A DNA stretch of 58,260 nucleotides, from the NCBI GenBank assembly GCA_008632985.1, contig QPGO01000314.1, positions 1 to 58,260 of the forward strand, written 5' to 3'. Origin of the DNA: Psammoneis japonica (taxonomy: Eukaryota). The translations under genes and the position numbers were made by a program. Positions 1-58,260 of this stretch are shown one piece after another (positions within the stretch are counted from its first letter, which is position 1; each line of letters opens with the position of its first letter). Below the pieces are notes generated by a model. That model was not told where the DNA came from, did no database searches, and was given only the letters and a program-made list of their open reading frames with translations.

Positions 1-19
1 ATCATGGCATCATGTGTCC

Positions 20-435
20 ATAGAGAGCAATGAAAAAGAAGTGAAAAACAAGTGCCACTTGACTTACAAAACATGGCATTGCTGCACTGCAATGTTTGGT
101 GTTGTTCAATCCATCACCACTTCTCCAATCAACTTGCCACTGCTCCAAATTCCATTGCTCCAGTTTTTACCCTCATGGTGAAATGGGAAAGGAGCAGGCA
201 TTTGACTAAATGACTCTGACAACACTTGCAAAATCCCCAAAGCCAAGGCAAGAATTTCCACCATGAAAAGCTTGACAAACAGAATGGCATCTTTTGCATC
301 CACCAAAGCACAAGGGGTTCCGGCAATGCCAACACTGACACCCAAGGCAATTTTTGTTAGGCCAACACAGAGTCTGGCCAAAAACATGCCATGGACTGCC
401 TGACAGTGTCCAACACAAACCCAATTTTCTGTCAA
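20..435 (-). pseudogene. Degraded copy of the 3' part and 3' UTR of the V-ATPase c'' (21 kDa proteolipid) gene
   Basis: ORF 106..435 (ENWVCVGHCQAVHGMF...[39 protein letters not shown]) aligns with the intact gene at 34340-34616 ([16 protein letters not shown]...[39 protein letters not shown]). Similarity continues into the 3' UTR. TA and CG sites are mostly replaced by CA/TG. Confidence 0.9.
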
Positions 436-585
436 TCAATGAAAAGCATTGGAGAAAGAAAGGGTTGGCTGTGCTTGCAGCAAGAAAGGCAATGGAGAAA
501 TGGTGGCAGCACAAGAGGACTTTGAACAAACCCAACAAGCAAAAACAGCATCACAAACAAGAAGTGTGCTGACAGAACACTCATC

Positions 586-1702
586 TTGATGCTGCCAGTG
601 CTTCTTGCACACTTGCAGATGAAAAGAATGCCAAAGAAGCTGGCAAAAGGAGGACTCCAAAACCCTCATTGACTGGCGGTTTTGCAGCCACAAATTGATG
701 AGAGATGGTCCACTGTGGTTGCATGTGAGCAAGTGGGGACAATGCCAGCATTGTTGTGCCACCATTTCTGGCATGGGAGTGGTGCAATCTGAGCCTGTGT
801 CTCCTCTGCCAGGACAGTGGCAGATGGATGGCAGTGCAGGAGATGTGTGAAAACAAGTGGCTGTGTTTGGTTGAGAAAATGAGCACCTTTGAAATGAAGC
901 TCTCTGCAAGAGCAAGCTGAGCTTTCTTTTGAAATCATGAGAAAGCAGGGCAGTCATTGATGCTGCCAGTGCTTCTTGCACACTTGCAGATGAAAAGAAT
1001 GCCAAAGAAGCTGGCACAAGGAGGACTCCAAAACCCTCATTGACTGGTGGTTTTGCAGCCACAAATTGATGAGAGATGGTCCACTGTGGTTGCATGTGAG
1101 CAAGTGGGGACAATGCCAGCATTGTTGTGCCACCATTTCTGGCATGGGAGTGGTGCAATCTGAGCCTGTGCCTCCTCTGCCAGGACAGTGGCAGATGGAT
1201 GGCAGTGCAGAAGATGTGTGAAAACAAGTGGCTGTGTTTGGTTGAGAAAATGAGCACCTTTGAAATGAAGCTCTCTGCAAGAGCAAGCTGAGCTTTCTTT
1301 TGAAATCATGAGAAAGCAGGGCAGTCATTGATGCTGCCAGTGCTTCTTGCACACTTGCAGATGAAAAGAATGCCAAAGAAGCTGGCAAAAGGAGGACTCC
1401 AAAACCCTCATTGACTGGTGGTTTTGCAGCCACAAATTGATGAGAGATGGTCCACTGTGGTTGCATGTGAGCAAGTGGGGACAATGCCAGCATTGTTGTG
1501 CCACCATTTCTGGCATGGGAGTGGTGCAATCTGAGCCTGTGCCTCCTCTGCCAGGACAGTGGCAGATGGATGGCAGTGCAGAAGATGTGTGAAAACAAGT
1601 GGCTGTGTTTGGTTGAGAAAATGAGCACCTTTGAAATGAAGCTCTCTGCAAGAGCAAGCTGAGCTTTCTTTTGAAATCATGAGAAAGCAGGGCAGTCATT
1701 GA
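586..1702. repeat. Tandem repeat, 3 x 371 bp, near-identical
   Basis: Units start at 586, 957 and 1328 (TTGATGCTGCCAGTG...), and the ORF track repeats with 371-bp offsets. Copies differ by a handful of substitutions; TTGA microhomology is present at the junctions. Confidence 0.97.
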
Positions 1703-2666
1703 AGGTTCTTTGTCTTTTTGGGAGCTCTGTTGAGAGTCACCATGGCAGCTGCAGGAACTGTGGTGCTTTTCTGCCATGAAAAACAAGCCATCAATGCTTG
1801 CAAGAATTGCCAGTGCACCTTCCCCCCCCCAAGAACATGGTTGCCTGCCACTCTGCCTGTGCGGTGCTGGTCTCCTGCTGCTGCAACTCTGGGGTTGCCA
1901 TCAACTCTCTTTGCAGATGTGTGCAACCAGCAAGCAAGCCTTGTTGCATGGCAAAGCTGCTGCTGATTTGTTTGGCACTTCAGCACCCTTGTCATCAAGA
2001 AGTGGATGCCATCAACTGGAATTTTCAAATGGAGACATTGCTGCAGCAAAAGAAATGCAGTGCTCCAACCCTGGTTCAGTGACCCCCATCAAACAGGAAT
2101 TGCTGGACACAAGCTGCTTGCAACACAAGTCTGTTTTTCATCAAAATGGTGGGGGTGACAGCAGTGGGGAGAAATTGGCCATGCCCAGGTGTTTGAAGTG
2201 TGCCTGCAAATGAAATCATTTGGCTCTCTGACACAGCATCAGGGGAGACATTTTTTGGGTTGTCTGCTTTTTGGAGATGATGCCATGGGTGACAAGCATT
2301 CAAGAGCTGCTCAATTTTTTGATGCTGCCATGAATGTTCACCCTGCATCCAATTTGGCAAGACTTTGGTTGTTGGCCAAGCTGGCTGCAACAAACATTTG
2401 GTGTTTTGGTGTCCCCAAGCAACTGGCAGCTTGGAGCTGCAGCTGCTGCCATCTGGAGCAAGTGGGGGCAACTCCAGTGGAGGCAAAGGCTCCGCATGTT
2501 GCAAGTGTGATTTTTCATCTTTGCAGCGGGGTCCATTGGGTGGCCCAGCCAGTGGAGTTGTCTGCAGAATGCTTTGTTTGGAGTTTCTGCACCAGGACAC
2601 CTCAGCAGCAGCTTGTTGTTCACAGCTGTGTGTGCACACTGTGTGGCAGAACAACAGTGCGAAGAC
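1703..2666. other. Unidentified TpA/CpG-depleted sequence (old repeat or dead gene), interrupted by the Copia insertion and continuing at 9785-11079
   Basis: Composition only. The Copia TSD AAGAG joins the two flanks. No motif recognised. Confidence 0.5.
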
Positions 2667-2671
2667 AAGAG

Positions 2672-2947
2672 TGACAGAAATTGAAGGCAAATGGCAAGAA
2701 TTCAAACAACAACTCCTTGCTGCTGTCTAAATGGCAGATGAGTCTCCGCTCAGAGACCGTTGCAGGAGCCGAAAGACGTGCAAGTCGGTGCAATCGGGCT
2801 GCTGTCATCATTCTTGTGAGCCTTGTGGCTCGAAAGCAAACCACATCGCGCGTGAACGCGCGGAACTAAAGCACACAAAACTGTGCGCGGTAAACTAAAC
2901 AGCGCGCGATGCTTCACGCGCATCCAAATCCTGTTCAAATCCTGTCA
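2672..2947 (-). repeat. 3' LTR of Copia element
   Basis: Direct repeat of 9504-9779 with TG...CA termini; preceded on the minus strand by the purine tract at 2948-2953. Confidence 0.97.
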
Positions 2948-5900
2948 CTCCCCAGTTTGCTTGAGGAGCCACAGAAACAGATTCGACTTCGGATGGAATG
3001 AAGTTCCAGAACATGAGGGGGCGGAGAAGGTCCCAGATTTGGGAGTGACCCCAATGCTTGCTGAGAATGTCAGCAGGGTTGTGGGAGCCTTCGATGAAGT
3101 GGAACTCAAGGCAACCAGAGGCAATTGCCTCACGCACACGGTGAAACGACAGTGCGGTGTGTCGCTTGTGTAACTTGGAGTGCGGGATGGTGGCACTGTC
3201 TACAACCGACTTGTTGTCACCGAACATGTAACTGACATTACGGATTGGGACGCCAAGGCAGCGCAGGGTGATGCGCAGGTCGATGATCTGCTCAACACAG
3301 TTCCTTGCGGCAACAAATTCAGATCCACAGGTTGCAGTCTCCACGGTGGCTTGTTTCTTGGAGAACCAATCAGCCGGGAATTTGTTGAGGAAGTGGAGCA
3401 TTCCCATGACAGAGCGTCCGGTGAGCATGCAATGGCACAAGTTTGCATCGACGCAGTGGGTGGTGGTGACGAACTTGCCAAGGGGCGGTGGAGCGTCCTT
3501 CGGGATCATCTCTTCTGCTTCACCACACACGGAATGCATCCATTCATGGGCCGGAGCAGGGAGATCCGAACAGTCGGGCTCTTCCGTGCGAACGCGGAGA
3601 GCACCGTGTCGCATCTTGGAGAGGTGCCCACAGACGCGTTTGGCACGATCCAAGTGGCCTTGACGGGGCGCAGCTCGGAAGCTAGAGAGTGACATGACAG
3701 CCGTGGCAACGTCAATTCGACCAAGGGACACTGCCCATTGGAGTGAACCAACAAGAGACTGGAACTTGTGAATGCCATCGGGTCCCAGCAGTTCGGAAGT
3801 GTCCAGCTCGGGGTGGTCACCCTTCTCCAGAGGTGACAGGGCGTTGGTGGCAGGTTTCTCCCCAAACAGTCGGGCGCAGCTGTCGACCATGCGCTCGATG
3901 TACTTGCGCGGAGACAGGCACAAGGTTCCGTCGGGGTCCCGGGAAAAGTCGCAACCCAGATGGAACTCAATGGGTCCCGCACCCTTGAGCTTGAACTTGT
4001 GCTTTTCCGTGAGAGTGTCGACGAAAGATTGAGGGTCCTTCATGGCAATGGCGAGGTCATCCACACAAACGAAAAATGTGTTCACAGTGGTCGCCGTTCC
4101 TGCGCATCCAAATGTCGGGTTCGGCGCGGCAGGGGAAGAAGCCTTCAGCTCGCAGGCAGTCGGCGAAGCGCTCGTGCCAGCGGAGACCGGAGCTGCGCAG
4201 TCCATGCAGTGCCTCATGGATGACAAGGATGTGTCCTTCGAGTTTGCCAAATTCGGGTCCAGCTACAATGCAAAGCTTCTCCTTGGTGGTGGCTTCAAGG
4301 TGGGCATTGCCAATGTCTGTGGCCCATGTCTCCAGCTCGTTGAGTTCGGCCAGGAAAATCATCAGCCGAAGGCCACGGAGGGAGACTGCTCCGGAGTAGA
4401 CACTGTCGACAGGTACGTCCGTGAGGTGCCCGTCGGCTACGAGTCGTGCCTTGTGGCGACCGTCGTGTTTCACGTCGCACACCAGGTGCACTCGGATCTT
4501 CTTGTGTCCCGCAGGAGGAGTGGAAGACTTGAAGGGCCCGCAGTCATGGAAGACTTCGTATTCGTCGAGTTGGTCCATCTCGAGATTAGTTGCGTCTCCC
4601 CACTTGCGGTTGCCGTTGCGTTCGTCTAGTGACATGGCGTGTTTGCAGTTCCAGGGAACTTCGCATCCGTGCTTGCAGCGAGGTGCAGTGCGGAAGGAGC
4701 GAAGCTTGGCTTGGTTGGCCATGCGAAATGGCTTCTTTTGGCGCCTCGCGATAGTGCGGAACCGCTTCCAGCCATCCGTGTCGAGGAGTCCGTTCTCTCG
4801 TGCACAGATGGCACAGGTGACGGGGTCGTCCTTGGCGATGATGGCAAGAGGCTCGGACATGATCTCCCCACTTTCCCACCCAAGCATGATGTTGTAGCTT
4901 GAGCCTTTCCAGGTTGGGTCGTGAGGCTTCAGAGGTCCTTCGTGTGACACGATGCGTCGAAATTTCCAAATGGTGGTGTCTTCGTCTTCTTGCTCAATGT
5001 GATTCATGATGTCATTGCAGGCAAGGACTTCCTCGTATTCGTCATTGTTGACAGAGCAGACGAACTTAGTGAGCTCGGGATTGCCGTTCACTTTCCATTC
5101 GTGGTCTTCGACGGCCTTGACGATGCGAGCTCTGTGGCGTTGTCCATCCTCTTGTGGCTGCATGAGGAAGGTGCGTCCAATGATGTCTTGCGGATCGAAA
5201 ACTGGCATCTTGGGTGTCCTGATCTCCCCATCAGGAGAATCGACGGGGTTGTCGTCATGGCAAGATTTGATGATGGGTTCAGGTGGCTCCCCATCAGGAG
5301 GATCAAGACGCAGGTTTCGAACGGCAGGATCGGGGGTGGCAGAGCGAACGTTGGACCGGCAGAGGATCTTCTGAGTCTCGTCAGACAGGATCTTGAAGGT
5401 CATCTGGTGGCCGACGTGCTCAGCAATGCCAACGAAGCGTCCACGCAACTCACGGGATTCGGACGGCCAATCGGAGTCATCGAGGTGGAAGCACACTGGT
5501 TCCCACCAGTGAAAGCGAAGCAATGGGCTGATGTCCGGGGTGGATCCAGTGAGAGTCTCGAGGGGCGTGCGCCAGTGGAGACGTGGGGATGCTGTGTGGT
5601 TGAGCATGAAGCACATGCACATGAGCGCCAGCAGCCATGTGTGGGCGGGCGAACCAAAACGGTCCATGACAGTGTTTGCCATGTGCTTCACGGTCTGGTG
5701 TCGACGCTCGGCAAAGTTTTGGTGTTGCTGGTGAGGCTCACTTTGCCAGCTGGAGATGAAGAGGGCGCGCAGGATCCCGAGCACTTTGTTGCTGATCTCA
5801 ACTTGAGCACGGTCGCCAATGAGTTTGGATGGGGCACCACGTTCACTGATCTGATCCTCGAGTGTGTTGACAAACTCTTTGTCCGTCTCAGTGCCGTAGA

Positions 5901-8564
5901 CGTCAGTGACGGTAGACTCGTGCCAACAACAGTTGGGCGCTGGTGCAACCAGAGTCGACGGCCGGGGTGTCGGCACAAACGGTGTCAGTGGCGACAGGCT
6001 CATTGCGGTGGTGTGCATTAAGGGCGGGGTTGGGTGATTTGCAGGCCTTGCGAAGGTGTGCACCGGCGGGCATGCGGGCGCACTGCGTGGTGCAGTCAAA
6101 AGTGCGACGGACCGCATCAGCAGGTAGGAAGCCAAAGCAAGGCCGAAGAGACTCGAAGGGGGGGTCCTTGGGCTGTACAGTGCGCTCTGGAGGTGGAACG
6201 TCATCGCCCTTGGGGTCAATCGCATGCAGATGACACTCGTAGAACACGTCGTCGTTCGGAATGAGGTGATCATCGAGGGCGGACGCGTGATCGGTAGACA
6301 AGGAAGCGGACAAGATGGTCTCGTTGACAACGACACGGTGACGGCAGTTGCCGCATTCGTCAAATGGGTTGGCAGTGGGATCGTCCTGTGGGTCAGAGAT
6401 CGCGTCGTGCCACTGGTCGTCGTCAGTGACAGAGTGATCGAGGACGGAAGGGTCCCATGTGTCATCACCAGTGAGGATGACATGGGGCAGGGTGTCCCAT
6501 TCGGCGTCAGTGCAAGGTCGCATGGCAACATGAGGCAGGCCAGCCTTGATGTCAATGGGGATGACATAGCCATCAGGAGTGGCAATGCGTTGCAAGCCGT
6601 TGGGCACCTTGACAGAGCGATCGTTGACATCCTGTTTGTGCCATTCGAGCTGGCCGCAGGAATGGATGGTCTTGCCCTTTCCCATGCATGCGCACTGATG
6701 GAGGATGGTGATGACGGGACCACGCTGGGTCTCAATGACGGCACCAGCGGTGACAATGGGGATGTCCACCAATTGATGATCGTCAATGCCCTGAACGTCG
6801 ACTTGGCGAGAGGTGCGTGCGATGACGCGAACGTCGTCGCCAGCAATGCCGCCGTTGGCCCCACGATCGACTAGAGCGCCAGTGCGTGTGGAGCGATGAG
6901 CAGAGGCAGAGCAAATGACATTGTGGTTGTCAACGCGGCGGCAAGTGCGGCCGCCAAGTTCTGTGTCATCTGCAGGAGCAGGCGAGGTAGAGGGAGCGGC
7001 GGATGGGCCCGGTCGACCAGCGTTGGGGGGTTGGTTAGGAGACAACAGGCGTTGCAGATCACCGGGTGGCAGTGGCTTGCGCTTGGTGAGGTGCGCCAGG
7101 ATGGGATTGTCCGAAGTGGCGTCCACATGTGCAGCGGAGTCACCACAGTCAGCAGGAGTCGTGTTGGACAAGTTGACATCACCGTCACTCCCAAGGTGTT
7201 GGTCGTGAAGGTTGGCCGTAACAGACTCATGGCAGTTGCTGGCTCGCGGGTTGCGGGGAGGCGGACGAGAGTGCTCAAGGATGATCGCCTTGGAGGAATC
7301 GGGCAACGAATCCCAGAGCCGTTGGTGGTCGGGAGGGAGACGTCTCCATTGGACACCGGTGAGGCTGGGACCGCGGGTGCAGGCAGCATTGGCTTGAAGG
7401 ACGTCAACGTCGCTGTCAATGTCGTAGAACACATCATCGGACGGTTCCTCGGAGCAGACGTCGTGTGCGCACATGGCGCATCGGGGAGCTCGAGGTGTCG
7501 TCTTGGGTTGAAACGTGCTGTCGTGCTGAGCTGCCGCGGAGAGGAGCAAGCCACAGCATTGATCGCATGTGAGGCTCTTGCCACTCTGCGTGCGATGCTG
7601 ATCAGCTTGGTTCTTGACAGCACGGAGTTCCTCGACAGGGTGCACGGCATTCTCGAGCATGACGCGCTTCTGTCCTTCAGAGAAGTGGTCACTGGCGGGG
7701 ATGAGTGCCTCGCACTTGCGCAACTGATCTTGCCAATGAAGGATGAACCCGTGGGTCGGACCTTTCCAAGTGCCATCACCAAGACGTGCGGTGGTGAGGT
7801 GCGTGAGCAGGGTGGAGGACTCGACAGATGCACGGGTGGAGGCAAGCGCGTGCTCAGACAAGGAGCGGTGGACGGTCTGTGCGTCAGAAGACCCCACATT
7901 TTCGCGAATGAGAGCCTTGCCCTTGTCGGTGAGAAGGATGCGTTCGAAGACGGCGAACATGTGCTTTTGCTGTTCAGCAAAGAGCAGTTTGTCTTCGGGG
8001 CTGGTCGGTTTGTACGACGAGTCTAGAATGCACTCGACGTCTTGGGCACGGGCTTGTGCCACAAGTGAGGTGTGCCAAGTGTGCCACTGCTTGTCGGATT
8101 TGAGAGCCGTGAAAGCGGTGGGATCACGCTTGATGCCTCGCTTGAAGTCTCGCACCGGGTCGCGTGCCTTGGTCGGGTTGGTGACATGTGGGAGGTGCAA
8201 GGGGTGAGCTGCCGATGGACACAGAGGACATGCAGTCCGGGCTGAGACGGCAGGCAAGGAACTCGTCATGCGTGAACAAAGAGGAGTCGTTGGCAACGTC
8301 AAGACCTTTGTGTGCTTTGACAATGTACAGGCCAACTGGTGCTGCTAACATGTTCTTATAACCACGGGGCAAAGGGATTGCATTAGTGCCGTTGTCGCAC
8401 TCAAGCGAGTCGATTTGGGACGGCATGAACGTGAACAGTTCCTGATGCGAGTCCGTGCCGTCTTGGGCCAAAGCCAAACGAAGAGGACTCCCAGCACCTT
8501 GGGCAAGCACGGTTCCAACAACGTGCTCGAAACCATCGGTTTGTTGCTGACGAGTGAGAACCAT
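2948..8564 (-). pseudogene. Copia gag-pol polyprotein, frameshifted and Tyr-depleted
   Basis: Pieced together from ORFs 8124..8594 (ATG at 8564), 5903..8335, 4057..6864 and 2895..4250, with frameshifts near 8200, 5930 and 4075. The catalytic YVDD reads CVDD. Confidence 0.93.
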
Positions 8565-9503
8565 GGTAGACAAAAGTGGTGTCAGGACAATCAATTCTGG
8601 TTGGGAAGCAAAGGCAGACTCGAAACTTGGGTGAGAATGGACTTGACTTGAAATGGACTTGACTTGAAATCTTGAACTGTCTTAAAATCAGAAGTCGCCG
8701 GGCTTTGTCACCCCGTTCGTTGTCAAGTGCTAAACTTCCTGTCCGGTCCGTAGAGTTGTGCCGGCACGTCCGAACCCGCAGCCAGTGGCGCTTTGGGTTG
8801 CTTACGAGCGGAGTAGCGGGTTGTAAACCCCTGCAGGCAAGCTGACTGGAGGTGGACAAGACCCCCGAACCGTTCTCATTTTATGTCGGTTGGATTTCCC
8901 GATCAGGCTGGCCAGTTGACGCAGGCGCCAGGTGCTGTGGACGAACGAACAAACGCGGGAAAGCACCCTCGCCCCAACGCAGGCTGCAATCACGGCTGCT
9001 TGCTCTCACAGTCGTCCTCGTGGACCTGGTGGAACTGTGGAGCACCAGCAGTCCGGGGCAGATCAGGCACAATGGACTCGGTGTGCTTGCAGAGTGGCAG
9101 CAAAACCGCAGTCCGAAGAGTGGGCACAGGTTCTTGGCCGTGAAGACATGTGTGCACATGTGTGTCTTCAGCGAGGGAGATCCTTGAACATGCAGGGTTC
9201 TTGACCGTTGACCGATGAATGGGCACACCAAGGGATGAGGATCAAGGACAGACTTGGATGTGACCGTTGAATGCATGTCTTCAACGATCAAAGGCAGTGT
9301 GATCAATCCAGATGTCCAGCGGCAAGGAGACTTGACGGTGACGTTAACTTCCTGCCGATGCCCTGGTGTTGAATGCGCGCAGACTTGCCGATGCATGCAG
9401 GACACACACGGAGGTCCACGCAGAATTGAAGTGGCATCGTTGGCAAATCAACGACGACGATGGCGGTTGCTCAATGGGTTGACAATGAGCAAGACTGTCA
9501 ATC

Positions 9504-9779
9504 TGACAGAAATTGAAGGCAAATGGCAAGAATTCAAACAACAACTCCTTGCTGCTGTCTAAATGGCAGATGAGTCTCCGCTCAGAGACCGTTGCAGGAG
9601 CCGAAAGACGTGCAAGTCGGCACAATCGGGCTGCTGTTGTTGTTCTTGTGAGCCTTGTGGCTCGAAAGCAAACTGCATCGCGCGTGAACGCGCGGAACTA
9701 AAGCACACAAAACTGTGCGCGGTAAACTGAACAGCGTGCGATGCTTCGCGCGCATCCAAATCCTGTTCAAATCCTGTCA
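9504..9779 (-). repeat. 5' LTR of Copia element
   Basis: Direct repeat of 2672-2947, followed by TSD AAGAG. The internal flank on the minus strand reads GATTGACAGTC..., not a canonical TGG-type PBS. Confidence 0.97.
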
Positions 9780-11079
9780 AAGAGAGTTTTCACTTTTGTT
9801 CAACGTTGACAAGGAGTCAACAAGGTCAAATTTTTTTGATGTGGCAGAGGCAATGTTTGGCTGCTCTGTTTGTTTGAGTGCAGAGAAACACATCTTGTTG
9901 AGCTGTGGGTCAGATTCTGTGGCAAGGGTGGTGGCAATGGAGTGACAGATTGCACCATTTTCCATTTGCCAACGGAAATTCTTTTTTTGAGGAAATGGAT
10001 TCCTTTTCCCAGAGCACACCATTTCTTGCTGTGCATCTTTTGTTTCTTTTGCCTCCAGCTGCAATGGCAAATGGCAGTGCTTGTCAGTCCTTTTGCGGGG
10101 CCCACACAATGTAAAATGCAGAAAAAGAGAAAGACAATTGCTGTGAGTGATGATGATCCTTTGTTTGCCATCAGCAAGCTGACCGCTGAAGGCAAGGACA
10201 GCGTTTTTGTGCAAGGGCAAGAGACGCCAATGCCACAATGAAGCAAAACAGCAAACTGGTGCAAAAAATGCGCGCACTTCTGAGCAGAGGAGCTGTTTGC
10301 CAAGTTGGCTTAAATTGGGTGCCAGTGCAATTGACAACCTGGATCTACAAAAGCAGTTGGCTGTCCCATGTCACACAATTTGCTTTGATGTCATTGGCAT
10401 GATGCGCGTGTGATGTGGCAAATGCAACAGCAAACAGCGCAATCTGTCACTCTGATGCACACCCCCCCCCTTGTTTTGGCATTGCAGCAAGATTCTCCAA
10501 GATTCCCTGGGATCTCACCACCTTTTGATGGGCTCTTCCACTGGAAGTGTGAGCTCCCGGGGAGCCACCGTGGGCGCCACTTTGTCGTGCATGTGCTGCA
10601 GACATGCACACAAATTTGTGCGTTGGCGCTTCCCCTCTCACACCTTTCTGTGCCTGCTGCATGCCAGGACATGCAGAGCCACGTGCACCCCCACGCAAAA
10701 CATTGCTCTGGCGTTGTGTCAACACACAAGCAACAGAGCATCTTTGAAGATGGCCAAGGCAAGTGCAGAAGCTTGCAAGGCCAACAAATGTGGTGGGCAC
10801 AATTGTGCGTGACCATGCACGCAACACAGTGTGGGTTGTTTGTCACTGTTGTGCCTCGTCACAACAAATGCGAGCCACACGAGTCATCTGGAGCAAAGGC
10901 CAAGGCCACAGCAGAGCCCTGTGTGCTCAAAACAAATGTGGCTGACTCGCTGTTGTTGTCCACATTTTCCCTCTCCTGTCACAAGGGGCTGCTTTGTGTC
11001 AGCACATCAGCCGTGGTCATTGCCAGCAGTGAGTGCAGCAAGCTGGCGGTCGTGGGGGGTGGGGAGGGCAAAAGCGCCC

Positions 11080-11471
11080 GACGCGCTCCAGGTCCAGGTG
11101 GGACCTCGTGCTGCTGAACTGTGACATCGACAGTTTTTTGAATCACGTCGTGTGTCGCACACGCAGATTTCTACGTGATTTTTTTGGCATTTTGTGTCAT
11201 TTTATGGTGCACTTGTTGAGCGATCCGTCCAACAACTTTTGACATTTTTTTGTTGCAGTGCGATTCTATGATGTCTTAAGAATCGCGCAGGGCAGGTGCG
11301 TTTGCAAAAACGTCGAGTGGCAAGAGGCACAATTGCACCACAAACTTGGCCGTTTGTTTGATGTTGAAGACAAATGTGTCCATCGATCAAATTCTTGCAC
11401 TGCGGAGCTCGCACGCAGAACTCTGCAGGCCCAATGTCGCACGGAGTCCCGCCTGGGGGCTGGAACGCGTC
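11080..11471. mobile_element. MITE (~390 bp), GAC...GTC TIR family, subtype A
   Basis: Imperfect ~26-bp TIRs (GACGCGCTCCAGGTCCAGGTGGGAC / GTCCCGCCTGGGGGCTGGAACGCGTC) and a 4-bp TSD GCCC. Homologous end-to-end to 48326-48714. Confidence 0.9.
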
Positions 11472-12582
11472 GCCCCCAAAAAGAGCTGCTGCACATCATC
11501 GCAATCAACACATTTTTGTTCTCCTCCCCTGAGCCCCATCAGGTGTTCATCCTCTCAAAAATTACCCTCGTCACCCGGGTTGTCCGCAAAAGGGCAAGGC
11601 AACTCCCCCCTGCCCTCGCCATTTTGGGAAACCCCAAATGGGCAAAACCAAGCTGAGCCCCCGCAACCAGCAGGTCAAGCTGTGGTGTCTCAGTGCTCTG
11701 TTTTGTTGCTGACCAATGGAGGTGTGTTGTTGGATTTGGGGCAAGGTGAGTGTGTGAAAATGGTGACTTTTGGCGATTTCATCAAATGACAGATTGAAGC
11801 AATCGAGATGGTCCGTCATGTCATGTCCGTCACCAGTCGGCCTGGTCAGTCTGCCCGTCATGCGTTGAGAGAAGCAGAACCGTTATTTGCAGTGATGCAC
11901 ACCATGACCGAAAATGCCCAGCCTTTCGTTTTCAGCCACAGGCCACAGGAAAAGGCAGCTCATTATTTCGACAGAACCTCATCAAGAGACACAATGTCCT
12001 GAATGGGTGAAAAACAAAAAGCCTCTGCTGCTGTAAATTGTGAACTTGGGGGCAGTGTTGTGCTTCCGAAAAATTGACTATGTACGACAAGAAAGAGCGA
12101 CTTGTGTCAGTGACCGTGTTCACGTAAATCATGCTTCAAAGCCCCCTGGGAAGTGTGCCATGGCATTCCACTGGTCGAATCTATGCATAAATTGACCTCT
12201 CAAACGGAGCTTCTCGGTGATGACCTTGTGTGTGGAGTGCATACGGTGTCGCGGATCTCTTCCTGCATAGCGAGCTACGGTAGTGTCGACATGCTCGTTT
12301 TGAAAAGTGCTTTTGCACTGGCTCTCTCTCTTCGACTGGATTGTTGTGCTGCAAGACACAAGAGCCAATCGCAAGAACTTTTTTCTCTCTGCGGAGAAAA
12401 CGACGCATTTTCCGTCGTTTGCGAACGCGAGTGTCATCACATGTACTGTACATACCACGTACCGCGTAGTTTCTACGCAGGCATGACTCGGGATCGCGAA
12501 ATAGTAAATGAGTTGTTCTCACTGTTCTCATACTTCTACACTGTACACAACATCAAAACCAGATTGATTGTCAACTGCCGTG

Positions 12583-14454
12583 ATGAATCATCGTAGAAAG
12601 AAATTGAAAAGATTGGAGAAACGTCTTGGTCGCCGTGGCAAGGAACGCCACGATGAAGGAGAAGGAGGCTTGTTGGAAGAACAGGCAACAGCAAGTTACG
12701 GTCTCGGCTCTATTATCAACGATATTCATGTTGACGAAGAGACTATGGAAGAGGAACAAAAGGTTGAAGAAACTGATGAAAGTAGTCCAGCATCTACCTT
12801 GACGGGTGCTCATGCAATGAGTCAACAAGGGGAGGTCCGTCGTGGTAGTGCACAAGCAGGTGGCGACGATGTTAGCCATGCCATTGTGTGTGACGTGGAG
12901 ACGGATCCCATGCCTCCTCCACAGCCAGTGCAGGGCAATGAAGCACTTCTTGTAGAAGCCCATTTAGTTGAACGGGCTGATAATGCAGAAGATGTGCGAG
13001 AACAAATGGCTACACTCGAGCAAGAAAACATGCGACTTCGAAATAAAGTTCCGCTAGTACAAGCCGAGGTCGCTCAAGAAAATACGAGAAGCAAGGGCCC
13101 TCGTCGCAAATGCTTGATTGTTATGGGTGTTACAGCACTTCTGATTACTGTGGCGGTTGTTGCTGGAGTTTCTGTCACTGGAGGCGGTGGCACGTTTCCG
13201 CCGATCCCCCCGCAGTCTCCAACATTGTCGCCCACTGTTCCACCCATGCAGTCTCCCACTAGACCCCCTATTACTGTCATTCCTGCTGATTGGATTCCCG
13301 CTGGTCAAATCTTGCATGGCAAAGCGGTGTGTGATTTTTTTGGCAGTTCTGTATCCTTGTCTCGTGATGGTCGTGTCATGGCTGTTGGCGCAACGCCGCA
13401 ATGTTCCAATCGCGGCTATGTTGGTGTCAATCGATACAATCCTGCCACCCATGAATGGATGCAAATTGGCCAAGAATTGATCGGACAAGCCGGCCTCGAC
13501 AATTTTGGAGAGTCTGTTTCGTTAAATGGCGACGGCACCATTCTTGCGGTTGGAGCTCCATTGAATGACAGTGGCGGAACGACAGCCGGTCAAGTGCGAG
13601 CGTATGAATACAACTCTGTATCGGATCATTGGGTCCAACTCGGTAGCGATATCCTTGGACAAGACTCCGGTGATGAATTTGGCATTTCCGTGTCGCTGTC
13701 GGACGCGGGAGACATTCTTGCCGTGGGAGCACACAGGGATGATACGGAAAAAGGTGTAAAGTCTGGTTCGGTTCGATTGTTTCAATACGACCGCGGCACC
13801 TCATCCTGGAGCCAACTCGGACAAACGCTGATTGGCCAAGCCGCTTATGATCATTTTGGCTTTTCCGTCTCCTTAAATGCGCTGGGAACCATTGTTGGAG
13901 TTGGAACAATTGTATGGGCTTCGAGTGACGCTGGCCAAGTGTCGGTGTATGAATACAATTCTACATTGGCAAGATGGGATCTGTTGGGGGATCCAATCAA
14001 ACGCCAAGATGTTGATGATTGGTTGGGAGACTCCGTTTCTCTTGACGACAGCGGTGTGATCGTGGCCGCAGGTGTGCCTGGAAGCAACCCGAGGGTTTTG
14101 GTTTATTCGTACGACCGCTCGACTTTGACATGGAATCAACGTGGCCAAACTCTCTTTTCACAACACCCTGATGATCTTGTTGGTTTCTCGGTGTCGTTGA
14201 GTGGAAATGGAAATGTCTTGGGGGTCGGAAGTGGAATGCGGGGTCAAGTTCGAATCTTTCAGCATGACAGCAATGCAGATGAATGGAAGCAAGTTGGCGA
14301 TCCTTTAAATGGCGAGGCTGAGCATGATGAAGATTTTGGACATTCCGTGTCCTTGTCGGCCGACGGAAGCGTCGTTGGAGTTGGCGCGCCCATGACTGAT
14401 GTCAATGGCGACAGGTCCGGATCCGTGCATGCATTCACGGCAAATGACAATTAG
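12583..14454 (+). CDS. Single-pass membrane protein with FG-GAP-like beta-propeller repeats (paralog 1)
   Basis: Intact ORF; ATG at 12583 matches the start of paralog 2. Acidic N-terminus, short coiled coil, one TM helix (LIVMGVTALLITVAVVAGVSV), Pro-rich linker, seven FGxSVSLSxDGxxLAVGA-type repeats. Confidence 0.88.
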   Translation: MNHRRKKLKRLEKRLGRRGKERHDEGEGGLLEEQATASYGLGSIINDIHVDEETMEEEQKVEETDESSPASTLTGAHAMSQQGEVRRGSAQAGGDDVSHAIVCDVETDPMPPPQPVQGNEALLVEAHLVERADNAEDVREQMATLEQENMRLRNKVPLVQAEVAQENTRSKGPRRKCLIVMGVTALLITVAVVAGVSVTGGGGTFPPIPPQSPTLSPTVPPMQSPTRPPITVIPADWIPAGQILHGKAVCDFFGSSVSLSRDGRVMAVGATPQCSNRGYVGVNRYNPATHEWMQIGQELIGQAGLDNFGESVSLNGDGTILAVGAPLNDSGGTTAGQVRAYEYNSVSDHWVQLGSDILGQDSGDEFGISVSLSDAGDILAVGAHRDDTEKGVKSGSVRLFQYDRGTSSWSQLGQTLIGQAAYDHFGFSVSLNALGTIVGVGTIVWASSDAGQVSVYEYNSTLARWDLLGDPIKRQDVDDWLGDSVSLDDSGVIVAAGVPGSNPRVLVYSYDRSTLTWNQRGQTLFSQHPDDLVGFSVSLSGNGNVLGVGSGMRGQVRIFQHDSNADEWKQVGDPLNGEAEHDEDFGHSVSLSADGSVVGVGAPMTDVNGDRSGSVHAFTANDN

Positions 14455-15263
14455 AAACAATGCATTTTGCATTTCATCCTTTTGCATGCATCAATCACTC
14501 TGTATTTTTTGTAGTTCATTTAGTTGCAGACTGTGCATCGCGTGCATTGTCAATTGTGTCAGAGCATTTTTCTCGCTTGTCGCTTGTCCAACCTGACGGA
14601 GTCTGTCTGTCTGTGCACTTTTTGAGACCTTCAATTCCAACCACGAACCATCGCAACTCTGTCGCTGAAACATCCAACACAACAAAACACAGCAACAGCA
14701 AATGAAAATGATTCCGGTGGAAAGAGTGTTGGTTGTGTGTGTTGAACCAGCAAGTCAGTGCCGCCAAAAGGGAATCCTGTGAGGCTTCCTGTGCTGCTCG
14801 TCGCACTTGCCTTGGTTTCTTGCAGTGGCTGTGGGTTGCCTGGAAGTTGTTGATGCAAACTTCAAACTTGCAATGTGACAGGTGCCCAGTGTGGCCAAAT
14901 GCAAAAATTGTGTGAACCAAATGATTCACTTCAAAGAGTGAGATGAACTGAAAGGTGAGAGAGATCGACAACGACAAGATGCTGATTGCAAGGAGTCGCG
15001 CCAATTTGATCGTGATGAGTCACCAAATCTGCCACATCAGGATTCACAGCATCTTTTCTTCAACTCATCTGGATTTCTTGTGTTTCCTGTGATCTGAGTG
15101 TTTGAACACACTCCTGCTGCTTGTGTTGATGTTCTGCTGACCAGACAGGTCCGGCTTGTCTTGAGGAGGGGAGATGGTGCTCCCTCTGTCTCACATCATT
15201 GCTGACATCTTTCAAATCGGCAATTCGCAAGCTGGAGCACTGTCCATTGTCAGAGCCATCAAT

Positions 15264-16420
15264 TGTCACAGAGACTCCAATGTGTCACAGGAGTGACCTC
15301 ACAAACTGACACCCCCACACACTGGGAGCATCAAAAGCCTGGCAAAACAGGTTTGAAGATGTTCCAGTGCAAACAGGCAGTGGTGTGAGAGCAATGAAAA
15401 CAGACAGCACAGAGAAAAGAACCATCAAAACACAATGCAGCAAACCTCTGAAACTTCAAAACACTTCCACAATGATGGATCAAAGAGCAAAGCATTGAGA
15501 TGCAAGGCAGGTGTCCGGGGTGGTGGCACAATGTCAAACCAGGAGGCCTGCCAGGATGGCAACAGGAGCGGCAATCAGGGGGGCAACCAGAACTGGCCCA
15601 ACTCAACTGGCAATTGGGAGGCCGGTTGGGACAACTCCAATCCATTAAAACATCTTTGCAGAGGATCTCATCTGGCTCACACAAATCTCACATTGGAGCA
15701 GCACCCCCCTGCAATGGGTGTGGCGTGTGACATTGGCAAAGAGCATGAGCAAGATGCAACAACAGAATCCTGGATCAAGGACTCACTTGCTCTGTCAAAC
15801 TCTTGCAAACCAAGCATGAAAACAAGATGACATTTGACCACAGCACCTCAATGCAAGTGCCACTGACACATGGGGCAATTGTCCGTGGTGTTCACACGTG
15901 TTGAGTCTCATGTGCATAGAAACAGTGTCACACACCACGCGATCTTTGGAAGATGAGGATGAAAAAGGTGCCAGTTGTTGCTGCAATGCATTTGATGCCA
16001 TTGCAGCAACCAAGCACACCAGCTCACATTAGAAACACTCAAGTGTGGCATTGGAAAACACGTGACAGTGGTGGCATTGCAAGACATCTGTCACTGCACA
16101 TGGCAAAGTGATCTGAAAGATGACTTGCCAGCACTGTGTCATCTGCAGGTGGAAACAGCACCACGTCCTGCACAGTCTTTGGTTCATGAAACAAAAACAA
16201 ATGTGCAAGAAGTGTGCAACAATTTTGAGGCCATTGCAATCAACAGAGCACCCAAGTTCACATTGAAAATGCTCAGGGGTGGCATTGAAATGCTTTTGCA
16301 AAAGAGGCTTGGTTGCGTGGGAAGGTTTCAGAGGTGCCATGTGTCAGCAGAGGTCAACGTGGGCTCACAACCTGGATGGTGGAGACTCCAATGCATCACC
16401 GGAGTGACCTCTTGCACAGA
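15264..16420 (-). mobile_element. Probable Copia-type LTR element remnant (LTR end plus PBS)
   Basis: GAGACTCCAAT...GGAGTGACCTC occurs at 15271, at 16382 and split at 44670/50362. On the minus strand at 16361-16374 it is followed by (CA)GGTTGTGAGCCC, resembling the Copia GGTTATG(G/A)GCCC PBS with TA->TG. 16185-16410 is homologous to 44077-44688. Confidence 0.5.
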
Positions 16421-17282
16421 CAAATTGTGTCGCCAAACATGTGTGATGCACCATGCACACATCCCACAGAACAGGCAAAGCAAGGTCTCTCTTTCTTGAC
16501 TTCTTCTTGCTGTCCTGATCTCATCAACCAGGTCCACAATCCAGCCATTGACTCTCTCAGGATTCAAATCAAACAACTCCACGCCATTGTGGAGCCACTT
16601 GTTCAACTGGTCTGCATGGTTGATGGTGTCATGGTGGAAGAATGATGCCAACTTCCTTGCATCACAAGTGATGCCATCTGTGTCCCTCATGAGCCCACAA
16701 TGACTCCCTGCAGTGTCCGGCAGACCGGGGCTTTCAATGAGCTTCACAAGGGGACAACACACCCCATCCTTGTCCATGCCACAGGCAGGAAAACAGATGT
16801 TCAACAACCTGGGTGAGATGTCAACATCACTCTTGTTGAGGGTCAATTGCAAATCATTGCCCATTAATCCAGTGGTGTGCTTTGCCATCATCAAGTTGTT
16901 TTTGAGACAACACAGCTCACCTTGCCTCCAGGCTTGGTGCCTCCCACAACATGACAACATTCCTTGGTCCTGTGTGCTCTGTCAGAACAACATTTGAACT
17001 CAGATGCTCTCCTTGGATCATCATGAATGGAGAAAATTGGTGCAGTGGTGGACACACACTTGAGTGCCTTGGAACTCCACAGTGGCAATTGCTTGAGCAC
17101 TCCATCAACTGGTGCCTGTTCTTCCATGGGTCTTGCCACAAACCCAAGGTTCTTGATCTGATTGGTGACAGAGAAATCAAGGTGCCAAATGATGAGTGCT
17201 CTAGACCACTTGCTGGCACACTCCTGATTGGTTTCCATCAGAGCAGTGCTTTTGTTGTGCTGACAGGGGTTGTTCTTGTTGG

Positions 17283-19990
17283 TTGGATGCCCCTGAACAT
17301 TTAACAGCCAACGACAGCCTTGCAGAGATCATCAGCTGTGTGAACAATGAGAAAGCCTTTGCAAACAAAGGCAGCAGCAAGAAGCAAGACAAGCAAAGGG
17401 AAAGCAATGCTCCTTCACCCCAATCTTCAAGACATTGTCATGGGAGTGGCAGCCAAGTGGATCCAGAGTCCAGGTGTCCGGCACACACCAATCATGACCA
17501 CAAGCGGAAGGGCTGTCAAGGTGGAGGCCAAAGCAATTGTCAAGGCAGAGGTTTGCAAGACCAAGGAGGTTGTGGCAACTTCCGAGGTCAAGGACGTGGT
17601 GTTTGTGGCAACCAAGGCAATTGTGGCAGCCAAGGTTGCGGCAACTGTCAAGGTCCCCAGAATTCTCAAGGTGGAGGATCCTGTTGTCAAAATCAAAATG
17701 GCGCACAAGCCAACCGTGACACCCAAGGCTGTAAAAATCTGGCTGGAGCAGCTCCTCCTGGTGACTGGCAAATGGAGTTGCACCATTTTGATTGAGAAGG
17801 GCCTCATGAGTTGTGAGGTGGAAATGGGTGCAACCAAGGTGGTTGTTTCCCTCCAGCCAGCAAGCATTGCATGTGTTGTTAGATTCAGGAGGCACTGACA
17901 CCCTTGTGCATTCTCATGTTTCACCCAAGGGAGCCAATCCAACTGTGAATGATGAGGGGTGGCTGAGTTTTCAGACAGCAGCTGGGCATTGTGAATCATC
18001 CCAATGTGCCATCATGAAGAATCTGGTGCCACCCGCATTTGACAAGTCCAAACAAGTTGATGGCATTGCTGCTCAAGCTTTTGACTCTCCGTGCAAACAT
18101 GATGTGAGACATTGAGCCAAGAAGGCTGTCTTTCCAAGGCCAGCACAACACTTGATTTTTGGTTTGGAGTCATGAAGTGGTTGGATGATTTGATCCCAAT
18201 GAAGCAACCCAATCATTGGAATCAAGTTCATGGCTGGTTGGATGTGCTGGACAACCACAAAGAGGATGAAGATGATGAGGACCTCCAGGGTCAAGCTTTC
18301 ATCATGCCAGATGTCAAGTGTGAGAGAAGGTGTCAACTGTGAAAGTGACACAATTGCAAACTCATTTGACCCAGGACCAACGTGACAAGCTTCACACCAT
18401 GCTTGAAAAGCACAAAACCCTCTTTGATGGGACGGTTGGCAAACATCTGCATGAAACCAATTTTTGGAAGTTGATCCTGGTGCCATTCCCTTTCACTCTA
18501 AAGCCCACAAAGCACCAAAGAGAGATGAGGCTGTTTTTAAGAAGGAACTGCACAACATCTTTGCAACGTTGGCACACTGGAATCAGCAGGACCAACAGAG
18601 TGGGTGGCCGGAACCTTCCCAACACCCAAAAAGGATGGACAAGTGGGATGTGTGTCCAACTTCCAAGAATTGAACAAGGTGCTCAAGTGGAAGGTGTCCT
18701 CCACACAATTTACACCAACAATTGGGGTGCAAGTTTTTAACCAAACTGGACCTCACCATGTTCTGCTGTCACATCGAGCTTGACAAAGAATCCAAGGATT
18801 TGCATGCTGTTGTTGCTCTGCTTGGAAAGTTCCAACATTGTCAACCAGCCATGGGTCTGAAAACTTCTCCCAACATTGCTCAAACTGTCATTGAGAAAGT
18901 GTCAAACAAACTTGATGTCAAAGCTTGTGTTGATGACATTGCTCAATTTGATGACTTGTTTGACACTCACATGCAGCACCGACTTGACAAGTTGCAGTCC
19001 AGACTGGAAGAGAATGACCTCAAGGTCAATCCACTCAAGTGTGAGTGGTGCGTCCAAGAGACGGATGTTCTGGGTCATTGGCTCACACCTGCAGGAGCTT
19101 GACCATGGAAGAAAAAGGTCAAAGCAGTTCTGCAGATGCAACCTCCTCAGAATGTGATGCAGCTGCAATCTTTCATTGGTGCAGCATCCTGTTGTCACAA
19201 CATGTGGCCTCATTGCTCTCATGCACTTGCTCCACTTACAAAGTCAACCAGCAAGAGCAAGTTGGAATGGACCCCAGAGTGTCAGAAAGCCTTTGAAGAC
19301 ATGAAAACATTGATGTTGGACAACACCCTTTGGGTCCACCCAAACCACAACAACTCCTCCAACTGTCAGATGGGTGCAGCGATCATGCAAGAAGGGAAGC
19401 CGGCAGCACATTGGTCTCAGAAGCTCAGTGCAGTGCAGCAAAATCACTCCACTGTTGAGAAAGAGCTCCTTGCTGTGGCAATGTGTTGCAAAGAATTCCG
19501 CACCATGTTGCTTGGGGCTGATTGTGCTGTTTTCACTGACCACAAAAACCTCACCTTTTGTGTGCTCAACTCTCAACAAATGCTCAGGTTGAGACTCTTT
19601 TTGGAGGACTTTGCTCTGACCTTCAAGCATGTTGACAGCAAGGATGACTCAATGGCAGATTGTTGTTCCCAATTGCCTTGCATTGAACCTCCAATGGAAG
19701 GAAATTGTGCTCCCAATCAGGGCAAATTGATGGATTTCAAGGCAATTGACACTGCCACACCACCTCATGAAGAGAAACTTGACAACCCAGATCACGTGTC
19801 TTGTTTTTCCTTTTGTTGTGAAGAACCATCTCATTTCCACTCCTCCTTTGTTGATGATCCTGATCTGTGTGAATCATTTTTGAACTGTCCCTCACTTGAC
19901 AAAATGCAAAATCCCACAACCATGCAGTCAATTTAAGAGCACCAATTTGTCGACATGGAATTGAGTGACATGCAACACAACAAAACACAA
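17283..19990 (+). mobile_element. Ty3/Gypsy retrotransposon relic (gag end, protease, RT, RNase H; integrase not seen)
   Basis: Protease LLDSG (~17880); RT KFLTKLDL...AMGLKTSPNIAQ...CVDDI...LKVNPLKCEW...LGHWLTP; RNase H QMGAAIMQEGKP...EKELLA...FTDHKNL...MADCCSQLP. Many stops and frameshifts. Confidence 0.9.
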
Positions 19991-20049
19991 AACCCAAATT
20001 CATTTTTTAAGGTGCTGCCACACTTCTGCTCTGCAACTCTGGCAAACAA

Positions 20050-23000
20050 GCTAACCCACACCCCCAGTGCACTTAACTGTGGCAGGGGAATGCAGCAATC
20101 AGCCAAGATCAGCCATCACCATCAGGGGATGCCACGCCAAAGCAACTTGCAACAGTGCAAGTGCCAAGCAAGGCCGGTCATTTTGCCTTGTGAATGCTTG
20201 ATTTAAACACAGGTCCAACAATTGCCAACCAATTGCAAAGATGGTGGGTGGAATGGGAAAGGTGTTCATCAACGGAGTCAAAAAGAGCTGCTCAATCTTT
20301 GGCCAAACGGTCATTTGAACAAGAGTGAGTGGCCTTGACCTCTGCCTCTGTGTCATGACATTGTGCCAATTTGCTGGTTTCTGAATCATGTGCGTGAGTT
20401 GATTCATTGTGTTGATCCCACAATGCCTGCTGTTGAGACCATGTGAAGTTGCCAATGGTTGCTGCTCAGTCAACTCTAGAGATGTCACAGTCCAAACTTT
20501 CAACCTTTTTCAAATGCATGAGGTGCACCCTGTTCCAGCAGGCAGAGAATCAGCCATTGAAAATGAGCCTCCAACCAATCTGTTCCTGTGCATGAAATTT
20601 TTCCAAAATGCTGTGGTGAAGCTTGTCAGCACAGACTGTGTCTTCAAGAAACCAAGCCTCTGATGCAGCAAGCAGAAAGTTGCACATGGGAGGAGAAGTG
20701 TGAATGTCATCACATTTCTTCTGTAAACCTTGAAGGAAGGCACAATGCCATGCTTCATTGTGGGGGCACCACAGGATGTGGTCTCCATCCTCCATTGGAT
20801 GCTGGCAGTGAATGCAACAATCAGGTCTGATGGGATTGCACCAGCGGGCAACAAATCCTGCACCAGTTTGATGGCACTCATTTTTTGAGTGATGTTTTGT
20901 GACACAAGTTTAGAGTGCACCGGCCCATCAATGAGTTGGAATGCTTCATCTGTCCAAGTGCACTTCTCTTTCATGTGTGCAAGAAGAACTGGAAATGAGG
21001 CTTTGCATTGAAGTGCCGGTTTGAACTTGGAGTGCACGGAAGCATTTTGAACAGTGAGGTTGACGGAGCAGTGTGGCACATGAGGAGCAACCGACACAGA
21101 CCCAGGACATTCCCCTTGATGTTGACCTGCAATGCGGTCAGCTCAAACACTCAACTGTGCTGGAAGATGCAAGGATTTGCAGGGAACATTGTCATCTTGA
21201 TGGCACTTGATCCAGTGAATCACAACCTGTGTGCATGATTGCTTGGAGTGGAGAGAGTCAACTGAGTGGAAAATTTCATTCAATGTGTCCCAATCTGCTG
21301 ACACAGTGTCAGCAGCATGAGATTGATGGCAGCAGTCATGTTGCACATTGGAGGGATTGTCTTCTGTGGAGATTGGGATGGAATGGAAGTTGCTCTTGCA
21401 TTGCAAACAACAGCGGAGTTGTTGCAGCATGGGTCCATTCCCTGTGACAATTTTGTCTGACAAAACTCCATCACTCTGAGAACAAACAGAAGAAAGGAGA
21501 GCATCCCATGTGCCTCTGCACAGCAAGATGATGGGCCACAGTCAAATGCTGGACCAGCACAATCGACTGGGATGTTTCTGTCAATCACAAGCATCCATCT
21601 GAAGGTGGCATTGAAGCCAAGAACAGACCTGTCACTTGCTGCTGATGTGTGGTGAAGCCCAAGAATCTCTGCCAGTTTGAAACTGAACATGTTGAGGGAG
21701 ACCTTCACAAACAAAGATGATTCACACAGAGGCAGGGACCATGGCCAGTCTTGAAAATCAGAGGGGACAGAAACCACAGGAGACAGATCAAACAGGGAAC
21801 CGATGCCTCAGATGCGCCATCAACTGTCTTCAATGGTGCCAACCATGACTGGTGATGCCAAGGGGGACAAATCAAGAACAGTCTCAAGAGGATCAATGAC
21901 AGGAGCAATGCCACGGGTTGCTGGGAAGATTTGAAAGCCTGCCAGAGATCTCATGTGTAAACATCCTTTGACTGGTTCATCGTGCACAGGAAATTTCATC
22001 CACATCTCTGCAGACAGGATGGCCAAGAGCCCAATGGGCTGCATGACTCTAGATCCTTTCCTCTGCTGACAACACTGCAAAACCGCTGCCACTGTTTCCA
22101 GGCATGTGAGGACAGAAGAGCTTGTTCCACCAGGTTCAACATGGATGAACTGCTTGAGATGGAGGGCTCACCCAAGAACATTTGACGATCCAAAAACTGG
22201 CCATCTGGCAAGGCCACACCAGAAACGATGAGGATGTTGAGGCAAAGGCAGCAGCAATTCACCCAGCGCATTTGTCAATGGGAGAACATTCCCAAGTCTA
22301 GAACCACGTCCATGATGTGTTGATTGTTGTTTCACTGGAGGGGAAGTGCACCTGAGTCATCCAAATCAAAACATGCATCCACTCTGGACAAAAACAATCA
22401 GAGAGACATGAACCATTTAGACTCAGAGTGAAGCAACTTGGGATGAACATCTTTCAGGAAGCCAACCCCCGTGCTGAGATGGAACTGGATCCATGAAACC
22501 CCAACATGAGGCAACATTGCGGGCTGGCCAATCCCACACCAGTTGGACAGAAGCTGCGCCACTTGACCAATGCCTTGTTCCACATCTGAGGACCAAAATC
22601 CACCACCACTGAGAATGCAACAAGGGCCAAAAAGGACGTCCTAATTGGCACTGCAATCATGCCTGCATTTGGCAAATGTTGTGCACACAGCTTTTTGTTG
22701 AATCTCGAGAAGCTCCTTTGGAGCAAAATGGGAATTTGGGAGAGCACACATCACACATGCTAAATGGCAAGCAAAATGGGGAGCACAAGCTTTGCTGCTG
22801 TCGAGGGAGCAAGATCAGAGAAAGAGAGCAATGTCATCACTCTTTTTCTCAAGGGCTTCACAGAGAGTTTTTTGTGAACCTGCTGGAGACTTGTGGTGCC
22901 CTGGGGTCATGCGGGACATGTGGGCAGATGACTGAACACTGGACCAGGAATGTGGTTGATTGGTGGAGGAAATGTCAATGATGATGGCATCATTGCATGC

Positions 23001-26000
23001 GCTGAGGTGTGGTTCTCCATCTTCCATGAAGTGCCATTCAATGACATTGTCTGAACATTTGGGTGGCTCCACCACAACTGGTTTTTTCCTCCTGCATTTT
23101 GAAAGCCAGGTCTGACACTGAAGGTTGAGGAGAGGTGCAGTGAAATTGTTGGCTTGCTTTGAGGTGTCGTCCACGCAACCCCGGTTGCACATCATCATGG
23201 AAACAGAATGGTTTGGGGACTCAAAGAAAATGCCATGGGCGTGTTGGTCAAATGTCTCTCAAAGAGGCTGTTGCAGATGTGATTCCAACAAAAAGGGAGA
23301 ATTGCCACTGCCCTGACCATTGCCACAAATGGGAGATTCAGCGGAGTGTGAGCATGACGATTGGGACAAACCGACTCCTGTTTTCAACCAGCAGTGTGCC
23401 TGTTGCAGAGTGCAATTTGCTGTCTGAGCAACTTCCTTTAGCATGCCATTGCTGCAACTCTCAAGAGCAGCTGGCACCAGAATGTTGCAATCACAGCAGG
23501 AGGTGCAGCAGTCATCACTGTGAACAGCCATTTTCTGGGAAACCCAACTGATTTCAAGCACAAGTTCTTCTGGGCACACTGGGGCATTCACATTCAAAAA
23601 GGAGTGAGTGCCACATGTCCCAGGGTTGCAGAGCTTCCATTGCTCCATGTTTTGTGCCAATGACTGCCACATGACACTTGAAATCAATTGAAAGTCGGCT
23701 TTGTAGATGTGGATGACATGCAAACGGCAAATCTTGGCATTTTCAGCCTTGTCAAAAATCACAACATTGACGATGTCTTTTCATCTGTTGCATGAGTGCC
23801 CCCAGTGTAGAGTGTAACTCAAAAGGTTCAACCTCATTTGAGTGAGTGTGCATTGAGTGGTGCCAAGGCACTCATGGTCTTCTGCAGGGTTGCCATCAGT
23901 GGTGGTGGCATTGGAGTGGGAGTGAGCAGTGCACATGGCTTTCCAATGGCCAACACAAATGCTTGAGGAGAACTGCAACAGATCTCTGTCCAATCTCTCA
24001 GCCAGTTCATGATTTGGGGCATCAAGTTGTAAAAGTGCATTTGTTCTTGACAGGAGATCTTGGCTTAGAAGCATGGGGGGCAATGGCATCAAGGCAGGTG
24101 GTCACCTGTGGTTCAGAGGATGAGACCATGTTGCGATGACTGGCCTTTGGCAGGTTGATGGTGGGATTGCCAAAAAGTGCCACAGCGTCAAAGTCAACAC
24201 AGTGAGCATGATGATCTGAAGCAATTTGACAGCCAAAAGCCTCACAGCCTCCAAATTGAGCTGCAGCCAAAGCACCTGGAGTTGCAAGCACACAATCTAA
24301 TCTCTTGGAACCTGGTGTGTGCACAGAAAATTCTGTGTCTCCCACAAGCTGGAGAGTGGGACATCTGATGAGTTGAATCTCTGTGCAAGGTTGGCAAGAT
24401 TCTCTGTGTTGACCATGAAGTCAGTGCTCAAGTTGCCAAAGATGACAACTTCTCTGTTCTGATCTGCTGGGAACTCCTGGAGCAAGCAACACAAGTCTAA
24501 ACAGAAAGCTTTGTGCGGGTTGACCGCACTGTTTCCTTGTTGACATAGAAGCACAGCCTGCTGGGTGCTTGCAGTGGTCCTTCTGGGGGCATTTTGTGGC
24601 TGTTGGAGCACACGTGGCAGCACAAAACAAACATTGTGACCTGCAGTCCTTGCTTCCCATCAAAACCTTGGACAGACCAGTGACCCAAGGGGTCCAATTC
24701 CTGGCTGCAATGCTGTGCCGCAACGGAATTCCCCAACAGAAGTGCAGCACTGCCTGGCTTGCAAGGAGTGGCAAAGGCAGTGGAGCTGCAAGAGAAGGTG
24801 CTGCGGCTGTGATTCATGATGTTCTGAACAGCAGAACGGCGTGGTGACAGCATTTCACATTGGGTGGTGTCCAAACAGACCTCCGACATGCCAACCACAT
24901 CAGCTTGACTCTTGTTGGCAACCTGGCAGCTGCATTCAAGAACATCTCCACCTCTCTTGTCAAATTTGCACCCATTTGCATTGAAAGCACATGATCTTGT
25001 GCAGTGTGGAAGCTTCGGATTGAGGGCATCACCAGTTGGTTTGTTCTGTTAGAGGCAAGAGAAGTCAATGCAGTGGTCAGTGGGAAGGCTGCACCTGTTG
25101 CCATCTGGGAGTGACTGCCAAGCTTGTGAGGAAGGATCTTGACAACCTTCTCTGTTCATGGTTGGGCCGTGCTCCTCCCAGAAGAAGACTGAGGCTCACA
25201 TGACACAGGCAGAGATTGCAGCCCTGGCAGTCTTGAAGTTGACACCGTTGACAAGAATGTTGTGACAGCCATTGGCAAAACTAGAGGGAAAAATCTCTTG
25301 AACACTTTCAAAGCCTTGAACTGTTGATCAAAATAAAACATCATGTCCAGAGAGGTGCAAAGGAGTGGCACCACACAAGTGTTGTCATTGCGGTGGGCCT
25401 GGGATTTAACAGCATTGTAGAAGGAAAGGGGAGAAATGTGATGGGTCTTGGCCACAACAACATGGGTCGGAAGCTTGTTGGATGCACAAAGCAGGACTTT
25501 GCCGGCAGTGTGGCAGTCATTTTGTTGCACTTCAATTGCGAAGTTTTGGTGCAAAGAGGAGCGGCAATGTTCTTGTTGTCTGTGCAAACAGAAGTGGGAG
25601 CCAACCAGAACTTTGTTTTCTTGACCTTGAATTTGCCCAAATCACTGAGGAACATTTTGTTGGCTTCATCAATGGGAGTGTGTTTTGTCACTGCAGCAAT
25701 GCAATGAGCCAGGTGCACTGTGTTGAGCTTTCTTCATGGAGTTGCCAATGGCAGGAACATGTGCAGGACAACTCCCTGTTGCCATCATTGGCAACAATGC
25801 CGGGTGGAACTCATCAACGTTGTCCAAGGAAACCAGAGCTGCATCTGGAACATCCTTGGCCGCCATCCCCAAGGATGGAGAAGCGTTTTTGAGGTCTCTG
25901 CCAACAAGAGGAGGGATGACATCATCCTCCAAGAATGAGTCCACAGCACTGGCAGAAGGGCCATTAGAAACCTGATTCACATTGGTGGCTGTGGACAAAT

Positions 26001-27400
26001 CCACAATTTTTGCTGGCAGTGCAAGGTCAAAAAACACCAAATCAAAACCACAGGTTGGTTGCAAACATCAACAAACAAACAATCTAGCTTGTCAAATGAT
26101 GAAAACTTGGAAGACACACCAGTGGGGCCTTTGCCTTCAGCAAAGGAAAGAGCATCAGATTTTTTGACAAAATCAATCAACTCTTTGTGCTTTGCCTCCA
26201 GAAGGCTGTGCAAGTTAGCCACATGAGGCTTTTTGCATTTGGCGTGGGTGCGCAACTGAACCCACAAATCAAGAAGAAGGAACACACATGCTCCTCAGTC
26301 TTTGACTCAGGCAACTTCTTTGCCAAGACAGGAATGGCAGGAGGCTGACAAGGGTTGCTGGAGATGACGAGCATGCCTGGCTTCTTGCAGACTTCAATTT
26401 CATCTGCTGTTGGGTCAGGAGGCAACTCAGGCTTCTCAGCAGGAGATGCAGTTGGAGCAGGAAAATCCGGTGCATGCTCAGATGCCATTGAGGTGGCATC
26501 AGACTTCTCTGTGAGAGCTGGCAAAGTGCGCACTTGCTTCCAAAGGTTCCTGGAGGGCCATTGCCAATGTTGGTCTCCAAGTCTTGAATGGACTGGTTTG
26601 TCAGATGCTTGGAGATGTCAAGATCCCTGATGCTGACATCTTGCAAAGTGCAAACAGCTTCACAACATTGGGGGGTGCCGCCAAGCTGAGCATGTTTGTG
26701 GCAATTTCACAGGTGTTGCCATTGCTTGCAATCTGCTGCTTCCCAATCTCACCAAAAGCAACAGAGTGGCAGTGGGCAAGCTGCTGCCAGATGGTGTTGT
26801 CAAAGTTCTTGACAAGAGCGCTGAATGCAAACCTGAAGTTGCTCAAGGCTGCAATGACGTCTGACGAGTCCTGGACATGACCATGAGCATGCAAGACAGA
26901 TTTCTTGATTGACTCTGTGGTCATGGTTTTGAAGTCAGCACTGCTGCACTCCTGCCCTTCCTCAATGATCTTGGTTTGTTCCAAAGTGTCCATGAGCAGA
27001 GTGAGAAAGTCAAGCATGTTGATCTTGGATAAAAAGGTCATCACAGATGCATTTGGAGGTGCGTCCGCAAACTTGAAGCAGCAAATGCCATCAGCAAATG
27101 CCTTGTTGATGCAAGCAGGGCAAAGAGTGACTGCTTGATTGAAGACATTCATGGTCTTGATGCCATTGAGGGTGGTGGCAGCAATCTCATCAATGAGGCA
27201 AGCCTTCTTGGTCTCACTCAATTCTTGGAGGGCCTCAACAAAGACTTGCTTGAGCTGTCCCAGTGTGACAGCATCAGATCCCACTGCCTTGTGGCAAAAC
27301 ATGAAAGAAAAACAAGCCTGGATGTCAGCAGCTCTCTTCTTGAGGTCCTTGTCCATCTTGGATTGGGTGCCTTGACTTGGACAGTGATGGGAGCTTGTGC
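20050..27400 (-). mobile_element. Non-LTR retrotransposon (LINE; APE-RT-RNase H-Zn knuckle, Ambal-like) relic with putative ORF1 upstream
   Basis: APE motifs (SEVCLDT, CKPGS, DPLGHWS, GSKRLDC, SDHH) at 24100-24900. RT motifs (KICRLHVIHIYKAD, PICGNGQGSGNSP, GCVDDT) at 23100-23760. RNase H (SSCCAEAHG, HWIKCHQDD) at 21180-21650. EDGDHILWC at ~20780. Ends and ORF1 (25150-27400) are approximate. Confidence 0.85.
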
Positions 27401-28620
27401 GGCAGTGCCAGGAGCTTGAGCAGCATTTGTGGGATGGAGCAACGTGAAGCAGGTCAAAATTTTTGACAAACGGAAAGAAATGGAGGGAAAATGAGGCTCT
27501 GTCCTAAGAGATTTGAAATCTCTGAAAGTTGTGGTTGTGATTTTTGCACAAAAAGCATGGGGTGTGCAGATGATCTGCTGGTTGCATCAGGAATCAAACA
27601 TTTGTGGGAACTCCCGGATCCAAGAGATGTGTCTGGAGATGTGCACAAATCAGCATCAGAGTTCATTGTGGATTTTTGGTGGTGGTTTTTGAGAGAATGT
27701 CATCTCTCAAACAATTGAAGATGGAACATCATGTTTGGAACATGACACAGCATGAAGTTTTTTCATGTGAAACTGTTGCAATGGTCAGAGTGTGCTCACA
27801 TGCATGGATGCACAGAGGGCAGACATGAGATCTGAAAACTGCAATGGCAGAGAAAAAAGAGAAAAAGGTCCGGCGCACAGGGATTTGTGGAGCAACCTGA
27901 CAGTTGCAGAACAATGAACCCAGACAGTGTCAGGCCATTTTCATGATGTGCTCACGCTCTGATGTTGAGATCAGACAAAACGAGGTGGATTGCATGCAAT
28001 CTGGATCAACTGGTTTGCGGAGATCATCCGAGTTCAGCATGATCAGAGAGGGCGTTTGCAGTGGCAAGAGCATCCCAGCCTGCCAAAACAAAATGCCAAA
28101 CTGCACTGTTTGCATTCTGACAGAACGAATCAGAAAAATGGCAAGAGCGGCGCAGGCAATCGCCTTGGCTTGCAGAGCACATGTCTGGATCCAAGAACGA
28201 TGGCTGATTCATCATGGTTTTGCAGGCTGATCAGGACAATCAAGCCAATCCATGGGTCAACTGGCGCCATGTGCAGCTTGTGGGCGATTGTGCAAGGCAT
28301 GCCAGCATGCAGAAACAACGCTTTCAGCATTGTCAGGTCGACGCAACTGATCCCATCACCGGTGATCCACCAAACACAATGAGGGGAACTGGGGCGGCCT
28401 CTCATCATTGTCCATCTGTCTGTCTGCCTTTTGCTGCACGCTGCTCTCGCGCAGTGAAAACTCCAAGAGCGCGGCTGCCCACAAGGTGTTTTCTCCTTGT
28501 GGTGAGCCTGCTGTCTTGGCTCCAATGTCCCTGCTCATGCACAGAAACGCGCAGCAAGGTCCTGAGCATTTTCGATGGCACAGAACCTTGCCACGGGTTT
28601 CTGTGCCCATTTGCGACAAA

Positions 28621-29260
28621 GCTGCGTAGATTTGCAATGAAACAAATCTGAGCACTGTGTGTCTGCGGCAGGATCTGCGTGAAAACAAATCGAAACGTGT
28701 CCACCGAGCCGGCAGTCATGTGCCGGCCGTCGTGAAAAGCATTTCATGTCTGAGAAAGAGTTCGTCAGGGCCGGCGAACAACACACCTCTACGATGCGAT
28801 TGGTGCAAAATCTACGTAAATGCACAGAAACCAGCATGTGGCTTCTGTGCAAATTAGAGCTCGTGAAAAACAAGCAGGGACATTCGACCTTCGGGCACGT
28901 GAATCGCGCAATTGTTTTCGCAATTCGTAGACTAGTGCCACATCCCTGCTTGTGCACACGAACCACCTGGTGGTTCGTGTGCACCCTACGCAAAATGCTG
29001 CGTAGATTTGTACCGAATTAAATCTGAGTGCCTACATCTGCAGTAGGATCTACGTGAAAACGCACTCGAAACAGTGTCCACCGAGCCGGCAGTCATGTGC
29101 CGGACGTCGTGAAAAGTATTTTATGTCTGAGAAAGAGTTCGTCAGGGCCGGCGAACAACACCCCTCTACGATGCGACTGGTATAAAATGTACGTAAATGC
29201 ACAGGAACCAGCATGTGGTTCGTGTGCAAATTAGAGCTCGTGAAAAATAAGCAGGGATAT
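28621..29260. repeat. Direct duplication, period ~376 bp (aligned segments 28621-28883 and 28997-29260), upstream of FG-GAP paralog 2
   Basis: Both copies start GCTGCGTAGATTTG and share CCACCGAGCCGGCAGTCATGTGCCGG...GAGAAAGAGTTCGTCAGGGCCGGCGAACAACAC...AAATTAGAGCTCGTGAAAAA. Confidence 0.92.
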
Positions 29261-29380
29261 CTCTACCGGCATCTCATTGCATTGTGGTGAAATCGGGTTC
29301 GCGTATCGCATCTTTATCTCGTTTCTCGTTCGTCGTTCGTGCCGAAAAAAAAAACGTAAGATGACTTTTTATCAATCACC

Positions 29381-31231
29381 ATGATGAATCGTCGCAACAA
29401 GGCCTTCAAAGCACCAGAGAATAGTTTTGGCCGTGGCAGCAAGGGAGGCCACGAAGAAACAGAAGAAGTGCAAGAGGACTTGGAACAAATCCAAGAAGAG
29501 CAAGAACAAGAACAAGCACGATCGAATGTTGCTTTTGCCGCTTACAGCACTTCTCATGTGGTCGAGGAGAATCAAGAAGAAGCTGAAGAAACAACTCCGG
29601 CATCTGCCTTGGCCGGTGCTTTTGCAGTGAGTCAACAAGGGATGGTTCGTCGTGATCGTGGACGAGCAAGCCGCGATAACACTGGCATCAGCGTTTTGTC
29701 TGACTTTGGGACAGTACAATCTGAACCCATGATGCCGCCTCCACCGCCTGCACAAGACGATGACACACTTCTTGTAGAAGCCCATTTAGCTGAGCCGGAT
29801 GACAATGTAGAAGATGTGCGAGAACAAATGGCTACACTAGAACAAGAAAATATGCGTCTTCGAAATGAAGTTCCGCTGGCACAAGCTGAGCCTTCTCAAG
29901 AACGTGCGAGCAACAAGGTCCGTCGTCGCAAATGCTTTGTTGTTCTGGGAGTTGCAGCACTTCTGATCACTGTGGCGGTTGTAGTTGGAGTTGCTGTCAC
30001 TGGAGGTGGTGGCGCTTTTCCGCCGTCAACGCTTGCGCCTGCTAATTGGAATCCAGTTGGTCAAGTCATGCACAATGGAAAAGTTTCAAGTCATAATTTT
30101 GGGAGCTCCATCTCCTTGTCCCGTGATGGCAGTATCATGGCGATCGGAGCAGGTAGCCTTGTCTCTTCCGGCTATGTTATTGTGCAACAATACAGTCCAA
30201 GCACCCAACAATGGATGCAAATTGGCCAAGAATTGATTCTACAAGCCGGCGGTGACAATTTTGGCAATTCCGTTTCATTAAATGGTGATGGAACGATTCT
30301 TGCTGTTGGAGCTCCGTGGAATGACAGTGGCGGAACGACAGCCGGTCAAGTGCGAGTGTATGAATACAACTCTGTATCGGATCATTGGGTCCAACTCGGT
30401 AGCGATATCCTTGGACAAGACTCCGGTGATGAATTTGGTATTTCCGTGTCGCTCTCGGACGCGGGAGACATTCTTGCCGTGGGAGCGTCGGCTGATGAGA
30501 CGGTAAATGGTAAACGGTCTGGTTCGGTTCGATTGTTTCAATACGACCGTGACTCCTCATCCTGGAACCAACTCGGACAAACACTCATTGGACAAGCTAC
30601 TGCTGATTATTTCGGCATTTCCGTTTCCTTGAATGCGCAGGGAACCATTGTCTGTGTTGGAGCGTATTTTAATGATTCAGGTTCAAATGCTGCTGGTCAA
30701 GTGTCGTCATATGAATACAATTCTGCCTGGTCAAGATGGGACATGTTGGGCGGCCCAATCAATGGACAAGTCGTAAATGCCAAGTTTGGATATTCTGTTT
30801 CTCTTGACGACAGCGGTTTGATCGTGGCCGCGGGTGCACCTGAAAATGACGAGAGGGTTTTGGTTTATACGTATGACCGTTTGACTTTGACATGGAATCA
30901 ACGTGGCCAAACTCTTTTGACGCAACAGCCCCACAATGGTTTTGGATGGTCAGTGTCGTTGAGTGGCAATGGAAAAGTGTTGGCTGTCGGTAGTTTGTAT
31001 CACAGCGTCAATGGATCGATCTATGGCCAAGTCCAAATCTTTCAATACAACAGCAACACCGCCATATGGAATCAGTTTGGTGATCCTTTAAATGGTGAGG
31101 CAGAAAATGATTATTTTGGATATTCCGTGTCCTTGTCGGCAGATGGAAGCGTCGTTGGAGTTGGTGCTTATGGAGCTGATGACGATGGCGAATCTTCTGG
31201 AACCGTGTATGTATTTACATCGAACAATTAG
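29381..31231 (+). CDS. Single-pass membrane protein with FG-GAP-like beta-propeller repeats (paralog 2)
   Basis: Intact 616-aa ORF collinear with paralog 1: AGAFAV and LVEAHL motifs, TM helix, seven FGxSVSL repeats, normal Tyr content. Confidence 0.9.
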   Translation: MMNRRNKAFKAPENSFGRGSKGGHEETEEVQEDLEQIQEEQEQEQARSNVAFAAYSTSHVVEENQEEAEETTPASALAGAFAVSQQGMVRRDRGRASRDNTGISVLSDFGTVQSEPMMPPPPPAQDDDTLLVEAHLAEPDDNVEDVREQMATLEQENMRLRNEVPLAQAEPSQERASNKVRRRKCFVVLGVAALLITVAVVVGVAVTGGGGAFPPSTLAPANWNPVGQVMHNGKVSSHNFGSSISLSRDGSIMAIGAGSLVSSGYVIVQQYSPSTQQWMQIGQELILQAGGDNFGNSVSLNGDGTILAVGAPWNDSGGTTAGQVRVYEYNSVSDHWVQLGSDILGQDSGDEFGISVSLSDAGDILAVGASADETVNGKRSGSVRLFQYDRDSSSWNQLGQTLIGQATADYFGISVSLNAQGTIVCVGAYFNDSGSNAAGQVSSYEYNSAWSRWDMLGGPINGQVVNAKFGYSVSLDDSGLIVAAGAPENDERVLVYTYDRLTLTWNQRGQTLLTQQPHNGFGWSVSLSGNGKVLAVGSLYHSVNGSIYGQVQIFQYNSNTAIWNQFGDPLNGEAENDYFGYSVSLSADGSVVGVGAYGADDDGESSGTVYVFTSNN

Positions 31232-31289
31232 ATTTGTATTTGCATTTCATGATTTTGTCTCTTCCGTTGATTATGTTTGTTGAAAAATC

Positions 31290-31646
31290 AAAAGACAGCA
31301 GCAGTGTTATTATGTAGAGAGAAATGCAAAAGAAGTGTATCGCAAAAGGCAATGTCTAACACTTGTCATAAGTATAGTGGTGTTCAATCTATCGCTTCTT
31401 CTCCAACTCGCTACTGCTCCAAATAGAATATACTAAAGTTTTTTTACGCCAGCGGCACAATGGGAAAGGGGCAGGCATTCGACTGAATGATTGCGACAAT
31501 GATTCCAATCCCCAACGCCGAGGTAAAGGTTTCAACAATCAAAATCATGACAACCAAACTGGCATATCCTGCGCATCCGCCAAGGCACACGATGATCCGG
31601 CAATGCCGACATTGACGCCCGATGCAACATTGTAGGCCGACACTAC
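31290..31646 (-). pseudogene. Second truncated copy of V-ATPase c'' 3' end and UTR
   Basis: ...ILIVETFTSALGIGIIVAIIQSNACPFPIVPLA* matches the C-terminus of 33875-34616, with indels; UTR similarity continues. TA and CG are retained. Confidence 0.9.
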
Positions 31647-31727
31647 CTAGCGCCCGATGCATGCAATCACATTGAGAAAATAACAACACTTCCACATATA
31701 CTCTAAAATAACAACTACTACTGTTCT

Positions 31728-33533
31728 TCACCTCTCTTTTAAACGATTCTGCATCATACTCAATCCCAATTCATAAATCGTCGACGACAAGAGTCGTTCT
31801 TCCCGTTTTTGTGCCGCCTTTTCCGACGCACTCTTGCTTTCCAACACTTCGATCTTGTCTTGTTTTTCCTTCAACTTGGCCTTGCATTCTTGGAGTGCCA
31901 CGAGATACTTTTCTTGAAATTTCGCCAAGGTCTTTTTCGTGTAGGCTTCGAGTTTTTCCTTATCGGACGAGAGCTTGGCACGGGCCGATTCCTTTTCGGA
32001 TAATTCCAGTGTTAAGCGTTCGACTTGATCTTGAAGCTTCTTGACCGCCTCGTCGGAATTGGATGCAACTGCAGTACCACCACTTGCCCTTAATTCTTGC
32101 AATTCCTTTTGAAGGTTTTGATTTTCAATTTCAAGTCGCATTGTCTTTTCCTTACTTTGCGCATCATCCACAAGACTCAATCCACCCACCGCAGGCAAAG
32201 CATCATGATGATGATCGTGATGAGAATCCGATTGGAGTTTCAATTGCTCCAGTTCTTCTTGATACATTTTTTTCGCGGATTCCGCCGCCGTCCATTGACG
32301 TTTGGTATCGGCCAATTCGGCAGTCGCCTTGACACTTGCCTCCTTGGCTTGTTCGTTTTCCTTTTTTAATTTTTTGACCGAATCTTTTAATTCTTGTACT
32401 TGCTTTTGCAAGGCCGGCATCTTTTTGACTTGTGATTCCAATTCGACAATCTGTCGTAAATACGACGCCGATTGTTGTTCACTTTCCAACAATTTGGAAT
32501 GAATGTTATCGACGCCCTCCAATTTGTTACGATAGGCCGACACGGTCGTTTCGGCTTTTTGCAATTGCAACGCCTTGGCATTGGCAACATCCAAATCATC
32601 CGCGAGTTGCGCGTGGGATTCTTGTAGTGTACTCAATTCCGTTTGGAGTGATTCGAGTTGCGACGTTTTTTCCGACAACTCTTCTTCACTGGCAATCAAT
32701 TCGTCTTGACGCTTGACCAAACGATCCTGCAAATCTTGAACGAGACCTTGCAATTTTTGGAGCGAGGCTGCATCGTCGGCTTCTCGGATGCTCGCTTGCG
32801 ACTTGAATTGAGCAAATTCGCGACGCAAATCCGTCAGGGATTGTTCGACTACTGAAGAAGAACTAGTAGTGTTTTCAAACAAGTGCTCGGGTTCATCATC
32901 TTGCTCTTCCTTGTCTTGATTAAACACCAGTTCCGCGTCTTCTTCTTCTTCATCCTCATTGCCTTGATAATCACTCGTTTGTTCCAACGAGGCTTGAATA
33001 ATTTGCTTCATTTGCGATTGAGACGTGGCCGACAGCTTCATAATTTTGGCAATATACTGTTGCTTTTGTTGACACGTCACGGCGGCAGCCGCTACAATAT
33101 GCACCAATTTGGAAATCTCTTCCACACTCTCATTCCGAGCAATTTCGGATACCTTGAAGGAAGCAAAAAAATCACACGTCTTTTTCAATTCAACATGAAA
33201 ATAATGTTCCATATTTCGCAATAATTTACGTAAATTGCTACTCTTGAGAGCCCAATTGTCACCCAAATGACGAGCAATTGTGGTGGGATCAAAATAATCG
33301 GGGGCGCTGTAAGAGAGAATACATAACGTGAGTTTGAGTACATGCAGTAGTAAGCAACATACCGTACAACATACGATTCTAAGCATATAGACTTACATTT
33401 CTGCCATGCATTCAAAGAGTGCTACACCATCACTCAATTCCTCGAGACTCGTGGGTGGTGTACCCGAAAGAGTTTCAAAGGTGGATAGAAATTCCACCAT
33501 GGCGGCGGCATTGTTATCTGAAGATGACGACAT
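31728..33533 (-). CDS. HOOK-family coiled-coil protein (microtubule/dynein adaptor-like); 2 exons: 33397-33533 and 31728-33306
   Basis: Hook-type N-terminal domain (LEELSDGVALFECMAEI/APDYF...NWALKSSNLRKL), long coiled coil, C-terminal REERLLSSTIYELG. The GTAAGT...ACAG intron 33307-33396 restores the frame (AT|C = Ile). Confidence 0.88.
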
Positions 33534-33874
33534 GGTATGGTTGATTACAACGGACCGCCGCAAGTCATGGCCGTGTGTTGTGGCATGTTTGTGTTGTTGG
33601 CACGAACCAGTGTATGGGGGAAGGTGTGTAGGATTTGCGTATGTAGAATTAGACAGGCTGTTTGTACTGAGACGACGGGCGTTGTCTTTCATCATTATGA
33701 AAAGCTTTGTATCTGTATAGTTTATTCCATTACGAGAACTATACCCATAGATAAATATAAACTATATATTACATAAGGAAATATATACATTTGAATCCTC
33801 ATCCGTTACCTCCCAATTCGCAGTCATTGCTTTTCCCTGCAGCACTCGCCGTTGAAAACACTTTATCATCCACC
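33534..33874. promoter_or_regulatory. Putative bidirectional promoter between HOOK and V-ATPase c'' genes
   Basis: 341-bp head-to-head intergenic region with an AT/TA-rich core (33715-33790). Confidence 0.55.
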
Positions 33875-34616
33875 ATGTCTTCCGATACGTGTTCGTCTGA
33901 ATTTTGCAATGCCGGTTGGTCCGAAGTCTTGACTCACATGAGTCCCTATGGTTATGCCAATTTTGGCATTGCCTTTGGACTTGGATTGAGTGTTGTGGGT
34001 GCCGCATGGGGTATTTGGTTGACGGGCTCCAGTTTGGTGGGTGCGGCCGTGAAAGCACCGCGTATTCGGAGTAAAAATCTAATTAGGTATGTAGAATGAA
34101 TACTGGAAATGTAGAGTGAACACGAAAATGAAAGAATTTGGGAGAAAAACAAACAACAACACAACAACATGGCATCGCTTCTCTATTTTATCACTAGTCA
34201 CTCTCTTCTCTCTCTCTCTTCTCACACTCACTCACTCTCTCTCTCTCTACAGTGTCATTTTCTGTGAAGCCACCGCGATTTACGGAGTCATTATGGCTAT
34301 TATTCTCGCCAACAAGGTCAAGGCTCCCGACGATGCCGTTTATTATCTAGATGAAAATTGGGATTGGGCCGGATACTACTATGCCGGTTATGGCATGTTT
34401 TCCGCTGGACTTAGTGTCGGCTTGACCAATATTGCCTCGGGCGTGAGTGTCGGCATTGCCGGATCGTCGTGTGCTCTGGCGGATGCACAAGATGCCAGTT
34501 TGTTTGTCAAGATTTTAATTGTGGAAATTTTTGCGTCGGCGCTTGGTATTTTTGGAATTATTGTCGGCATTATTCAATCGAATGCGTGCACCTTTCCCAT
34601 TGCGCCGTTGGCGTAA
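33875..34616 (+). CDS. VMA16: V-type H+-ATPase V0 subunit c'' (21 kDa proteolipid); exons 33875-34086 and 34253-34616, 191 aa
   Basis: [48 protein letters not shown]...[24 protein letters not shown]. The GT-AG intron 34087-34252 joins the exons in frame. Confidence 0.95.
34201..34250. repeat. Imperfect (CT)n microsatellite / polypyrimidine tract in V-ATPase intron
   Basis: CTCTCTTCTCTCTCTCTCTTCTCACACTCACTCACTCTCTCTCTCTCTAC directly before the 3' AG. Confidence 0.9.
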
Positions 34617-35387
34617 GTAGTATTCTATATTTGGAGTAGGAGTAATAGCGAGTTGGAGAAGAAAAGCGATGGATTTGAACGCGACACGAGGCACTGCAAT
34701 GCAGGTATATCATGATTGTAGGACAAGTAGCAAGTAGTAGATACTGGCTTTTGTTTTTCACTTCTCCCGCGTTTCTCTCTACGGAGGGTCCGAAACAGGT
34801 CGCCTTTTTGACTCGCCATTGAAAAACTTTACTCCATTCCACGGAAGCACCAAAAGTTTTGATGTGTGAGCCGCTCTACTCTTCCCCCCGAGAGTGCATC
34901 GCCACAGAATTGGAACCACAATGCCGAATTGCACTCACACCACATGCTCGAATGACAGTTTTGTGTCTCCACAGATGAATGCAAGACGACTTGAAGAATC
35001 GCAACCTATACTCGTACACAAGCGGATTAGGGCTACACTGTATTGAGTATAGCTCTTGAGAAGAGAGTCGATGCCTGGTAGAGAAATGTGGAACCAGACT
35101 CCACTTGTGCCCCAGTGTCTGGCATGCCCGAGTGTAGCACAAGACGGGGCTTTTGAGCATGTAATTTGCATATAACCGTAGTCGGGTCTTTTGTGCCAAT
35201 GACGATTGATTGGCCAAAGGGCTCGAAAAAGGAATTCAATCGAGTGTGGCAACTCGGGAGAACAACAACAGAGTCCCGCCAAAGGGTTTTCCTCTCAAAG
35301 GTGTTACGCACATTGCTGGTTTTGAGCACCTAAAAGTGTATAGTGGTCACCCAATATTTTGCGGCCTGCGTAAAAAGATGCTGTAGT

Positions 35388-35500
35388 TATTTGGAGTAGG
35401 AGTTGGTTATGAAGAAGAGGCGATGGATTGAACAACACTGTGAACTACAATATGCATGCCATGATCGTAAGAAAAGCATTATAGATGCTGGCTTTTGTTG
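35388..35500 (+). repeat. Additional diverged copy of the V-ATPase 3' UTR
   Basis: TATTTGGAGTAGGAGT...GAAGAAGAGGCGATGGATTGAAC...AGATGCTGGCTTTTGTT parallels 34628-34755. Confidence 0.75.
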
Positions 35501-35680
35501 TAGGTATGGTGCTATGTTGCTCTCTTTTGATGTTCTACAAGCATGACAATGATGCGTCGGTCGTCTTGAGTAAGAAGGATCACTTTTTACTCAATCGAAG
35601 TTTTATTCTTCATGACTGCCAAAAACTGCCATTCTACAAACTGAAGGGGCAACATCATGAAACACATATATTACGCATCG

Positions 35681-37578
35681 CTAATTGTTCGTCGATGTAA
35701 ATACATACACGGATCCCATATTTTTGCCATGGACATCAGTCCAAGGCGCACCAACTGCAACAAGACTTCCGTCTGACGACAAGGACACTGAATTTCCAAA
35801 TCCGCAAAACTCAGTCTCGCCATTTAAAGGATCACCAAACTGATTCCATTTAGTCGTGTTGCTGTCGTATTGAAAGATTCGGACTTGGCCCGCCTCGGCT
35901 ATTCCATCAAGGCAATGATAACGACTTCCCACAGCCAAGGCATTTCCATTACTACTCAAAGACACTGATCAACCAAACCAATCATCGGGCTGTTCCGTCA
36001 AGAGAGTTTGGCCACGTTGATTCCATCTAGACGTCGAACGGTCATACAAAAAAACACGGACGCTATCGTTGCCTAGACCTAAAGGTGAACCTACGGCCAT
36101 GGTCAAACCACTATCGTCAAGAGAAACAGAACATCCAAACCCACCACCTTCAACTTGGCCTTTGATTGGATCACCCAGCAGCTCCCATTTTGAAGAAGCA
36201 GAATTGTATTCATACACAGCCACCTTGCCAGTATCATTATTTCCACCCGAATACTCATGATACGCTCCAACGCCAACTATGTAGCCCGAGCGGCTCAAGA
36301 AACGGAAGCACCATATTTATCACCACCACTTTGACCAAAGAGTGTTTGTCCGAGTTGTTTCCAGGATGAACTGCCGTGGTGGTATCGAAACAATCGAATA
36401 GATCCACAATTTGCGCCATGTTCCGGTTCATCCCCAAAGTCTCCTACAGCAAGAATGTCTCCTGCATCCGAGAGCAACACGGAATCACCATATAGATCCA
36501 ATTGGTTTTTCCAGGAATATCGCTGCCGAGTTGGACCCAACTATTCAATGAAGAGTCGTATTCATACACCCGAACTTGACCGACATACCGACCACCACTG
36601 TCAGTCCATGATGGAGCTCCAACGGCAAGAATTGTGCCGTCACCATTTAACGAAACAGACTCGCCGAAACCGTCATGGTCGGTTTGTCCAAATAATTTTT
36701 GGCCAATTTGTGCCCATTTTCGGGTGTCAGGATTGCATCGTTGCACAACAACACTGCCGGGATTTGAATTGTCGAAATACGTAACTGGCGCTCCAATGGC
36801 CATGACACTGCCATCATGAGACAATGACACCGAATTGCCAAAATTATCGCCTATCGCTTTGCCACGCAAAACTTGACCAACGGGATTCCAATCAGCAGGA
36901 ATGACTGTAATCGAATCAGGTGCAATCGAATCGGTTTCACTGTTACGGCCGAACGGAATTCCAAGTGCAATTGCCACAATGATTACAAATTGTACAATTC
37001 CCATGCAAATCAAGCACACACAATAATGGCGCTTTTCCCTTGCACTTCCTAAAGCAGTCCCCGCCAAACCCTCAACCTCCCGTTCTTCCTGAGCAAGTTC
37101 AGCTTGAGCAAGCGGGACGGCCTTTCGAAGAAACACGTTTTCTGCTCGAGTCTACATCTTCCAGAGCTTCTGTTGGTTCAGCCACAAGAGCTTCAACCAA
37201 TAGCGTCCTTGCATCCCGGCCGGGTGGTGGTGGAGGCATGGGATCCGATTGTGCCGTTTCCAAATCAGATGCAATGGTGATGCAAGTGTCGCCGTCGCAT
37301 GCTTGACCGCAACGGACCTCCCCTTGTTGGTTCACCGCAAAAGCACCGGCCGTTGCAGATAGAGGAGCAGCGACTTCATCGACTTCTTCTACCTTTTCTT
37401 CTCCCTCATGCTTTTCATCTACGAGGATGCCGTTGGCAGAACCAAGAGCACACTTTGATGCTTGATCTTGTGCACTTTGTTCCAACAACCCTTCTTCTCC
37501 TTCTTCATGCCCGTCCTGACTTCTACCACCAAGACGTTTCTCTAATGCTTTCATGACCATGTTGCGACGATTCACAAT
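35681..37578 (-). pseudogene. FG-GAP-like membrane protein paralog 3, pseudogene
   Basis: Collinear with paralogs 1 and 2 but split over five ORFs (37099..37596, 36444..37136, 36295..36540, 35969..36298, 35681..35965). It has frameshifts, an in-frame TGA (WFG*SVSLS), and ATT GTG where paralog 2 has ATG ATG. Confidence 0.9.
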
Positions 37579-37719
37579 GGCGATTGATTCAATCAACTTT
37601 GATGTTGCTTTCTGTTTTCTGTATAATAATGATGTGAGAACATGCGAAAGGAGAACTCGTTTCGTTTTCTCGCGACATCCCAGTCAAGTCATGTCTGATG
37701 ATGTCTGCGTAGAATTTTA

Positions 37720-40700
37720 GCTGCGTGGTCTGTTGGTTTTTATTACACAGGCGTTTGCGAATCTGATTCCCGCGACATCACAAGTCATGCCATCATCGTT
37801 GTGTTGTCGAATGAAGGCGCGCGCAAATCTGCGACACAGTGATGGTTTGCATGGAGCGTTGCGTTCATGTGTCACGGATTTGGTGTCACGGATGCGTGGT
37901 CGTTTGCGATGTTGTCCACTGCAAGGTACGTGTCTGACTGTTGGTGATGGCAAGCGGATGCAAGTGATCAAAATGTCCTTTGACCAGTGGAGAGCGCAAA
38001 TGAAGGACGACATTTGGGGTCATTTGTTCCGTGGCGCACTGCCCACTCAGCATCAAAGGGGCAGGAGCAAAAATGAAAACCATGTGATTTTTGGAGCAAA
38101 GTGTTTGGAGCAGAGCGGCTGCGGACTTTTTGTTTGTGGCGCTGCGACTGTTGCAGATTTGTGTTGCAACATCTTGTGGGCAAGTGGTGTCAGCGGCCGT
38201 TGTGCTGGAAATGGCGGCACTGGCATCGAGGCGTTCTTGGAGACGGTTGAGTTGATTGCAAAAAGGTGGAGATGAGCTGCAAGAGGGTTGTTGGTGTGGC
38301 CACACCAAGTTTTCAATTTTGGGGTGTGCATCCAAACACGACTGGCAAACAGTTTTTTCAGCGTGCCCATTTCATCTGCAGCAGCTGCCAGCCCCACATT
38401 GCAGAGTGGAGTGTGACTTGCGTTTTGCTTTTGCTTTGCCATCTGCAGCTGCAGCTGCTTTTTGTCAATGTCTTGGAGGCAGGTTTGGCCAGGGCATTCT
38501 TTGTGACAGCTCGACTGGCCATGCACCAGCACCAGCTTGGGCTGCAGCTCTTGATCTGCTCAAGTGTTGACCCCACAGGCGGGGTGTGCCAGAGCACCAT
38601 CAGCAAGGGGGGGGGGTGTGTTTTCTTGCACATCAAAAAGGAAAGATGCAAATTTGAGAAATGGCTGAATGTGCTGCCAAAAAAGAGCAGAGGTTGGAGT
38701 CAAATAAAAAAATGAAGCCTGGCCACCCACCTGCTGAGCTTGAGATGGTGGTGAAGTGCAAGCCTCGTGAAGTCGACGTTGGAGCGCCAGGTGAAACACG
38801 CAACTTCTCAGCCAGGGGCAGCACAACAAAAAAAATGACAAGCCTTGGAGCAATGGGCACTCTTGTTGTCACACTCAGGATGCAAGGCATTGCCAAGCTC
38901 TTTGGCATGACCCTGGTTGTTGGGTCAACAAAGGGGCTGTGGCTGCCTTTCATCCAAGCAAGGTGCCATTGCAGCCAGGACTTGTGTGGCCTTGGAGCAC
39001 ATTGTTGTGCCGCACACAAAATGAGAGTTGAACTGTCTTGGCTGGGTTTTGCAATTCTGCCTCAGTTTTGCAGCCACACCTTGTGTGTGTTTTTCTGTGC
39101 AAGCTCTTGTGCAGATGTCGCCTTTCTCTGATGGTGTGACGATGGTTCCTGCCTGCCCATTCAGACCATTTGTTGTCAACATGCCCCCAGCATGCTGTGA
39201 TCATTGGCAATCTCATGCAGTGGTGAAAATGATTGGCATCAAGCTCTCTTTTGGTTTGTTTGCTTGGCACTCTTCTGTGGTGTCTTTCCTTCTCATGTGC
39301 AAAGCTTCCCCAAAATTTTCAGTGCAAACCCTGTGTGTTCTGCAAGTTGTTTCAGATTCTCCACGCCTCTCAAGTGGTGCCAACAACCCCCCTTCTCTAC
39401 CTGTCATCAATTCAAGTTCCCCGCTTCACAAGGCAAACAATCTTCTGTTGTTGCTGCTCTCAAAAGCTTGAAATTGAGACCAACTCAGTGTGCACTGGCT
39501 TTTCTTTTGCATGCAAACAGTTGTGCTGCACAAGTTTCAGTGCTTTTCTGCATGTCTCAAATGTCATTTTGGACAACCTTCTGCCCATTGTCTGCTTGAG
39601 TTCTTTGCTCTGTGTGGTGAACAATTCTCCTTTGTTGTTGTGCTCCCACAAGACCAAATTTGAGACTGACTCAGTTGGTGCTGGTCAATTGTGTGCTGCT
39701 CTTTGGCTTCTCATGTTGAATTTTTTCCAGACTGCTCATTTCACCTTGCCACCAGATCTGATCCCAAGAGAAATGTTGCCTGCAGCATTGAATGCTTTGC
39801 TTTTGAAATCTTGTTTTGCTGGCCCTGTTTTTGTTGCTGCCAGTCACTTCCGGTGGGCTCCACAGTCTTGTGACATCAATCTTCACACTTGCCATTGTGC
39901 ACCCCTGCTGCATCACAGTTGCTGCTTGCTCTTGTTTTGCACTTTTTTCTCTGCATGGACAGCTGTGGTGTGATGCCATGTTGCTCTTTTTTAGATTTTC
40001 AAAAAGTGCAATGACAACATGAGTTGGCATTGTCCTGAGCAAGGAGCACTGTTTTGCTGTGCTCAATCAAAGCACCTCAAATTGGAAAAAAGATGTGCCA
40101 AATGAGCACTTTTGCATTGGAAGCCACCATGGCTGAAAGTTCATGCAGAGCCAGCAGCTGACCCAGCAAACCTCTTGGAAATGTCAATCCCACAAGGAAG
40201 CTGAAAATTCAAACACAAAGCAAAAAGGAGCTTGCTTGCAGCAGCCCAAAACTTGCTCAGGCCCAGCCAGCAGCACATTTTTAAATCCTCCATGAAACAG
40301 AAGCCAAACAAGATGAGTGGCCACCCACCCAGAGCCTGGCCCAGACAACATTTTCTGGACAGTCCAAGAACTCTCAACCTTTCCTTTGCTTCTTTTGACA
40401 TTGTCATCATCATCTCCTTTGTGATGTTGCCATTTTGCCAGTCTTGGCCATCATGACAATGTCCACATCGAGGCTGGCACTGCCGCATCCAGGAGGGCAC
40501 ACATTGTGATGCCCACCAAAGTGCACCCCATCTGATTTTGGCTGGAGAGCAATGACTCCCTGTCTGTCATTGAGCTGCCATCCATGGAAAGAACAAAAAC
40601 AACAGCAAGGTTTGCACAAGGCTGCCAACCAGCTGCAGAACACTGCCCAGACTCTTGGGGATTTTTTTTTCAAAGAGGAGCGCAGTTCTTAACCAACACA

Positions 40701-42667
40701 AGATGTGGAACTTCTCTTTGCAACTGCCAAAACATCTGTGGTTGCACCCAAATCATGTTGCTTGCAAAAGAAAAGGTGCAGCTGTCACTGCAGTGTCTCT
40801 TTTCTCTTTTGATCTTTGCTCGCACACACTGTGCATCTTGCACGGGGTGCTCAAAGACAGCCCCGTTGCAGCCACACACAGTGGTGCCAGCCATGGACAC
40901 CAAGCCCAGCCCACCAGGAACCAGATGAAAACTGTGCTGCCATGAGTGACAGCTCAGCAAAAAGCCCCGCACCTTGTGGACAAGGCACCAGGGCGCTGCA
41001 CCACACACACCACACAAACCAAAACAGAGGCAAGAGGAGCTCCGTGTGCCCCTGAGCAGGGTTGCAGCTCCCTGCTTCAATCTCCCAGTCACATCAATGT
41101 GCTCAACAATGGAGGGTGCCACAGCCAAGTGCAATGGCAGCAAAAAATGATGCCCAACACACCGAGGGAAGTCATGACACACTGCAACCTCCCCACAGCC
41201 ACCTGTGCACCAGCAGTGGTGCCTGTGTGGCCCATGATGATGGCACAAAAGAGCAAAAAAAAAAAAGATGATGAGCGAGGTCAAAGCAGTGACAAGCAAC
41301 AAAGCTGCTTTATGTCAGTGGCTTTTGTGGACAAATTGGCATTTGCTGTGCCCAACGCCTGGGCCCTCCCGCCGCATCGCCTGTCGCCGCACGCAGATGA
41401 CGCAGACAGACGTGCCAGATTTGGATTGCTCTTTTGTCACATCACGTTTTTTTTTTATGCAATAAATTGAACGATAAGATGTGTCTGCTTTCACATTTAT
41501 GCTTGTGCCGCGATGAGATGCGGGTGTCATGACCCCAAATGCCTTCAGCCGTGTCAAGGATGGACTCATCGGTGGAGAGAGGTTGTGACGCATCGAGTTT
41601 GCCAGTTTGCAGCACATGTCGTGCATTTGTGTAGCTGTTGCGGTTTTTGCCAAGCACCAGAGGCATGTCATCAAGAGCCAATGGGAATTTCACCACTTTT
41701 CGACGTCAGCTGTACACGCCCTCAGCTTCTACGTAGGTTTCTACGCACCTTCTCGCACTGATGTCGCCCTTCTCAGACGGTGTTGATTTGGCTCCAACAA
41801 GCCCATTCTGCCCACGTTTACCAATGGTACATCCTCACTGCAGCATGATGAGCAAAGTTCATCAGTGGAAAACGACGAGTGTCCCGGCCTTTTGGTTCGT
41901 AAGCTGGTTGTCATTTCTCGTAATTTTCTGTTGTCTCAGAAAATTTTCTACACAGGTTCTGGTGCAAATTCTACGCGGATCTGCAGATGCTGCTGACGAT
42001 CTACATGTCACTTCCCCGGCCTGCTTTTATCCTTGCAAATCGGTTCTCAATGCCACTTCTTTTTCCTTGCCATGCAATCAAGTCCTTCACTCTTTATGGT
42101 GCAAGTGCCACTTCTGTTGCGGCCCTTTTCAGCAAGAATGTTGGTCATCCTTCGGAGTCATTTGATTGTCGTCGATTTGCTGCTCCCATCGGTCTTTCTG
42201 CGCAAGATCTGGCATTGTTTCTACGTGCCACCTCTGACTGTCTACATGTCACTTCTCCAGACTGCTTTTATCCTTGCCAATCGGTCTTCAACCTCTCTGC
42301 TTTTCTCTGCCGTGCAATCAAGTGCTTCGCTCTTTGTGGTGAATGTGCTGCTTCTTTTGCGGCCCTTTTCAGCAAGAACACAAGTTGTCCTGTGGTGCCA
42401 TTTGATGGTCTTCAGTTTGCTGCTCTCAGCAGCTTTTCTGTGCAAGACTCAGCATTGTTTCAACGTGTCAAGAATGTTTTCTCCGATGACCTGCTCGTCT
42501 CACCTTCAAGGCTGCCTTTGTGGACCATTTTAAAAACCTGTCTGAGTGCAGTTGTCCGTTGCAGTTGTGGTGTGCCTTCTGTGGCTGTCATCAACAAGCA
42601 TGCAATGAATCCCTCATGTGAATCATTCCTTTTAAGTTGTCTTGGCGGGGTGTCATCTTCTGGTGAC
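37720..42667. repeat. Unclassified degraded repeat block; related segments start at ~39115 and ~41761, with an internal ~241-bp tandem unit at 42001/42242
   Basis: ATGTCGCC(T/C)TTCTC(T/A)GA(T/C)GGTGT occurs at both positions; CTACATGTCACTTC...TGCTTTTATCCTTGC is repeated. TpA nearly absent at 37900-41300. Confidence 0.6.
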
Positions 42668-42969
42668 NNNNNNNNNNNNNNNNNNNNNNNNNNNNNNNNN
42701 NNNNNNNNNNNNNNNNNNNNNNNNNNNNNNNNNNNNNNNNNNNNNNNNNNNNNNNNNNNNNNNNNNNNNNNNNNNNNNNNNNNNNNNNNNNNNNNNNNNN
42801 NNNNNNNNNNNNNNNNNNNNNNNNNNNNNNNNNNNNNNNNNNNNNNNNNNNNNNNNNNNNNNNNNNNNNNNNNNNNNNNNNNNNNNNNNNNNNNNNNNNN
42901 NNNNNNNNNNNNNNNNNNNNNNNNNNNNNNNNNNNNNNNNNNNNNNNNNNNNNNNNNNNNNNNNNNNNN
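42668..42969. other. Assembly gap (N run)
   Basis: Run of n. Confidence 1.
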
Positions 42970-44076
42970 ATTTGCAAAAAGCACCTCCGCCCCATGATGG
43001 TGTCACGCCCTGCTCACGCTCACCATGGCACTGGCTGCACTGTCGTTTGTTGTGCTGAGCAGGACTTGGTCAGCTTCCATGCAACATGGGTTCATCTCTT
43101 TCGAGAGGAAAGTCAATTGACAGGCGTCATGAAGAAGGCCTCTTTTCATCTTTCTGGGGCACTGTTGCCTCACTCAAGACAACTGTCAAGTGCACAGACA
43201 CTTTGGAAAAATGGCATGTCATGCAAAGACACAATGAATTGTTGATGACCGGGGTTTGTGTGAAAGTGACAGATCACAGGAGCAAAATGTAACCACCAAG
43301 GGAGAGAATCTTTAAGCGTCAAAGCCAAGCTGACTTTGCAGAAGCAGCGGCCATCAAATCAGCTGTGCGCAGATCCCCACCTTTCCTGACAGGCTGCTGC
43401 TCGGAGTGGGTGTGTTTCACCATCCTTGTTGAAACAACAAGATTCTGTGATCATGTGATCATCCCAAGGCTCTGAGAGAATTGTTTTCAAATGGCTGGGA
43501 ATCCAAAATGAAGTGGACAAGACAAACAGGCAGCAATTGAGAATTCTTGAAGAACCAACAAGAATGGATCGCCCAAGTGCCAATCAGATGCTTCTTGGCA
43601 TTGCCCCCAAAAGGCACTTGCTGAAAGCAGACACAATTGGAAATGAAATTTCTCACAAAAATGCCCTCATCTGTCAACAACCAGCTCCACACCGAAAAGG
43701 AAGAAAGGCCATCATGTGCTGTCTTTAAAAAGAAGAACTCAGTGCGGAGCCACCCTGCAGGGAACCATTCAGTTAGTCTGGAATCCCTTGGAATGGGTGC
43801 GCACACTGTCAAACCTTCAAAAGGAGTGAGGCAAAGAATGTGAAGGGGGGTGCCTCATCCATGAATCTAGAATGAGCCCAAGTCTCAGAGCACTCGCGTT
43901 GGCGAGCATCATTCCCAGGCCTTCCATGCACAGAGAGGCAACAAAGAGAAGCCTTGTGTCAACTTGAAAGGCTTCAATTTTGTTTCTCTGTCAAGCGTTG
44001 TTGACAAATCGAAAGACAAGGCAAAACAAGGGGCAAGCACAGATTGTTGTAGACTCTAATGCACCGTGTCTTTGGT

Positions 44077-44688
44077 CGATGAAACCAAAAAAATGCGCAA
44101 GAAGTGTGCAACGATTTTGAGGCCGTTGCGATCGACAGAGCACCCAAGTTCACATTGACAACGCTCAAGGGCGGTGTCGAAATGCTCGTGCAAAAGAGGT
44201 TTGGTTGTGTGGGGAGGTTTCAGAGGCACCACACAATGACGGGTTCCAATCCCAGGTGGGACTCCGTGTGACATTGGGCCCGTAGACTTCTACGTGCGAG
44301 CTCTGTGTTAAAATTATGAATTAATAAAAACACAAATGATCGCCAACAGAAAAAGAGGCAATTTTACGAACGTATCTCCTCCTTCACACTTATAGTACAT
44401 GAATAATAGTTTGCATGGGTATATTCTACAGACATTAAAGAATATACCCAGCGTTTTTTCATTGTCATAAATGTTGAAAATAGAAAGCCTTGGCTTCGCA
44501 AAATAGGAAGTATGAAACAATTTCGTAGAATATCACACGTAGCCATCTACGTGCGCGACATACGGCGCGATCCAAAAAACTATTGATGTCACAGTTCAGC
44601 ACTACGAGGTCCCACCTAGAGCTGGAACACGTCCAATGGCAGAGGTCAACACAGGCTCACAACCTGTTAGAGACTCCAATGTGTCGCG
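44077..44688 (-). mobile_element. Second copy of the Copia-type LTR/PBS remnant; host of a MITE and the Ngaro element; resumes at 50362-50385
   Basis: Homologous to 16185-16410. The minus strand reads ...CTCTAACA|GGTTGTGAGCC at 44653-44671. Confidence 0.6.
44238..44633. mobile_element. MITE (396 bp), GAC...GTC TIR family, subtype B, TpA-rich
   Basis: TIRs GACGGGTTCCAATCCCAGGTGGGAC / GTCCCACCTAGAGCTGGAACACGTC and TSD CAAT (44234-37, 44634-37). The corresponding empty site is visible at ~16340. Confidence 0.93.
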
Positions 44689-45725
44689 CGGCTGTTACCG
44701 CTTTTCTTGTTTGTCCTCGGCAGAGTGATTCAAGCCAGGAGACAAGACACAACAGGACCAAATCTAACAGGCAGGAGTGGAGATGGCTTTGCTGGCACTG
44801 CAGGAAGCCCTGCTCCCAAACCCAAGCTGGACGGCAGGCCAGAGGGTGGGAGAGGCGGGGGCGATTGACTGTCTGGAGCCCGGCTTGCTGTTGTTGGGAG
44901 AAGAGTCATTCTGACTCCCGTGCAACGTGCAGCACTTTCAACGGGAAGGAATTGGGAGTCCCTCTTTGCGGATCTCACGAGGACAGCGGCTGTCACTGTT
45001 TTTCTCGTTTGTCCTCAGCAGAGTGATTCAAGCTGGGAGACAAGACACAATGGGACCAAATCCAACAGGCAGGAGTGGAGATGGCTTCACCAGCACTGCA
45101 GGAAGCCCTGCTCCCAAACCCAAGCTGGACAGCAGGCCACCAGCACCACCCACAATGGCGCGGCAATGCAGTGGAGGACTGTGACTTGGGCGGAGGGTGG
45201 GCTGCATCTGGTGCCGGGGTGGTGACCAGTGGCCGCCGACGCAAGGATCCAATGGAGAACAGCGATCGGGATGGGTTTTACCTGGTCTGGCGGAGGATCC
45301 TCTTTCTTGCAGTGACGGATTTGTCAGGTGAGATTAAAATCCATTTGGCCTTGGGGTGTTTTGTGTGGGTCTGGGGCCCCATTGCAGAAAACATTTGGCC
45401 AACCGACCGCGCGGCATCTTCAGCGGTGCGTGCTCGGACGGGATGGCCACATGGGGCGATTTGGCCAGTTCTGCATCGGTGCATGAAGCCACAAGCGCCA
45501 AGATTTGTTCTGGGGACAAACAGTGTTAAAATGTTGCAAAGAGGCAGCAGTGGTCAGTGATTGAAGGCGGGAGGCATCGTCAGCAGCGGTGTTCAACGGC
45601 CCGGCAGATGATCGTGCAACGTTGGTGATGGGTGGCATGGCATGGGAGCTTGGCTCGGGGCTTGGCAGTGGTGGAAGAGCCTTGTGTTGCCAGTGCATTG
45701 TGCCTGAACTGTCAGTGTGCTGCAG

Positions 45726-46075
45726 GATGGGTTCCAGTCCTGGGTGGGACTCCGTGTGACATTGGGCCCGCAGAATTCTACGTGCAAGCTCCGCAGCAAA
45801 TTTACACTGAAATGAAAACATGTGTGATTGCCAACAGAAAAAGAGGCAATTTTATGAACGCATCTCCTCCTTCATGCTTGGAGCACATCATTGACAGTTT
45901 GCCCGGGTGTGTTCTTCAGACATTGAAGAACATGCCCAGCGCATTTTTGTTCTTGCAAATGTTGAAAATGGCCCGGGTGTGTGTTCTTCAGACATTAAGA
46001 ACACACCCAGCACATTTTCATTCTCATGAATGTTGAAAATAGAAAGCCTTTGGCTTTGCAAACAGGGAGCATGAA
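45726..46075. mobile_element. MITE subtype B, TpA-depleted copy with internal ~70-bp duplication; right end lies in the gap
   Basis: Aligns with 44238-44517; duplication at 45901-45970 / 45971-46040. Inserted between the RT and RNase H regions of the Ngaro element. Confidence 0.88.
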
Positions 46076-46493
46076 NNNNNNNNNNNNNNNNNNNNNNNNN
46101 NNNNNNNNNNNNNNNNNNNNNNNNNNNNNNNNNNNNNNNNNNNNNNNNNNNNNNNNNNNNNNNNNNNNNNNNNNNNNNNNNNNNNNNNNNNNNNNNNNNN
46201 NNNNNNNNNNNNNNNNNNNNNNNNNNNNNNNNNNNNNNNNNNNNNNNNNNNNNNNNNNNNNNNNNNNNNNNNNNNNNNNNNNNNNNNNNNNNNNNNNNNN
46301 NNNNNNNNNNNNNNNNNNNNNNNNNNNNNNNNNNNNNNNNNNNNNNNNNNNNNNNNNNNNNNNNNNNNNNNNNNNNNNNNNNNNNNNNNNNNNNNNNNNN
46401 NNNNNNNNNNNNNNNNNNNNNNNNNNNNNNNNNNNNNNNNNNNNNNNNNNNNNNNNNNNNNNNNNNNNNNNNNNNNNNNNNNNNNNNNNNNNN
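46076..46493. other. Assembly gap (N run)
   Basis: Run of n. Confidence 1.
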
Positions 46494-48325
46494 GCAAGCT
46501 CTTGGATGCGCACAGGACAATCTTTGATGGTTGTGGTGAGATCGCAAAATTCATCCAAGACACTGTGCACGGTGGGAGTCAAGCAGACATGGGAGTTGGG
46601 CAGGGTGTGATGGAGAGCATCTTGCAGCTCAGAGAAAAGGCCTTGGGAGCCAGGAGTGGCAAGCAAGAGTGAACGGAGTTCTCCAAGCAACTTGTGGCAG
46701 TTGGTGGCGGCAGCACATTGATGGGTTCAGGGGAAGTCCTGGGTGAGAGTGTCGCACAGTCAACCTGAACGTCGGGTGGTGAGACGCAGTGTCACAGCTT
46801 TGGTGTCGATGAGCCATCCGAGGACCTCTTTTTGTGTGGACCAGGAGGCGTCACTTTTGCAAAGCTTCTTGACAGAGATCGGTTTGGTGTGGCGAGGTGA
46901 GTCATCTGGGGCCAAGGGACAAAAAATGTCGTCAATTGCAGCCATCAGAGTGTGACGCACATTCAAACAGGCAGCGCGTGAGCCCTGTGGCCCCAATGTA
47001 ATCATCAACATGTGTCTCCACATGAGCAAGGTGATGGTGGTGTCGATGTCCAAGGTGTGGGTCAGGGATGTTGGGAATTGGGACGGTGATGGTGTCGGGC
47101 AGCGGTGGCGGTGTTGGCCGCAACGGCAGGCAGCGACTCATGGCAGCACGCTCCAAACAATGAGGTGGTGCCTGGCAGTTGCAAAGGAGGAGTTGGTTGG
47201 TGATGTCAGCACCAGTTTTGGTGGTGGTGCTAAAGGCAGGTGGCAAACTCTTCCATCCCATTGGCAACTTGGCAGGGATGGCGACAAGTGGTGGCTCGCC
47301 TGGCAGACTGGGGAAGGCAATGGCCAGGACCTGTGCATGGTCCAGTGCCAACGTCATGCAGTGGAATCCGTCGGACATGTCAAAGGCTCTCGGTCCTGAG
47401 TCCCCGAGCTGGGACCATTGCCAATGACCCATTTGGTCGTCCAATGCTCCGTGGCCCAAGTGAAGAGTGCATCTTGCTCTGCTTGACTGTGGCCTCCACG
47501 ATTGGCGCGGGTGTTGCAATTGGAGTTGCGCTGTCCCTTTAGATGGAAAGGGAGGCACCACGGATTCCCACTGGCATCCATCGGCAGGGCAATGTTGGCC
47601 GCAGCACACCTGTCCTTGACTGCATGGGAGCGGACCCCCGGCCTGGCGCGAATCTCATCGAATCGCGTGTCGCAGCGCTCATTGCAAATCAACGTGTTGG
47701 CACCTGGGCTTGCCACTCTTGGGGGAGTGGTAGGTTGCTGTGGTGCAGCAGGCGGTTGGGGTGCTGCCAGTCAAGCTTGGTGCGGCAAGACGGCCGCAGG
47801 CAAGTCGCACCTCCAATGCATGGCACCTTTGGCAGCCAGGCAAACAGCGGGTTGTCCTTCAAAGGGCAGGGGTTGGTCAGTGCGTGCCTGGTCAGTGAAC
47901 CACTGCCCGATCTCTGTCTGGGCCCAACGTTGGAGGTCTGCCGGCAAAGTGGGGTAGCGCACCATTTGTCGGGCCATCTCGTTGGCACACAAACATCCAT
48001 CGCACAGCATTGTTGTCCCAGCCAAGTCATGACCACATGCTGGGTTCCTAAACTGGTGGCGAGGATGACCTGGTGACCGCTGCAGCAGGAGTGTTGGGCT
48101 CCCTGCATTGTGGTGGCGACCCTGGCTTCATCGGGTGCCTCCAGGATCTGAGTGTCCGCTGCACTGGGTGCGTTGTCTCCACCATGGATTTGATGGCAGA
48201 GTGCGTTGCGGTGCACAATTTGCTCTTCTTGCTTGGGCGTCGTGAGACCAAAGATGAAGGGATTGATCCCTTGGGCAAGGTCGTCTTGATTGTGTCCAGC
48301 AAAATTCTTTTGGAGCAACTTGACA

Positions 48326-48714
48326 GACGCGTTCCAGGTCCAGGTGGGACCTTGCACTGCTCAACTGTGACATCGATGGTTTTTTGAATAGCGTCGTATG
48401 TTGCACACGTACATTTCTACGTGATTTTGGCGAAATTTTGCATCATTTTATGGCACAATTGTCAGGCGATCCATTCAACAACTTTTGACATTTTTTTCTT
48501 CTACGCCATTCTCGAGTGTCTTAAGAATGGTGCAGGGCAGGCATGTTGTCCAAAACTTCAAGTACGAACAGAGATGTGTGTGCTGCAAACTTGGCTGTTT
48601 GTTTCATGCTGAAGACAAATGTGTCCATCAACCAGAGTACGAACTGCAGAGCTCGCACGTAGAATTCTGCGGGGCAAATGTCACAAAAAGTCCCACCCAG
48701 GACTGGAACCCGTC
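48326..48714. mobile_element. MITE subtype A inserted in the Ngaro gag region
   Basis: TIRs GACGCGTTCCAGGTCCAGGTGGGAC / GTCCCACCCAGGACTGGAACCCGTC and TSD GACA (48322-25, 48715-18). Confidence 0.93.
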
Positions 48715-51375
48715 GACACCAAATTTGCTGACACGGGCACATTGAAGTGCACCTCAAGGGCCTCACGTTGTTCGTTGACGTTGCCTTGGACAGAGGCCAC
48801 CCATCCGGGCTTGAGCGCAGATGCCAAGTCGGCCCACATCTGCGGCAATTGGGTCTCTTGGCAGATCTGACACAGGCGCATGATGATGAGCGTGGCTTGC
48901 ACACCAAAAGCCTCCCGCGGGGTCTTGCCGCGTGCGCCAGCTTGTGAGCGTGCCTGCGCATCCAACCTCTGCTGACGTTGCTCTGCCGTGAGATTGTCAA
49001 TGGCAGCAATCACAGGCTGAAAATGCTGCAATGTTTGCCCTTGTTGCCCCACACGGTTGGGCAAATCCCGATTGACCTTCCTCTCAAAGTGCTGAGTGAG
49101 GGATTTGTTCAGTGGCTGGGGCAGGTGGGCCAGTCCCTGATCACAGCCGAGGCTGCATGATCCTGCTGGGCAGCTGCACATGCCACCTTAAGGAAATCTA
49201 ACAAGGGGCGGCACTCGTTGACTTGATTTGCCGCAGTCGCCGCACCATGGATTCGTGCGAAGGCCGGTTTGGGCGTCAGTGCAGTCAAGAGTGGAAGATC
49301 AACATGACTGAAAGGCACGAACATGCAATTGCGTGTCCGCACCTCTGCTGCATTGGCAGTCTGATTGGCAACATGGGGGTGAAACCCCTCTGGGTCTGCC
49401 GTGATGGCGGCCAAAATCGCGGCATCATCCAACATGTGTGCACCATGGGGTGCAAGATTCATCATCTCCACCGGGAACTTGGTGCTGGTTGATGCTGGTT
49501 GACCGCCAAATCACCTGCAATGCCGCAGTTGCACCCATCCCAGGGTTGGGCTTGTCCCACCACCGTTGTGGGGTGTGCAGACAGCCTGTGCAAGATCTGG
49601 ACACGTCCGGGCTTGTTGGCTTGGCCTGGTGAACGACAGTGCATGGCAATCATTGGCATGTCGTGCTCTGATGCGGCAGCAATCCTGGCGCACAAAGCTT
49701 GAGGATTGAACCTTGACGGTCCATTGATGCCAGCTGCAAAGTCCATCATGGCTTCTTGGTGCTGCTGTCCCTGGTGCGGGTCACAGTTGGCTGCTCCGCA
49801 GCAGTCGGCGTGCATCAGCATTGCCCACGGTTGCGGCGGCACTGGCGCCACATTGGGTCCCTGTGCAGCCGGTGCCTGACCAGGAGCTTGAGGTGGTGCC
49901 AGTTGCTGTTGCCCAACGGGTGGTTGCTGCACTGGTTGATTCATGGGGGGTTGCTGTCCTTGCAGTGGTGGTGGCTGTGGCTGCTGCAGCCCTGGAGCAG
50001 GCTGCCATGGCTGTTGGCCCACCGGTGGTGCCGGATGTGCGGGTGCGGTGGTGGTGCGCTCTGCTGAGCATTTGCATTTCCCAGGTCCGGTGGAGTGCCA
50101 GGATTCAACATGATGTTTTGAATTGGTTGCACTCCTGCTTGCATGAAGAAAGGATGAGGAAAAGTCAACAACAGCGGCGGAGGTCTCCTGCATCGAACTC
50201 AACAGCGATTGGCTGTCTAGAGCCCGGCTTGCTGTTGTTGTTCTCGAAAGAAGGAAAAACAAACGAAAGCCGGAGAAGAGTCATTCTGACTCCCGTGCAA
50301 CGTACGGCACTTTCAAAGGGAAGGAATTGGGAACCCCTCTTTGCGGATCTCACGAGGACAGGGAGTGACCTCTTCCACTGACACAGATGGCCTGTTCCAG
50401 CTCCAGGTGATCCATGCGGGTTCGATTCCCATCATTTGACAATTTGTGCATTTGGCGCATTGAACTTTTTCAAAATCCGTTTTTTGCCAAATCAAAGGGC
50501 AAGTGCACACTTTGCATGCATTTTTGGGTGTGCAATTGCCTTTCGATTTTCGAAAGAATCAAAATTGAAGGAGTTTGATGCGCTGAACTGTGCAGAAAAT
50601 TGGCCTCTCGTGTGATGAAAAGCGGATCACCTGAGCTGGAACATGCCAGATGTCACAAGATCGAAAGAAGTCAAAGGAACGACCAGTCAAAAAACAAAGG
50701 ATGAGCATGCCATTGGACAATGTGACGACCACAAATGCGCATTGCGAGGTTGACAATTCACCCCACACTCTGTCACACATTGCCCGCGCTCATGTCACAA
50801 CAAGAAAATGCTGCACATTGGAGCACAGACCAAAAAAGAAGGTGAAACAAAAGAAACACAGTTGGAGGACAACAACAAAAATGAACCATTGCACCACTTC
50901 AGTCGATGAAACATTTTGTGACATGTGCGGCACTCGTCAAAACCTCCCCAATGTGTGCACATGATGTGGGCAAATGAGATGAATCTTGTGCACAACTTGC
51001 CCCATGGAAAGACGCGACCATGACGGTGCAAACGACGAAAAAAGGGTCTGTAAGTCGTTCTCCATTTTTGATTTTTGTGCAACTGGCCAGATTTAGCTCA
51101 GCACTGAAAAATGTAACGATCCGTGTGATGATGGAGGTCTTTCTCTTCCTCTTCTTCCCGCACCAATTACAGACCTCCCAAGCTGGGAGTGGATGGGCGG
51201 GCCGGGAGCGATAATGACTGTTTTCTGGCTTTTTGAATCAGTGATCTGATGGAAGGACAGGCCGAGTGCGACCATTGTATTTTTATTTTTTCCCTCGCGG
51301 TCCGCCATGGTGGTGTCATAGCTTTTCCGTTGCCGCTGTCACCGTCGTCCCTGAACAACAAAACGGTATCATACC

Positions 51376-52593
51376 ATGGCAGAGTGCTACTCAATCGAAA
51401 AGGCCGCTGATGGATCTGCAGGTCAAAAGAGGTACAGGAAAAGCACCACATTGACCTTTCAGAACGCCTGCAGCATCAGAAAGCTGCTCTTGCAGAGGCT
51501 GAACGGCGTGTAGAAAAGCTGCGTCATGACATTATCAAGACAGAGGCAGAGCTGAGAAAAGCAACATTACTCTCCCCTTCAGAAGCGCCAGTACAGACGT
51601 GTTGGGGAGTCCGGATATCGTGGTGAATGAGATCTTTGCGTTTCTCTCCATACCTGACCTCGGGCGTTCTGCCGCTGTCTGTCGCGAGTGGACAAGTTAT
51701 GCTCGTAAGGAACATCTCTGGCGAACTCATGCAATGAAAAAGTGGCCGCATACTCCGTCCTCTGCCATATCCAACTTTTACTGCTATTGCGAAGTCAGAT
51801 TACTCAAAAAAAACTTTCGAAGGGGAGCTCATTTATCCACATTACAACAAGCAGGTGAATAGCAAGTATGCCGACGACGAGTACTACATTCTCTATGAGC
51901 TACCGCGTATTATGGAAGATACCGAGGATGGACAACAGAGACCTGTATCTCGATGTGTAAAGTTGGACGAGTCTCTTGAAATCCTTGAACAGAATCATTA
52001 TGAGGAGTCGATCTGTAACTGCCGCAATCGTTGAGCACACAAGTCGGCTTTTTTACGTCTGCCGCTTGAATTGATTTGCAGCTCCTTTCCAGTACGTGAA
52101 CTTCTCCAGAGATTCAGGGAACTCAAGATATCCATTCTTCGGAGATCAGACAGCAAAATGGCGCTGATAATGGACCCTGGCAGCCAACGATATTGCAACG
52201 GATGGGATTGATGACTGGCATCCTGAAGATGTCATCACTCAGGGACACTACCAGTACCTGAGAGATATACCAAACTTTTTAGACACGAGACACAAAACAT
52301 CTATTGGAGACAGGTTGCCACTTGGATTACGAGCCAAAGCTGTTTTGCAGTTTCCCTCTGACCGCGAATTCGTGGGAGGACGTCCCGTCGCCGAGCTTGG
52401 AGTTGATACGACGTATACTTGGCCTCATCGAGATGATCTCTTACAGGTGCGCTTCGAGTCACTGATTCTTGGTTTTGATCTGCATGATCAATCCAGGGAG
52501 GAGAGTTATTTTTATGAGACACACATGACTCCAGCCTATGATAAGGCGTGTCTAAATCAATTCCTCGAAATGGCTGGTGTTGAATGGCATTGA
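51376..52593 (+). pseudogene. F-box protein gene, apparently frameshifted
   Basis: Coiled-coil segment (ERLQHQKAALAEAERRVEKL) and F-box-like PDIVVNEIFAFLSIPDLGRSAAVCREWTSYARKEHLWR lie in different frames, with downstream stops. Boundaries approximate; introns not excluded. Confidence 0.65.
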
Positions 52594-53040
52594 TGGGTTT
52601 TTTTAATTCAAACTTCATCTTGATGCAGTTATTGAACCTAAGCCCGGCAGTGATGAAGACACTTGATTTCCGCAATTCTCTGCATAACACTAGTAGGTTG
52701 AAACCAAGTCCAATATATGCCTTTACATGAGTGCGTTTTAGCAAAGCTACCTACAGTACAATGATTTCCATTTCGATTCCCTGCTAGTCGTGCATTGGTA
52801 GAGCTTTTCCGTCGCCATAACACAATTTTAGTAGAACTTGTGCCAGCCCAAAGGAAAATCTAAGTATAACATTTGTCAGATAAACGTTGATGTCATTCGT
52901 GTCAAATTCCAAGACAGACCACAAGAAACAATTCATCAAAATTCAAGCGTGAAGGGGAGTGGAAGAGTCGTCCTCGCAACACTGCCCAAAGCTGATCTTG
53001 TGGCCAGCTTGCAAAGTTAAATCTAGAAAGCATTTAAAAG

Positions 53041-54790
53041 GATGATGATTGTTGTTGTTGTTCAAAAATGCCAGATGAAGGAGAATGTTGCATGTTTATT
53101 GCCACAGGCTTCCACCCAATCAAAATCAGCCCATCGGCTCTTGGAAAGACCCAAATGCTTCAAAGGAGAGTGGTCAGCCAATGTGCAAAGGCAACGCAAT
53201 GCCAGTCATCTTTTTTGTAGAGTTGCACTCTCCATCCCACCCACAACAATCTTTGATGATGCAACACACTGCATTGCAACCAAACAATCCTCCCAGCTAA
53301 AATGGTCAGAAGGGGGGGGGCGCAGATGGGCTTCACCTGATGCTTGGTGGCCTGCAGCTCAGCTTGTGCCATTTCTTCAAGCACTTCCCCAAAGCCAGTG
53401 AGGAGCTGTGCCACACCCCTGTCTGACATGGTTTGTGTCTTCATTTGTGGTCAATGGCTTTGCAAGACATTCAGTCATGATGTGCCATTGGTGGAAACTG
53501 TCCAAAGTGAGCCCATCTTGGCCATTTGTGAAGAAAGTGATGTGAGGTTGCAGCCAGCAAAGCATGTGTGTGGCACCATTTCCCAGAGCATGGCAAGCAG
53601 CCAAAAACTTTGGAGCTTCAAAAAATGCCAAAGGAGCTTGGGGGCTGCTCCCCTGTCTTGACAATCAAAAGTGTCTTGGGTTTCTGGGTCACAGAAGTCA
53701 AACCTCCTGAGGCAACAAATGCTTGGAGGTGAGAAGGTTTTACATCATTTTTCAAAAGACAGGTCACTTGCTTCATAAATGAGATTGTCCAACATGTCAT
53801 CTGACAATCCTTCTGTGTGACTTTCAACAGCATTGTGGAGTGCATCCAGATTCTTGTTGATCTCATGCAGAGCACATGCTGGAAATGACTCATCAGCTTG
53901 TGGTTCAAAATTTTAAACAAGGAGAAAGCATTGGTGGTGTGCTCACTGAAATCATCAGCACCTGTGGGGTCAACCATCTCAACCAAGATTGGAGCAGCAG
54001 GTTTGGCCGCAACAGTGTCCCTCTCAGCCATTGAAGCAGGAGCAAAGGATGCTGAAATGGCTGCATGGCCAGCAACTCCTCAACTTGCCACATGGGTCTT
54101 GGCAATCCAGCCAATGAGGCAACAGGGTGCAAGTCCAAAAAGTCAAGGTCACTTGGTTCTTCAGCCAGGTCATGGAGCACTTGTGTTCCATCTTCTTGAC
54201 CTTGTCCAACTTCACACACGTGAACCTTGTGGTTGAAGAACTCAGATGCCATCTTGGATGCTCAAGTCAAAACAACAGAGCCTGTGTCAACTGACAGTGC
54301 ATGGCCCATCTGCACAATCTTGACCAGATGCAGAGCTTTTGTCATGAGCTCAGTGCAATTCTTGCAAGGGCAGGACTCAAGCAATGGTGCCTTGAGCTTG
54401 TCCTTGGCAGACTCAACATCAACAAGAGCACTTGCATTGCAAGTGTCCAGAGCGGCCATGAACAATGCTGACCCTTGATGATCCTTGAAGTTCTTCATGT
54501 GGTTGAACTTCACTTGGATCTTCTTGCAGAATGTTTCCTTGATGCGAGACTTGACAAACAGTCAAGAGAGACTGATGTTGTCCATCTCATGCTGATCACA
54601 GCCTTTGTCACCAGAAGCCTTGGTGCAAGTCTTGTGCTCCTTCTCAAGGTCACAGACAGCAGCAATGATGGCATGAAGACAACTGAATGGGGGGGGGCAC
54701 ACAACCTTGCTGTTAGATCGCTTGAAGCAGCAGAAGTTTTGCTGCCTGTTCAATTCCACGAGGTCTCAGATGGCTGCTGCCGCCCCAGAG
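53041..54790 (-). mobile_element. TpA/CpG-depleted retroelement relic, gag-like
   Basis: Abrupt composition change at ~53040. GSALFMAALDTCNAS...LESCPCKN resembles diatom LTR-element gag segments as I recall them; unverified. Confidence 0.45.
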
Positions 54791-55106
54791 GTCAACATTG
54801 ATGACATTGTTTCAACGGACAAACCTTTTGTTGGACCAGGAAGAGAATCTCTTGATGGATCTGTCGAAAGAGAAGCTGTTGAAACACGGAATAATTCTGA
54901 CGGCGGCTCGGCCAGAGTTGGAGACGAGAGTGCCACATCTGGTTCGCTCTCCAGTGGTGAGGAAGACATCGAGAAGGTTGTCTGTGTGCCTGCAGGTGCT
55001 GCACGAGAGGACTCTAGGTATCGCCATTCATGATGTGGAAGCAATAGATCTCGACTGCAGTCGGCAGGGGCCACGAAAACAACTTGCCGCTCTATAAAGT
55101 TTATCA

Positions 55107-57165
55107 CTATTTTTTTCGCATGACATCTCCGGAATGAAGGATGGCACCATCTTGGGCATTTCTGTTTTGGTAGTCAACCGTGTCCATCAGAGTTTTGCCC
55201 TTGTACACAAGTCGCATCCAAAAACTTTGTGTTTGTGCCTGGGTAGCCCCACACATCCCTGAAGACAACCCTTTGAAGGTCAGAAGAAGCGCTGTACGTT
55301 TGCCCTTTGGAAAGAATCTTGCTTGTGCCACTAGCATGTACACGAGAAAAATGCATGCCCTCTTTGTGATAGTTCTTCCGAAGCGAGTTTTGTACGTGCT
55401 GGCGCAAGTATCTCGCCATTGTAGCTTGGATGGTGGACACCTTCCACCAACAAACGCAAAAAATCCGTGCCAGGTATTTACCGTAAGGATATGGTTTATC
55501 TGCGTCCGAAAGTGAGTAAAACTCATCACATGATAAGTTGAAGCTGCCTCCGGTCCTGTAGGTTCCGGTTGACCAAAGTATCGGTCGTAGCGATTTGCCC
55601 GCTCTTGCGTTGTCGTACCGAGGCAGGTTGATCGGTAGAAATAGACATGAAACATGCAGAGACGAAGGCTTACAGACATTGCATCAAGCGTCAAGCAAAC
55701 CCTCTCTTCGGCCTTCTCGGCAGTTTCAGGCCTTCCAAACTCATCCTGCGTGTGCTCCAGTTGAGGGTATTTGGTGCAGCACCACAAAACGCCGCGATCG
55801 AAATTCTCCGTCAAGTACGTTCCCCGAAGGTCATTCCAACCAAAATCCTTTTCGTCCACCACCATGAGCAGTGGAAGAATAGAACCAAGACTTGGACAGG
55901 ACTTCTTTGTGCGGTATTGCTCAGAAGAGACAAATTTGCGAAGTCGTAACAATGCCACGCGTTTGACGTTGGGGAAATGGTGGGCTAGTGCCAAGAACAA
56001 CCGATGAATGTTCAGGAGACCAGTAAAGCTCTTTCGGCTTGCAGAAATCCCTTGGTCCGAAAGTAGTACTGCAAAGGTGTTGACGATTTTTGGCATAACG
56101 TCCAATACCATCTCCTCAAATGTGTCATTTCGATCACCACCCTTCCTAGCTACCGGGTACCACAGCCTGATTATTGTCTTGCGAATAAGAGGCAGAGCAC
56201 GTCGGAAATGATCTTCCGTGAAGTAGAGAGGCAAGAACAGCTCAAACTTGTTGCCAAAGGCATCGGCGCGAATGCGGAATTGTTTGAATGCGGTGATGCT
56301 GAGCAGATCTTGGGACAGGTCAATGTAATCCACGTTCTTAGTTCGCGGATTGACAGTATGGATATAGCTGACGCCTACTCCCAGTACATCTTCGAAAAAG
56401 GTCTTTTGGGTAGAGAAGCATTTCAAGCGATCGACGATCTTTGTCAAAGACATTTGGTAAAGCAACTTCCAGTACTTCATATTCTTCGACGTCAATTCAC
56501 TTTGCGGAAAGCGTTGACGAAACATGGTCTGCCACAGATACCCTTCTTCCGAAATCTTCTTGGAGAACTTGGAACAAGCTCCCAAGGAAGCCATGTCTTA
56601 GACGTCATAAGGTAAATCCAACAGCAGACATTTCGGTTTACACTCTTGCTCCGGTTCTTCCTGACGAGAAACCAATTCTGCTTGAAGAGATACTTGTTCC
56701 TGATCAGCAGCGGCTGCAGCAGCAGCAGCTGCTTCTGCAGCGCGTCTACGAGCATTTCGGCGCTGGTTCTTTAGAGAACTCTTGCTGAGTAGGACTCGGC
56801 TTTGCATGTGGGTTCAAAGATGAATTCTTGGAAGCAGCAAAAACCTGGGTAGGACTTGGTTTCAGATGCTCGCTCTTTTTAGACCCGACGGCTACCCAAT
56901 CACTGCCATCAGTCTCTTGTAGACTCACGGCTGGAACCGGCTTCTCGGGGAGAGAGTCATGGATGCTTGATTTCTTCTTCTTTGACGATGGAGCCTTTGC
57001 AGTAGGCCGCTCTAAAGCAGAGCTTTTCCAACAATCCTCAGACGAGTAGGACATTTCGCAACCAACTTTGGCTCGCCTTTGGTGTGCTCCTGGATTTTCA
57101 TTCCACGTCAAACTTGCAAACAGACGAAACACTTGCGCAGACAGCGAATCCAATTCAATCCACAT
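55107..57165 (-). pseudogene. F-box + conserved eukaryotic domain + TerD-like protein, probably disrupted
   Basis: F-box-like LLDLPYDV*DMASLGACSK...LWQ with an apparent deletion and stop. 495-aa ORF with CFSTQKTFFEDVLG, FLPLYFTEDHF, YLTENFDRGVLW. TerD-like VWGYPG...FLDATC...VDY...GAILHSGDVM is reached through frameshifts. Confidence 0.6.
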
Positions 57166-57312
57166 CTGGATGAATCGAACCGTTCCGGGATCATTTAAAT
57201 GTTCCTGTACAAGGCTCTTGATTTTGTGGTATCTTGGTCAGGCAGTAGCGGCTCTTGCCCTTTTGCGAGTACTAGTTGCTCACGGTTGTGACGGTATTTC
57301 AACGTTTCAGTT

Positions 57313-58260
57313 TCAATTGTTCAATCCGAATCTCTCTCGAAAGGATTCAACTATCATTTGATGACACACCATGTCCTTGTCTCGACACCTTGTTCCCTGA
57401 TTTAAACACTGCCCTTTTGGCTCGCCGTATAGTTCTGAACCCCAAATGGCACTGGTTCGTTCTTGTGGCACTTGTTCAAAATACGGATTCTCGTTGTTGT
57501 GTTGTGAGACATTGTAAAAGTTAACAAAGTAGCTCACGAGCCAATCCGCGTGCATGCAATTGCCAGCCTTCTACCATTTTCTATAGAGTCGATATGGCTG
57601 TTCTACAAGATAGGAATTCATGAGTTCCACAACACTCATGCCTTTGCGATAGAATTGACAATCTCCAATCAAATTTTCCTGTGTTCGATTGCAAATCCAT
57701 CAGAACAATCAATTGGTCGCATCAGATTAAAGAGCGCACCCTTGTTGAACACCATGCCAAATCCGCCCCAAGCAAAGGTAAAGTTCACCTCTTGCACGCT
57801 GTGCCGGACCCGACAGCCGGCATGGAAAATACATTGTTCCGGAAAGTGAGCGACCAAGATGTGCTTCCTGGTGATATATGTTCTCTTGCATGTAGCAAGG
57901 CATTGTGACACAGTCGCCCCATGAACGAACATCTACAATCCTTGATCTATGAGATTGACATTTTCGGAAACGACATTGTTGCTCCTTTGTAGCATTTCGA
58001 ATGACGATTCTTTTTATCTGCACTGGTGGAGTTGAAGATGGCGGTCTCAATAGCACATCGCACCATTCTAATTTCTCTGTCGCAGAATCGTCATGCTTGA
58101 CTGCGCATGTTTACCTGAGCCTCGGCAAATCTTCCTTGTTGAAACAGCACACGCGTCAATCCTCTCCGGTACTTTTGGGTCTCGTGGTGCTGGTTCCCGA
58201 GTTTCTTCACAGCTCCCTCGAGAGCCAAACGAGTGTATGTTTCCGCGTTGTCGAACCTAC
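57313..58260 (-). pseudogene. Disrupted glycosyltransferase-like (Fringe-like) gene fragment; 5' end outside the window
   Basis: AGCRVR...NFTFAWGGFGMVFNKGAL and CMHADWLVSYFVNFYNVS...VCH fragments lie in several frames with stops. Confidence 0.4.

Follow-up and report, generated by a model that had tools for sequence, protein, structure and literature searches.

A hypermutation acting at the DNA level has very probably turned the TpA steps of transposon and repeat DNA into TpG or CpA in the window analyzed here, a stretch of 58,260 nucleotides of nuclear DNA from a diatom (Bacillariophyta). The transposon genes are wrecked, nearly every TA step in the affected blocks now being TG or CA. The signature matches the one measured in Bigelowiella natans for viral DNA that has become integrated, according to the Results and Discussion of a recent preprint (Mettrop et al., bioRxiv 10.64898/2026.01.13.699255). 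An earlier note on this DNA knew of no description of such a process; this has to be corrected, since the preprint describes this very A->G/T->C hypermutation, restricted to TpA. The signature has been described only once before, and is found here in a second phylum, on retrotransposons and at saturation; our literature search found no report of TpA hypermutation in diatoms.

Distribution of TpA in the Window

Two-state segmentation of TpA density delimits six low-TpA blocks (table 1), recovering those from which TpA had been claimed to be almost absent. Pooled, the blocks contain 40,066 non-N bases and 173 TpA, against 2,406 expected from base composition (observed/expected, hereafter abbreviated as O/E, 0.07) and 1,282 predicted by applying the O/E of the host regions, 0.533. 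The stretches separating the blocks have TpA O/E of 0.39-0.82. Every block shows raised TpG and CpA, at 1.5-1.8, and CpG O/E varies across blocks between 0.18 and 0.68.

Table 1. Features of the window, with the limits of the low-TpA blocks as given in the earlier note.
Feature	Position	Strand	Earlier limits	Details
Low-TpA block 1	1..12033		436-11850	TpA O/E 0.11, CpG 0.68
Tandem repeat	586..1702			371-bp unit, three units 99.3% alike
Copia-type LTR retrotransposon	2672..9779	-		very high-copy family; LTRs and target-site duplication
RT active-site Tyr codon (YVDD)	4065..4067	-		now TGT (Cys), motif CVDD
FG-GAP-repeat host gene P1	12568..14454	+		TpA normal until ~14200
Low-TpA block 2	13963..28789		14530-28600	TpA O/E 0.05, CpG 0.25
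Spread zone, P1 3' end	14200..14460	+		T->C at ancestral TpA, adjoining block 2
Gypsy-type RT/RNase H remnant	17861..20039	+		Pfam RVT_1 18674-19099, RT_RNaseH 19103-19933
Local direct repeat, erased copy	28618..28883	+		pair 87% alike
Control host region	28790..37744			TpA O/E 0.54
Local direct repeat, unmutated copy	28994..29260	+		110 bases beyond erased copy
FG-GAP paralog P2	29360-31231	+		in control host region
HOOK	31728-33392	-		in control host region
V-ATPase subunit c	34095-34616	+		in control host region
FG-GAP paralog P3	~35640-37680	-		two frames; in control host region
Low-TpA block 3	37745..41455		37900-41300	TpA O/E 0.03, CpG 0.31
Low-TpA block 4	42270..44282		43000-44230	TpA O/E 0.08; N run 42668-42969
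Unmutated island	44283..44765			33 TpA, O/E 0.82; between blocks 4 and 5
Low-TpA block 5	44766..51050		44690-51000	TpA O/E 0.09, CpG 0.57; N run 46076-46493
Low-TpA block 6	53098..55014		53040-54790	TpA O/E 0.06, CpG 0.18

Block 1 holds the tandem repeat (0 TpA and 0-1 CpG per unit), the nested Copia element and a high-copy repeat at ~10.7-12.0 kb, with 5 TpA remaining in its initial 358 bases; block 2 contains, besides unclassified sequence, a degraded Gypsy element, and its erased state reaches ~28883; block 5 has repeat pieces in common with 11080-11480. Besides the Copia ORFs, 2 of the 110 ORFs scanned gave TE domain hits, and the ORF domain scan recognized no TE domain in block 3. The claim that unrelated TE classes are hit stands for the Copia and Gypsy superfamilies and for domain-less repeats, but TE domains are recognizable in only two of the six blocks. 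The HOOK protein of the control host region has matches ~50% identical in Seminavis, Nitzschia, Cylindrotheca, Epithemia and Synedra. The Atlas cluster nearest to the window is that of Bacillariophyta.

The N gaps in the window, and reads that come from one sample only, could suggest that there has been no hypermutation but an assembly or base-calling artefact. This reading, together with its variant of inherently TpA-poor element families, is hardly tenable and already largely refuted. Contigs rebuilt independently from public reads (Logan; single-copy depth ~31-33) have 0 differing letters in the low-TpA stretches 1673-2698, 9752-11107, 11441-12632, 14359-14848, 14936-15467, 15535-16163, 16246-17669 and 18048-19048, this read evidence consisting of contigs only, from runs X1-X3, which all represent one sample, probably that used for the assembly. 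The concern that reads might fail to support the assembled bases is thus not borne out in that sample. Moreover, Tyr-free, Cys/His-rich ORFs occur in other public records too (Copia 1/120, Gypsy 6/150).

Direction of the Change

The Copia element is bounded by LTRs at 2672-2947 and 9504-9779, which are 96% alike and have the ends TG..CA, and by a 5-bp target-site duplication, AAGAG (2667-2671 and 9780-9784); its polyprotein is split over four frames. Of 50 intact Copia relatives, at least 80% share a Tyr in each of 36 columns; there the window copy has Cys in 18, His in 9, Tyr in 6 and Phe in 3, whereas other conserved residues are retained in 600 of 650 columns (p 4e-25 for the contrast), with conserved Asn, Lys, Phe and Ile kept at 88-95%. 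The Tyr of the YVDD motif, invariant in all 50 relatives, is among those replaced, as the claimed destruction of Tyr codons had implied. The elements thus lose their function through Tyr->Cys/His changes, that of the catalytic Tyr of the RT included. TAA and TAG stops are removed, not created, by the loss of TpA.

The change runs from TA to TG or CA, an A:T->G:C transition that can affect either of the two base pairs, and both strands are acted upon, Cys and His outcomes both being present. At six listed sites other copies in the same genome have TA (shares 0.14-0.97) and the window copy has CA or TG. Related metagenome Copia loci have TpA O/E of 0.49-1.01 in 63 of 63 cases, and Copia relatives have normal TpA and a Tyr content of 3-4.5%. 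These data argue against element families poor in TpA from the outset, and together with the Tyr columns and the P1 sites described below they uphold the view of the earlier note that TA has been converted, the elements not having lacked it ancestrally.

Between the two LTRs there are 11 differences, every one at a YpR step, and four of them are adjacent CA<->TG swaps; nine such swaps are found among the copies of the Copia family. These differences, too, speak for action on both strands and at the DNA level, although a CpG ancestor could likewise give rise to such swaps: at six listed sites other copies have CpG and the window copy has TG or CA.

To our knowledge ADARs are known only from animals, and A-to-I hyperediting of retrotransposon transcripts by an ADAR-like enzyme, fixed via reverse transcription, is extremely improbable here. 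Such editing should leave only A->G changes in the sense strand, whereas Tyr->His (T->C, 9 columns) stands beside Tyr->Cys (18 columns); in addition, the LTRs differ within one insertion, and non-coding repeats as well as the end of a host gene are affected. Yet the clearest targets in the window are retroelements, and the 5' U preference of ADAR would fit TpA, as the Discussion of the preprint has it.

Sequence Context and Tempo

Transitions affect 36 of 101 bases within TpA as opposed to 33 of 397 other A/T bases (Fisher p 1e-10), in agreement with the enrichment at TpA over other A/T contexts claimed previously, and the context is near-exclusively TpA. Neighboring bases matter as well. Comparing the numbers surviving in low blocks with those present in normal regions gives 0/49 for ATAT and 0/56 for ATAC, but 28/25 for TTAA and 20/16 for CTAA, and CTAG likewise persists; relative to intact Copia relatives, survival is 0-0.46 times the mean in the four classes with 5' A, as opposed to 1.07-2.4 times in the rest (chi-square p 5e-6). 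Susceptibility thus follows the order ATA/TAT > GTA/TAC > CTA/TAG and TTA/TAA. Long-range strand runs, as of a processive single-strand enzyme, were not found, the variance of the TG/CA imbalance being 1.52 in low blocks and 1.95 in normal ones.

Inside the young Copia element CpG O/E is ~0.8-1.0 while TpA O/E is 0.07-0.30. Because CpG is near-intact in this TpA-poor element and varies among the low blocks, the loss of TpA is independent of, and faster than, that of CpG, and the speed of TpA erasure far exceeds both background and CpG decay. The remnant of the Gypsy element has all three conserved Tyr columns altered (two to His, one to Cys); of its 10 conserved Arg columns, 4 show Arg->Gln, which indicates CpG decay on top of TpA loss.

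The error hotspot of polymerase eta is A in WA motifs, and error-prone repair synthesis of this type in heterochromatin, recruited for instance by mismatch repair of deaminated 5mC, could draw on the G:T mismatches that CpG decay would supply in several blocks (O/E 0.18-0.31; Arg->Gln in Gypsy). We consider it very improbable, since young Copia lost most TpA with CpG still at the values given above, AA contexts are spared (conserved Lys 29/33, Asn 18/19), the LTR differences all lie at YpR steps, and repair patches would not saturate one dinucleotide with almost nothing else altered.

The same TpG/CpA excess is produced by 5mC deamination (CpG->TpG/CpA), and CpG decay is present in the older blocks of the window (CpG O/E 0.18-0.31; Arg->Gln). 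However, that decay has CpG as its substrate and can neither eliminate TpA nor give Tyr->Cys/His, and in young Copia it is TpA that is nearly gone and CpG that is almost intact. Ascomycete RIP resembles our case in that dinucleotide-specific transitions at the DNA level inactivate repeats in place, with a slight leak into neighbors, but it acts in the opposite sense: RIP turns C into T, chiefly at CpA, and so generates TpA and stop codons, whereas in the window TpA is lost, stops of the TAA and TAG type vanish and GC content rises. The statement that the loss of TpA can be due neither to RIP nor to 5mC deamination is therefore sound.

Edges, Spread and Episodes

The change extends ~270-300 bases into adjoining host-derived DNA. 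In P1 it is the final 250 bases, bordering on block 2, that show T->C at ancestral TpA sites. Among eight sites of the spread zone having TA in both P2 and P3, P1 has CA at 4, TA at 2 and another step at 2; further upstream in P1 (12700-14200), CA or TG occurs at 0 of 11 such sites (Fisher p 0.018 against the 4/8 CA). At the other end of block 2, the 16 TA sites of the unmutated direct-repeat copy correspond in the erased copy to CA (8), TG (3) and TA (5), and the unmutated copy marks a sharp edge of the block. The spill into host-derived DNA indicates that the process acts on DNA, probably in place, because it reaches the 3' end of P1 and only one copy of the direct repeat, an argument of small numbers (4/8 versus 0/11 sites and one repeat pair). 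Unlike in RIP, duplication alone seems not to trigger the process, given that one of two adjacent repeats 87% alike is affected.

We consider it likely that the process works in place on integrated DNA, its edges being sharp and its spill into neighboring DNA reaching up to ~300 bases, and that it works in episodes, later insertions being left untouched. Alternatively, extrachromosomal retrotransposon cDNA might be edited before integration by an APOBEC-like restriction directed at adenine, the elements being erased by the time they insert. This would suit the very sharp edges (at most 110 bases at 28883-28994) and the unmutated family member inside an erased region; the Copia copies differ in TG/CA outcome at the same sites, and the two LTRs differ from each other, and editing of double-stranded cDNA would give both kinds of difference. 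It is nevertheless improbable, for the erasure reaches the 3' end of P1 and one local direct-repeat copy, and the tandem repeat and sequences devoid of retroelement features are also erased; in B. natans, the mutations reported in the preprint arose mid-experiment in single-copy integrated DNA.

Action in place, for its part, leaves the island between blocks 4 and 5 to be accommodated. Its repeat family has an erased copy at 45726-45969, which at the TA sites of the island has CA 7, TG 7, TA 3 and other steps 2. Position alone therefore does not decide targeting, and the island requires an extra assumption, of timing or protection. Targeting via TE chromatin and a role in defence, both put forward in the earlier note, are inferences.

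Retroelements of animals carry fossil traces of ADAR A-to-I and APOBEC3 C-to-U editing as clustered transition footprints, ADAR preferring a 5' U, and these footprints lie on one strand only, made on RNA or on cDNA before integration. The window differs in that both strands, repeats other than retroelements and adjoining host DNA are affected.

Candidate Chemistry

Because TpA reads the same on both strands, an A->G event is indistinguishable from T->C on the opposite strand, and the sequence cannot separate an adenine deaminase from thymine modification or a repair polymerase. Our tentative candidate, which we hold possible at somewhat less than even chances, is a nuclear polynucleotide deaminase of TadA/ADAT2 type converting adenine to hypoxanthine in 5'-T-A-3', which would be able to reach either strand. 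The natural tRNA target of this family, A34, is always preceded by U33, and a strict 5' T would therefore be explained. Evolved TadA base editors act on DNA, and deamination of adenine beside a 5' U/T, as in TadA/ADAT2-ADAT3, would give TpA->TpG; the 3' T preference of the window, however, differs from that of ADAR2 and from the anticodon context of ADAT2/3. This putative enzyme family is a mechanistic lead only. Activity on DNA has been reported for amphioxus BjADAT2 and Trypanosoma TbADAT2 (cited in bioRxiv 10.64898/2026.01.13.699255).

All counts would fit equally well if, in silenced DNA, the thymine of 5'-TpA-3' were modified, for example to 5-hydroxymethyl- or 5-formyluracil by a TET/JBP-type dioxygenase, and then mispaired with G, TpA being self-complementary; the preferred context would then be A or G before T (ATA > GTA). 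Known modifications lend this some plausibility: 5hmU is enriched at TpA and TpC in dinoflagellate DNA, the telomere repeats of kinetoplastids carry base J at TpA, and A:T->G:C transitions result from 5-formyluracil. We nonetheless regard thymine modification as unlikely, none being reported for diatoms in the literature found, a single dinoflagellate review, and the experimental report on B. natans favoring a deaminase, by homology only.

Comparison with Bigelowiella natans

The preprint describes TpA-specific hypermutation of integrated NCLDV and virophage DNA (Mettrop et al., bioRxiv 10.64898/2026.01.13.699255). In mutation-accumulation lines, 230 of 231 mutations in hypermutable regions were A->G/T->C, without exception at TpA; their rate was ~1000 times the background, and they were confined to some of the lines. 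According to its Results and Discussion, B. natans has in common with the window A->G/T->C changes confined to TpA and yielding TpG and CpA; restriction to selfish or foreign DNA, the remaining genome being ordinary; a long-term footprint in which TpA is low and CpA and TpG are high; an enrichment of reverse transcriptase and DDE domains among TpA-depleted coding sequences; and apparently episodic action.

The hosts differ, the window being from a diatom (Stramenopiles) and B. natans being a chlorarachniophyte (Rhizaria), as do the targets, LTR retrotransposons and repeats here versus giant-virus or virophage inserts there. The rate was measured experimentally in B. natans, whereas in the window a footprint is read from sequence alone; erasure is near saturation in the window (O/E 0.03-0.11) compared with a rho of 0.45 in the NCLDV region of B. 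natans. To the Results and Discussion of the preprint the window adds the hierarchy of neighboring bases headed by ATA/TAT, edges that are sharp but leak over a short distance into host DNA, and a loss of TpA that precedes CpG decay.

Depletion of TpA and Its Distribution

The observed/expected ratio (hereafter abbreviated as O/E) of TpA over the whole window is 0.23, with values of 1.59 for CpA and 1.54 for TpG, and a two-state segmentation of TpA density separates six low blocks from intervening segments in which the ratio is 0.39-0.82 (table). Pooled together, the low blocks contain 173 TpA in 40,066 non-N bases (O/E 0.07), against 2,406 predicted by base composition and 1,282 predicted at the host-region O/E of 0.533; their CpA O/E is 1.6-1.8 and their GC content 0.48-0.55. 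The near-absence of TpA claimed in an earlier note on this DNA is thus confirmed, the edges of the segmentation falling within a few hundred bases of those it proposed. Its assignment of the depletion to transposable elements (TEs) holds in part: Copia, Gypsy and repeat sequences coincide with the lowest ratios (0.03-0.11) and host genes lie around 0.5, but four blocks carry no recognised TE domain. Within this single 58-kb window, low TpA is localised to selfish DNA.

Features of the window, with positions on the forward strand
Feature	Positions	Strand	Remarks
Low block 1	1-12033		TpA O/E 0.03-0.11 (range of the six low blocks)
Low block 2	13963-28789		as above
Low block 3	37745-41455		as above
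Low block 4	42270-44282		as above
Low block 5	44766-51050		as above
Low block 6	53098-55014		as above
Copia-type LTR element, complete	2672-9779	-	LTRs 276 bp, 96% alike, TG..CA ends; perfect 5-bp target duplication AAGAG
FG-GAP paralogue P1	12568-14454		72-77% DNA identity among P1-P3, all within 25 kb
FG-GAP paralogue P2	29360-31231		as above
FG-GAP paralogue P3	about 35640-37680		as above
ORFs of P3	36444-37151 and 37099-37683	-	two frames
Direct repeat, erased copy	28618-28883		87% alike with partner
Direct repeat, intact partner	28994-29260		110 bases beyond the erased copy
Unmutated island	44283-44765		480 bp, repeat-family member; TpA O/E 0.82
Erased relative of the island	45726-45969
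Thrice-occurring 270-380-bp sequence	53-429, 31377-31645, 34353-34732		72-78% identity, one copy inverted, beside host genes
Senescence_reg match	40946-41467	+	E 9e-5; 23.8 bits (cut-off 22)
N runs	42668-42969 and 46076-46493

Among the host ORFs, the long uninterrupted ones code for three paralogous FG-GAP-repeat proteins (P1-P3), a HOOK protein and V-ATPase subunit c. The best matches of the HOOK protein share about 50% identity with it, and those carrying names come from pennate and other diatoms (Seminavis, Epithemia, Nitzschia, Cylindrotheca and Synedra), while the nearest ESM-Atlas cluster is mostly composed of Bacillariophyta. P3 is split over two frames and may be either a pseudogene or a gene with an intron; its TpA is normal, so relaxed selection alone does not erase this dinucleotide. 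Ordinary TpA is also present in all three copies of the 270-380-bp sequence, which may be an intergenic or regulatory module common to these loci, or else an old small element.

The complete Copia element lies in low block 1 and is enclosed by older TpA-free sequence, including a tandem repeat of 371-bp units, none of which contains TpA, and low block 2 contains a degraded Gypsy reverse transcriptase (RT)/RNase H. When 110 ORFs of 110 aa or more, taken from the low blocks outside Copia, were scanned with Pfam, TE domains were found in just two, RVT_1 and RT_RNaseH of this single Gypsy remnant, and none in the ORFs of the blocks other than 1 and 2. Several pieces of the blocks lacking such domains recur inside the window. 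The weak match to Senescence_reg, in an ORF straddling the edge of low block 3, is likely spurious, since erased DNA (in which TpA has been turned into TpG or CpA) is open in all frames.

Positions 1-20000 were also compared with Logan contigs of three read runs from one sample. Eight low-TpA stretches are matched by single-copy contigs (depth about 31-33) with 0 other letters, so that a separate assembly of the reads, albeit probably from the same data, yields the assembled bases again. Given this result and the same signature in other public records, it is very unlikely that the depletion is an artefact of assembly or base calling. The summed contig depth, which is not a copy number, rises to 15,000-165,000 at 2669-10005 and 10673-12006 (67,000-165,000 in the Copia interior) against about 32 for single-copy sequence, indicating that both the Copia family and the neighbouring repeat reach extreme abundance in this genome. 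In one contig, position 2822 is joined to 9657, a form resembling a solo LTR.

Direction of the Changes

The ancestral state of the Copia element was read from 50 full-length polyprotein relatives (Tyr 3.9%, Cys 1.0%, His 3.5%), onto the alignment of which the window copy was mapped. At the 36 columns with Tyr in at least 80% of the relatives, the window copy has Cys 18 times, His 9, Tyr 6 and Phe 3, that is, Tyr has changed to Cys or His (codons TGY and CAY) at 27 columns. Tyr is consequently retained at 17% of its conserved columns against 600 of 650 (92%) for the remaining conserved residue classes (p 4e-25), and the invariant YVDD motif of RT reads CVDD (4065-4067). In the Gypsy remnant all three conserved Tyr columns are altered (two to His, one to Cys), and 4 of the 10 columns of conserved Arg now hold Gln, which indicates CpG decay on top of the loss of TpA.

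The same polarity emerges from DNA comparisons. At the 3' end of P1, which adjoins low block 2, the eight sites of 14200-14600 with TA in both P2 and P3 have CA in four cases, TA in two and other dinucleotides in two; the four polarised changes are all T->C on the sense strand, and the conserved VYVF has become VHAF. The TA of normal copies appears as CA or TG in erased copies at 14 of 19 sites in the island family (CA 7, TG 7, TA 3, other 2) and at 11 of 16 in the direct repeat (CA 8, TG 3, TA 5). In the reads, further members of the Copia family show, among the 40 of 258 variant rows that were listed, TA where the window copy has CA or TG at at least six sites (shares 0.14-0.97), CG at at least six and adjacent CA<->TG swaps at at least nine; one of the runs gives 211 places with transitions, those of CpG included, against 32 with transversions. 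Moreover, metagenome relatives of Copia have TpA O/E of 0.49-1.01 in 63 of 63 loci, a set biased toward intact copies because the search patterns contained Tyr, and so uninformative on how frequent erasure is elsewhere.

Since the intact relatives and the other copies carry TA, the elements were not TpA-free when active, a possibility that the earlier note had itself raised against its claim. The direction it proposed, from TA to TG or CA, is borne out by the Tyr columns, the Gypsy remnant, the paralogue outgroup and the other genomic copies, and the changes are nearly all A->G/T->C transitions.

Specificity for TpA and Precedence over CpG Decay

Four pairs of erased and non-erased homologous stretches were used for comparing sequence contexts. 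Of the 101 bases in TpA, 36 have undergone a transition, as have 33 of 397 A or T bases elsewhere (Fisher p 1e-10) and 11 of 81 bases in CpG; the expected enrichment of A->G/T->C at TpA over other contexts is thus present. The figure for TpA corresponds to about 70% of the dinucleotides, because a single hit is enough to alter a step. In the window Copia, conserved Asn, Lys, Phe and Ile are retained at 88-95% of their columns, implying that AA, AT and TT contexts are left alone.

The two LTRs of this element differ at 11 positions, all of which lie in YpR steps, with no other difference in 276 bases; they comprise four adjacent CA<->TG swaps, one TA/TG and two CG/TG or CG/CA pairs. Most of the inferred TpA sites have gone and just 3-4 remain per LTR, which retains 20 CpG. 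This retention renders double CpG hits improbable; the most plausible reading of the swaps is that a single ancestral TA was converted to CA in one LTR and to TG in the other. The differing outcomes locate the change in DNA and date it after the duplication of the LTRs, and the overall pattern indicates that TpA is converted much faster than background substitution or CpG decay proceeds. Decay of 5-methylcytosine predicts instead that CpG is lost with TpA spared, a situation that is not encountered in Copia, where TpA has been lost at CpG O/E of about 0.8-1.0; in older blocks CpG loss is present, with TpA lost as well.

These data weigh against two alternative processes. Editing of RNA by an ADAR-type enzyme, fixed by retrotransposition, would produce A->G on the sense strand only, whereas the conserved Tyr columns of Copia show 18 sense A->G (Cys) together with 9 sense T->C (His), a ratio not significantly different from 1:1 (p 0.12); as the LTRs of one insertion also differ, this explanation can hardly be entertained. 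Repair synthesis by a polymerase of the eta type is unlikely, for A in AA contexts is left unchanged and the young Copia has not lost its CpG.

Influence of Neighbouring Bases

The TpA that survive in the low blocks are a non-random sample of contexts. Relative to the counts in the normal regions, survivors number 0/49 for ATAT, 0/56 for ATAC, 4/63 for GTAT and 1/34 for CTAT, but 28/25 for TTAA, 20/16 for CTAA, 20/21 for TTAG and 12/19 for CTAG; for pooled trinucleotides, the ratio of low blocks to normal is 0.03 for TAT, 0.09 for TAC, 0.17 for TAG and 0.22 for TAA. A fairer control is provided by the 17,991 TpA of the 63 intact Copia relatives, with which the 53 survivors of the window Copia were compared: relative survival is 0-0.46 for the four classes with 5'-A (equivalently 3'-T) and 1.07-2.4 for the rest, with a clear effect of the +1 base (chi-square p 5e-6). 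The outcomes at Tyr codons fit this context rule, in that a purine precedes 7 of the 9 His and 7 of the 18 Cys, though the difference is not significant (p 0.10). As far as could be seen, this neighbour hierarchy of TpA survival is new. Twelve of the 53 surviving Copia TpA are clustered in about 560 bases (8326-8882) near the 5' (gag) end, which may reflect either their context or a local protection of the DNA.

Probable Action on Resident DNA

The evidence thus demonstrates a DNA-level, TpA-specific transition process that acts on both strands with a neighbour hierarchy, is confined to repeat blocks and outpaces CpG decay. It probably operates in place and in episodes. The block edges are sharp and erasure spills into the last 250 bases of P1, a combination favouring action on resident DNA with short spread. 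The spill into the 3' end of P1 (4/8 sites changed to CA, against 0/11 to CA or TG at 12700-14200; p 0.018) and the erasure of one copy of the direct repeat speak for DNA that was already integrated, even if the numbers are small; editing before integration, though less probable overall, may still apply to the LTR elements themselves. That only one of these adjacent repeats has been erased further indicates that duplication as such is not the trigger.

Between two erased blocks, the island remains untouched while its relative in low block 5 is erased. The simplest reading is that the island was inserted later, after an episode of activity; alternatively, it may be locally protected DNA. Rfam gave 0 matches and the tRNA scan 0 genes over the window, and nothing among these explains the unmutated island. 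No sign of the long one-strand runs that a processive enzyme would leave was seen: the imbalance of TG and CA in 500-bp windows has a variance of z of 1.52 in low blocks versus 1.95 in normal sequence.

Because TpA is self-complementary, the chemistry of the process is not readable from the sequence. In the TadA/ADAT2 family the natural substrate has U preceding the target A, and adenine deamination by an enzyme of this kind would be our first choice, held tentatively and at slightly less than an even chance. Thymine oxidation followed by mispairing comes second and is considerably less probable. We infer that the process has a role in defence.

Comparison with Known Systems

Full-text literature searches found no diatom description of TpA hypermutation. 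The remark in the earlier note that its author knew of no description has nonetheless been overtaken, for a preprint on Bigelowiella natans reports such a process (Mettrop et al. 2026, bioRxiv 10.64898/2026.01.13.699255). In the mutation-accumulation lines studied there, a pair of integrated viral regions acquires ~6e-7 mutations per site per generation, 1000x the background; of the 231 changes, 230 are A->G/T->C, each of them at TpA and in some lines only; TpA-poor coding sequences are enriched for reverse transcriptase and DDE domains, and the authors propose an ADAT2-like DNA adenine deaminase (bioRxiv 10.64898/2026.01.13.699255). The words 'diatom' and 'stramenopile' have zero occurrences in the accessible portion of the preprint, the only place in which 'inverse RIP' exists in print. 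The A->G/T->C transitions, the confinement to TpA and the localisation to selfish DNA, as described there, are all found in the window, which differs in belonging to a second phylum (diatoms), in having retrotransposons as targets and in erasure having reached saturation. The interpretation offered by the earlier note is therefore right in substance, but no longer unprecedented.

Fungal RIP produces C->T changes at CpA, with TpA excess and AT enrichment, and the window presents the opposite, namely TpA O/E of 0.07 and a polarity from TA to CA or TG. RIP mutates both duplicates, whereas only the copy of the direct repeat that lies beside the TE block has been erased here, and it inactivates by nonsense rather than by missense as in the window elements. 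The view that neither RIP nor deamination of 5-methylcytosine fits this DNA hence stands, on account of the polarity and of the CpG ratio at which Copia has lost its TpA.

To our knowledge, no targeted A:T->G:C hypermutation of eukaryotic DNA had been described before a single 2026 preprint on one chlorarachniophyte. The diatom footprint means that the process spans at least two SAR phyla, and its saturation on retrotransposons makes it one of the main ways in which transposons are inactivated, rather than an oddity limited to a pair of viral inserts. This broadens a kind of genome editing hardly known so far in eukaryotes, with the neighbour-base hierarchy, the sharp domain edges and the precedence over CpG decay as new handles. 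Diatoms hold a dominant place ecologically, and several species lend themselves to genetic work; the enzyme, which may be a natural editor of adenine in DNA, could be found by comparing genomes with and without the footprint.

It is conceivable, though we would lean against it, that diatoms possess a dedicated, context-specific DNA editing defence that is ancient and widespread in SAR. An adenine deaminase or thymine oxidase would then be guided to silenced repeats with a preference for ATA/TAT, and would erase TpA from newly silenced transposons before ordinary mutations accumulate, in episodes that, as with RIP, might be linked to the sexual cycle. The occurrence of the signature in a chlorarachniophyte and in environmental records is what would make such a system ancient and widespread in the supergroup. 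If true, this would constitute a second, chemically opposite, RIP-like pathway of eukaryotes, the enzyme of which could be sought by phylogenetic profiling.

Consequences for Coding Sequences

Erasure converts TAA and TAG into TGA, CAA, TGG or CAG, and as these stops disappear the erased blocks become open in all frames: with strands pooled, the low blocks hold 1,853 TGA against 135 TAA and 103 TAG, and 85 stop-to-stop ORFs of at least 150 aa are found in the window. The elements are inactivated through missense changes in codons that contain TA, those of Tyr included, and not through nonsense ones. Erased elements therefore display long spurious ORFs in all six frames, from which gene callers will report Tyr-free proteins, and local GC content is raised. 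Genes beside transposons can also be damaged, as with the loss of VYVF in P1.

Signature in Other Public Records

Relatives lacking Tyr and rich in Cys and His are also present among NCBI, ENA and JGI records, which are not necessarily from other species. Six of the best 150 Gypsy cluster representatives have <1% Tyr (one of 699 aa has none), as does one of 120 near-length Copia matches, P0517, in which conserved Tyr columns contain Cys 8 times, His 6, Tyr 3 and Phe 3; two control proteins keep Tyr at 26/28 and 18/19 columns. Another Copia relative, P0501 (from a 46,825-bp contig of an ENA record), is partly affected and has Arg at 5, Cys at 6 and His at 6 conserved Tyr columns. The change of Tyr to Arg, absent at the 36 conserved columns of the window Copia, implies TA->CG in P0501, with both bases of the step having been hit.

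Follow-up and report, generated by a model that had tools for sequence, protein, structure and literature searches.

Fungal RIP, as known from ascomycetes, is a C-to-T process that strikes chiefly at CpA, which it turns into TpA, and thereby creates TpA. In animals, retroelements are edited by ADAR enzymes (A to I, in RNA) and APOBEC3 enzymes (C to U, in cDNA), and hyperedited retroelement copies occur in animal genomes. Both activities precede integration and affect a single strand, so they can neither leave differences in both directions between the LTRs of an element nor reach targets that are not retroelements. The closest described system is that of the chlorarachniophyte B. natans, in whose mutation-accumulation lines integrated viral DNA underwent de novo changes of TpA to TpG or CpA at ~6e-7 per site per generation (Mettrop et al., bioRxiv 2026, 10.64898/2026.01.13.699255). 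In the target regions the changes were AT to GC in 210/211 and 20/20 cases, and the TpA-poor coding sequences were enriched in reverse transcriptase and DDE domains (10.64898/2026.01.13.699255). That preprint also mentions a 5' U preference of ADAR enzymes, which fits TA, and its text holds no occurrence of CpG, LTR, retrotransposon or diatom (10.64898/2026.01.13.699255). For diatoms, CpG methylation of transposons by DNMT5a has been described (PMC9998398).

Here, we describe a new instance of TpA hypermutation, from a different lineage, in which retrotransposons are affected almost to saturation. We analysed contig QPGO01000314.1 of the diatom Psammoneis japonica (assembly GCA_008632985.1) over its 58,260 nucleotides, called the window below. 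As in B. natans, TpA becomes TpG or CpA on either strand, here probably in DNA that was already chromosomal; the affected regions are delimited and adjoin DNA that mutates normally, and the long-term footprint is a depletion of TpA with a gain of CpA and TpG. Unlike that rhizarian, the host is a stramenopile, and the targets seen comprise a satellite and a pseudogene fragment besides LTR retrotransposons, instead of giant-virus and virophage inserts. The B. natans evidence is direct, from mutation accumulation, whereas ours is comparative only.

The retrotransposon and its LTR pair

The element at 2672-9779 is a Ty1/copia-type LTR retrotransposon of the diatom CoDi-like lineage (Table 1). It has direct LTRs with TG...CA ends, a 5-bp target-site duplication and an RVT_2-type reverse transcriptase (PF07727), and its integrase lies upstream of the reverse transcriptase: residues 335-937 of the 4057-6870 frame align to long copia polyproteins with 99% coverage, residues 784-925 being the reverse transcriptase part. 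The 2,458 homologues, the best of them 60-69% identical, are mostly PF07727, and those with a name come from the diatom Cylindrotheca; an integrase or gag domain gave no Pfam match at E 0.001. The reverse transcriptase motif in the 2895-4262 frame reads CVDD, while it is YVDD in homologues, and the majority of family contigs have additional bases around 5919-5927, within the gag-protease and integrase-start frame. The coding strand of the element is the minus strand, which makes the LTR at 2672 the 3' LTR and the one at 9504 the 5' LTR, in agreement with a purine run, GGGGAG, beside the 2672-2947 LTR on the sense strand.

A repeat search returned the two LTRs as a single direct-repeat family, 276 nt long and 96% identical. 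Aligned position by position, they differ at 11 of 276 bases, all of them transitions, and the differences fall at seven sites, every one within a TA, TG, CA or CG dinucleotide: four CA/TG doublets, one TA/TG, one CG/TG and one CA/CG. An earlier note on this DNA had reported these seven sites with the same classes, and every string it quoted from the two LTRs is present as written. At least four adjacent pairs among 11 randomly placed differences occurred in 0.03% of 200,000 trials. YpR steps cover 52% of LTR positions, and seven of seven sites in YpR has P ~0.01; 11 of 11 transitions has P ~0.01 even at a transition-to-transversion ratio of 2. Outside the TA- and CG-derived sites, 0 of 262 positions differ.

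Table 1. Features of the window. LTR positions count from 1 to 276; doublet positions in the second LTR are offset by +6832.
Feature	Position	Strand	Remarks
Degenerate copy of V-ATPase subunit c exon (pseudogene fragment)	53..429	+	parent exon 34353-34732
Target-site duplication AAGAG, left copy	2667..2671	.	
LTR retrotransposon 3' LTR (left on + strand)	2672..2947	-	276 bp, TG...CA termini; repeat search and alignment; + strand states at sites 1-7: TG, CA, CA, CA, TA, CG, CA
Doublet site 1	2789..2790	.	LTR positions 118-119; TG here, CA at 9621-2
Doublet sites 2 and 3	2806..2810	.	LTR positions 135-136 and 138-139 (2806-7 and 2809-10); CATCA here, TGTTG at 9638-42
Doublet site 4	2842..2843	.	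LTR positions 171-172; CA here, TG at 9674-5
RT second half and RNase H frame	2895..4262	-	in frame from ~residue 66
Three single-base sites	2897..2916	.	2897 (LTR position 226) TA vs TG; 2905 (234) CG vs TG; 2916 (245) CA vs CG
Integrase and RT first half frame	4057..6870	-	RVT_2, E 1.7e-11; homologous from ~residue 335
gag-protease part and integrase start frame	5903..8344	-	frameshift separates it from next frame
LTR retrotransposon 5' LTR (right on + strand)	9504..9779	-	276 bp; repeat search and alignment; + strand states at sites 1-7: CA, TG, TG, TG, TG, TG, CG
Target-site duplication AAGAG, right copy	9780..9784	.	

Both directions of change occur within each LTR. Read along the sense strand, 4 T-to-C and 1 A-to-G changes lie in the 5' LTR, with 3 A-to-G and 1 T-to-C in the 3' LTR. 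Such a mixture, together with the state of the pseudogene fragment and the satellite described below, supports the claim of the earlier note that the changes arose in DNA and on both strands. The K2P distance of the pair is 0.0415 overall and comes entirely from the few TA- and CG-derived sites; dating from LTR divergence would indeed overestimate the age of this element, as had been proposed. TA is kept in both LTRs at three or four sites, all in TAAA context; these survivors exceed what a uniform conversion of 75% predicts, which points to heterogeneity among sites or contexts. Conversely, the conversions of the left LTR at sites 2-4 fell on the strand with the seemingly unfavoured context.

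Ancestral state of the doublets

Do the CA/TG doublets go back to TA or to CG? The coding frames record the direction of change, as TA loss turns Tyr codons into Cys (TGY) or His (CAY). Each frame was compared with 80 of 120 homologues, and Tyr and Arg columns conserved in these homologues were scored. Of 12 conserved Tyr columns in the RT-RNase H frame, 2 are still Y, 7 have become C, 2 H and 1 F, while conserved Arg was kept in 15/15; the integrase-RT frame has 14 such Tyr columns, now 3 Y, 6 C, 3 H, 1 F and 1 W, and Arg was kept there in 23/24. Over both frames, Tyr became Cys or His in 18/26 columns (13 Cys, 5 His) and was kept in 5/26, and Arg was kept in 38/39, 36 of them as CGN, with 0/39 changed to Cys, His, Gln or Trp (Fisher 3e-10 for 18/26 vs 0/39). 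Altogether, 21/26 Tyr columns are changed vs 25/468 other conserved columns (Fisher 7e-20). Composition agrees: TA obs/exp in the element is 0.16, CpG obs/exp is 0.90 (501 CpGs), so that the abundant CpG on which the earlier note had built its case is real, and CA and TG are enriched where TA is depleted.

The family to which the element belongs consists of a very large number of near-identical copies. In the public run X1, 14,293 contigs cover the element, and 328/362 variable places are transitions; family contigs were taken from runs X1-X4, which are possibly the source data of the assembly and thus do not count as independent support. The 40 of 373 rows listed in the variant table include 22 polymorphic ones, and 20 of these 22 (15 sites) are TA/CA/TG alternations. 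At 4397-8, for instance, the assembled copy has TA where other copies have CA (62%) or TG (21%), and at 4670-1 and 5337-8 decomposition yields all three states. At 9499-9500, the assembled copy reads CA, while 5 contig ends of X2-X4 read TA. A variant of the family, seen at the X1 loose end behind 2909, has CG at 2916. At doublet site 1, A stands at 2790 in 64% of the summed X1 depth and in 9/9 contigs of X2-X4, and the family state reads as TA on the strength of no change being listed at 2789, a missing row being no proof. At doublet site 4, one X3 contig reads TA (loose end behind 2840). Evidence for TA in family copies therefore covers doublet sites 1 and 4, not 2 and 3, among the 40 of 373 rows listed.

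Among the 18 listed private changes of the assembled copy, 10 are CpG to TpG or CpA. Since so many are of the CpG type, the process here is not restricted to TpA as reported for B. natans. Some listed changes do not fit, namely 4753 (TA in the assembled copy, TG in all family depth), 3710 (CG, with TG in the family) and 4879-80 (CC, with TT in the family).

Four independent lines, i.e. the Tyr and Arg codons, the family contigs, the polymorphic rows and the contrast of CpG with TA obs/exp, support TA and not CG as the probable ancestor of the doublets. The derivation from TA given in the earlier note, which CG in family copies would have contradicted, is supported by the TA read at sites 1 and 4 and is further backed by TA to CA or TG changes in the pseudogene fragment.

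TA and CG depletion across the window

Is the loss of TA confined to the retrotransposon? In a map of 500-bp bins, TA obs/exp is 0.25 or less in 77/114 bins (range 0.00-0.25, and 0.00-0.15 in most repeat bins), as against 0.45 in the NCLDV region of B. natans, while gene regions including their intergenic DNA lie at 0.3-0.9. Within this one 58-kb window the affected regions are delimited, with sharp TA borders at ~12.0, 14.0, 28.5-29.0, 38.0, 51.0, 53.0 and 55.0 kb, and three FG-GAP gene paralogues (72-78% identity) are unaffected. A satellite, which like the pseudogene fragment never passed through RNA, is also TA-depleted. In the pseudogene fragment at 53-429, the parent's 20 TA sites have become CA (4), TG (7) or other (7), and 2 are still TA, so 11/20 are CA or TG. 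The parent's 23 CG sites read TG 5, CA 8, CG 1 and other 9 (13/23 TG or CA). CA/TG doublets and TA/CA or TA/TG differences occur in other repeat pairs of the window as well.

CpG is lost in the same domains, unlike in B. natans. CpG obs/exp is 0.3 or less in 40/114 bins, all among the TA-depleted ones, and none of the 114 bins combines CG of 0.3 or less with TA above 0.4. The opposite state, TA of at most 0.25 beside CG of at least 0.7, is found in 17 bins, 13 of them in the LTR element. In older repeats of the window, CG obs/exp is down to 0.03-0.25, and an older gypsy remnant has lost both dinucleotides (Tyr kept 0/4; Arg kept 3/8, with 4 Gln and 1 His). This distribution suggests that in repeat domains TA goes first and CpG later.

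Measured against B. natans, the transitions at TpA are thus present (Tyr codons, pseudogene sites and 15 three-state family sites), and so are delimited regions; the near-absence of G:C to A:T changes is missing here, as seen in 2/7 LTR sites, 10/18 listed private changes and 40/114 bins. Fungal RIP resembles this locus in that dinucleotide-directed transitions ruin repeats, striking either strand of each copy, and make copies that started out identical seem more divergent. Unlike RIP, however, TpA is here destroyed, with a net shift toward G and C; RIP was rejected, as the element is not enriched in TpA (0.16) but in CA and TG.

Alternative explanations and a proposed mechanism

Methylated cytosines of an ancestral CG could have deaminated on one strand in the first LTR and on the other strand in the second, giving TG in one and CA in the other, since CpG, like TA, is a self-complementary YpR step that yields TG or CA depending on the strand struck. 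Two of the seven LTR sites, the majority of the listed private changes and the CG-poor older repeats fit such decay, and it is present in the window as a slower second arm; as the source of the doublets and the altered Tyr codons we consider it very unlikely and rejected it, as the element has kept its CpG while losing TpA, its conserved Arg codons are still CGN and family contigs have TA at sites 1 and 4. Indeed, with ~4.5% of CpG site-copies changed (2/44), ~26 sites would give ~0.03 opposite-strand double strikes where 4 were observed, whereas ~75% conversion of ~8-12 TA sites predicts ~2-3 doublets. Editing before integration, be it ADAR-like A-to-I change at UpA in RNA or change in single-stranded cDNA during reverse transcription, shares with our data clustered transitions with a neighbour preference that inactivate retroelements, and the 5' U preference and the hyperedited copies of animals speak for it. 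Yet one RNA templates both LTRs in reverse transcription, so edits in RNA outside R give identical LTRs, and these differ; edited cDNA should, we reason, show one direction per LTR, where each LTR has both; both sense directions also occur in the coding region (13 Tyr to Cys, 5 Tyr to His), and a pseudogene fragment and a satellite that are not retroelements are equally depleted. ADAR-type editing was accordingly discarded, as the earlier note had argued it should be, and we regard any such route as extremely improbable.

The two LTRs might also owe their differences to assembly from a family of thousands of copies or to gene conversion, and so be differences between copies and not changes made in place since insertion. 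The summed contig depth of 40,000-436,000 over the element against 33 in the flank invites this suspicion, as do the facts that no listed contig spans an LTR, that the flank contig stops 27 bases in, that two N gaps mark the window as a scaffolded assembly, and that the four doublets lie within 55 bp, as a conversion tract would give. Against it, an intact 5-bp duplication flanks the element, and at several of the 18 listed private alleles the depth with the assembled-copy allele is ~2-7 times the flank's 33 (64 at 3144, 102 at 3246, 216 at 4653; others reach ~970, whereas for five it is zero or almost so), values that partly fit a real individual copy or a small subfamily. A mosaic seems to us unlikely, and even if true, differences between copies bear the same TA-derived, both-strand signature, so that no more would be lost than the statement on dating and the phrase 'after this insertion'. 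A somewhat better candidate, though still an unlikely one, keeps the targeting and alters the chemistry: the T of TpA would, for example, be modified by an enzyme and then mispaired or repaired to C, or repair or gene conversion would be biased specifically at TA. TA reads the same on both strands, so an A-to-G change on one looks just like a T-to-C change on its partner in all the data here, which leaves room for this; but general GC-biased conversion would reach beyond TA, and none of the 262 non-YpR positions of the LTRs differs; adenine deamination to inosine yields exactly A to G with no further step; and the sole experimental precedent likewise proposes adenine deamination, without proof.

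Our preferred reading, which we hold to be probable, is that a copia element of a high-copy diatom family was hit as chromosomal DNA by a fast TA-directed mutation process, with slower CpG decay, in repeat and pseudogene domains. What the data show is the pattern and its direction, that both strands are affected, how the affected DNA is arranged in domains and how the rate compares with that at other positions. On this TA-directed process, 5'-TA-3' would become TG if the top-strand A changes to G, and CA if the bottom-strand A does. Conversion has reached ~70-80% of the TA sites in the element, so that in the LTRs the majority of ancestral TA would have been struck independently in both; strikes on opposite strands would then yield a CA/TG doublet, and strikes on the same strand no visible difference. 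A second, much slower process would turn CpG into TpG or CpA, as expected from cytosine methylation, having produced the two CG sites of the LTR pair and come near completion in older repeats. Both processes would be limited to repeat and pseudogene domains and spare neighbouring genes and intergenic DNA. As for the chemistry, we infer, as proposed for B. natans, that an enzyme, perhaps directed to silenced chromatin, deaminates the adenine of TpA in DNA to inosine.

More tentatively, and with somewhat less than even confidence, we speculate that diatoms possess an enzyme-driven, chromatin-domain-wide defence that erases TpA from invading and repeated DNA by editing adenine (or thymine) in the double-stranded chromosome, at least ~70 times faster than change at other positions, with CpG decay following. 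It would be the same system as in B. natans and, by extension, of ancient origin and wide occurrence within the SAR supergroup; it would disable new retrotransposon copies by the thousand before any appreciable neutral time had passed and leave stop-poor DNA with long spurious frames.

If the preferred reading is true, targeted A:T-to-G:C editing of chromosomal DNA at TpA, known only from one 2026 preprint, would have a second, distantly related lineage, and its action on retrotransposons at saturation makes its spread and the putative enzyme directly searchable. A natural enzyme that edits the A of TpA in chromosomal DNA, if real, would be of interest for base editing. Dating by LTR divergence is badly biased in such genomes: the present pair reads 4.15% without any difference that is not TA- or CG-derived, and the apparent age of such elements far exceeds their real one. 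The loss of TA removes TAA and TAG (39 on the + strand of the element, vs 161 TGA, with 27 frames of at least 100 codons in 7.2 kb), so gene finders will call false genes there, and the Tyr-to-Cys/His noise will distort transposon phylogenies. The order of loss, TA and then CpG, would in turn offer a two-clock means of ageing silenced DNA.

The element and its LTR pair

A repeat search of 1500-11000 returned only one direct-repeat family, a pair of 276-nt copies that are 96% identical (2672-2947 and 9504-9779), and no second copy of the LTR or of the element was found elsewhere within the window. The repeats carry the ends TG...CA, the 5-bp duplication AAGAG lies on both sides of the element, and on the sense strand a GGGGAG purine run adjoins the 3' LTR. 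The long reading frames are on the minus strand. Pfam detected an RVT_2 domain in the 4057-6870 frame; neither gag nor integrase was called in the element frames at E 0.001. Copia-type polyproteins with 51-69% identity match both the RT-RNase H frame (2895-4262) and the stretch from residue 335 to 937 in the INT-RT frame; the named ones among these homologues come from the diatoms Cylindrotheca and Fistulifera. Minus-strand frames and copia-type homologues together identify a Ty1/copia element that is read from right to left, with its 5' LTR at 9504. Its pol is spread over three frames, i.e. by at least two frameshifts. Most family contigs depart from the window copy by single-base indels at the frame breaks, near 4072-4076 and 5919-5927, which indicates that this copy is dead. 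Runs of N at 42668-42969 (302 bases) and 46076-46493 (418 bases) mark the assembly as scaffolded, which matters for the trust to be placed in repeat interiors.

The alignment of the two LTRs and a position-wise script gave 11 differing bases, 11/11 of them transitions, at seven sites, while the remaining 262 positions showed 0 differences. The earlier note had described seven sites with four CA/TG doublets, and this description proved exact. When 11 differences were placed at random 200,000 times, at least four adjacent pairs resulted in 0.03% of the trials. Six metagenome-contig loci matching a 24-letter degenerate LTR motif were discarded as chance matches rather than LTR relatives; BLAST found matches of 28-29 bases in five of them and none in locus L003.

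Differences between the two LTRs of the element
Difference	LTR position	Window position (left LTR)	Basis
CA/TG doublets, four	118-9, 135-6, 138-9, 171-2	2789-90, 2806-7, 2809-10, 2842-3	LTR alignment
TA/TG single-base site	226		LTR alignment
CG/TG single-base site	234		LTR alignment
CA/CG single-base site	245		LTR alignment

Ancestral state of the altered dinucleotides

What did the altered sites look like before they changed? The pol of the element offers a measure of direction, as Tyr codons (TAY) contain TpA: an A-to-G change there yields TGY, and a T-to-C change yields CAY. For the RT-RNase H frame, we aligned residues 66-418 to the first 80 of 120 homologues listed, leaving out residues 1-65 (before the frameshift) and 419-455 (beyond the conserved end), and took as conserved those columns with at least 80% agreement among at least 40 sequences. 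The query matches 193 of the 214 conserved columns in this frame and 255 of 280 in the INT-RT frame (80 of 120 homologues listed). The 12 Tyr columns of RT-RNase H hold 2 Y, 7 C, 2 H and 1 F, and the 14 of INT-RT hold 3 Y, 6 C, 3 H, 1 F and 1 W; Arg is kept at 15/15 columns (CGN in 14) and 23/24 columns (CGN in 22), respectively. Over both frames, Tyr columns were changed in 21/26 cases versus 25/468 for the other columns (P 7e-20), and Tyr became Cys or His in 18/26 columns versus 0/39 for Arg to Cys, His, Gln or Trp (P 3e-10). Indeed, the active-site motif of the RT reads CVDD. The loss of Tyr to Cys and His with retention of Arg CGN indicates that this copy has undergone conversion at about three quarters of its TA sites and has kept its CpG codons.

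Family copies were available as Logan contigs, placed on 2400-9450, of four sequencing runs (X1-X4); the runs come from a single sample and may be those used for the assembly. The flank has a depth of 33, the element a summed depth of 40,000-436,000 with 14,293 contigs of X1; the family is young and of very high copy number. The assembled window copy may itself be a mosaic of several family copies. In X1, 328 of 362 variable places are transitions. Sequence context was classed for 40 of 373 variant rows: 22 of these 40 vary within the family, 20 of them (15 sites) alternating between TA, CA and TG. At 4397-8 the window copy has TA and the others CA (62%) or TG (21%), at 4670-1 and 5337-8 all three coexist by the simplest decomposition, TA makes up 68% at 5889, and at 9499-9500 five contig ends of X2-X4 have TA where the window copy has CA. 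The other 18 of the 40 rows are private to the window copy (≥92% of the family depth carries another state); 10 are CpG to TpG or CpA and 8 are of other kinds. Three of these 8 run counter to the model, namely 4753 (TA here, TG in the family), 3710 (CG here, TG in the family) and 4879-80 (CC here, TT in the family).

The family evidence covers two of the four doublets, the first and the fourth. At the first, A stands at 2790 in 64% of the depth of X1 and in 9/9 contigs of X2-X4, and among the rows listed there is none for 2789; because a CG ancestor should give a listed 2789 row of equal support, this site reads as TA in family copies. The fourth is TA in one X3 contig end. An X1 variant of 17 contigs has CG at 2916 and, at 2910-11, CA where both window LTRs have TG, as expected of a double hit in the same direction that is invisible to pairwise comparison.

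With about 75% TA conversion per copy, most ancestral TA sites of the LTR would have been hit in both LTRs, and half of such double hits would fall on opposite strands and appear as CA/TG. Between 8 and 12 ancestral TA sites (AxT/N = 16 for the LTR) predict ~2-3 doublets, and 4 were observed. An origin of the doublets from CpG is disfavoured, as only ~4.5% of CpG site-copies changed and ~26 CpG sites predict ~0.03 doublets. The derivation from TA proposed in the earlier note is thus supported by Tyr codons, by the TA/CA/TG sites of the family, by TA at the first and fourth doublets and by a degenerate pseudogene in the same window.

Substrate of the change and its course along the window

This pseudogene (53-429) is a degenerate copy, with 71.5% identity, of one exon from the V-ATPase c gene (34353-34732). 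The 20 TA sites of the gene appear in it as TG (7), CA (4), TA (2) or other (7), and its 23 CG sites as CA (8), TG (5), CG (1) or other (9). A second extra fragment of the gene, at 31377-31645 in the gene-rich domain, retained most TA and CG, whereas 53-429, in the repeat domain, lost them; such opposite outcomes for fragments of one gene suggest that position, not origin, decides their fate. The satellite at 586-1702 consists of three tandem 371-bp units, 99.2-99.3% identical, with observed/expected TA and CG of 0.00-0.04, and was evidently amplified or homogenised after the dinucleotides had been lost. Further CA/TG doublets occur in other repeat pairs of the window, four in the 154-bp pair 44688/44986 and two in the pair 28618/28994, and these pairs also show TA/CA, TA/TG, CG/TG and CG/CA differences.

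Could the changes have been made on RNA or on single-stranded cDNA before integration? Editing of the RNA before reverse transcription yields identical LTRs, and editing of single-stranded cDNA should, as inferred from the reverse-transcription scheme, yield one direction per LTR. We found both directions in each: read on the sense strand, there are 4 T-to-C and 1 A-to-G in the 5' LTR, and 3 A-to-G and 1 T-to-C in the 3' LTR. The coding strand likewise carries both, with 13 Tyr-to-Cys and 5 Tyr-to-His changes, a bias to A-to-G that falls short of significance (P 0.096). Non-retroelement DNA, namely the pseudogene and the satellite, is also affected. A pre-integration origin is therefore disfavoured, and the two directions per LTR, the pseudogene and the satellite would place the process on double-stranded chromosomal DNA, in agreement with the earlier proposal of change in DNA on both strands rather than RNA editing. 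Its warning that LTR dating overestimates the age of the element also holds, as the pair has a K2P of 0.0415, yet no difference outside the seven sites. The invariant positions bound the background at ≤0.0115 per pair (95% bound), and by arithmetic target bases change through the TA-directed process at least ~70 times faster.

Along the window, observed/expected TA is ≤0.25 in 77 of 114 500-bp bins, many of them at 0.00-0.10; in 40 of the 77, CG is ≤0.3 too, and CA+TG reaches up to 1.7-2.0. No bin (0/114) has lost CpG but kept TA, while 17 have lost TA with CG at ≥0.7, 13 of them within the element. The stretch 14000-28500, ~14 kb of complex, non-repetitive-looking DNA, has TA of 0.00-0.15 and CG of 0.07-0.27 and contains a Ty3/gypsy-type remnant (RT_RNaseH, 19103-19936, plus strand) that has lost both. 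Compared with 150 representatives at columns with ≥60% agreement, the remnant kept Tyr at 0/4 (1 C, 3 H) and Arg at 3/8 (4 Q, 1 H). The absence of bins with CpG loss alone, together with this remnant, indicates that TA is lost first and rapidly, and CpG later and more slowly.

The gene regions (12.0-14.0, 29-37.5, 51-53 and 55-58 kb), non-coding parts included, have TA of 0.3-0.9 and CG of ~1, and at 500-bp resolution the borders of TA loss are sharp (~12.0, 14.0, 28.5-29.0, 38.0, 51.0, 53.0 and 55.0 kb). FG-GAP genes and the gene for V-ATPase subunit c adjoin a HOOK gene (31728-33392), whose best named relatives, at ~50% identity, are from Seminavis, Synedra, Epithemia, Nitzschia and Cylindrotheca; by these relatives the host is a diatom. 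Three FG-GAP repeat paralogues (12568-14454, 29360-31231 and 35639-37151) are 72-78% identical over ~1.2 kb with normal TA and CG, and repetition at this level of identity alone would thus not trigger the process.

We tentatively suggest a preference of the process for the 3' neighbour. A 3' T follows 7/106 surviving TA in the element and 6/106 at 14-28 kb, versus 212/636 in gene DNA; TA surviving in the LTRs is always within TAAA, and 5/5 kept Tyr codons are TAC. Counter to such a rule, the left-LTR conversions at the second to fourth doublets hit the strand on which the 3' neighbour is a purine.

The element has 17 TAA and 22 TAG on the plus strand and 11 and 14 on the minus strand, with 161 and 114 TGA, respectively, and 27 frames of at least 100 codons over all six frames, several of which overlap by >1 kb. 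TA loss strips TAA and TAG and would therefore account for the many long frames; TA-poor DNA is prone to false gene calls.

Relation to known systems

In the open full-text literature, with subscription journals outside, we found no publication on TpA-directed mutation in diatoms, judging by titles and the first lines of abstracts, and the signature only in a preprint on Bigelowiella natans. In mutation-accumulation lines of that species, two integrated viral regions received 231 of the 302 new single-nucleotide mutations of the nucleus; apart from one, the 231 were AT to GC changes, which lay without exception at TpA. They arose at ~6e-7 per site per generation, and an ADAT2-like deaminase was proposed (10.64898/2026.01.13.699255). 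The text makes no mention of diatoms, CpG, LTRs or retrotransposons (10.64898/2026.01.13.699255). B. natans belongs to another supergroup; the diatom process targets retrotransposons, nears saturation and is followed by CpG decay. Fungal RIP creates TpA, the opposite direction to the TpA loss seen here. Diatoms have RID-related DNMT4 genes whose function is given as unknown, and loss of DNMT5a depletes DNA methylation in a diatom (PMC9998398); these findings bear on the CpG arm only.

Among the 80 RT-RNase H homologues, two public copia-type proteins carry the mark of Tyr to Cys or His. P0015, 62% identical to the element, has Cys or His at 10/15 conserved Tyr columns and a Tyr content of 0.2% versus 4.7 ± 0.6% in 78 others, and P0078 has Cys or His at 5/17. 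Because the columns hit, or the residues in them, partly differ from those in the element, P0015 is an independent case, possibly from another organism. In the INT-RT set, each of 80 homologues has at most two such changes.

Taken together, the analysis supports this locus as a well-resolved case of TpA-directed DNA hypermutation in a diatom, of a kind described once before, and supports a course in which retrotransposons are hit to near saturation by the TpA process, with CpG decay after it.

Follow-up and report, generated by a model that had tools for sequence, protein, structure and literature searches.

Probable TpA-targeted hypermutation of an integrated Ty1/Copia retrotransposon and neighbouring repeats in the diatom Psammoneis japonica

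Tyrosine has been almost completely lost from an otherwise well-preserved Copia pol in Psammoneis japonica (assembly GCA_008632985.1, contig QPGO01000314.1, positions 1 to 58,260; this whole stretch is referred to as the window). The best reading of this loss, and one that we hold to be very probable, is that a Copia element inserted intact in the recent past and was then subjected in place to local, TpA-targeted A:T>G:C hypermutation. A sequence-only reading of positions 2948-8564 had attributed the recoding to changes of TA into TG and CA that hit both strands, an interpretation that needs widening rather than correction: the process is regional, affects every repeat block of the window and occurred after integration.

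The affected pol is part of a complete Ty1/Copia LTR retrotransposon located on the minus strand at 2672-9779, and the element thus reaches beyond position 8564. Its LTRs (276 nt each, 96% identical, with TGACAG...CTGTCA termini) are bordered on both sides by an intact 5-bp target-site duplication, AAGAG (Table 1). Two 1-nt frameshifts, at about 4075 and about 5920, distribute pol among three frames; contigs of other copies show 1-base deletions at the former site and 1-base insertions at the latter. Frame 2 (in frame from ~5922 to 4075) matched RVT_2 with E = 1.7e-11 and has 714 homologues with a top identity of 64%, the diatom Fistulifera solaris being one named match among them; the RVT_2 match of frame 3 (in frame from ~4076 downwards; E = 0.0069) is below the curated cut-off. 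A Pfam search of frame 1 identified no family at E <= 0.01, and its final ~40 residues align with the N-termini of relatives. No canonical primer-binding site was recognised in the sequence adjoining the 5' LTR, and nowhere in the element is TA depletion milder than in the region between this LTR and frame 1 (o/e 0.30 in 8001-9000). The 3' LTR contains 20 CG and four TA, every one of the latter in a CTAA or GTAA context.

Table 1. Coordinates of the Copia element and of the compositional blocks of the window
Feature	Position	Strand	Basis or remark
Older repeat block, insertion site of Copia element	1..2600		TA o/e 0.03, CG o/e 0.03
Target-site duplication AAGAG, low-coordinate side	2667..2671		Flank ...acaagag/TGACAG; same 5 bases beyond other LTR
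3' LTR	2672..2947	-	276 nt, 96% identity to 9504-9779
Pol frame 3: end of reverse transcriptase (CVDD for YVDD) and RNase H	2898..4262	-	RVT_2; alignment to 61 relatives
Pol frame 2: C-terminal part of integrase and N-terminal two thirds of reverse transcriptase	4060..5949	-	RVT_2
Frameshift, pol frames 2/3	4072..4076	-	Alignment puts frame change at 4075/4076
Frame 1: gag, protease, start of integrase	5906..8344	-	813 codons without stop
Frameshift, frames 1/2	5919..5927	-	Frame 1 stop at 5903-5905; frame 2 homology from ~5922
5' untranslated region and possible gag start	8345..9503	-	TA o/e and reading of sequence adjoining 5' LTR
5' LTR	9504..9779	-	Comparison with 3' LTR
Target-site duplication AAGAG, high-coordinate side	9780..9784		CTGTCA/aagag
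Large depleted block	14500..28700		TA o/e 0.02-0.14
Host-gene contrast block: FG-GAP repeat protein, HOOK, V-ATPase proteolipid	29360..37000		TA o/e 0.32-0.76, CG ~1
TA- and CG-depleted block	37700..41300		Dinucleotide o/e
TA-depleted block, much CG retained	44900..50900		GC 0.53-0.59 except bin with N run
TA- and CG-depleted block	53000..54900		Dinucleotide o/e

The in-frame parts of the element were aligned with 61 relatives, each 900 aa or longer, a column being scored as conserved at 80% or more. The query agrees at 395 of the 439 conserved columns, and only 26 of the 418 that are not Tyr columns are changed, bearing out the claim that other residues are well conserved; at the 21 conserved Tyr columns, however, it carries Cys (11), His (four), Phe (two) or Trp (one) and retains Tyr at just three (Fisher p = 2.8e-17). 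Its Tyr content is correspondingly low (0.65% vs 4.18% in relatives), while Cys (3.59% vs 1.20%) and His (4.98% vs 3.38%) are raised. All 11 motifs listed by the sequence-only reading (CVDD, DIGNAHLEA, EKLCI, ALHGL, HLVCDVK, GHKKI, PRCKHGCEVP, HCVDANLCH, ETATCGSEF, LRCLGVP and HWGHSQ) were found in minus-strand frames, and the Tyr expected in them is present in the consensus of 30 relatives in ten cases, the exception being HLVCDVK, for which the consensus has Phe (HLVFDVK). Intact relatives with Cys or His at these positions, the case that would have refuted the interpretation, were absent: 553 cells at conserved Tyr columns of 28 normal relatives hold no Cys and six His, and P0038 and P0064, the two relatives with Cys/His at such columns, are Tyr-depleted themselves.

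When the protein family consensus was used to set polarity, conserved columns yielded 44 single-step differences, 21 of which are TA>TG or TA>CA; the remainder are five CpG transitions, one other transition and 17 transversions. The TA class appears as 11 Y>C and four Y>H, thereby supporting the proposed conversion of both strands, together with three V>A (all GTA>GCA) and one I>M (ATA>ATG), and at T/A codon junctions as two K>E and one S>G. Of the collateral changes that had been forecast, V>A and I>M were thus encountered but L>S/P was not, since 47 of the 49 conserved Leu persist and the other two have become I and M. The in-frame codons of the element include no ATA, one TTA, one TAT and 10 TAC. 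On the strength of the family consensus, the TpA>TpG/CpA polarity may be regarded as proven for the coding part of the element, and it is assumed for the other blocks.

Dinucleotide composition displays the same loss at the DNA level. Positions 2948-8564 contain 37 TA (o/e 0.15), with CA and TG at o/e 1.56 and 1.31, whereas of 80 metagenome loci from relatives, 78 have a TA o/e of 0.49-1.00; GC is 0.576 in the element against 0.37-0.53 in relatives. CpG is abundant, as had been noted (CG o/e 0.90 in 2948-8564), while many relatives have a CG o/e of 0.05-0.25 yet normal TA, and CpG loss and TA loss are therefore separable. Similar loss of Tyr or TA was seen in two database relatives (P0038 and P0064) and two metagenome loci (L055 and L068). 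Furthermore, the loss extends beyond the Copia element, as 75 of the 111 one-kb windows taken across all 58 kb have a TA o/e below 0.3, compared with three of 778 in the metagenome loci of relatives.

The window is a mosaic in which host-gene blocks have a TA o/e of ~0.3-0.8 and repeat blocks one of 0.00-0.26, with borders that are sharp to within about 100-300 nt, and the process is restricted to the repeat blocks. Older repeat blocks have lost CpG as well as TA. In the large depleted block, which holds a Ty3/Gypsy-type remnant (RT, 18674-19099; RNase H, 19103-19933), CG o/e is 0.13-0.21 over 15001-28000 and climbs to ~0.8 at either edge. The block that begins at 44900 contains an N run and has 90-nt direct repeats, 94% identical, on either side (44897-44986 and 50272-50361); it may be a second LTR-like element, and a Pfam search of its ORFs gave no match. 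Among the host genes, a V-ATPase exon has its closest matches in diatoms, and FG-GAP paralogues (78-89% identical; TA o/e 0.39 and 0.42) differ by 100 transitions and 88 transversions, an ordinary spectrum. Of the difference events between repeats of the repeat blocks, 30 of 194 are CA/TG doublets, against five of 166 between the host paralogues.

The two LTRs of a retrotransposon are identical at integration, and the differences between them accordingly date from after insertion. All 11 nucleotide differences sit in seven pyrimidine-purine (YpR) dinucleotides (four CA/TG doublets, one TA/TG, one CG/TG and one CA/CG), five being TA-type sites of which the four doublets are part, and no differences exist outside these dinucleotides in 276 nt. 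Since the differences are confined to YpR, the conversions occurred in DNA after integration. Nine events are observable per 552 nt of LTR, or ~17 (roughly 0.03 per nt) assuming that same-direction hits are equally common; for the internal region, where 37 TA are observed and an o/e of 1 would mean 252, ~135 conversions (~0.024 per nt) are estimated on the assumption that the ancestral o/e equalled the relatives' median of ~0.68. The two densities match, and post-integration events thus account for the whole load.

Other copies were examined as contigs, rather than raw reads, of runs X1-X4, which derive from one sample of one study that is possibly the assembly's own source and therefore give weak independent confirmation of the bases. 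In X1, 14,323 contigs match, indicating very many copies of the family, and 3,885 resemble the window at 99% or more. Differences from the present copy are almost exclusively transitions in X1-X4; X1 has 297 places with a transition and 31 with a transversion. Among 40 of the 343 variant rows, 27 of 35 events are YpR interchanges, including five CA/TG doublets, and TA is kept by other copies at five sites and by this copy at six. Resting in part on these 40 rows, the tallies suggest that hits were independent among copies and that most conversions are copy-specific.

Surviving TAs lie chiefly in YTAR contexts, those of depleted bins being enriched 5.1-fold for TTAA, 3.8-fold for CTAA and TTAG and 2.7-fold for CTAG, while ATAT and ATAC occur 0 and 0 times in depleted bins against 48 and 53 times in normal ones. 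Read from survivors rather than from observed mutations, the process would appear to strike the target A most readily when T follows it on the 3' side, less so before C, still less before G and least before A. The 5' neighbour has no clear effect at Tyr codons (converted, 9 Y and 6 R; survivors, 7 Y and 4 R).

In the sequence of events that we favour, a full-length Ty1/Copia element would have landed intact in a diatom chromosome, within a repeat region that had by then degraded, and been hit in place by local DNA-level hypermutation, TpA being changed to TpG or CpA through A:T to G:C transitions on either strand. Some 80% of its TA sites would have been converted before any background substitution accumulated in the LTRs, with mobile and repetitive DNA struck and adjacent host genes spared, and slower CpG-to-TpG/CpA decay may afterwards have erased CpG in the older blocks. 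The protein would be inactivated by the change of Tyr (TAY) to Cys or His, catalytic YVDD to CVDD included; because TA conversion never makes stops and removes TAA and TAG, the frames stay open meanwhile. On this reading the hypermutation of mobile DNA is locally targeted and probably enzymatic, its most likely agent being a putative TadA/ADAT-type adenine deaminase that acts on DNA and may be directed by its silenced state. The natural tRNA target of TadA/ADAT is likewise a U-A step. A deaminase domain was sought among window ORFs of at least 100-150 aa and none was found.

As TpA is palindromic, deamination of A and a T-directed lesion are indistinguishable by sequence alone, and the same signature, targeting and timing would arise if the T of TpA were modified in silenced DNA, for example to 5-hydroxymethyluracil (5hmU) by a TET/JBP-type dioxygenase, and mispaired with G. 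Such T>C change would yield exactly the CA/TG outcomes seen, the palindromic neighbour pattern (ATAT and ATAC/GTAT most sensitive) suits either base as target, and 5hmU reportedly lies preferentially at TpA in dinoflagellates. The additional CpG loss in older blocks might also fit, 5-methylcytosine and thymine both being 5-methylpyrimidines; however, CpG and TA loss are separable, as described above, and this analysis yielded no sign of such a base in diatoms, so that thymine chemistry is considered unlikely. Editing of retrotransposon RNA or cDNA before integration, by ADAR-like or ADAT-like action, is very unlikely; ADARs are, to our knowledge, restricted to animals. It would agree with the retroelement target, with A>G at a 5' U, a hallmark of ADAR (bioRxiv 10.64898/2026.01.13.699255), and with the non-significant sense-strand excess of A>G (11 Y>C vs 4 Y>H, binomial p = 0.12). 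Yet the strands are about equal in P0038 (6 H vs 4 C) and P0064 (4 vs 4), and the TA-type sites at which the LTRs differ, together with a post-integration density that explains the full load, argue against it. The preference for a 3' T is also opposite to that of ADAR, which is for G.

That the signature is a sequencing or assembly artefact, through misreading of a non-canonical base at TpA or collapse of repeat copies into a chimaeric consensus, is extremely unlikely, although the assembly has N gaps, the family is very multi-copy and the only runs found with the element are of one sample. Gene blocks of the same scaffold are normal and the borders sharp; a misread hemi-modified base would leave strand-coordinated runs of CA or TG, of which runs tests on CA/TG order in four depleted regions revealed none (z = 2.66, 0.15, -0.4 and 1.05); and a multi-copy consensus would restore TA and Tyr where some copies keep them, not delete them. 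Additionally, the near-identical X1 contigs and the presence of Tyr-depleted relatives in unrelated datasets speak against an artefact, as does the validation of the signature in mutation-accumulation lines (bioRxiv 10.64898/2026.01.13.699255). Next to no probability is given to functional recoding, whereby an active Copia lineage was selected to avoid UpA or Tyr codons, for instance to escape an RNA-targeting restriction factor. Frames without stop codons and well-conserved non-Tyr residues would be expected of such a lineage, but by the genetic code the absence of stops follows automatically from TA>TG/CA and is no mark of selection. Moreover, the catalytic motif is now CVDD, 18 of the 21 conserved Tyr have disappeared, two frameshifts are present, the resolution of sites to CA or TG varies between copies, and the same loss is seen in the LTRs, which are non-coding, and in unrelated degraded blocks.

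Repeat-induced point mutation (RIP) of fungi resembles the favoured TpA hypermutation in being DNA-level, transition-only and dinucleotide-specific, in inactivating mobile elements in place and in leaving adjacent genes alone, thereby creating compositional blocks. Its direction is, however, opposite (CpA/TpG to TpA), so that TA rises, GC falls and TAA/TAG stops are made, whereas in the diatom TA is destroyed, GC raised and stops never created. RIP mutations are strand-coordinated, unlike the randomly interspersed CA and TG observed here, and with regard to duplication-dependence, the host paralogues of the window are untouched despite their identity. ADAR and APOBEC of animals likewise represent deaminase-style hypermutation against mobile or viral nucleic acid, but act on RNA or single-stranded cDNA before integration, whereas the LTR-LTR differences place the present events in integrated DNA; APOBEC makes C>T rather than A>G, and ADAR, although it shares the U preferred 5' of the edited A, differs in its 3' neighbour preference. 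The diatom CoDi-type elements are alike in Ty1/Copia architecture, RVT_2 reverse transcriptase and diatom relatives, but the copies described for them are putatively active and have no more than one stop or frameshift (Maumus et al. 2009, PMC2806351), unlike the present copy, inactivated through Tyr loss; a term search of the accessible text of that paper met no mention of dinucleotide-specific mutation.

The closest parallel is Bigelowiella natans, in which integrated viral DNA undergoes TpA>TpG/CpA hypermutation, seen to arise de novo in mutation-accumulation lines, and domains of the reverse transcriptase and DDE types are over-represented among TpA-depleted CDS (Mettrop et al., bioRxiv 10.64898/2026.01.13.699255). 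The two cases have in common that transitions are exclusively A:T>G:C and affect TpA of both strands, that TpA depletion is accompanied by CpA and TpG enrichment and clustered over adjacent 1-kb windows, that there is a tie to foreign or mobile DNA, and that the rate lies orders of magnitude above background. They differ in host (a diatom, i.e. a stramenopile, against a chlorarachniophyte, i.e. a rhizarian), in target (LTR retrotransposons and anonymous repeats against giant-virus and virophage inserts) and in extent, depletion here being near saturation (TA o/e 0.00-0.15 across more than half of the 58-kb window) compared with a giant-virus insert at rho 0.45 and 124 clusters genome-wide. Events there were observed de novo and here are deduced from sequence comparison, and the available preprint text states no neighbour preference comparable to the order TAT > TAC > TAG > TAA proposed here, nor does it mention diatoms; our literature searches found no report of the TpA>TpG/CpA signature in diatoms. 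The diatom case belongs with this very recently described type of TpA hypermutation (2026 preprint), and the erasure of TA in its repeats but not in its host genes points to a genome defence, which would be enzymatic, of which little is known so far.

The stretch between positions 2672 and 9779 is a complete Ty1/Copia LTR retrotransposon with a target-site duplication, the 5-bp sequence AAGAG being present on both sides of the LTR pair. The LTRs form a 276-nt direct repeat, 96% identical, which starts with TGACAG and ends with CTGTCA (TG...CA type). The reading frame of pol shifts twice, around positions 5920 and 4075, and contigs of other copies in public sequencing runs carry 1-base indels at exactly both places, indicating that these frameshifts are either copy-specific or assembly errors. 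Pfam analysis identified the Copia-type reverse transcriptase domain RVT_2 in the second of the three resulting frames (E = 1.7e-11, 44.7 bits versus a cut-off of 31.6); a scan of the 813-aa first frame returned no domain, and no protease, integrase (rve) or RNase H domain was detected in the element frames at E <= 0.01. The putative protease-integrase-RT-RNase H order was deduced only from collinear alignment, from upstream of the RT through the C-terminus, to relatives of approximately 1000 aa. The in-frame portion of frame 2, used as a query, retrieved 714 homologues, the best being 64% identical; PF07727 was present in nearly all of the 120 listed, and one named homologue belongs to the diatom Fistulifera solaris. 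No second copy or fragment of the family was found in the window by blastn or by tblastn with the element's own pol or with 10 relatives, no primer-binding site was recognised by eye, and no RNA dataset carrying the element was present among the public runs listed.

The sequence-only reading had claimed that TA-to-TG and TA-to-CA changes on both strands converted the tyrosines of an otherwise well conserved, CpG-rich pol to Cys and His. Every Cys/His motif that it quoted was located in the minus-strand frames, and the consensus of 30 relatives has Tyr as expected in 10 of the 11, the exception being HLVCDVK, where the consensus residue is Phe. When the in-frame parts were aligned with 61 relatives, each 900 aa or longer, 439 columns were conserved (at least 80%). 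Just three of the 21 conserved Tyr columns were kept, the others having become Cys (11), His (4), Phe (2) or Trp (1), versus 392 kept and 26 changed among the 418 other conserved columns (Fisher's exact p = 2.8e-17), which bears out the claimed preservation of the remaining residues. Tyr content is 0.65% in the element versus 4.18% in the relatives, with Cys at 3.59% versus 1.20% and His at 4.98% versus 3.38%. The single-step codon changes in conserved columns comprise 21 of the TA>TG/CA type (to which K>E and S>G at codon junctions between T and A belong), five CpG transitions, one other transition and 17 transversions, while 27 further changes are multi-step, mostly in out-of-frame overlaps. 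With 21 TA-type changes versus one other non-CpG transition, the proposed base change on both strands holds, and its polarity is established in this coding part of the element only. Tyr codons themselves changed 11 times by TA>TG and four times by TA>CA; among the side changes predicted, V>A (GTA>GCA, three times) and I>M (ATA>ATG) were found and L>S/P was absent. A strand asymmetry was rejected, the Y>C to Y>H ratio of 11:4 having p = 0.12 and the C:H ratio being 4:6 and 4:4 in the related database proteins P0038 and P0064, respectively; along the element the order of Cys and His looks random by eye. In-frame codon counts are ATA 0, TTA 1, CTA 4, GTA 5, TAT 1 and TAC 10. Overall, the element holds 37 TA versus 252 expected at an observed/expected ratio (o/e) of 1, giving an o/e of 0.15 at a GC content of 0.576, with CA and TG in excess. 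CpG is abundant as described (CG o/e 0.90), and CpG methylation-deamination decay was accordingly rejected as the cause in the element. The leader and gag start (8001–9000) keep more TA (o/e 0.30 versus 0.07–0.20 elsewhere in the element).

In 78 of 80 metagenome loci encoding relatives, TA o/e lies between 0.49 and 1.00, L055 and L068 being the exceptions (see the table), and only 3 of 778 one-kb windows of these loci fall below 0.3, versus 75 of 111 in the window. Normal relatives display no Cys and six His among 553 cells at the conserved Tyr columns, so that intact relatives do not carry the Cys and His residues of the element at the same positions. The TA and Tyr loss is thus neither chance nor a family trait. 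At the conserved Tyr columns P0038 displays six His, four Cys and two Tyr (overall Tyr 0.88%) and P0064 four His, four Cys and eight Tyr; since these proteins, L055 and L068 derive from other public datasets, the process extends beyond the present assembly. Additionally, seven loci (L057, L078, L074, L064, L002, L003 and L024) display a CpG o/e of 0.05–0.24 at normal TA (0.49–0.70). CpG decay thus runs without TA loss in other hosts, and the low CG (o/e 0.05–0.25) that relatives with normal TA often have indicates that the two losses are separable.

Both LTRs of a retrotransposon copy are identical at integration, and differences between them arise thereafter. The two LTRs of the element differ at 11 nucleotides, all of which lie within seven pyrimidine-purine (YpR) dinucleotides and none elsewhere; four of these sites are CA versus TG, and TA/TG, CG/TG and CA/CG occur once each. 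A CA/TG doublet is the expected appearance of two independent conversions at one ancestral TA, and with two events per doublet at least nine TA-type events are observable per 552 nt, or about 17 (roughly 0.03 per nt) if same-direction hits are equally common. For the internal region, an ancestral o/e equal to the relatives' median of approximately 0.68 would imply some 135 lost TA, or about 0.024 per nt. Action after integration can, on these densities, account for the whole load, and the tyrosines were probably still present when this copy integrated. Since no difference lies outside the YpR sites, TA conversion would have run at least two orders of magnitude faster than background. The element is present in four runs of one sample, one of which (X1) alone yielded 14,323 contigs, differing from the window at 297 transition and 31 transversion places. 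The 40 of 343 variant rows that were listed correspond to 35 events, 27 of them interchanges among YpR states: 10 CpG kept in other copies, one CG>TG, six TA kept here but converted elsewhere, five TA kept elsewhere and five CA/TG doublets. The tallies, at some 70–80 places for each type of transition, are consistent with roughly 150 variable YpR sites and agree, within the rows listed, with conversions that are mostly copy-specific, although the four runs consist of contigs that may be the assembly's own source and are weak as independent confirmation. Judged from the LTR comparison, the TA conversions were made in the chromosome, after insertion.

One-kb and 100-bp dinucleotide profiles resolved the window into a mosaic of normal blocks (TA o/e approximately 0.3–0.8, CG near 1) and depleted blocks (TA o/e 0.00–0.26, with CA and TG mostly at 1.5–2.0 in depleted one-kb bins), the borders of which are sharp, within 100–300 nt. 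Within the window, Copia and Gypsy remnants and anonymous repeats are depleted and the host genes of the normal blocks (FG-GAP, HOOK and V-ATPase) are spared; the heavily degraded Ty3/Gypsy-type remnant lies in a block from which TA and CG have both been erased (15–28 kb), and most ORFs of depleted blocks were without any Pfam domain. CpG depletion was observed in the older flanking blocks (CG o/e 0.02–0.2), and TA loss precedes CpG loss in the window. The best named matches of the V-ATPase proteolipid exon (34254–34613), with up to 93% identity, are only to diatoms (Amphora, Epithemia, Trieres, Seminavis, Pseudo-nitzschia, Nitzschia and Fragilariopsis), and the window is accordingly assigned to a diatom. 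The first two FG-GAP paralogues are 78–89% identical over four matched DNA segments of 168–300 nt, and their differences are ordinary (100 transitions, 88 transversions; TA o/e 0.39 and 0.42). Of the 194 events that distinguish repeats in depleted blocks, 30 are CA/TG doublets; for host paralogues the figure is 5 of 166. A repeat-induced mechanism like RIP found no support, since the FG-GAP paralogues are untouched, though they are perhaps too diverged to trigger it.

Coordinates of features in the window and of TA-depleted loci of relatives
Feature	Coordinates	Strand	Remarks
Stop-free pol-region frame 1	5903–8344	minus	ORF reading; 813 aa, gag-PR-IN
Stop-free frame 2	4057–6870	minus	ORF reading; RVT_2 match
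Stop-free frame 3	2895–4262	minus	ORF reading; weak RVT_2 match
LTRs of the element	2672–2947; 9504–9779	minus	
Normal blocks	12–14 kb; 29–37 kb; around 44.5 kb; 51–53 kb; 55–58 kb		
Depleted blocks, CG retained	element; 45–51 kb		
Depleted blocks, CG also erased	1–2.6 kb; 15–28 kb; 38–41 kb; 53–55 kb		CG o/e 0.02–0.2
FG-GAP repeat protein paralogue 1	12568–14451	plus	acidic N-terminal region, one predicted membrane span
FG-GAP repeat protein paralogue 2	29360–31228	plus	acidic N-terminal region, one predicted membrane span
FG-GAP repeat protein paralogue 3	35969–37683	minus	acidic N-terminal region, one predicted membrane span
HOOK-domain coiled-coil protein gene	31731–33392	minus	normal composition
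V-ATPase proteolipid subunit gene	33761–34613	plus	at least one intron; normal composition
Ty3/Gypsy-type remnant	18674–19933	plus	RVT_1 E = 9e-13; RT_RNaseH E = 5e-17; heavily degraded
90-nt direct repeats	44897–44986; 50272–50361		94% identical, 5375 nt apart
TA-depleted locus of a relative, L055	L055:1–1168		TA o/e 0.06
TA-depleted locus of a relative, L068	L068:501–2000		TA o/e 0.33

The 90-nt direct repeats bracket a TA-depleted, high-GC block that keeps much of its CG, contains a run of N and lacks any Pfam domain; this block may be a second young LTR-like element. A TA-rich island at 44200–44700 has a TA density that peaks at 10 or more per 100 nt. Part of it, 244 nt long, is found again in TA-poor form 1.5 kb away (45726–45969), with 20 TA versus 3, and at 14 sites a TA of the island is CA (7) or TG (7) in the other version, with none in the opposite sense; the comparison is unpolarised, and the pair looks like one sequence before and after conversion. 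In the repeat pairs D4 and D5 within the window, sites at which one copy is TA-rich and the other CA/TG number 14:0 and 6:0, ratios that are suggestive of polarity, with direction unproven for want of an outgroup.

The bases adjoining TA influenced its survival. The depleted bins retain 170 TA in 38.6 kb, versus 573 in 14.0 kb of normal bins, and relative to the latter the survivors are enriched in TTAA (5.1x), CTAA and TTAG (both 3.8x) and CTAG (2.7x); conversely, GTAT (0.23x) and CTAT (0.10x) are scarce, and ATAT (0 versus 48) and ATAC (0 versus 53) are absent. Survival ratios by 3' neighbour, per strand, are 0.32 for T, 0.66 for C, 1.59 for G and 2.09 for A, suggesting that an A after T is converted most readily before T, then C, G and A. 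This preference for T or C 3' of the A explains why Tyr codons (TAY) were hit so hard. Among these codons TAT survived less often than TAC, and the 5' base was without clear effect in this small sample. CA and TG are randomly interspersed in four depleted regions (runs-test z = 2.66, 0.15, -0.4 and 1.05). Strand-coordinated or processive clusters were not supported, as the runs tests revealed no such tracts, and the random mixing argues against a processive single-strand enzyme.

A comparable process has been described in mutation-accumulation lines of Bigelowiella natans, where two integrated viral regions accounted for 231 of the 302 new substitutions and 230 of the 231 were A>G or T>C, all on TpA, at approximately 1000 times the background rate and in only some lines (Mettrop et al. 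2026, bioRxiv 10.64898/2026.01.13.699255). According to the same preprint, the B. natans genome contains 124 clusters of TpA-poor, CpA+TpG-rich windows, and reverse transcriptase and DDE domains are over-represented among its TpA-depleted CDS; the agent that the authors propose is an ADAT2-like adenosine deaminase working on DNA (bioRxiv 10.64898/2026.01.13.699255). The present case shares the A:T>G:C transitions at TpA on either strand, with which the LTR differences of the element agree, the clustering of adjacent windows with TpA down and CpA+TpG up, and the targeting of foreign or mobile DNA with host genes spared, here within the window only. It differs in that the B. natans rate was observed in culture lines, whereas here only the LTR comparison, with no non-YpR difference versus at least nine TA-type events, speaks indirectly to rate. 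Fungal RIP, in contrast, changes C>T at CpA and leaves a TpA excess and stops, unlike the low TA, the CA/TG excess and the three stop-free frames of the element. The preprint text makes no mention of diatoms, a term search of the diatom CoDi paper (Maumus 2009) returned no report of TpA-specific hypermutation, and none in diatoms was found in the full-text literature searched, the coverage of which is incomplete (most subscription journals lie outside it). On this comparison, the element and its surroundings would constitute a new instance, in a diatom, of a hypermutation described only months ago in another lineage.

The signature, its timing after insertion, its confinement to particular blocks, its neighbour bias and, for the coding part of the element, its polarity are demonstrated. 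On these data, integrated mobile DNA has very probably undergone an A:T>G:C hypermutation at TpA that is targeted locally and acts on the DNA itself. In the case that editing had occurred before integration, for instance by ADAR-type RNA hyperediting, both LTRs would have inherited the same edits; this is contradicted by their differing at five TA-type sites, four as CA/TG doublets. An artefact arising from a misread hemi-modified base is contradicted by the random interspersion of CA and TG. Functional recoding of an active element is likewise contradicted, given CVDD in place of the catalytic YVDD, the replacement of 18 of 21 conserved Tyr and the two frameshifts, by which the copy also fails to qualify as autonomous.

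The hypermutation of integrated DNA would presumably be enzymatic, may serve as a defence and may be guided by the silenced state of the DNA, and the enzyme could be an adenine deaminase. In tRNA, the adenosine edited by the deaminases TadA and ADAT2/3 is in all known cases one that follows U33, and early TadA-derived DNA base editors favoured YAC; these preferences match the T-A-Y context found here and lend some support to a deaminase. Chemically, the chief alternative is a lesion directed at thymine: as TpA is its own complement, it is inseparable from adenine deamination by sequence.

As TA>TG/CA makes no stop in any frame and removes TAA and TAG, only TGA remains, and a dead pol consequently looks intact and "well preserved". 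This also accounts for the 55 frames, stop to stop and 80 aa or longer, that overlap 8 kb at the element. The erased blocks at 1–2600, 15000–28000 and 38000–41000 display long open stretches in all six frames with only TGA stops, where gene finders would call spurious ORFs. Gene prediction, estimates of mobile-element activity and LTR-based dating can all be led astray in this way, and LTR divergence (4% in the element) cannot serve as a clock in genomes of this kind.

To date the 2026 preprint, on one chlorarachniophyte, is the sole report of a TpA-specific A:T>G:C hypermutation affecting foreign DNA, and the same signature, near saturation, on diatom retrotransposons would show that it is no one-species curiosity. 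It offers a route to the enzyme, in that deaminase or dioxygenase genes may be sought by comparing genomes with and without the signature, and the candidates tested in a transformable diatom. The natural activity to which it points, one that edits adenine in DNA, is also of interest to base-editing technology. We would give even chances to the broadest reading, namely that this diatom at least possesses a dedicated defence which edits integrated mobile DNA at TpA (A:T>G:C, TAT/TAC preferred) to near saturation, a stop-free mirror image of RIP that kills through the erasure of tyrosine, and which, together with that of Bigelowiella natans, would represent a widespread SAR defence, ancient or convergent, probably exerted by an enzyme that is related to the tRNA adenosine deaminases and acts on DNA.

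Follow-up and report, generated by a model that had tools for sequence, protein, structure and literature searches.

Loss of tyrosine codons at four reverse transcriptase motifs in a diatom is a symptom of TpA conversion, probably a genome defence

The window analysed here, 58,260 nucleotides of one contig from the 91-Mb assembly of the diatom Psammoneis japonica, carries four retroelements or their remnants (Table 1). Each has Cys or His at the aromatic position of the YxDD motif of reverse transcriptase (RT), and rereading of the sequence confirms the CVDD, CVDD, CVDD and HVDD motifs reported in an earlier note on this DNA. The observed/expected ratio (o/e) of TpA is 0.23 across the whole window, with values of mostly 0.00–0.2 in the transposon blocks and mostly 0.45–0.76 in the surroundings of the host genes. 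Two FG-GAP-repeat genes and a HOOK gene serve for comparison; the named best matches of the HOOK protein are from Seminavis, Synedropsis, Epithemia and Nitzschia, at approximately 50% identity, which puts the genome among the diatoms, likely the pennate ones. Contigs from a public run (X1), possibly the assembly's own sample, are identical (0 differences) to positions 18048–19048 and 20790–27609, and span the Gypsy and LINE motifs only. A second run (X2) leaves the transposon block uncovered, which says nothing about its expression.

Table 1 Retroelements, RT motifs and comparison host genes in the window
Feature	Position	Strand	Details
Copia, full-length (diatom CoDi-like) LTR retrotransposon	2672..9779	-	7108 bp, 5-bp target-site duplication
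Copia 3' LTR	2672..2947	-	276 bp, 96% identity with 5' LTR
Copia RT motif CVDD	4056..4067	-	TGT GTG GAT GAC; TGT derived from TAT
Copia 5' LTR	9504..9779	-	276 bp
Host FG-GAP-repeat gene, comparison	12568..14454	+	TpA o/e ~0.5
Degenerate Gypsy pol, protease to RNase H region	17852..20005	+	
Gypsy RT motif CVDD	18926..18937	+	TGT GTT GAT GAC
Degenerate LINE ORF, endonuclease-RT family	21619..24554	-	
LINE RT motif CVDD	23166..23177	-	TGC GTG GAC GAC; TGC derived from TAC
Second host FG-GAP-repeat gene, comparison	29360..31231	+	3.2% Tyr
Host HOOK gene, comparison	31728..33392	-	
Ngaro/DIRS-type RT region	46496..48009	-	N run at 46076-46493
Ngaro-type RT motif HVDD	47001..47012	-	CAT GTT GAT GAT; CAT derived from TAT

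The Copia RT domain is confirmed by Pfam (RVT_2), and RVT_1 matches the Gypsy element at 18674–19099 (E = 9e-13). The window Copia retains 52 of 248 TpA-class sites, and its LTRs differ at seven sites (four CA/TG, one TA/CA and two CpG). A frameshift lies immediately upstream of its RT motif. In the Gypsy pol, TpA o/e is 0.03–0.07 (1-kb windows, 17001–20000), and the RNase H ORF has no Tyr in 277 residues. A Pfam RT domain was not found in the window LINE piece; a sister copy gives a weak RVT_1 match (E = 0.01), and relatives outside this genome are mostly proteins of 1900–2100 residues with an endonuclease domain (PF03372), few with RVT_1. The Ngaro-type piece in the window is without a Pfam match, and a sister copy matches RVT_1 (E = 0.001); neither the LINE nor the Ngaro copies had a match in the PDB. 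Ngaro-type sisters have a GRWxS motif downstream, which we read as recombinase-like, and the name Ngaro is adopted from the earlier note. By these comparisons, the Copia and Gypsy motifs are assigned to the inside of RT domains, and the LINE and Ngaro-type motifs are placed only through their relatives.

All four motif codons are one transition away from TAT or TAC. At the Copia motif, Tyr is present in 23–24 of 30 sister loci (with six Cys and one His in one count) and in 119 of 120 outside relatives. Gypsy sister loci have 20 Tyr, six Cys and three His (n = 29), and Ngaro-type sisters have three Tyr, two Cys and five His (n = 10, two of the rows being one locus). The LINE sisters comprise 14 Cys, 11 His, one Tyr, one Arg, one or two stops and no Phe (n = 28–29; two of the 29 rows are one locus). 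The earlier note had cautioned that the LINE ancestor could have carried Phe, which is fair because outside relatives are mostly FxDD (106 of 120, the other 14 being YVDD). Within this genome, however, Phe columns of the LINE copies remain Phe in 149 of 185 states and Tyr columns change to Cys or His in 271 of 384; the motif column behaves like the Tyr columns, and with no Phe among the sisters a Phe ancestor is ruled out here. All four motifs, that of the LINE included, are thus read as descendants of Tyr. Cys and His dominate the changes at YxDD, the outcome on which the earlier note had made its reading depend, and at all four motifs they far exceed background substitution, as judged from the outside Copia relatives; they are no more frequent than the local loss of TpA predicts. 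The proposal that a mutator acting on TpA accounts for the four substitutions irrespective of element class is supported, and what is seen at the motifs is one symptom of a genome-wide process.

The spectrum of this process was determined from an alignment of 20 full-length Copia copies and the window copy (21 copies, 248 TpA-class sites). The site states comprise 1845 TA, 1963 TG, 1305 CA and 5 CG; 64% are converted, on either strand and almost never on both. If the bases had changed independently, 451 CG would be expected, and 5 of 5118 were observed, which shows that an intact TpA is needed for conversion; these alignments also served to define the TpA-class sites, and the low CG count is slightly favoured because one site rule allowed at most one CG. 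Gypsy copies repeat the pattern (1095 TA, 1851 TG, 1539 CA and 8 CG of 4493 states; 20 copies, 231 sites), with one of the 20 converted by only 15%. The direction is A:T to G:C, from TpA to TpG or CpA. In Copia, the per-base rate of A>G is 0.317 at TpA and 0.008 at other A, and that of C>T at CpG is 0.025; in young copies the TpA rate is approximately 12 times that of CpG decay and 40 times that of other adenines.

Paired LTRs are identical at insertion. Across 21 LTR pairs (at one locus with three LTRs, the outer pair was used), the differences comprise 73 TA/TG, 57 TA/CA, 48 CA/TG, 36 CpG, seven other transitions and 10 transversions. The sharing of mutation types among 20 Copia copies is at the level of chance (mean z −0.10, s.d. 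1.11). Because the pairs differ and sharing is at chance, conversion is placed in chromosomal DNA, after insertion and separately in each copy. Strand-processive tracts within copies were considered and set aside, the signal being weak (z 1.4–2.2), and no clear nucleosome-length periodicity of conversion was found in the Copia copies. Locus L134 has a large divergent stretch and was excluded from the sharing, flank and codon-class analyses.

The process affects retrotransposons and DNA transposons, and every class tested. TpA o/e is at most 0.18 in 10 of 16 piggyBac matches, some of which overlap, and 0.37–0.56 in the remaining six. The recombinase test was a reading of motifs in 20 sister loci of the Ngaro-type element: in the 15 that bear the motif (two near-identical, one degenerate), the likely nucleophile Tyr is now His in seven, Cys in five and Tyr in three. 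The claim that tyrosine recombinases are damaged thus stands for 12 of 15 sister loci and finds no counterpart in the window element, where no recombinase motif was found; a PF00589 profile search of the assembly also gave no match. In a genome sample of 39 stretches chosen without regard to content (390 1-kb windows), TpA o/e is below 0.2 in 168 windows, approximately 43% of the sampled kilobases. Its distribution is bimodal and correlates with that of CpA/TpG at r = −0.90 (390 windows). Pfam names nine of 125 ORFs from DNA in which TpA is erased, several of them weakly.

Host genes are mostly spared. Among 30 examined members of the FG-GAP family (100 matches), 29 have a TpA o/e of 0.20–0.51 and 2–5% Tyr, and one is erased. 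FG-GAP pairs at 85–90% identity show few TpA differences, and two pairs above 99.5%, though possibly haplotypes, show none. The o/e of the family is on the low side, and a weak effect on host genes may be present; the sparing may also come partly from selection. Duplicates with an FGGY-kinase-like fragment range from partly hit to erased, with several erased and two both partly hit, so that conversion, although mainly in transposons, has erased some host-gene duplicates. Most Copia copies sit in already erased DNA, and two insertions adjoin TpA-rich DNA with a sharp edge. The spared FG-GAP family and the sharp edges would agree better with silencing that is specific to the elements as the guide than with copy number or with spreading over broad regions.

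We read the four motifs as Tyr codons converted after insertion by the TpA process, probably by an enzyme of the host that works on chromosomal DNA under silencing, and probably as a genome defence, and give this reading a probability of roughly 70%. A silencing mark (5mC, small RNA or heterochromatin) would guide conversion to transposons more than copy number alone, and conversion would inactivate the elements. Our best guess for the chemistry, at a little short of even odds, is that adenine is deaminated to hypoxanthine, which replication then fixes as G; alternatives would be an error-prone polymerase or a modified base. Profile searches of the assembly with PF00383 and PF14437, run exon by exon and able to miss genes, returned an ordinary-looking deaminase set, with no expanded or fused deaminases; from their motifs we take these genes to be a dCMP deaminase, a TadA-like and an ADAT2-like protein (L176), two guanine-deaminase-like proteins and RibD. 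Several C5-methyltransferases are present, one adjoining a chromodomain. Diatom transposons are reported to be methylated, with DNMT5, and a RID-related DNMT4 of unknown function is reported in diatoms (PMC9998398). None of the deaminase or methyltransferase genes here is tied to the process.

The strongest rival, which we consider unlikely, regards the conversion as a by-product rather than an evolved defence: the miscoding would stem either from a TpA base that is modified where DNA is silenced (methylated adenine or oxidised thymine) or from an error-prone polymerase at work in heterochromatin. It would account for the converted host-gene duplicates in erased blocks, for the tendency of copies with more CpG decay to be more converted (rho 0.44, p = 0.05), for strand tracts as weak as slow site-by-site change would give, and for the failure of the searches to find a dedicated deaminase. 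The excess of the TpA rate over CpG decay and over other adenines, the strict requirement for TpA, and the reported activity of the comparable system of Bigelowiella in only some lines argue against it.

A special targeting or vulnerability of the Tyr in the RT active site is very improbable. All four window motifs are changed, and Tyr remains in only one of 29 LINE sisters, yet the earlier note's suggestion that the mutator efficiently damages RTs is not supported for YxDD. A pattern search for Copia gave 167 matches; among the 100 listed, which are young copies and were counted by eye, YxDD has Tyr in 83, Cys in 14 and His in three, whereas two Tyr codons that precede it by four and by six residues are kept in seven each. 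The first 30 of these copies agree with a second count. Copia YxDD is the second best retained of 16 Tyr columns (24 of 30), and Gypsy keeps it in 20 of 29, which already refutes special targeting for both. Retention tracks the flanking bases. In Copia, TpA is retained at 0.25, 0.43 and 0.62 with zero, one and two of T at −2 and A at +2, and Gypsy is likewise flank-dependent (0.16 versus 0.43). Of the TpA that survives in erased windows, 54% has T at −2 and 7% has A at −1, compared with 27% for each in intact windows. A purine at −1 is rare among surviving sites. Site retention agrees between the 5' and 3' LTR (rho 0.76, n = 18), and flanking sequence predicts the differences between sites in part only (cross-validated r 0.42). 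YxDD is kept in 46 of 63 cases with T−2/A+2 flanks and in 3 of 33 without, a comparison confounded with family and made on copies that are not independent. Protected contexts are found at the Copia and young Gypsy motifs, and mostly not at the LINE motif; T at −2 or A at +2 likely protects TpA and so explains the retention of Copia YxDD. Selection on re-transposing copies was rejected as its cause, there being no shared mutation patterns and no codon-class effect (no clear difference in loss, p = 0.22). Alteration of all four motifs in the window needs no special cause, because 52 of 65 Tyr codons are gone from the window Copia and hardly any TpA is left in the older elements.

APOBEC and ADAR edit a single strand, as cDNA or RNA, ahead of insertion, and share with the diatom process a context-specific, deamination-type hypermutation of mobile elements. 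Editing of this kind is scarcely credible here: sense-strand A>G makes up 52–65% of the changes in every Copia copy, and ADAR favours a 5' U, but every copy is changed on both strands, LTR pairs identical at insertion differ at TpA sites, and piggyBac DNA transposons are erased although they have no RT step. CpG decay of Arg codons (CGN to TGN or CAN also yields Cys and His, and CpG o/e is down to 0.25 in old blocks) and natural RT variants can be dismissed, and base-calling artefacts are very unlikely: the residue is Tyr in sister copies and in relatives outside this genome, TpA-class sites hardly ever carry CG, and the X1 contigs, with the reservation on their origin given above, match the Gypsy and LINE motifs exactly.

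Deamination of 5mC at CpG is nonetheless present in the same compartment and gives the same TG and CA products; it differs in starting from CpG, not TpA, and in its approximately 12-fold lower rate. Fungal repeat-induced point mutation (RIP), which strikes any near-identical duplicate and depends on RID/DNMT4 and the sexual cycle, scars repeats on both strands through dinucleotide-specific transitions after insertion, a likeness to the diatom process that ends with the direction: RIP makes TpA from CpA, whereas here TpA is removed, which rules out RIP as its identity. RIP also creates stops, which the diatom process cannot, and in the diatom a host gene family of 100 matches is mostly spared in the 30 examined.

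The closest parallel comes from Bigelowiella natans, where the integrated DNA of NCLDVs and virophages undergoes TpA hypermutation (Mettrop et al., bioRxiv 10.64898/2026.01.13.699255). According to this preprint, A>G/T>C accounts for 230 of the 231 new mutations seen in two viral inserts, all at TpA, at a de novo rate approximately 1000 times background and in some lines only, and ADAT2/3 (an ADAT-type deaminase) is the proposed enzyme. Both systems convert TpA to TpG or CpA on either strand, far above background, and RT and DDE domains are enriched among TpA-poor coding sequences of Bigelowiella. There the process is described as confined to foreign or mobile DNA, whereas in the diatom it is mainly in transposons with some host-gene duplicates. 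The rhizarian case comprises two single-copy viral regions mutating de novo, high residual TpA (rho 0.45) and 124 depleted clusters; the diatom case, known from sequence alone, is close to saturation in approximately 43% of the kilobases sampled, takes in every class of transposon that was tested and follows a flanking-base rule. The diatom process works like that of Bigelowiella, and may share its enzyme. Diatoms are not mentioned in the preprint's main text, the part available of PMC12344493 has nothing on TpA, and no report of a TpA process in a diatom was found in the full-text literature outside subscription papers.

The signature is present in 3 of approximately 200 outside Copia relatives, and appears limited to a minority of lineages; these sets were ranked by similarity and give no frequency. 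The three, at 64–68% identity to the window Copia family, are one of 120 proteins (P0180, with Cys or His in 6 of 17 conserved Tyr columns) and two of 80 metagenome loci (L337, 8 of 16 Tyr columns, and L318, 6 of 13; TpA o/e 0.30–0.31). Another metagenome locus, L300, is borderline. The T−2/A+2 rule was not seen in L337, L318 or L300, where approximately 50 TpA each give low power.

Conversion of TA to TG or CA cannot turn a sense codon into a stop, and it eliminates TAG and part of the TAA codons. Damage is consequently missense only, and dead elements look intact because the loss of TAA and TAG leaves long open frames: 115 of the 124 scored Copia matches in the assembly are free of internal stops. 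Copia copies have lost 32–57 of 61–65 Tyr codons and carry 0–1 stops, with 49–91 TpA-derived, 5–34 CpG and 6–40 other missense changes per copy. A substitution at the aromatic position of YxDD alone need not abolish activity, and inactivation would likely come from the dozens of missense changes per copy. For annotation, ages based on LTR divergence would be inflated.

A mutation system known from one preprint on one rhizarian alga is here extended to a diatom at near-saturating scale, and the sequence preference obtained from hundreds of independently hit copies provides a fingerprint for finding the enzyme. Tentatively, some diatoms may possess a dedicated, silencing-guided defence that edits adenine in DNA, shared with or convergent on that of Rhizaria, which would have rewritten more than 40% of the genome and killed all transposon classes by stripping their tyrosines without stops. 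To our knowledge, no natural enzyme routinely deaminates adenine in chromosomal DNA. If such a dedicated defence exists, it would do for A:T pairs what RIP does for C:G pairs, and could supply a natural adenine editor of double-stranded DNA.

TpA was lost first and CpG later from the erased DNA (mainly mobile DNA, in which most TpA has been rewritten to TpG/CpA after insertion): CpG is depleted as well in the oldest erased windows and is kept by young copies of Copia LTR retrotransposons. Across erased blocks genome-wide, the observed/expected ratio of CpG is 0.25 in the former versus about 0.9 in the latter. The 371-bp tandem units near the start of the window contain nearly no TpA or CpG, and have no Pfam match.

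The Ngaro-type region (46496–48009, minus strand) is 99% identical to a locus on contig C2 of the 91-Mb assembly (L092, C2:548553–552655), differing by several 1-bp indels and by transitions, and this locus is either a haplotype copy or a recent duplication. Contig depth in sequencing run X1, which is not copy number, is approximately 32 over unique transposon DNA (17000–27600), compared with 43–67 over genes (31600–36000); the transposon block may sit on one homologue only. Contigs of a second run, X2, skip stretches 33306–33397, which has CT..AC ends, and 34086–34256. Both resemble minus-strand introns that have been spliced out, and the run, labelled 'DNA?', is probably RNA. The FG-GAP-repeat family is large, with 100 matches in the assembly, many of them on C2.

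Features located in the window and the assembly
Feature	Position	Strand	Remark
Three 371-bp tandem units	window 436-1900		99% identical to each other
FG-GAP-repeat membrane-protein family members	window 12568-14454, 29360-31231, 36444-37683
Exon presumably resembling V-ATPase proteolipid subunit	window 34095-34616	(-)	
Predicted fusion of nucleoside/base deaminase domain and 2OG-Fe(II) dioxygenase	L175:313-1785	(-)	one open frame

C5-methyltransferases that carry a motif of the H(A/L)SPPCQ type form one group in the assembly (loci L258, L259, L265 and L262–L264, L268), which we take to be similar to RID/DNMT4, the C5-methyltransferase of fungal RIP. Three members sit in TpA-normal DNA and one adjoins a chromodomain; additional copies on contigs C297 and C301 are themselves TpA-erased. 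Erasing TA would take away the mariner and piggyBac insertion targets TA and TTAA as well.

Follow-up and report, generated by a model that had tools for sequence, protein, structure and literature searches.

Loss of TpA steps in transposon blocks and at the 3' ends of neighbouring FG-GAP genes in the diatom Psammoneis japonica

An open FG-GAP gene, p1, precedes a block of decayed mobile elements nearly devoid of TA steps in a 58,260-nucleotide stretch of Psammoneis japonica (GCA_008632985.1 QPGO01000314.1:1-58260), referred to below as the window. The last part of p1 differs from two paralogs, p2 and p3, at several sites where TA has been replaced, and a preliminary description took this as leakage of a transposon-directed mutator into an intact host gene. 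Here we ask whether such mutations do spread from transposons into neighbouring genes, and whether p1 is an example of this. The features considered are listed in Table 1.

The window alternates between gene-rich DNA, with TpA o/e mostly of 0.3–0.9, and blocks with values of 0.00–0.15 and raised CA and TG. For a neighbouring Hook gene, the named homologs among the matches listed all come from diatoms. In the block following p1, 28 out of 28 500-base bins of 14501–28500 fall into the latter range, and remnants of reverse transcriptase and RNase H are found at 18674–19933 (PF00078, E 9e-13; PF17917, E 5e-17). Within transposon blocks, TG or CA has taken the place of about 90% of the TA steps. 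The mutator is found mainly in mobile DNA, host flanks and three of the 53 classed family genes (see below) also being hit. In these three wholly converted genes, 23 of 25 TA are converted, as against 17/146 for AA>AG and 6/169 for TT>CT, and both strands are affected (13 TG and 10 CA products).

Out of 547 1-kb bins of the DNA examined, 224 have TpA o/e below 0.15 (desert) and 211 above 0.4 (normal); per kb, desert bins show a gain of 31.7 CA and TG and losses of 34.8 TA and 29.5 CG. TpA loss and CpG loss are correlated over the 547 bins (Spearman 0.77), and TpA loss reaches further: 32 desert bins retain CpG o/e above 0.7, while no CpG-poor bin has normal TpA. The survival of TA in desert relative to normal bins depends strongly on context, being 0.002 for ATAT, 0.009 for GTAT, 0.31 for TTAG and 0.52 for TTAA. 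Direct hit rates by the 3' base, in which related copies are counted repeatedly, are 59/133 for T, 51/137 for C, 43/140 for A and 17/92 for G; the preference for pyrimidine over purine is the same as in the survival data but modest, and A stands above G, unlike in the survival data. The signature is TpA-specific, consists of transitions only, affects both strands and prefers a pyrimidine after the A. This context rule accounts for the TTAA and TTAG retained in p1 and for the fact that its changes, GTA>GCA, are mostly to CA.

Table 1. Features of the window discussed in the text (positions from the first letter of the window)
Feature	Position	Strand	Remarks
Repeat of 400 bases on the upstream side of p1, with inverted ends	11069..11474		Defined by copy comparison
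FG-GAP paralog p1	12586..14454	+	Open frame, 622 codons; acidic N-terminus, one hydrophobic stretch, predicted C-terminal beta-propeller
His560 of IFQHD	14263..14264	+	Inherited subfamily state, not from this transposon
Kept TA, Leu codon, TTAA	14306..14307	+	Most resistant context
His586 of FGHSV	14341..14342	+	Hypervariable column, uninformative
Candidate leak product 1, TA>CA, Tyr615His	14428..14429	+	312 bases from repeat edge
Ala616 and Phe617 codons	14432..14437	+	Family majority states
Candidate leak product 2, TA>CA, Val619Ala	14441..14442	+	Missed in the preliminary description
Kept stop codon TAG	14452..14454	+	Read from sequence
Host 3' flank of p1	14455..14739	+	Homologous among paralogs to ~14654; partly converted
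Block of decayed mobile elements, stripped of TpA and mostly CpG-poor	14522..28500		Defined by TpA o/e
First interspersed repeat	14740..15254	+	Copies begin sharply at TGTTG; putatively LTR-like, from the terminus
Paralog p2	29381..31231	+	Control in the preliminary description; near-identical to p1 over 13544-13740
Paralog p3	35681..37587	-	Control in the preliminary description; frameshifted, internal stop, outside the clade of p1

FG-GAP_2 repeats are identified in p1 by a Pfam profile match above the cut-off (PF14312, E 3.5e-26), and the AlphaFold model of its 389 C-terminal residues (234–622; mean pLDDT 94.4) contains 28 strands, with the integrin alpha-X propeller as the top fold match and WD40 proteins scoring nearly equal. 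By domain match and predicted fold, p1 is a member of the FG-GAP_2 beta-propeller family, resembling in the model the integrin-alpha head; it differs from other FG-GAP_2 proteins in belonging to a family expanded in this diatom and in having the hydrophobic stretch, spotted by eye in the translation, N-terminal of the propeller. The family is putatively located at the cell surface. No close orthologue of p1 was found in a protein search, the best homologs (31–44%) being mostly bacterial or unnamed.

The gene had been placed next to the transposon block. In fact, p1 does not abut the repeat: the stop codon is followed by some 200 bases of host flank that are conserved, and the repeat edge lies 285 bases past the stop, most of the 51 genome matches for 14455–15700 starting at 14740. 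A read-derived contig of depth 30, probably from the source sample, matches 14359–14848 with no differences, which rules out an assembly error only. Among the read joints listed, none crosses the repeat edge, and the listed differences come from paralog contigs; neither the assembly nor the reads examined contain a transposon-free allele of p1. As for the other haplotype, 32.7–58.3 kb of the window is 98–99.8% colinear with 536–562 kb of contig C2, and 1–29 kb has no counterpart within C2:458–584 kb, where the best sibling of p1 is 76% identical and itself located beside a block. On the 5' side, no leak is seen in the coding start of p1 (three TA lost vs four reverse losses in comparison with locus L049; five vs three upstream of the gene).

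The residues on which the proposal rested are confirmed by re-reading the sequence: p1 has IFQHD, FGHSV and SVHAFT, p2 has IFQYN, FGYSV and TVYVFT, and p3 has IFQYD, FGNSV and SVYVFT, corresponding at the nucleotide level to GTGCATGCATTCAC in p1 and GTGTATGTATTTAC in p2 and p3. The central part of the gene, described as keeping its tyrosines, does retain most of its TAs. Out of the TAs common to p2 and p3 and ungapped in p1, eight of nine are kept over 13270–14110 (the ninth is TT), while four of six are CA over 14263–14452, with TA kept at 14306 and in the stop codon at 14452. Still, this three-way test was rejected, although it reproduces the original picture, as the 3' end of p2 and the whole of p3 represent other subfamilies; p2 is likely a mosaic whose 3' end derives from a different subfamily. 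The contrast of p1 with p2 and p3 is mostly an outgroup effect, and the lesson of this locus is that a pair of paralogs does not suffice as a control.

For a wider comparison, we considered the 62 best-scoring gene copies out of at least 163 family matches in the genome; six near-identical copies were dropped, leaving 56, and three could not be classed, leaving 53. Adjacency was classed by the DNA 250–1000 bases past the stop, that is, outside the tested alignment, yielding 27 genes with a TpA desert (adjacent) and 26 without (non-adjacent). Individual sites of p1 were compared with its ten nearest paralogs and with the 26 non-adjacent ones.

At 14263, CA is present in 8/10 nearest and 13/26 non-adjacent paralogs, and in 21 of 26 members of the supported clade of p1, 11 of them adjacent and 10 non-adjacent. 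His560 may go back to an earlier action of the mutator, fixed in the ancestor of the clade; the present insertion did not cause it. Similarly, CA is found in 9/10 nearest and 18/26 non-adjacent paralogs at 14432, and in 9/10 and 17/26 at 14436. At 14341, TA occurs in just 1/10 nearest paralogs, and CA in 4/23 adjacent and 4/26 non-adjacent ones. The preliminary description held that the same residues in orthologs or alleles lacking the neighbouring transposon would refute it, and at three of its five sites (His560, Ala616 and the Phe codon) they are indeed carried by paralogs without a block; with His586 uninformative, Tyr615His is the only one of the five that is plausible as a mutator product. 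At 14428, TA is retained by 7/10 nearest and 20/26 non-adjacent paralogs, and at 14441, by 9/10 and 17/26, respectively. These two positions are the only coding changes private to p1, accompanied by four more in the first 80 bases of the flank (14485, 14517, 14527 and 14534), where TA is kept at 14503 and 14512.

At the family level, adjacent genes have 44/99 TA sites converted over their last 150 coding bases and non-adjacent genes 14/92 (P=1.6e-5); in the first 100 bases of the flank the counts are 72/96 and 35/88, respectively. In three bins more than 300 bases from the stop no difference is observed (27/93 vs 17/73, 13/58 vs 6/56, and 12/49 vs 8/51; P from 0.13 to 0.48). The coding excess is retained if adjacency is classed by CpG loss (35/80 vs 15/93) or if the three wholly converted genes are dropped (32/87 vs 14/93, P=0.001). 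Moreover, the reference-free density of TA per 100 bases is lower in adjacent genes both over the final 160 coding bases (2.65 vs 3.52, P=0.009) and in the first 100 flank bases (3.34 vs 5.92, P=0.0003), with no difference in four upstream bins (P>0.5). This density was used in place of a nearest-neighbour direction test, which we rejected because all 24 of 24 focal genes chose one of four young TA-poor siblings, creating a spurious reverse excess upstream.

The excess is also specific for the base change. In the last 150 bases, other A>G contexts are flat (AA>AG 7/146 in adjacent vs 7/151 in non-adjacent genes; TT>CT 3/213 vs 5/212), transversions at TA are not raised (9/108 vs 9/101), the same holds for TA>CG double changes in coding sites (3/108 vs 5/102), and neither CA>TA nor TG>TA is raised beside blocks in the paralog test. 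Conversion declines as the CpG-poor edge becomes more distant (Spearman -0.38, P=0.004, 55 genes), the trend not being monotonic (0.52, 0.43, 0.19, 0.44, 0.17).

Four alignment columns underlie the coding test, and the genes are related. Within the clade of p1 the difference is seen as 20/50 vs 7/48 (P=0.006); when this clade is collapsed, with one of five young siblings taken and one converted gene and one fragment dropped, it becomes 16/46 vs 5/31 (P=0.12), and the flank test after the same collapse of relatives yields P=0.16. Only two independent pairs are supported on the tree, though adjacency changes at least 15 times, and six of the 27 adjacent genes have no coding conversion. Taking all this together, we consider it probable, at the level of the family, that TpA mutation leaks into the 3' ends of genes. 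The support for a coding reach of about 150 bases, shorter than the 250 bp suggested before, is moderate.

Whether p1 itself has been affected is less certain. By itself, p1 has two of four informative coding sites converted, given a background of 0.15, which is not significant (P=0.11). Susceptible TAs are still present at 14503 and 14512, both of them nearer to the repeat than 14428, which counts against leakage. An alternative is that no leakage has occurred at this gene, the 3' end combining inherited subfamily states with two ordinary transitions, while p2 and p3 come from another subfamily. It fully accounts for 14263, 14432 and 14436; the two changes left to chance are those tested above, conserved TAs are converted at the background rate even away from blocks, and two of nine sites of p1 far from the block are also converted. 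We nevertheless regard it as somewhat unlikely, given that p1 has four more flank conversions and no reverse ones compared to its nearest non-adjacent paralog over 14428–14534, that its changes match the context-predicted GTA>GCA, and that the family excess falls in exactly this zone. On balance, Tyr615His and Val619Ala are rather more probably caused by leakage. His615 is likely tolerated, since the equivalent residues in the six other blades are G, R, R, S, L and R. As one locus, p1 illustrates only weakly a process that is real and little described.

Evidence independent of this gene comes from other loci. In a tandem duplicate (L068/L103), 28 of 36 TAs are lost in the 661 bases upstream of the gene, with no reverse losses, and the loss is graded from 1/5 at the far end to 15/15 beside the block. 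The claim that mutations spread from transposons into flanking genes is supported by the family and by this graded flank; for p1 taken alone it is not significant. In normal surroundings, copies of the 400-base repeat retain their TAs, including ones that are 95% identical, whereas four close copies within blocks lack 14–21 of about 25, with no reverse losses; the copy upstream of p1 is without 21 of the 25 TAs present in a less-mutated copy, again with no reverse losses. Young near-identical FG-GAP copies keep their TAs as well. The mutator follows chromosomal position, not repetition. It is also recent and acts on DNA, as seen from the differences between haplotypes: in the repeat-rich region at 38–51 kb, 13 TA-type and 26 CG-type changes make up 39 of 47 isolated differences, compared to three and five (8 of 54) in the gene-rich region at 32.7–37.7 kb.

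These observations are consistent with the following scheme, in which the TA loss would reflect a region-targeted DNA mutator. The block would be silenced, CpG-methylated chromatin, to which a TadA/ADAT2-type adenine deaminase might be recruited; the A of TA would be deaminated on transiently unpaired DNA to inosine, which is read as G; and a fuzzy edge of the domain, extending beyond the transposon by a few hundred bases, would lead to partial conversion of the neighbour. That such an edge causes the extra 3' TA loss in FG-GAP genes, and likely made Tyr615His and Val619Ala, seems to us fairly probable; the deaminase chemistry is more tentative and falls slightly below an even chance. A TadA/ADAT2-type enzyme is favoured because the changes are transitions only, have a 5' T and share the TAY optimum of TadA editors, and because the same proposal has been made for Bigelowiella natans. 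The genome encodes a TadA-like (L115) and an ADAT2-like (L118) candidate and contains two PF02137 loci; the L115 and L118 frames hold both HxE and PCxxC motifs. These deaminase genes look like housekeeping enzymes, the TadA-like and ADAT-like ones being expected in any alga, and none is tied to TpA loss.

A different chemistry would start from modification of a base, to oxidised thymine or methyl-adenine, at TA palindromes of silent chromatin, the modified base then mispairing or being deaminated. TA resembles CpG in being a palindrome, both strands are hit, and the dinucleotide specificity is stricter than in engineered TadA, whose targets include CA and GA as well. At the same time, arithmetic on the survival ratios gives values near the product of two independent single-strand terms, and double changes to CG are not raised in coding sites. 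We consider this version unlikely.

Polymerase eta produces A>G changes at WA, a motif that includes AA, and also gives transversions. Error-prone repair patches of this type, initiated where methyl-CpG of the transposon is damaged and extending into the flank, would agree with the co-variation of TpA and CpG loss, with the further extent of the former and with a reach of a few hundred bases. However, AA is hardly touched in the wholly converted genes and transversions at TA are flat; moreover, TpA loss ahead of CpG loss argues against CpG deamination as the trigger. We find this explanation distinctly unlikely.

Relaxed selection would be a less specific cause: genes on the transposon side could be silenced or dying and accumulate all mutations, TA loss being merely a part of them. 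The stop codon is lost or moved in 3/27 adjacent genes and in 0/26 others, two upstream bins show slightly more CG>TG/CA in adjacent genes (P about 0.02), and p1 shows an in-frame loop deletion near 14240. Against this, the last 150 bases show no difference in the other transition classes, and the effect is positional within the gene. Furthermore, frames are open in 19/27 genes beside blocks and 16/26 away from them, and at the Leu codon at 14306 the silent product TTG is found 22 times and the Ser codon TCA once, while in mostly non-coding copy comparisons TTAA yields the two products in a ratio of 10 to 11. As open frames are equally frequent and the silent product prevails 22 to 1, purifying selection is still acting, and general decay is improbable as the cause. 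Least of all do we favour a RIP-like, homology-triggered mutation of the repeated FG-GAP family itself, which is largely refuted and very improbable: the family is large and three members are wholly converted, but gene bodies more than 300 bases from the stop are unaffected, and 95%-identical repeat copies in normal surroundings, as well as young gene copies, keep their TAs.

The preferred reading, a mutator edge reaching into neighbouring genes, has a consequence for coding sequences. By the genetic code, TA>TG/CA cannot create a stop codon and can remove one; therefore, the change would diversify, not destroy, neighbouring genes, unlike RIP. Of the earlier suggestion that surface proteins might be diversified or killed, mild diversification is plausible, and killing finds no support, as no stops are creatable, open frames are as common beside blocks and silent outcomes dominate. 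A bolder version, which we regard as doubtful, is that an endogenous TAY-preferring TadA/ADAT-type base editor is aimed at silenced transposons and that its fuzzy edge serves as a stop-free diversifier of the 160-member surface-protein family, replacing Tyr by His or Cys and Val by Ala at the ends of genes, earlier rounds (e.g., His560) having been fixed as subfamily signatures. In any case, where diatom genes lie close to repeats, changes of Tyr to Cys or His can be mutational, and so can dN/dS values or trees derived from such changes.

In a literature search that covered few subscription papers, no report of a diatom TpA mutator or of its spread into host genes was found. The chemical parallel is provided by TadA-derived adenine base editors, described as converting A to G on DNA most efficiently at TAY, with CAT, GAC and GAT among the promoted motifs (PMC10879117). 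These are engineered, guide-targeted and edit non-TA contexts too, and the resemblance is one of motif only.

RIP requires a RID-type methyltransferase and a sexual phase. The genome has 27 PF00145 matches, and a RID-related DNMT4 whose function is unknown is reported from diatoms (PMC9998398). In the AvrLm6 region of Leptosphaeria maculans, the mutation load in unique DNA is described as proportional to the nearness of degenerate transposons, and a RIP leak of at least 930 bases is cited there for Neurospora (PMC2973834). The analogy drawn earlier with RIP leakage holds for the geometry, a gradient into adjacent unique DNA, though it is weaker here after collapsing relatives. The base change is the opposite one: RIP changes C to T (CpA>TpA), lowers GC and makes stops, four to six per AvrLm6 allele (PMC2973834), whereas here A changes to G at TpA, no stops are made, some can be removed, and position matters, not repetition. 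Neither C>T changes creating TpA, which is lost here and not gained, nor a duplication trigger are observed in our data, so that this is not RIP itself.

The closest known system is the TpA hypermutation of Bigelowiella natans, with which the loci studied here share the restriction to TpA, the action on both strands and the confinement mainly to mobile DNA. There, hypermutation was detected de novo in viral inserts of 186 kb and 25 kb, at a rate about 1000-fold over background and intermittently among lines (10.64898/2026.01.13.699255). In both systems A>G and T>C changes occur only at TpA, on both strands and regionally, opposite to the usual AT bias; in B. natans, TpA-poor coding sequences are enriched in transposon domains, and ADAT2 has been proposed as a candidate. 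The main text of the preprint makes no mention of leakage, flanks, neighbours, diatoms or polymerase, and a 3' context rule was not found in it. The systems differ in that B. natans is a rhizarian in which the process was observed de novo, whereas in the diatom it is deduced from standing variation, and in that the diatom targets are transposon blocks, a few kb in length, where nearly all TpA is gone and CpG is lost along with it. If the two represent a shared eukaryotic defence, the Psammoneis genome offers a context rule pointing at the class of enzyme, a measurable reach and a gene family that can serve as a ruler.

TpA deserts, i.e., transposon-rich DNA stripped of TA steps, lie 250–1000 bases past the stop codon in 27 of the 53 FG-GAP copies examined, approximately half. 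Three copies have been converted (TA to TG or CA) across the entire propeller region, with 23 of 25 TA sites changed, and in one of them, L082, CAG occupies the stop-codon position.

Elements and converted FG-GAP copies (L, DNA pieces from the source genome)
Feature	Location	Positions
Younger Copia-type element, long open frames	Window	2672-9779
400-base repeat with inverted ends	Window	11069-11474
Wholly converted FG-GAP copy	L082	3930-5110
Wholly converted FG-GAP copy	L057	1874-3000
Wholly converted FG-GAP copy	L048	3015-4203

In the younger Copia-type element, a 93% copy of which is found at C2:521-528 kb (another contig of the same genome), TpA is lost first and CpG later: CpG o/e is 0.7–1.0, although TpA o/e is mostly 0.0–0.3. 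Several cytosine-methyltransferase frames (L088, L089, L090; G000:C301, C297) sit within TpA deserts (o/e 0.07–0.10), possibly as cargo of mobile elements.

Paralogs 1 and 2 are almost identical over ~200 bases (window 13544-13740), against 78% overall, likely a gene-conversion tract. Paralog 1 also lacks, in frame, ~8 loop codons at 14232-14241; most paralogs retain this loop.

The right half of the window (32703-58260) has a counterpart at G000:C2:536100-561820, with identity climbing from 98 to 99.8%, and the two are likely allelic haplotigs. Identity to C2 is 86% at 30097-34286, and no counterpart of the first 29 kb was found within C2:458-584 kb; the two haplotypes differ in the structure of the FG-GAP cluster.

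Copies of the 400-base repeat occur in both desert and normal surroundings, and the repeat constitutes a natural reporter of the proposed TpA-specific A>G mutator.

Follow-up and report, generated by a model that had tools for sequence, protein, structure and literature searches.

In fungi, integrated repeats are mutated by RIP, which changes C to T mostly at CpA and so creates TpA. RIP is set off by sequence duplication, requires RID, and is coupled with cytosine methylation. Diatoms carry a DNMT4 related to RID (PMC9998398). Hypermutation from A to G (T to C) at TpA only has one published case, a preprint, and no known enzyme: in Bigelowiella natans it affects integrated giant-virus and virophage DNA at about a 1,000-fold de novo rate, is on in only some lines, and is proposed to arise by adenine deamination (Mettrop et al., bioRxiv 10.64898/2026.01.13.699255). 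Among systems acting on adenine, the TadA-derived editors ABE7.10 and ABE8e are engineered and act on displaced single strands; a preceding T is best, a following C raises and a following A lowers activity, TAC is preferred (PMC8989541, PMC8065034), and TA is separated from GA only about 3- to 4-fold (PMC8065034). The fungal A-to-I complex Tad2-Tad3-Ame1 prefers UAG and hairpin loops (PMC11087585).

Here, a TpA-erased block was analyzed in a 58,260-nt stretch of the diatom Psammoneis japonica (contig QPGO01000314.1, assembly GCA_008632985.1), referred to below as the window. As in RIP, dinucleotide-specific transitions had struck both strands of integrated repeats after insertion and had spread into flanks; unlike in RIP, TpA was destroyed and CpA/TpG made, with C-to-T changes at CA amounting to only 0.9 to 2.7 per 1,000 in the copies. 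As in Bigelowiella, transitions only at TpA, on both strands, produced TpA-poor clusters rich in CpA and TpG, confined to foreign or mobile DNA with the host spared, except that the diatom edges leak into host DNA. The two cases differ in that Bigelowiella is a rhizarian with viral inserts, a de novo measurement, and partial depletion, whereas erasure in the diatom was near complete, affected LTR and probable non-LTR retrotransposons, and was deduced from copies. On balance, the surviving TpA are best read as the resistant tail of a TpA-to-TpG/CpA mutator, likely an adenine deaminase, which is probably directed to silenced chromatin with methylated CpG and has duplex DNA as its probable substrate. 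A literature search, mostly without subscription journals, gave no report on TpA depletion or A-to-G hypermutation in diatom transposons, none on RIP-like TpA depletion in algal retrotransposons, and nothing on adenine base editors and an adjacent methylated CpG.

The TpA-erased block and its edges

The block (positions 14530 to 27900; 13,371 bp) is nested, decayed retroelement DNA, poor in CpG as well as TpA, with 46 TpA against 3,001 CA plus TG and 141 CG. The observed/expected ratio of TA was 0.02 to 0.10, compared with about 0.3 to 0.8 in host stretches, and that of AT was about 0.9. Positions 14530 to 17299 are a mosaic of dispersed repeat fragments without family identity (56 matches in the same genome, in pieces of 0.1 to 0.5 kb; 5 surviving TpA). 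A decayed Ty3/Gypsy pol remnant with RNase H Pfam matches follows on the forward strand (17300 to 19982); it holds 9 surviving TpA, including both YTAY, and is about 73% identical to L021, a near-intact element elsewhere in the genome. The reverse-strand element at 19983 to 25715 is akin to long open reading frames resembling non-LTR (LINE-type) retrotransposons, an identity that is a lead only: it gave no Pfam match, and Atlas feature matches of 0.85 to 0.89 pointed to RT/endonuclease clusters. Positions 25722 to 27900, also on the reverse strand, hold a decayed repeat of unassigned family, of which a lightly mutated relative exists (L060/L111). The block was letter-for-letter identical to short-read contigs of run X1 (e.g., 20790 to 27609, with 0 differences) and is therefore not a consensus error, X1 being possibly the same sample as the window's assembly rather than an independent strain.

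On the right, TpA loss continued at 27900 to 28900, about 0.7 to 1 kb past the CpG-poor zone. In a tandem pair (28618 to 28883 and 28994 to 29260), the inner copy lacked 11 TA kept in the outer one, with 0 in the reverse direction. On the left, the 3' end of a forward-strand host FG-GAP gene (14001 to 14529) had intact CpG and low TA; when 13282 to 14484 was compared with its paralog at 30038 to 31257, 13 TA were lost here and 2 the other way. A young Copia copy on the reverse strand (2948 to 8564), with CpG intact and TpA erased, belongs to a 40-copy family.

Sequence context of the surviving TpA

The preliminary description had noticed that the rare TA of the block were mostly YTAR, and the counts bear this out: 32 of the 46 were YTAR, 12 RTAR, 2 YTAY, and 0 RTAY, with a purine 3' of the A in 44/46. 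The examples it quoted were found within 0 to 2 bases, with TA at 17202, 20477, 22050, and 22299 for TCTAGA; at 16030, 17880, 20911, 22418, 24066, 25050, and 25965 for TTAGA; and at 17302, 18538, 18738, 19934, 20204, and 25407 for TTTAA. Its statements that some RTAR and YTAY survive and that RTAY is essentially missing were likewise correct. The CA/TG contexts of the block itself predict 11.7 YTAR, 13.1 RTAR, 10.7 YTAY, and 10.5 RTAY (chi2 52.9, p 1.9e-11; probability of 0 RTAY, 6.5e-6). YTAR was the rarest class (75/627 TA) in a comparison set of 16,260 bp of TA-rich host DNA, chosen by hand within the window; the block therefore turns the background order around. Of the survivors, 40/46 had either T at -3 (TNTA) or A at +2 (TANA). 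The imbalance of 12 RTAR to 2 YTAY reflects element orientation, not the mutator.

It is extremely improbable that there was no preference, with all old TA gone and the survivors either made anew by UV-type C-to-T changes at dipyrimidines (YCA to YTA, TGR to TAR) or shaped by stop-codon or codon composition or selection. The UV-type route would also yield YTAR > RTAR/YTAY > RTAY, orientation accounts for the 12:2 imbalance without a mutator, and 18 of the 41 survivors with aligned relatives had TA in no relative, with a single state in 23/23 at some sites (17732 and 19934); part of the block survivors may be secondary rather than ancestral TA. TA was nevertheless present in some relative for 23/41 survivors, compared with 289/2,344 CA/TG sites (OR 9.1, p 5e-11). 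Codon phase had no significant effect (0.21, 0.12, and 0.11; p 0.21), and C-to-T changes at YCA were not above those at RCA in Copia (TCA 0.3, CCA 0.6, ACA 1.9, and GCA 1.0 per 1,000). UV regeneration as the main cause is refuted by these contexts together with the survival bias seen directly at ancestral TA sites of young copies, where YTAR was again the rarest class.

Target, direction, and timing in young copies

Two calibration sets were taken from the genome, 18 Gypsy copies, from which L038 (78% alike) was kept out, and 40 Copia copies. At the ancestral Gypsy TA sites, of which 40/255 were YTAR, mean site survival was 0.125 for RTAY, 0.30 for RTAR, 0.27 for YTAY, and 0.55 for YTAR (Kruskal-Wallis p 4e-9). 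The corresponding Copia values were 0.24, 0.33, 0.30, and 0.63; YTAR differed from RTAY (p 4e-5), and RTAY was not separable from RTAR (p 0.21) or YTAY (p 0.29). The mutability ranking proposed in the preliminary description, RTAY > RTAR ~ YTAY > YTAR, thus held throughout in Gypsy and only at its extremes in Copia.

The target was TpA, with 67 to 75% of TA sites lost compared with 0.2 to 0.4% A to G outside TpA. The 3,499 Gypsy outcomes at TA sites comprised 1,504 TG, 1,218 CA, 725 TA, and 7 CG, and the 6,015 Copia outcomes comprised 2,447 TG, 1,555 CA, 1,984 TA, and 4 CG; doubly changed CG thus made up 11/9,514 across both families. The TG share was 0.69 at YTAY and 0.32 at RTAR in Gypsy (p 2e-9) and 0.72 and 0.38 in Copia (p 3e-4), so the direction of mutation obeys a per-strand rule. 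Both strands were hit, with TG and CA both present among the 18 Gypsy copies at 200/255 sites and no difference between sense and antisense (fold 1.07, z 1.4).

Loss occurred after insertion and was on or off by region. In paired LTRs of 13 elements, 105/137 differences were of the TA type, often with one LTR intact and its partner erased. LTR state tracked that of the flank (rho 0.53, 31 ends, p 0.002). The all-or-none LTR states offer an analogy only to the Bigelowiella lines that are on or off. L031 was considered as a mutated allele of the intact L021 (flanks 99.8% alike) and rejected, both junctions being N and the interior differences as many as between unrelated copies; the two were not treated as an allele pair.

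The favored error of Pol eta is A to G at TA, and its WA signature includes a rise of A to G at AA. A polymerase or repair process of low fidelity that acts in heterochromatin and places G opposite T at TpA, in the manner of Pol eta during the A:T phase of somatic hypermutation, would accord with the covariation of TA loss and CpG loss across copies (rho 0.60 and 0.62), CpG transitions running at 13 to 31 per 1,000 compared with about 1 to 5 for other C-to-T changes. It is quite unlikely, given that A to G at AA was not above CA or GA in Copia (1.98, 1.90, and 1.80 per 1,000; 3.06, 4.19, and 2.03 in Gypsy), that transversions at TA were rare, and that the rate was no higher where CpG was dense nearby (fold 0.86, z -2.0). 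Strand-coordinated patches, which this process would leave, were absent beyond weak signals at 1 to 5 bp (z 1.8 and 2.1) and 1 of 14 bins at z 3.1, in data where mutations spread across many generations could mask them; processive, strand-coordinated attack was rejected on the same ground. Mutation of 6mA at ApT was also rejected, AAT, CAT, and GAT showing only 2 to 5 A-to-G changes per 1,000 and TAC being as good a target as TAT.

The per-strand motif

The four-class ranking follows from the per-strand rule 5'-T[A]Y: RTAY offers two good A targets, RTAR and YTAY one, and YTAR none. The motif was fitted to 335 sites (188/196 interior Gypsy and 147/153 Copia), dropping sites possibly private to the reference or with too few copies and excluding Gypsy LTR ends and the reference copies L021 and L097. 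A pyrimidine at +1 raised the rate about 3-fold, a purine at -2 helped, and either a T at -3 or an A at +2 halved it. With CpG terms in the fit, the +1 effects were C 2.03, T 1.70, G 0.60, and A 0.48; the -2 effects were A 1.48, G 1.13, C 0.83, and T 0.73; and T at -3 and A at +2 gave 0.55 and 0.51. Position -4 mattered too. An A-tract term gave no significant gain over the single positions (fold 0.71, z -1.4), and local GC gave none either. Before CpG terms, the sequence model explained 40% of the between-site variance. The motif was near-identical when Gypsy and Copia were fitted separately, and a model trained on other families ranked the block survivors with an AUC of 0.87, compared with 0.76 for R/Y classes; it thus recurs in two retrotransposon families that are unrelated and has predictive power for a third DNA stretch. 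The NTAN tetramer, offered earlier as the mutator's context, is too short, its ranking being the sum of two per-strand rates and positions -3, -4, and +2 and an abutting CpG all mattering.

The motif shares with TadA editors A to G, a preceding T, a favored following C, and a disfavored following A; it departs from them in that TpA is selected by a factor above 100, TAT and TAC are about equivalent, the context is wider, and there is no sign of single strands, so the signature fits TadA only partly. ADAR and Tad2-Tad3-Ame1 likewise prefer a 5' U/T; unlike with these enzymes of RNA, TAG was disfavored (+1 G 0.60 versus C 2.03) and strand and hairpin bias were absent. That a TadA- or ADAT2-type deaminase acted on transiently single-stranded DNA (R-loops or forks) or on element RNA/cDNA is, for all the resemblance of the 5' T and +1 C to the editor preferences (PMC8989541, PMC8065034), very doubtful. 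RNA/cDNA editing is ruled out by strand symmetry (1.07) and the differing LTR pairs. For the DNA route, strand-coordinated clusters were missing, and neither hairpins (fold 0.98, 78/670 strand-sites) nor unpaired state (0.82) had an effect, by which hairpin targeting was rejected as well. The UAG and hairpin-loop preference of fungal Tad2-Tad3 (PMC11087585) counts against this reading too, UAG being a disfavored context here.

Protection by an abutting CpG

A new feature was the protection of TpA by an abutting CpG, which multiplied the rate by 0.25 in CGTA (z -7.0) and by 0.43 in TACG (z -4.5), in each family separately; a CpG one base away gave no protection. In unrelated TA-poor, CpG-rich DNA, survival was 26/61 with an abutting CpG versus 311/1,424 (OR 2.7, p 4e-4), and in a second comparison 10/19 versus 139/887 (OR 6.0, p 3e-4), an excess absent from two host sets (OR 1.17 and 0.79). 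Treating the C of CGTA as T, with no extra parameter, gave a cross-validation loss of 0.9194, compared with 0.9427 for the base model and 0.9161 with two terms, and so recovered most of the gain from the CpG terms; treating the other C of the CpG as T worsened the fit (0.9519). Protection in CGTA resembles that expected of a T at the same place and may represent a 5-methyl group read in duplex DNA, a reading chosen post hoc across 9 models. The CpG effect as a whole would then be due to the 5-methyl of the C in 5'-CGTA, where T hinders attack on both strands.

The model-free effect on the TACG strand was small (1.33, versus 1.12 to 1.70 for other TACN). CA at -3/-2 was also somewhat low (0.95 versus 1.25 to 1.56, p 0.002), which may point to an effect of the pyrimidine-purine step rather than of a methyl group. 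How far a site was protected bore no relation to the CpG decay at that site (rho 0.02; low power with 60 sites), and the intact Gypsy copy already had a mild CpG-abutting excess (OR 1.63, p 0.09). Since TA loss enters CpG-intact flanks, methylation at the site itself may not be needed.

Nature of the mutator

In the favored reading, a mutator would work on both strands of transposon DNA that has integrated, with its highest rate at 5'-T[A]Y and its lowest where T stands at -3 or A at +1 or +2. The A would be deaminated to inosine and copied as G; once one A had changed, the step would no longer be TpA and the partner A would be safe. Judged from sequence, the agent is presumably an enzyme, its chemistry is probably on A rather than T, and methylation may steer it; erasure would plausibly serve defense. 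The raised rate of CpG transitions in the copies and the covariation of CpG loss with TA loss likewise support the favored reading. A more specific version is put forward tentatively, in which diatoms have a natural double-stranded-DNA adenine deaminase that acts as RIP in reverse. Directed to silenced chromatin of transposons, it would require TpA by a margin of more than 100-fold against any other step, read 5'-VRT[A]YS-3' in the duplex, and be hindered by a 5-methyl (of T or 5-methyl-C) two bases 5' of TpA. If true, the footprint of the enzyme and earlier CpG methylation would both be recorded in old transposon DNA, and adenine DNA editors, to date known only as engineered ones, would have a natural counterpart, possibly common to Bigelowiella across SAR.

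The same mutator and motif could instead have its lesion on thymine (5'-R[T]A, other strand), as a modification or adduct pairing with G, or through a base-flipping enzyme, for example a RID-like DNMT4 relative, that aminates T to give 5-methylcytosine, the reverse of RIP. The data are symmetric for A to G and T to C; the palindromic dinucleotide target, both strands, repeats, and spread into flanks resemble RIP; and the genome has 27 C5-methylase matches, one joined to a chromodomain. We nevertheless consider it unlikely. Adenine deamination is established chemistry, and we know of no DNA T-to-C enzyme. The 5' T and 3' C taste matches that of TadA editors (PMC8989541, PMC8065034). According to PMC9998398, the RID-related diatom DNMT4 has no known function and occurs in no non-diatom species of that paper's database, whereas the TpA process is found in a rhizarian too.

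Adenine deaminase candidates in the genome were ordinary. Matches to PF00383 (9), PF14437 (5), and PF02137 (4) resolved to ordinary-looking dCMP deaminase, TadA-like, ADAT2, and RibD genes, two small deaminases, and two editase-domain genes. An exon-wise search with these three Pfam families, by which a divergent fold could be missed, gave no expansion and no unusual deaminase candidate. ADAT2 and TadA-like genes are present, and nothing links either to TpA erasure. The ADAT2 exon has an Asn that, matched by eye, appears to be the one discussed by Mettrop et al. for DNA editing; eukaryotic ADAT2 usually carry this Asn, which deprives it of diagnostic value. The earlier suggestion that the signature could identify the enzyme therefore succeeded by exclusion (ADAR/UAG, Pol eta, ApT, and UV) and named no enzyme.

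Implications and distribution

The quantitative motif provides an assay in which candidate enzymes can be scored on Y at +1, R at -2, not T at -3, not A at +2, and CGTA protection. Looking for this motif in the list of Bigelowiella mutations would bear on whether one system is common to both; flanking context and any mention of diatoms are absent from the main text of Mettrop et al., and its supplementary mutation table may have flanks. A natural duplex-DNA adenine deaminase, if that is the agent, would be a new genome-defense chemistry and a possible editing tool. For diatom transposons, dating by LTR divergence and the annotation of proteins are both distorted where the mutator acts.

Tyrosine-poor transposon proteins in other organisms were sought among the 120 best relatives of each pol. 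For the intact Gypsy pol, all of these had at least 2.5% Tyr; for the erased Copia pol (itself at 0.7% Tyr), one was at 1.7% (P0346) and the rest at 3.0% or more. Such surveys say little about distribution, gene calling and clustering both favoring intact copies. As for sequence duplication, the trigger of RIP, the near-intact L021, a multi-copy Gypsy element, was spared, duplicated methylase genes within the genome were TpA-erased, and FG-GAP paralogs (72 to 77% alike) were largely spared.

TpA sites surviving in the erased block

The block at 14530-27900 is a decayed nest of repeats, comprising fragments, a Gypsy pol remnant on the plus strand, a probable LINE-type element on the minus strand, the identification of which is a lead only, and an unnamed repeat. 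Within its 13,371 bp, 46 TpA steps were left, namely, 32 YTAR, 12 RTAR, 2 YTAY, and no RTAY. All of the TA examples quoted in the preliminary description were found, and the near-absence of RTAY that it reported was confirmed (0/46). The class skew of the survivors was strong relative to the flanks of the 3,001 CA/TG steps in the block (p = 1.9e-11) and even stronger relative to host TA or intact Gypsy. The ratio of RTAR to YTAY was 10:0 in the minus-strand part and 1:2 in the plus-strand Gypsy, while the intact Gypsy copy contains 94 YTAY and 43 RTAR sites. The overall excess of RTAR was therefore attributed to the larger part of the block lying on the minus strand, together with coding strands containing many TAY and few TAR.

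Alignment to relatives was obtained for 41 of the 46 survivors, and 23 of these were TA in at least one relative, compared to 289/2,344 CA/TG steps (OR 9.1), the relatives being just 64 to 89% alike and many of them saturated themselves. Subfamily differences or newly formed TAs may account for the remaining 18, which likewise lay in resistant contexts, as would be expected if the mutator had stayed active. Regeneration of TAs by a UV-type process was unsupported by the mutation spectrum in the copies, and selection as the cause of the survivor pattern was also unsupported.

A per-strand motif in young Gypsy and Copia copies

The process was observed in 18 copies of a 5.39-kb Gypsy family, referenced to the near-intact copy L021 with ORFs of 420 and 1,164 codons. 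Over 255 sites, mean TA survival was 0.125 for RTAY (n = 78), 0.30 for RTAR (n = 43), 0.27 for YTAY (n = 94), and 0.55 for YTAR (n = 40), with p = 4e-9 when sites were taken as units; this ranking was first visible on 14 shorter pieces. YTAY was converted mainly to TG (0.69) and RTAR mainly to CA (0.68), as predicted for a per-strand motif 5'-T[A]Y. In the Copia family (40 copies; 153 sites, each defined from its own column), mean survival was 0.24, 0.33, 0.30, and 0.63 in the same order, RTAY being inseparable from the middle classes, and the TG share was 0.72 for YTAY and 0.38 for RTAR.

Double hits giving CG at TA sites were rare (7/3,499 in Gypsy and 4/6,015 in Copia). CpG loss was 9% and 4% in the two families versus TA losses of 75% and 67%, and the two losses covaried across copies. 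Both outcomes, TG and CA, were found at 200 of the 255 Gypsy sites with pairwise direction agreement of 0.52 to 0.78; the copies are largely independent, although some history may be shared within a few pairs. Outside TpA, A>G changes numbered 2 to 4 per 1,000, and AA was not raised. These changes exhibited a weak 3'-Y bias (93/39,717 versus 57/39,987, p = 0.003, and 59/13,132 versus 37/18,100, p = 2e-4), which is perhaps off-target activity or the ordinary spectrum.

The reference copy (L021:2172-7559, G000:C196) had escaped nearly completely, although its 18 relatives had lost 56 to 84% of its TAs, and its gag and pol lie in the same frame, separated by a single stop codon. Its flanks are 99.8% identical over ~3.6 kb to those of L031 (G000:C57), the interiors are 94.5% identical, and the L031 junctions read N. 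From these sequences, the pair would represent a haplotype duplicate, a segmental duplicate, or gap filling.

Extended motif

A competing-hazard model was fitted to 188 sites from Gypsy and 147 from Copia, with cross-validation and bootstrapping both done at the level of sites. It gained from positions out to -4 and +3, with nearly equal weights in each family. With CpG terms included, the weights were C 2.03, T 1.70, G 0.60, and A 0.48 at +1; A 1.48, G 1.13, C 0.83, and T 0.73 at -2; T 0.55 at -3; and A 0.51 at +2. The model ranked the block survivors with an AUC of 0.87, versus 0.76 for the R/Y classes. The ranking also held inside the single classes YTAR (p = 1e-4) and RTAR (p = 3e-6). T at -3 or A at +2 accompanied 40/46 survivors versus 1,311/3,001 CA/TG steps (p = 3e-9). 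The order RTAY > RTAR/YTAY > YTAR, earlier proposed as an enzyme-like preference, holds as a ranking but not as a tetramer preference as such, being a by-product of per-strand T[A]Y and the wider context.

Protection by an abutting CpG

About half of the 25 worst-predicted resistant sites touched a CpG. Terms added to the model gave factors of 0.25 for CGTA and 0.43 for TACG, the effect being present in each family apart, and a CpG one or two bases from the TpA had no effect in the model. The effect recurred in DNA outside the fit (OR 2.7 and 6.0), was weak in old CpG-poor tiles (OR 1.9, p = 0.08), and was absent from host DNA. Where the abutting CpG had itself decayed, TA survived at 18/115 sites versus 26 expected.

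The base pair that reads T at -3 on one strand reads A at +2 on the other, and this is the position occupied by the C of 5'-CGTA. When this C was scored as T, most of the model gain was regained with zero new parameters, and scoring the other C of the CpG as T was harmful. The post hoc reading is that a 5-methyl group here may hinder attack on both adenines, which would imply a duplex substrate. In model-free counts, the CGTA strand was clearly low (0.43 versus 0.97 to 1.34 for RG, p = 4e-10) and below TG (p = 0.04). The methyl reading is tempered by the TACG strand being reduced just slightly, by CA at -3/-2 being reduced too, and by the protection bearing no relation to per-site CpG decay. 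In CpG-rich young stretches, 10/72 RTAY were kept. CpGs of the old block have mostly decayed and the shield is thus gone, which may explain the absence of RTAY there.

Timing and regional action

Paired LTRs of 13 elements contained 137 differences, 105 of them TA-type, and frequently 14 to 16 TA remained in one LTR and 2 to 8 in its partner. Gypsy interiors were mutated in 18/18 copies, with ends all-or-none, and LTR erasure tended to accompany erasure of the flank (rho 0.53). At the block edges, TA loss did not stop with the CpG-poor zone but continued for a further 0.5 to 1 kb, entering a tandem repeat and a host gene end. Within the copies, no sense-strand bias, no hairpin effect, and, apart from weak signals, no strand-coordinated runs were found. 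Together, these results indicate a mutator that works regionally on DNA already integrated in the chromosome, apparently hitting single sites one by one. Two of the relatives of L021 (L024 and L030) have identical intact LTRs around interiors that are heavily mutated; dated by their LTRs, both would count as new.

The window, contig C315 of the 91.4-Mb assembly, has TA o/e of 0.02 to 0.10, CG o/e of 0.13 to 0.21, and CA and TG raised to 1.6 to 2.0 at 15 to 28 kb, versus ~0.3 to 0.8 for TA and ~1 for CG in host stretches; in other stretches (3 to 8 kb), TA is gone and CG retained. The named relatives of its host Hook protein (31731-33392) are diatoms, mainly pennate, at ~50% identity, and the window was accordingly treated as diatom DNA. 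Three FG-GAP repeat gene paralogs (12568-14454, 29360-31231, and 35639-37151; 72 to 77% identical) include two that flank the block, with TA spared except at the edge adjoining it. Three tandem copies of a ~371-bp unit (586-1702) are 99% identical and lack TA; the unit was amplified after erasure. Short-read contigs matched the block letter for letter. Their depth at 14936-27609 was 31 to 33, about half of the 61 for a neighboring host contig (31724-32726); a contig at 31221-31753 also had a low depth, of 35. No second allele was found at 90% likeness over 21 to 22 kb. Either hemizygosity of the block or strong divergence of its allele could account for these results.

Candidate enzymes and related processes

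Pol eta has the mutational signature WA and was excluded, AA not being raised; an ApT-targeted process was likewise excluded by the signature. The TpA signature also excluded UAG-type editing, as described for fungal Tad2-Tad3-Ame1 (PMC11087585). TadA editors, as described in PMC8989541 and PMC8065034, share the taste at -1 and +1, whereas the diatom process has a far stricter 5' T requirement and no single-strand traits. The signature, put forward earlier as a means of identifying the enzyme, thus narrows the candidates but names none.

The deaminase genes of the genome were ordinary-looking, 27 C5-methylase matches were present, and nothing was found in either set tying a gene to the TpA process. 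Of two adenosine-deaminase (editase, PF02137) genes, L136 (G000:C40) and L137 (G000:C79), one is presumably ADAT1 and the second a candidate. A further locus (L116:313-1785, minus strand) combines deaminase and 2OG-Fe(II) dioxygenase domains in a single open frame. Diatom TEs are described as CG-methylated islands, and diatom DNMT4 as RID-related and of unknown function (PMC9998398). Judged by sequence, the intact C5-methylase genes L134 (G000:C34:42155-45664), L127, and L128, one with an upstream chromodomain ORF, would fit that description of DNMT4. Several copies of a C5 DNA-methyltransferase gene also lie in TpA-erased DNA (L131, G000:C301:34166-37723; L132 and L133, G000:C297), with TA o/e of 0.07 to 0.10, ORFs nearly free of tyrosine, and CpG largely kept; these are duplicated or mobile methylase genes struck by the mutator.

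The literature search found no paper on a TpA process in diatoms or on its flanking context. Mettrop et al. (bioRxiv 10.64898/2026.01.13.699255) describe hypermutation of viral inserts in Bigelowiella natans, with A>G/T>C changes at TpA only, ~1000x background, and 231 de novo TpA mutations, and propose ADAT2 as the enzyme; their main text contains neither flanking context nor any mention of diatoms. Among the best 120 relatives of the erased Copia pol, with a median of 4.0% tyrosine, one protein from a different source (P0346) contains just 1.7%, perhaps reflecting partial TpA erasure in another organism.
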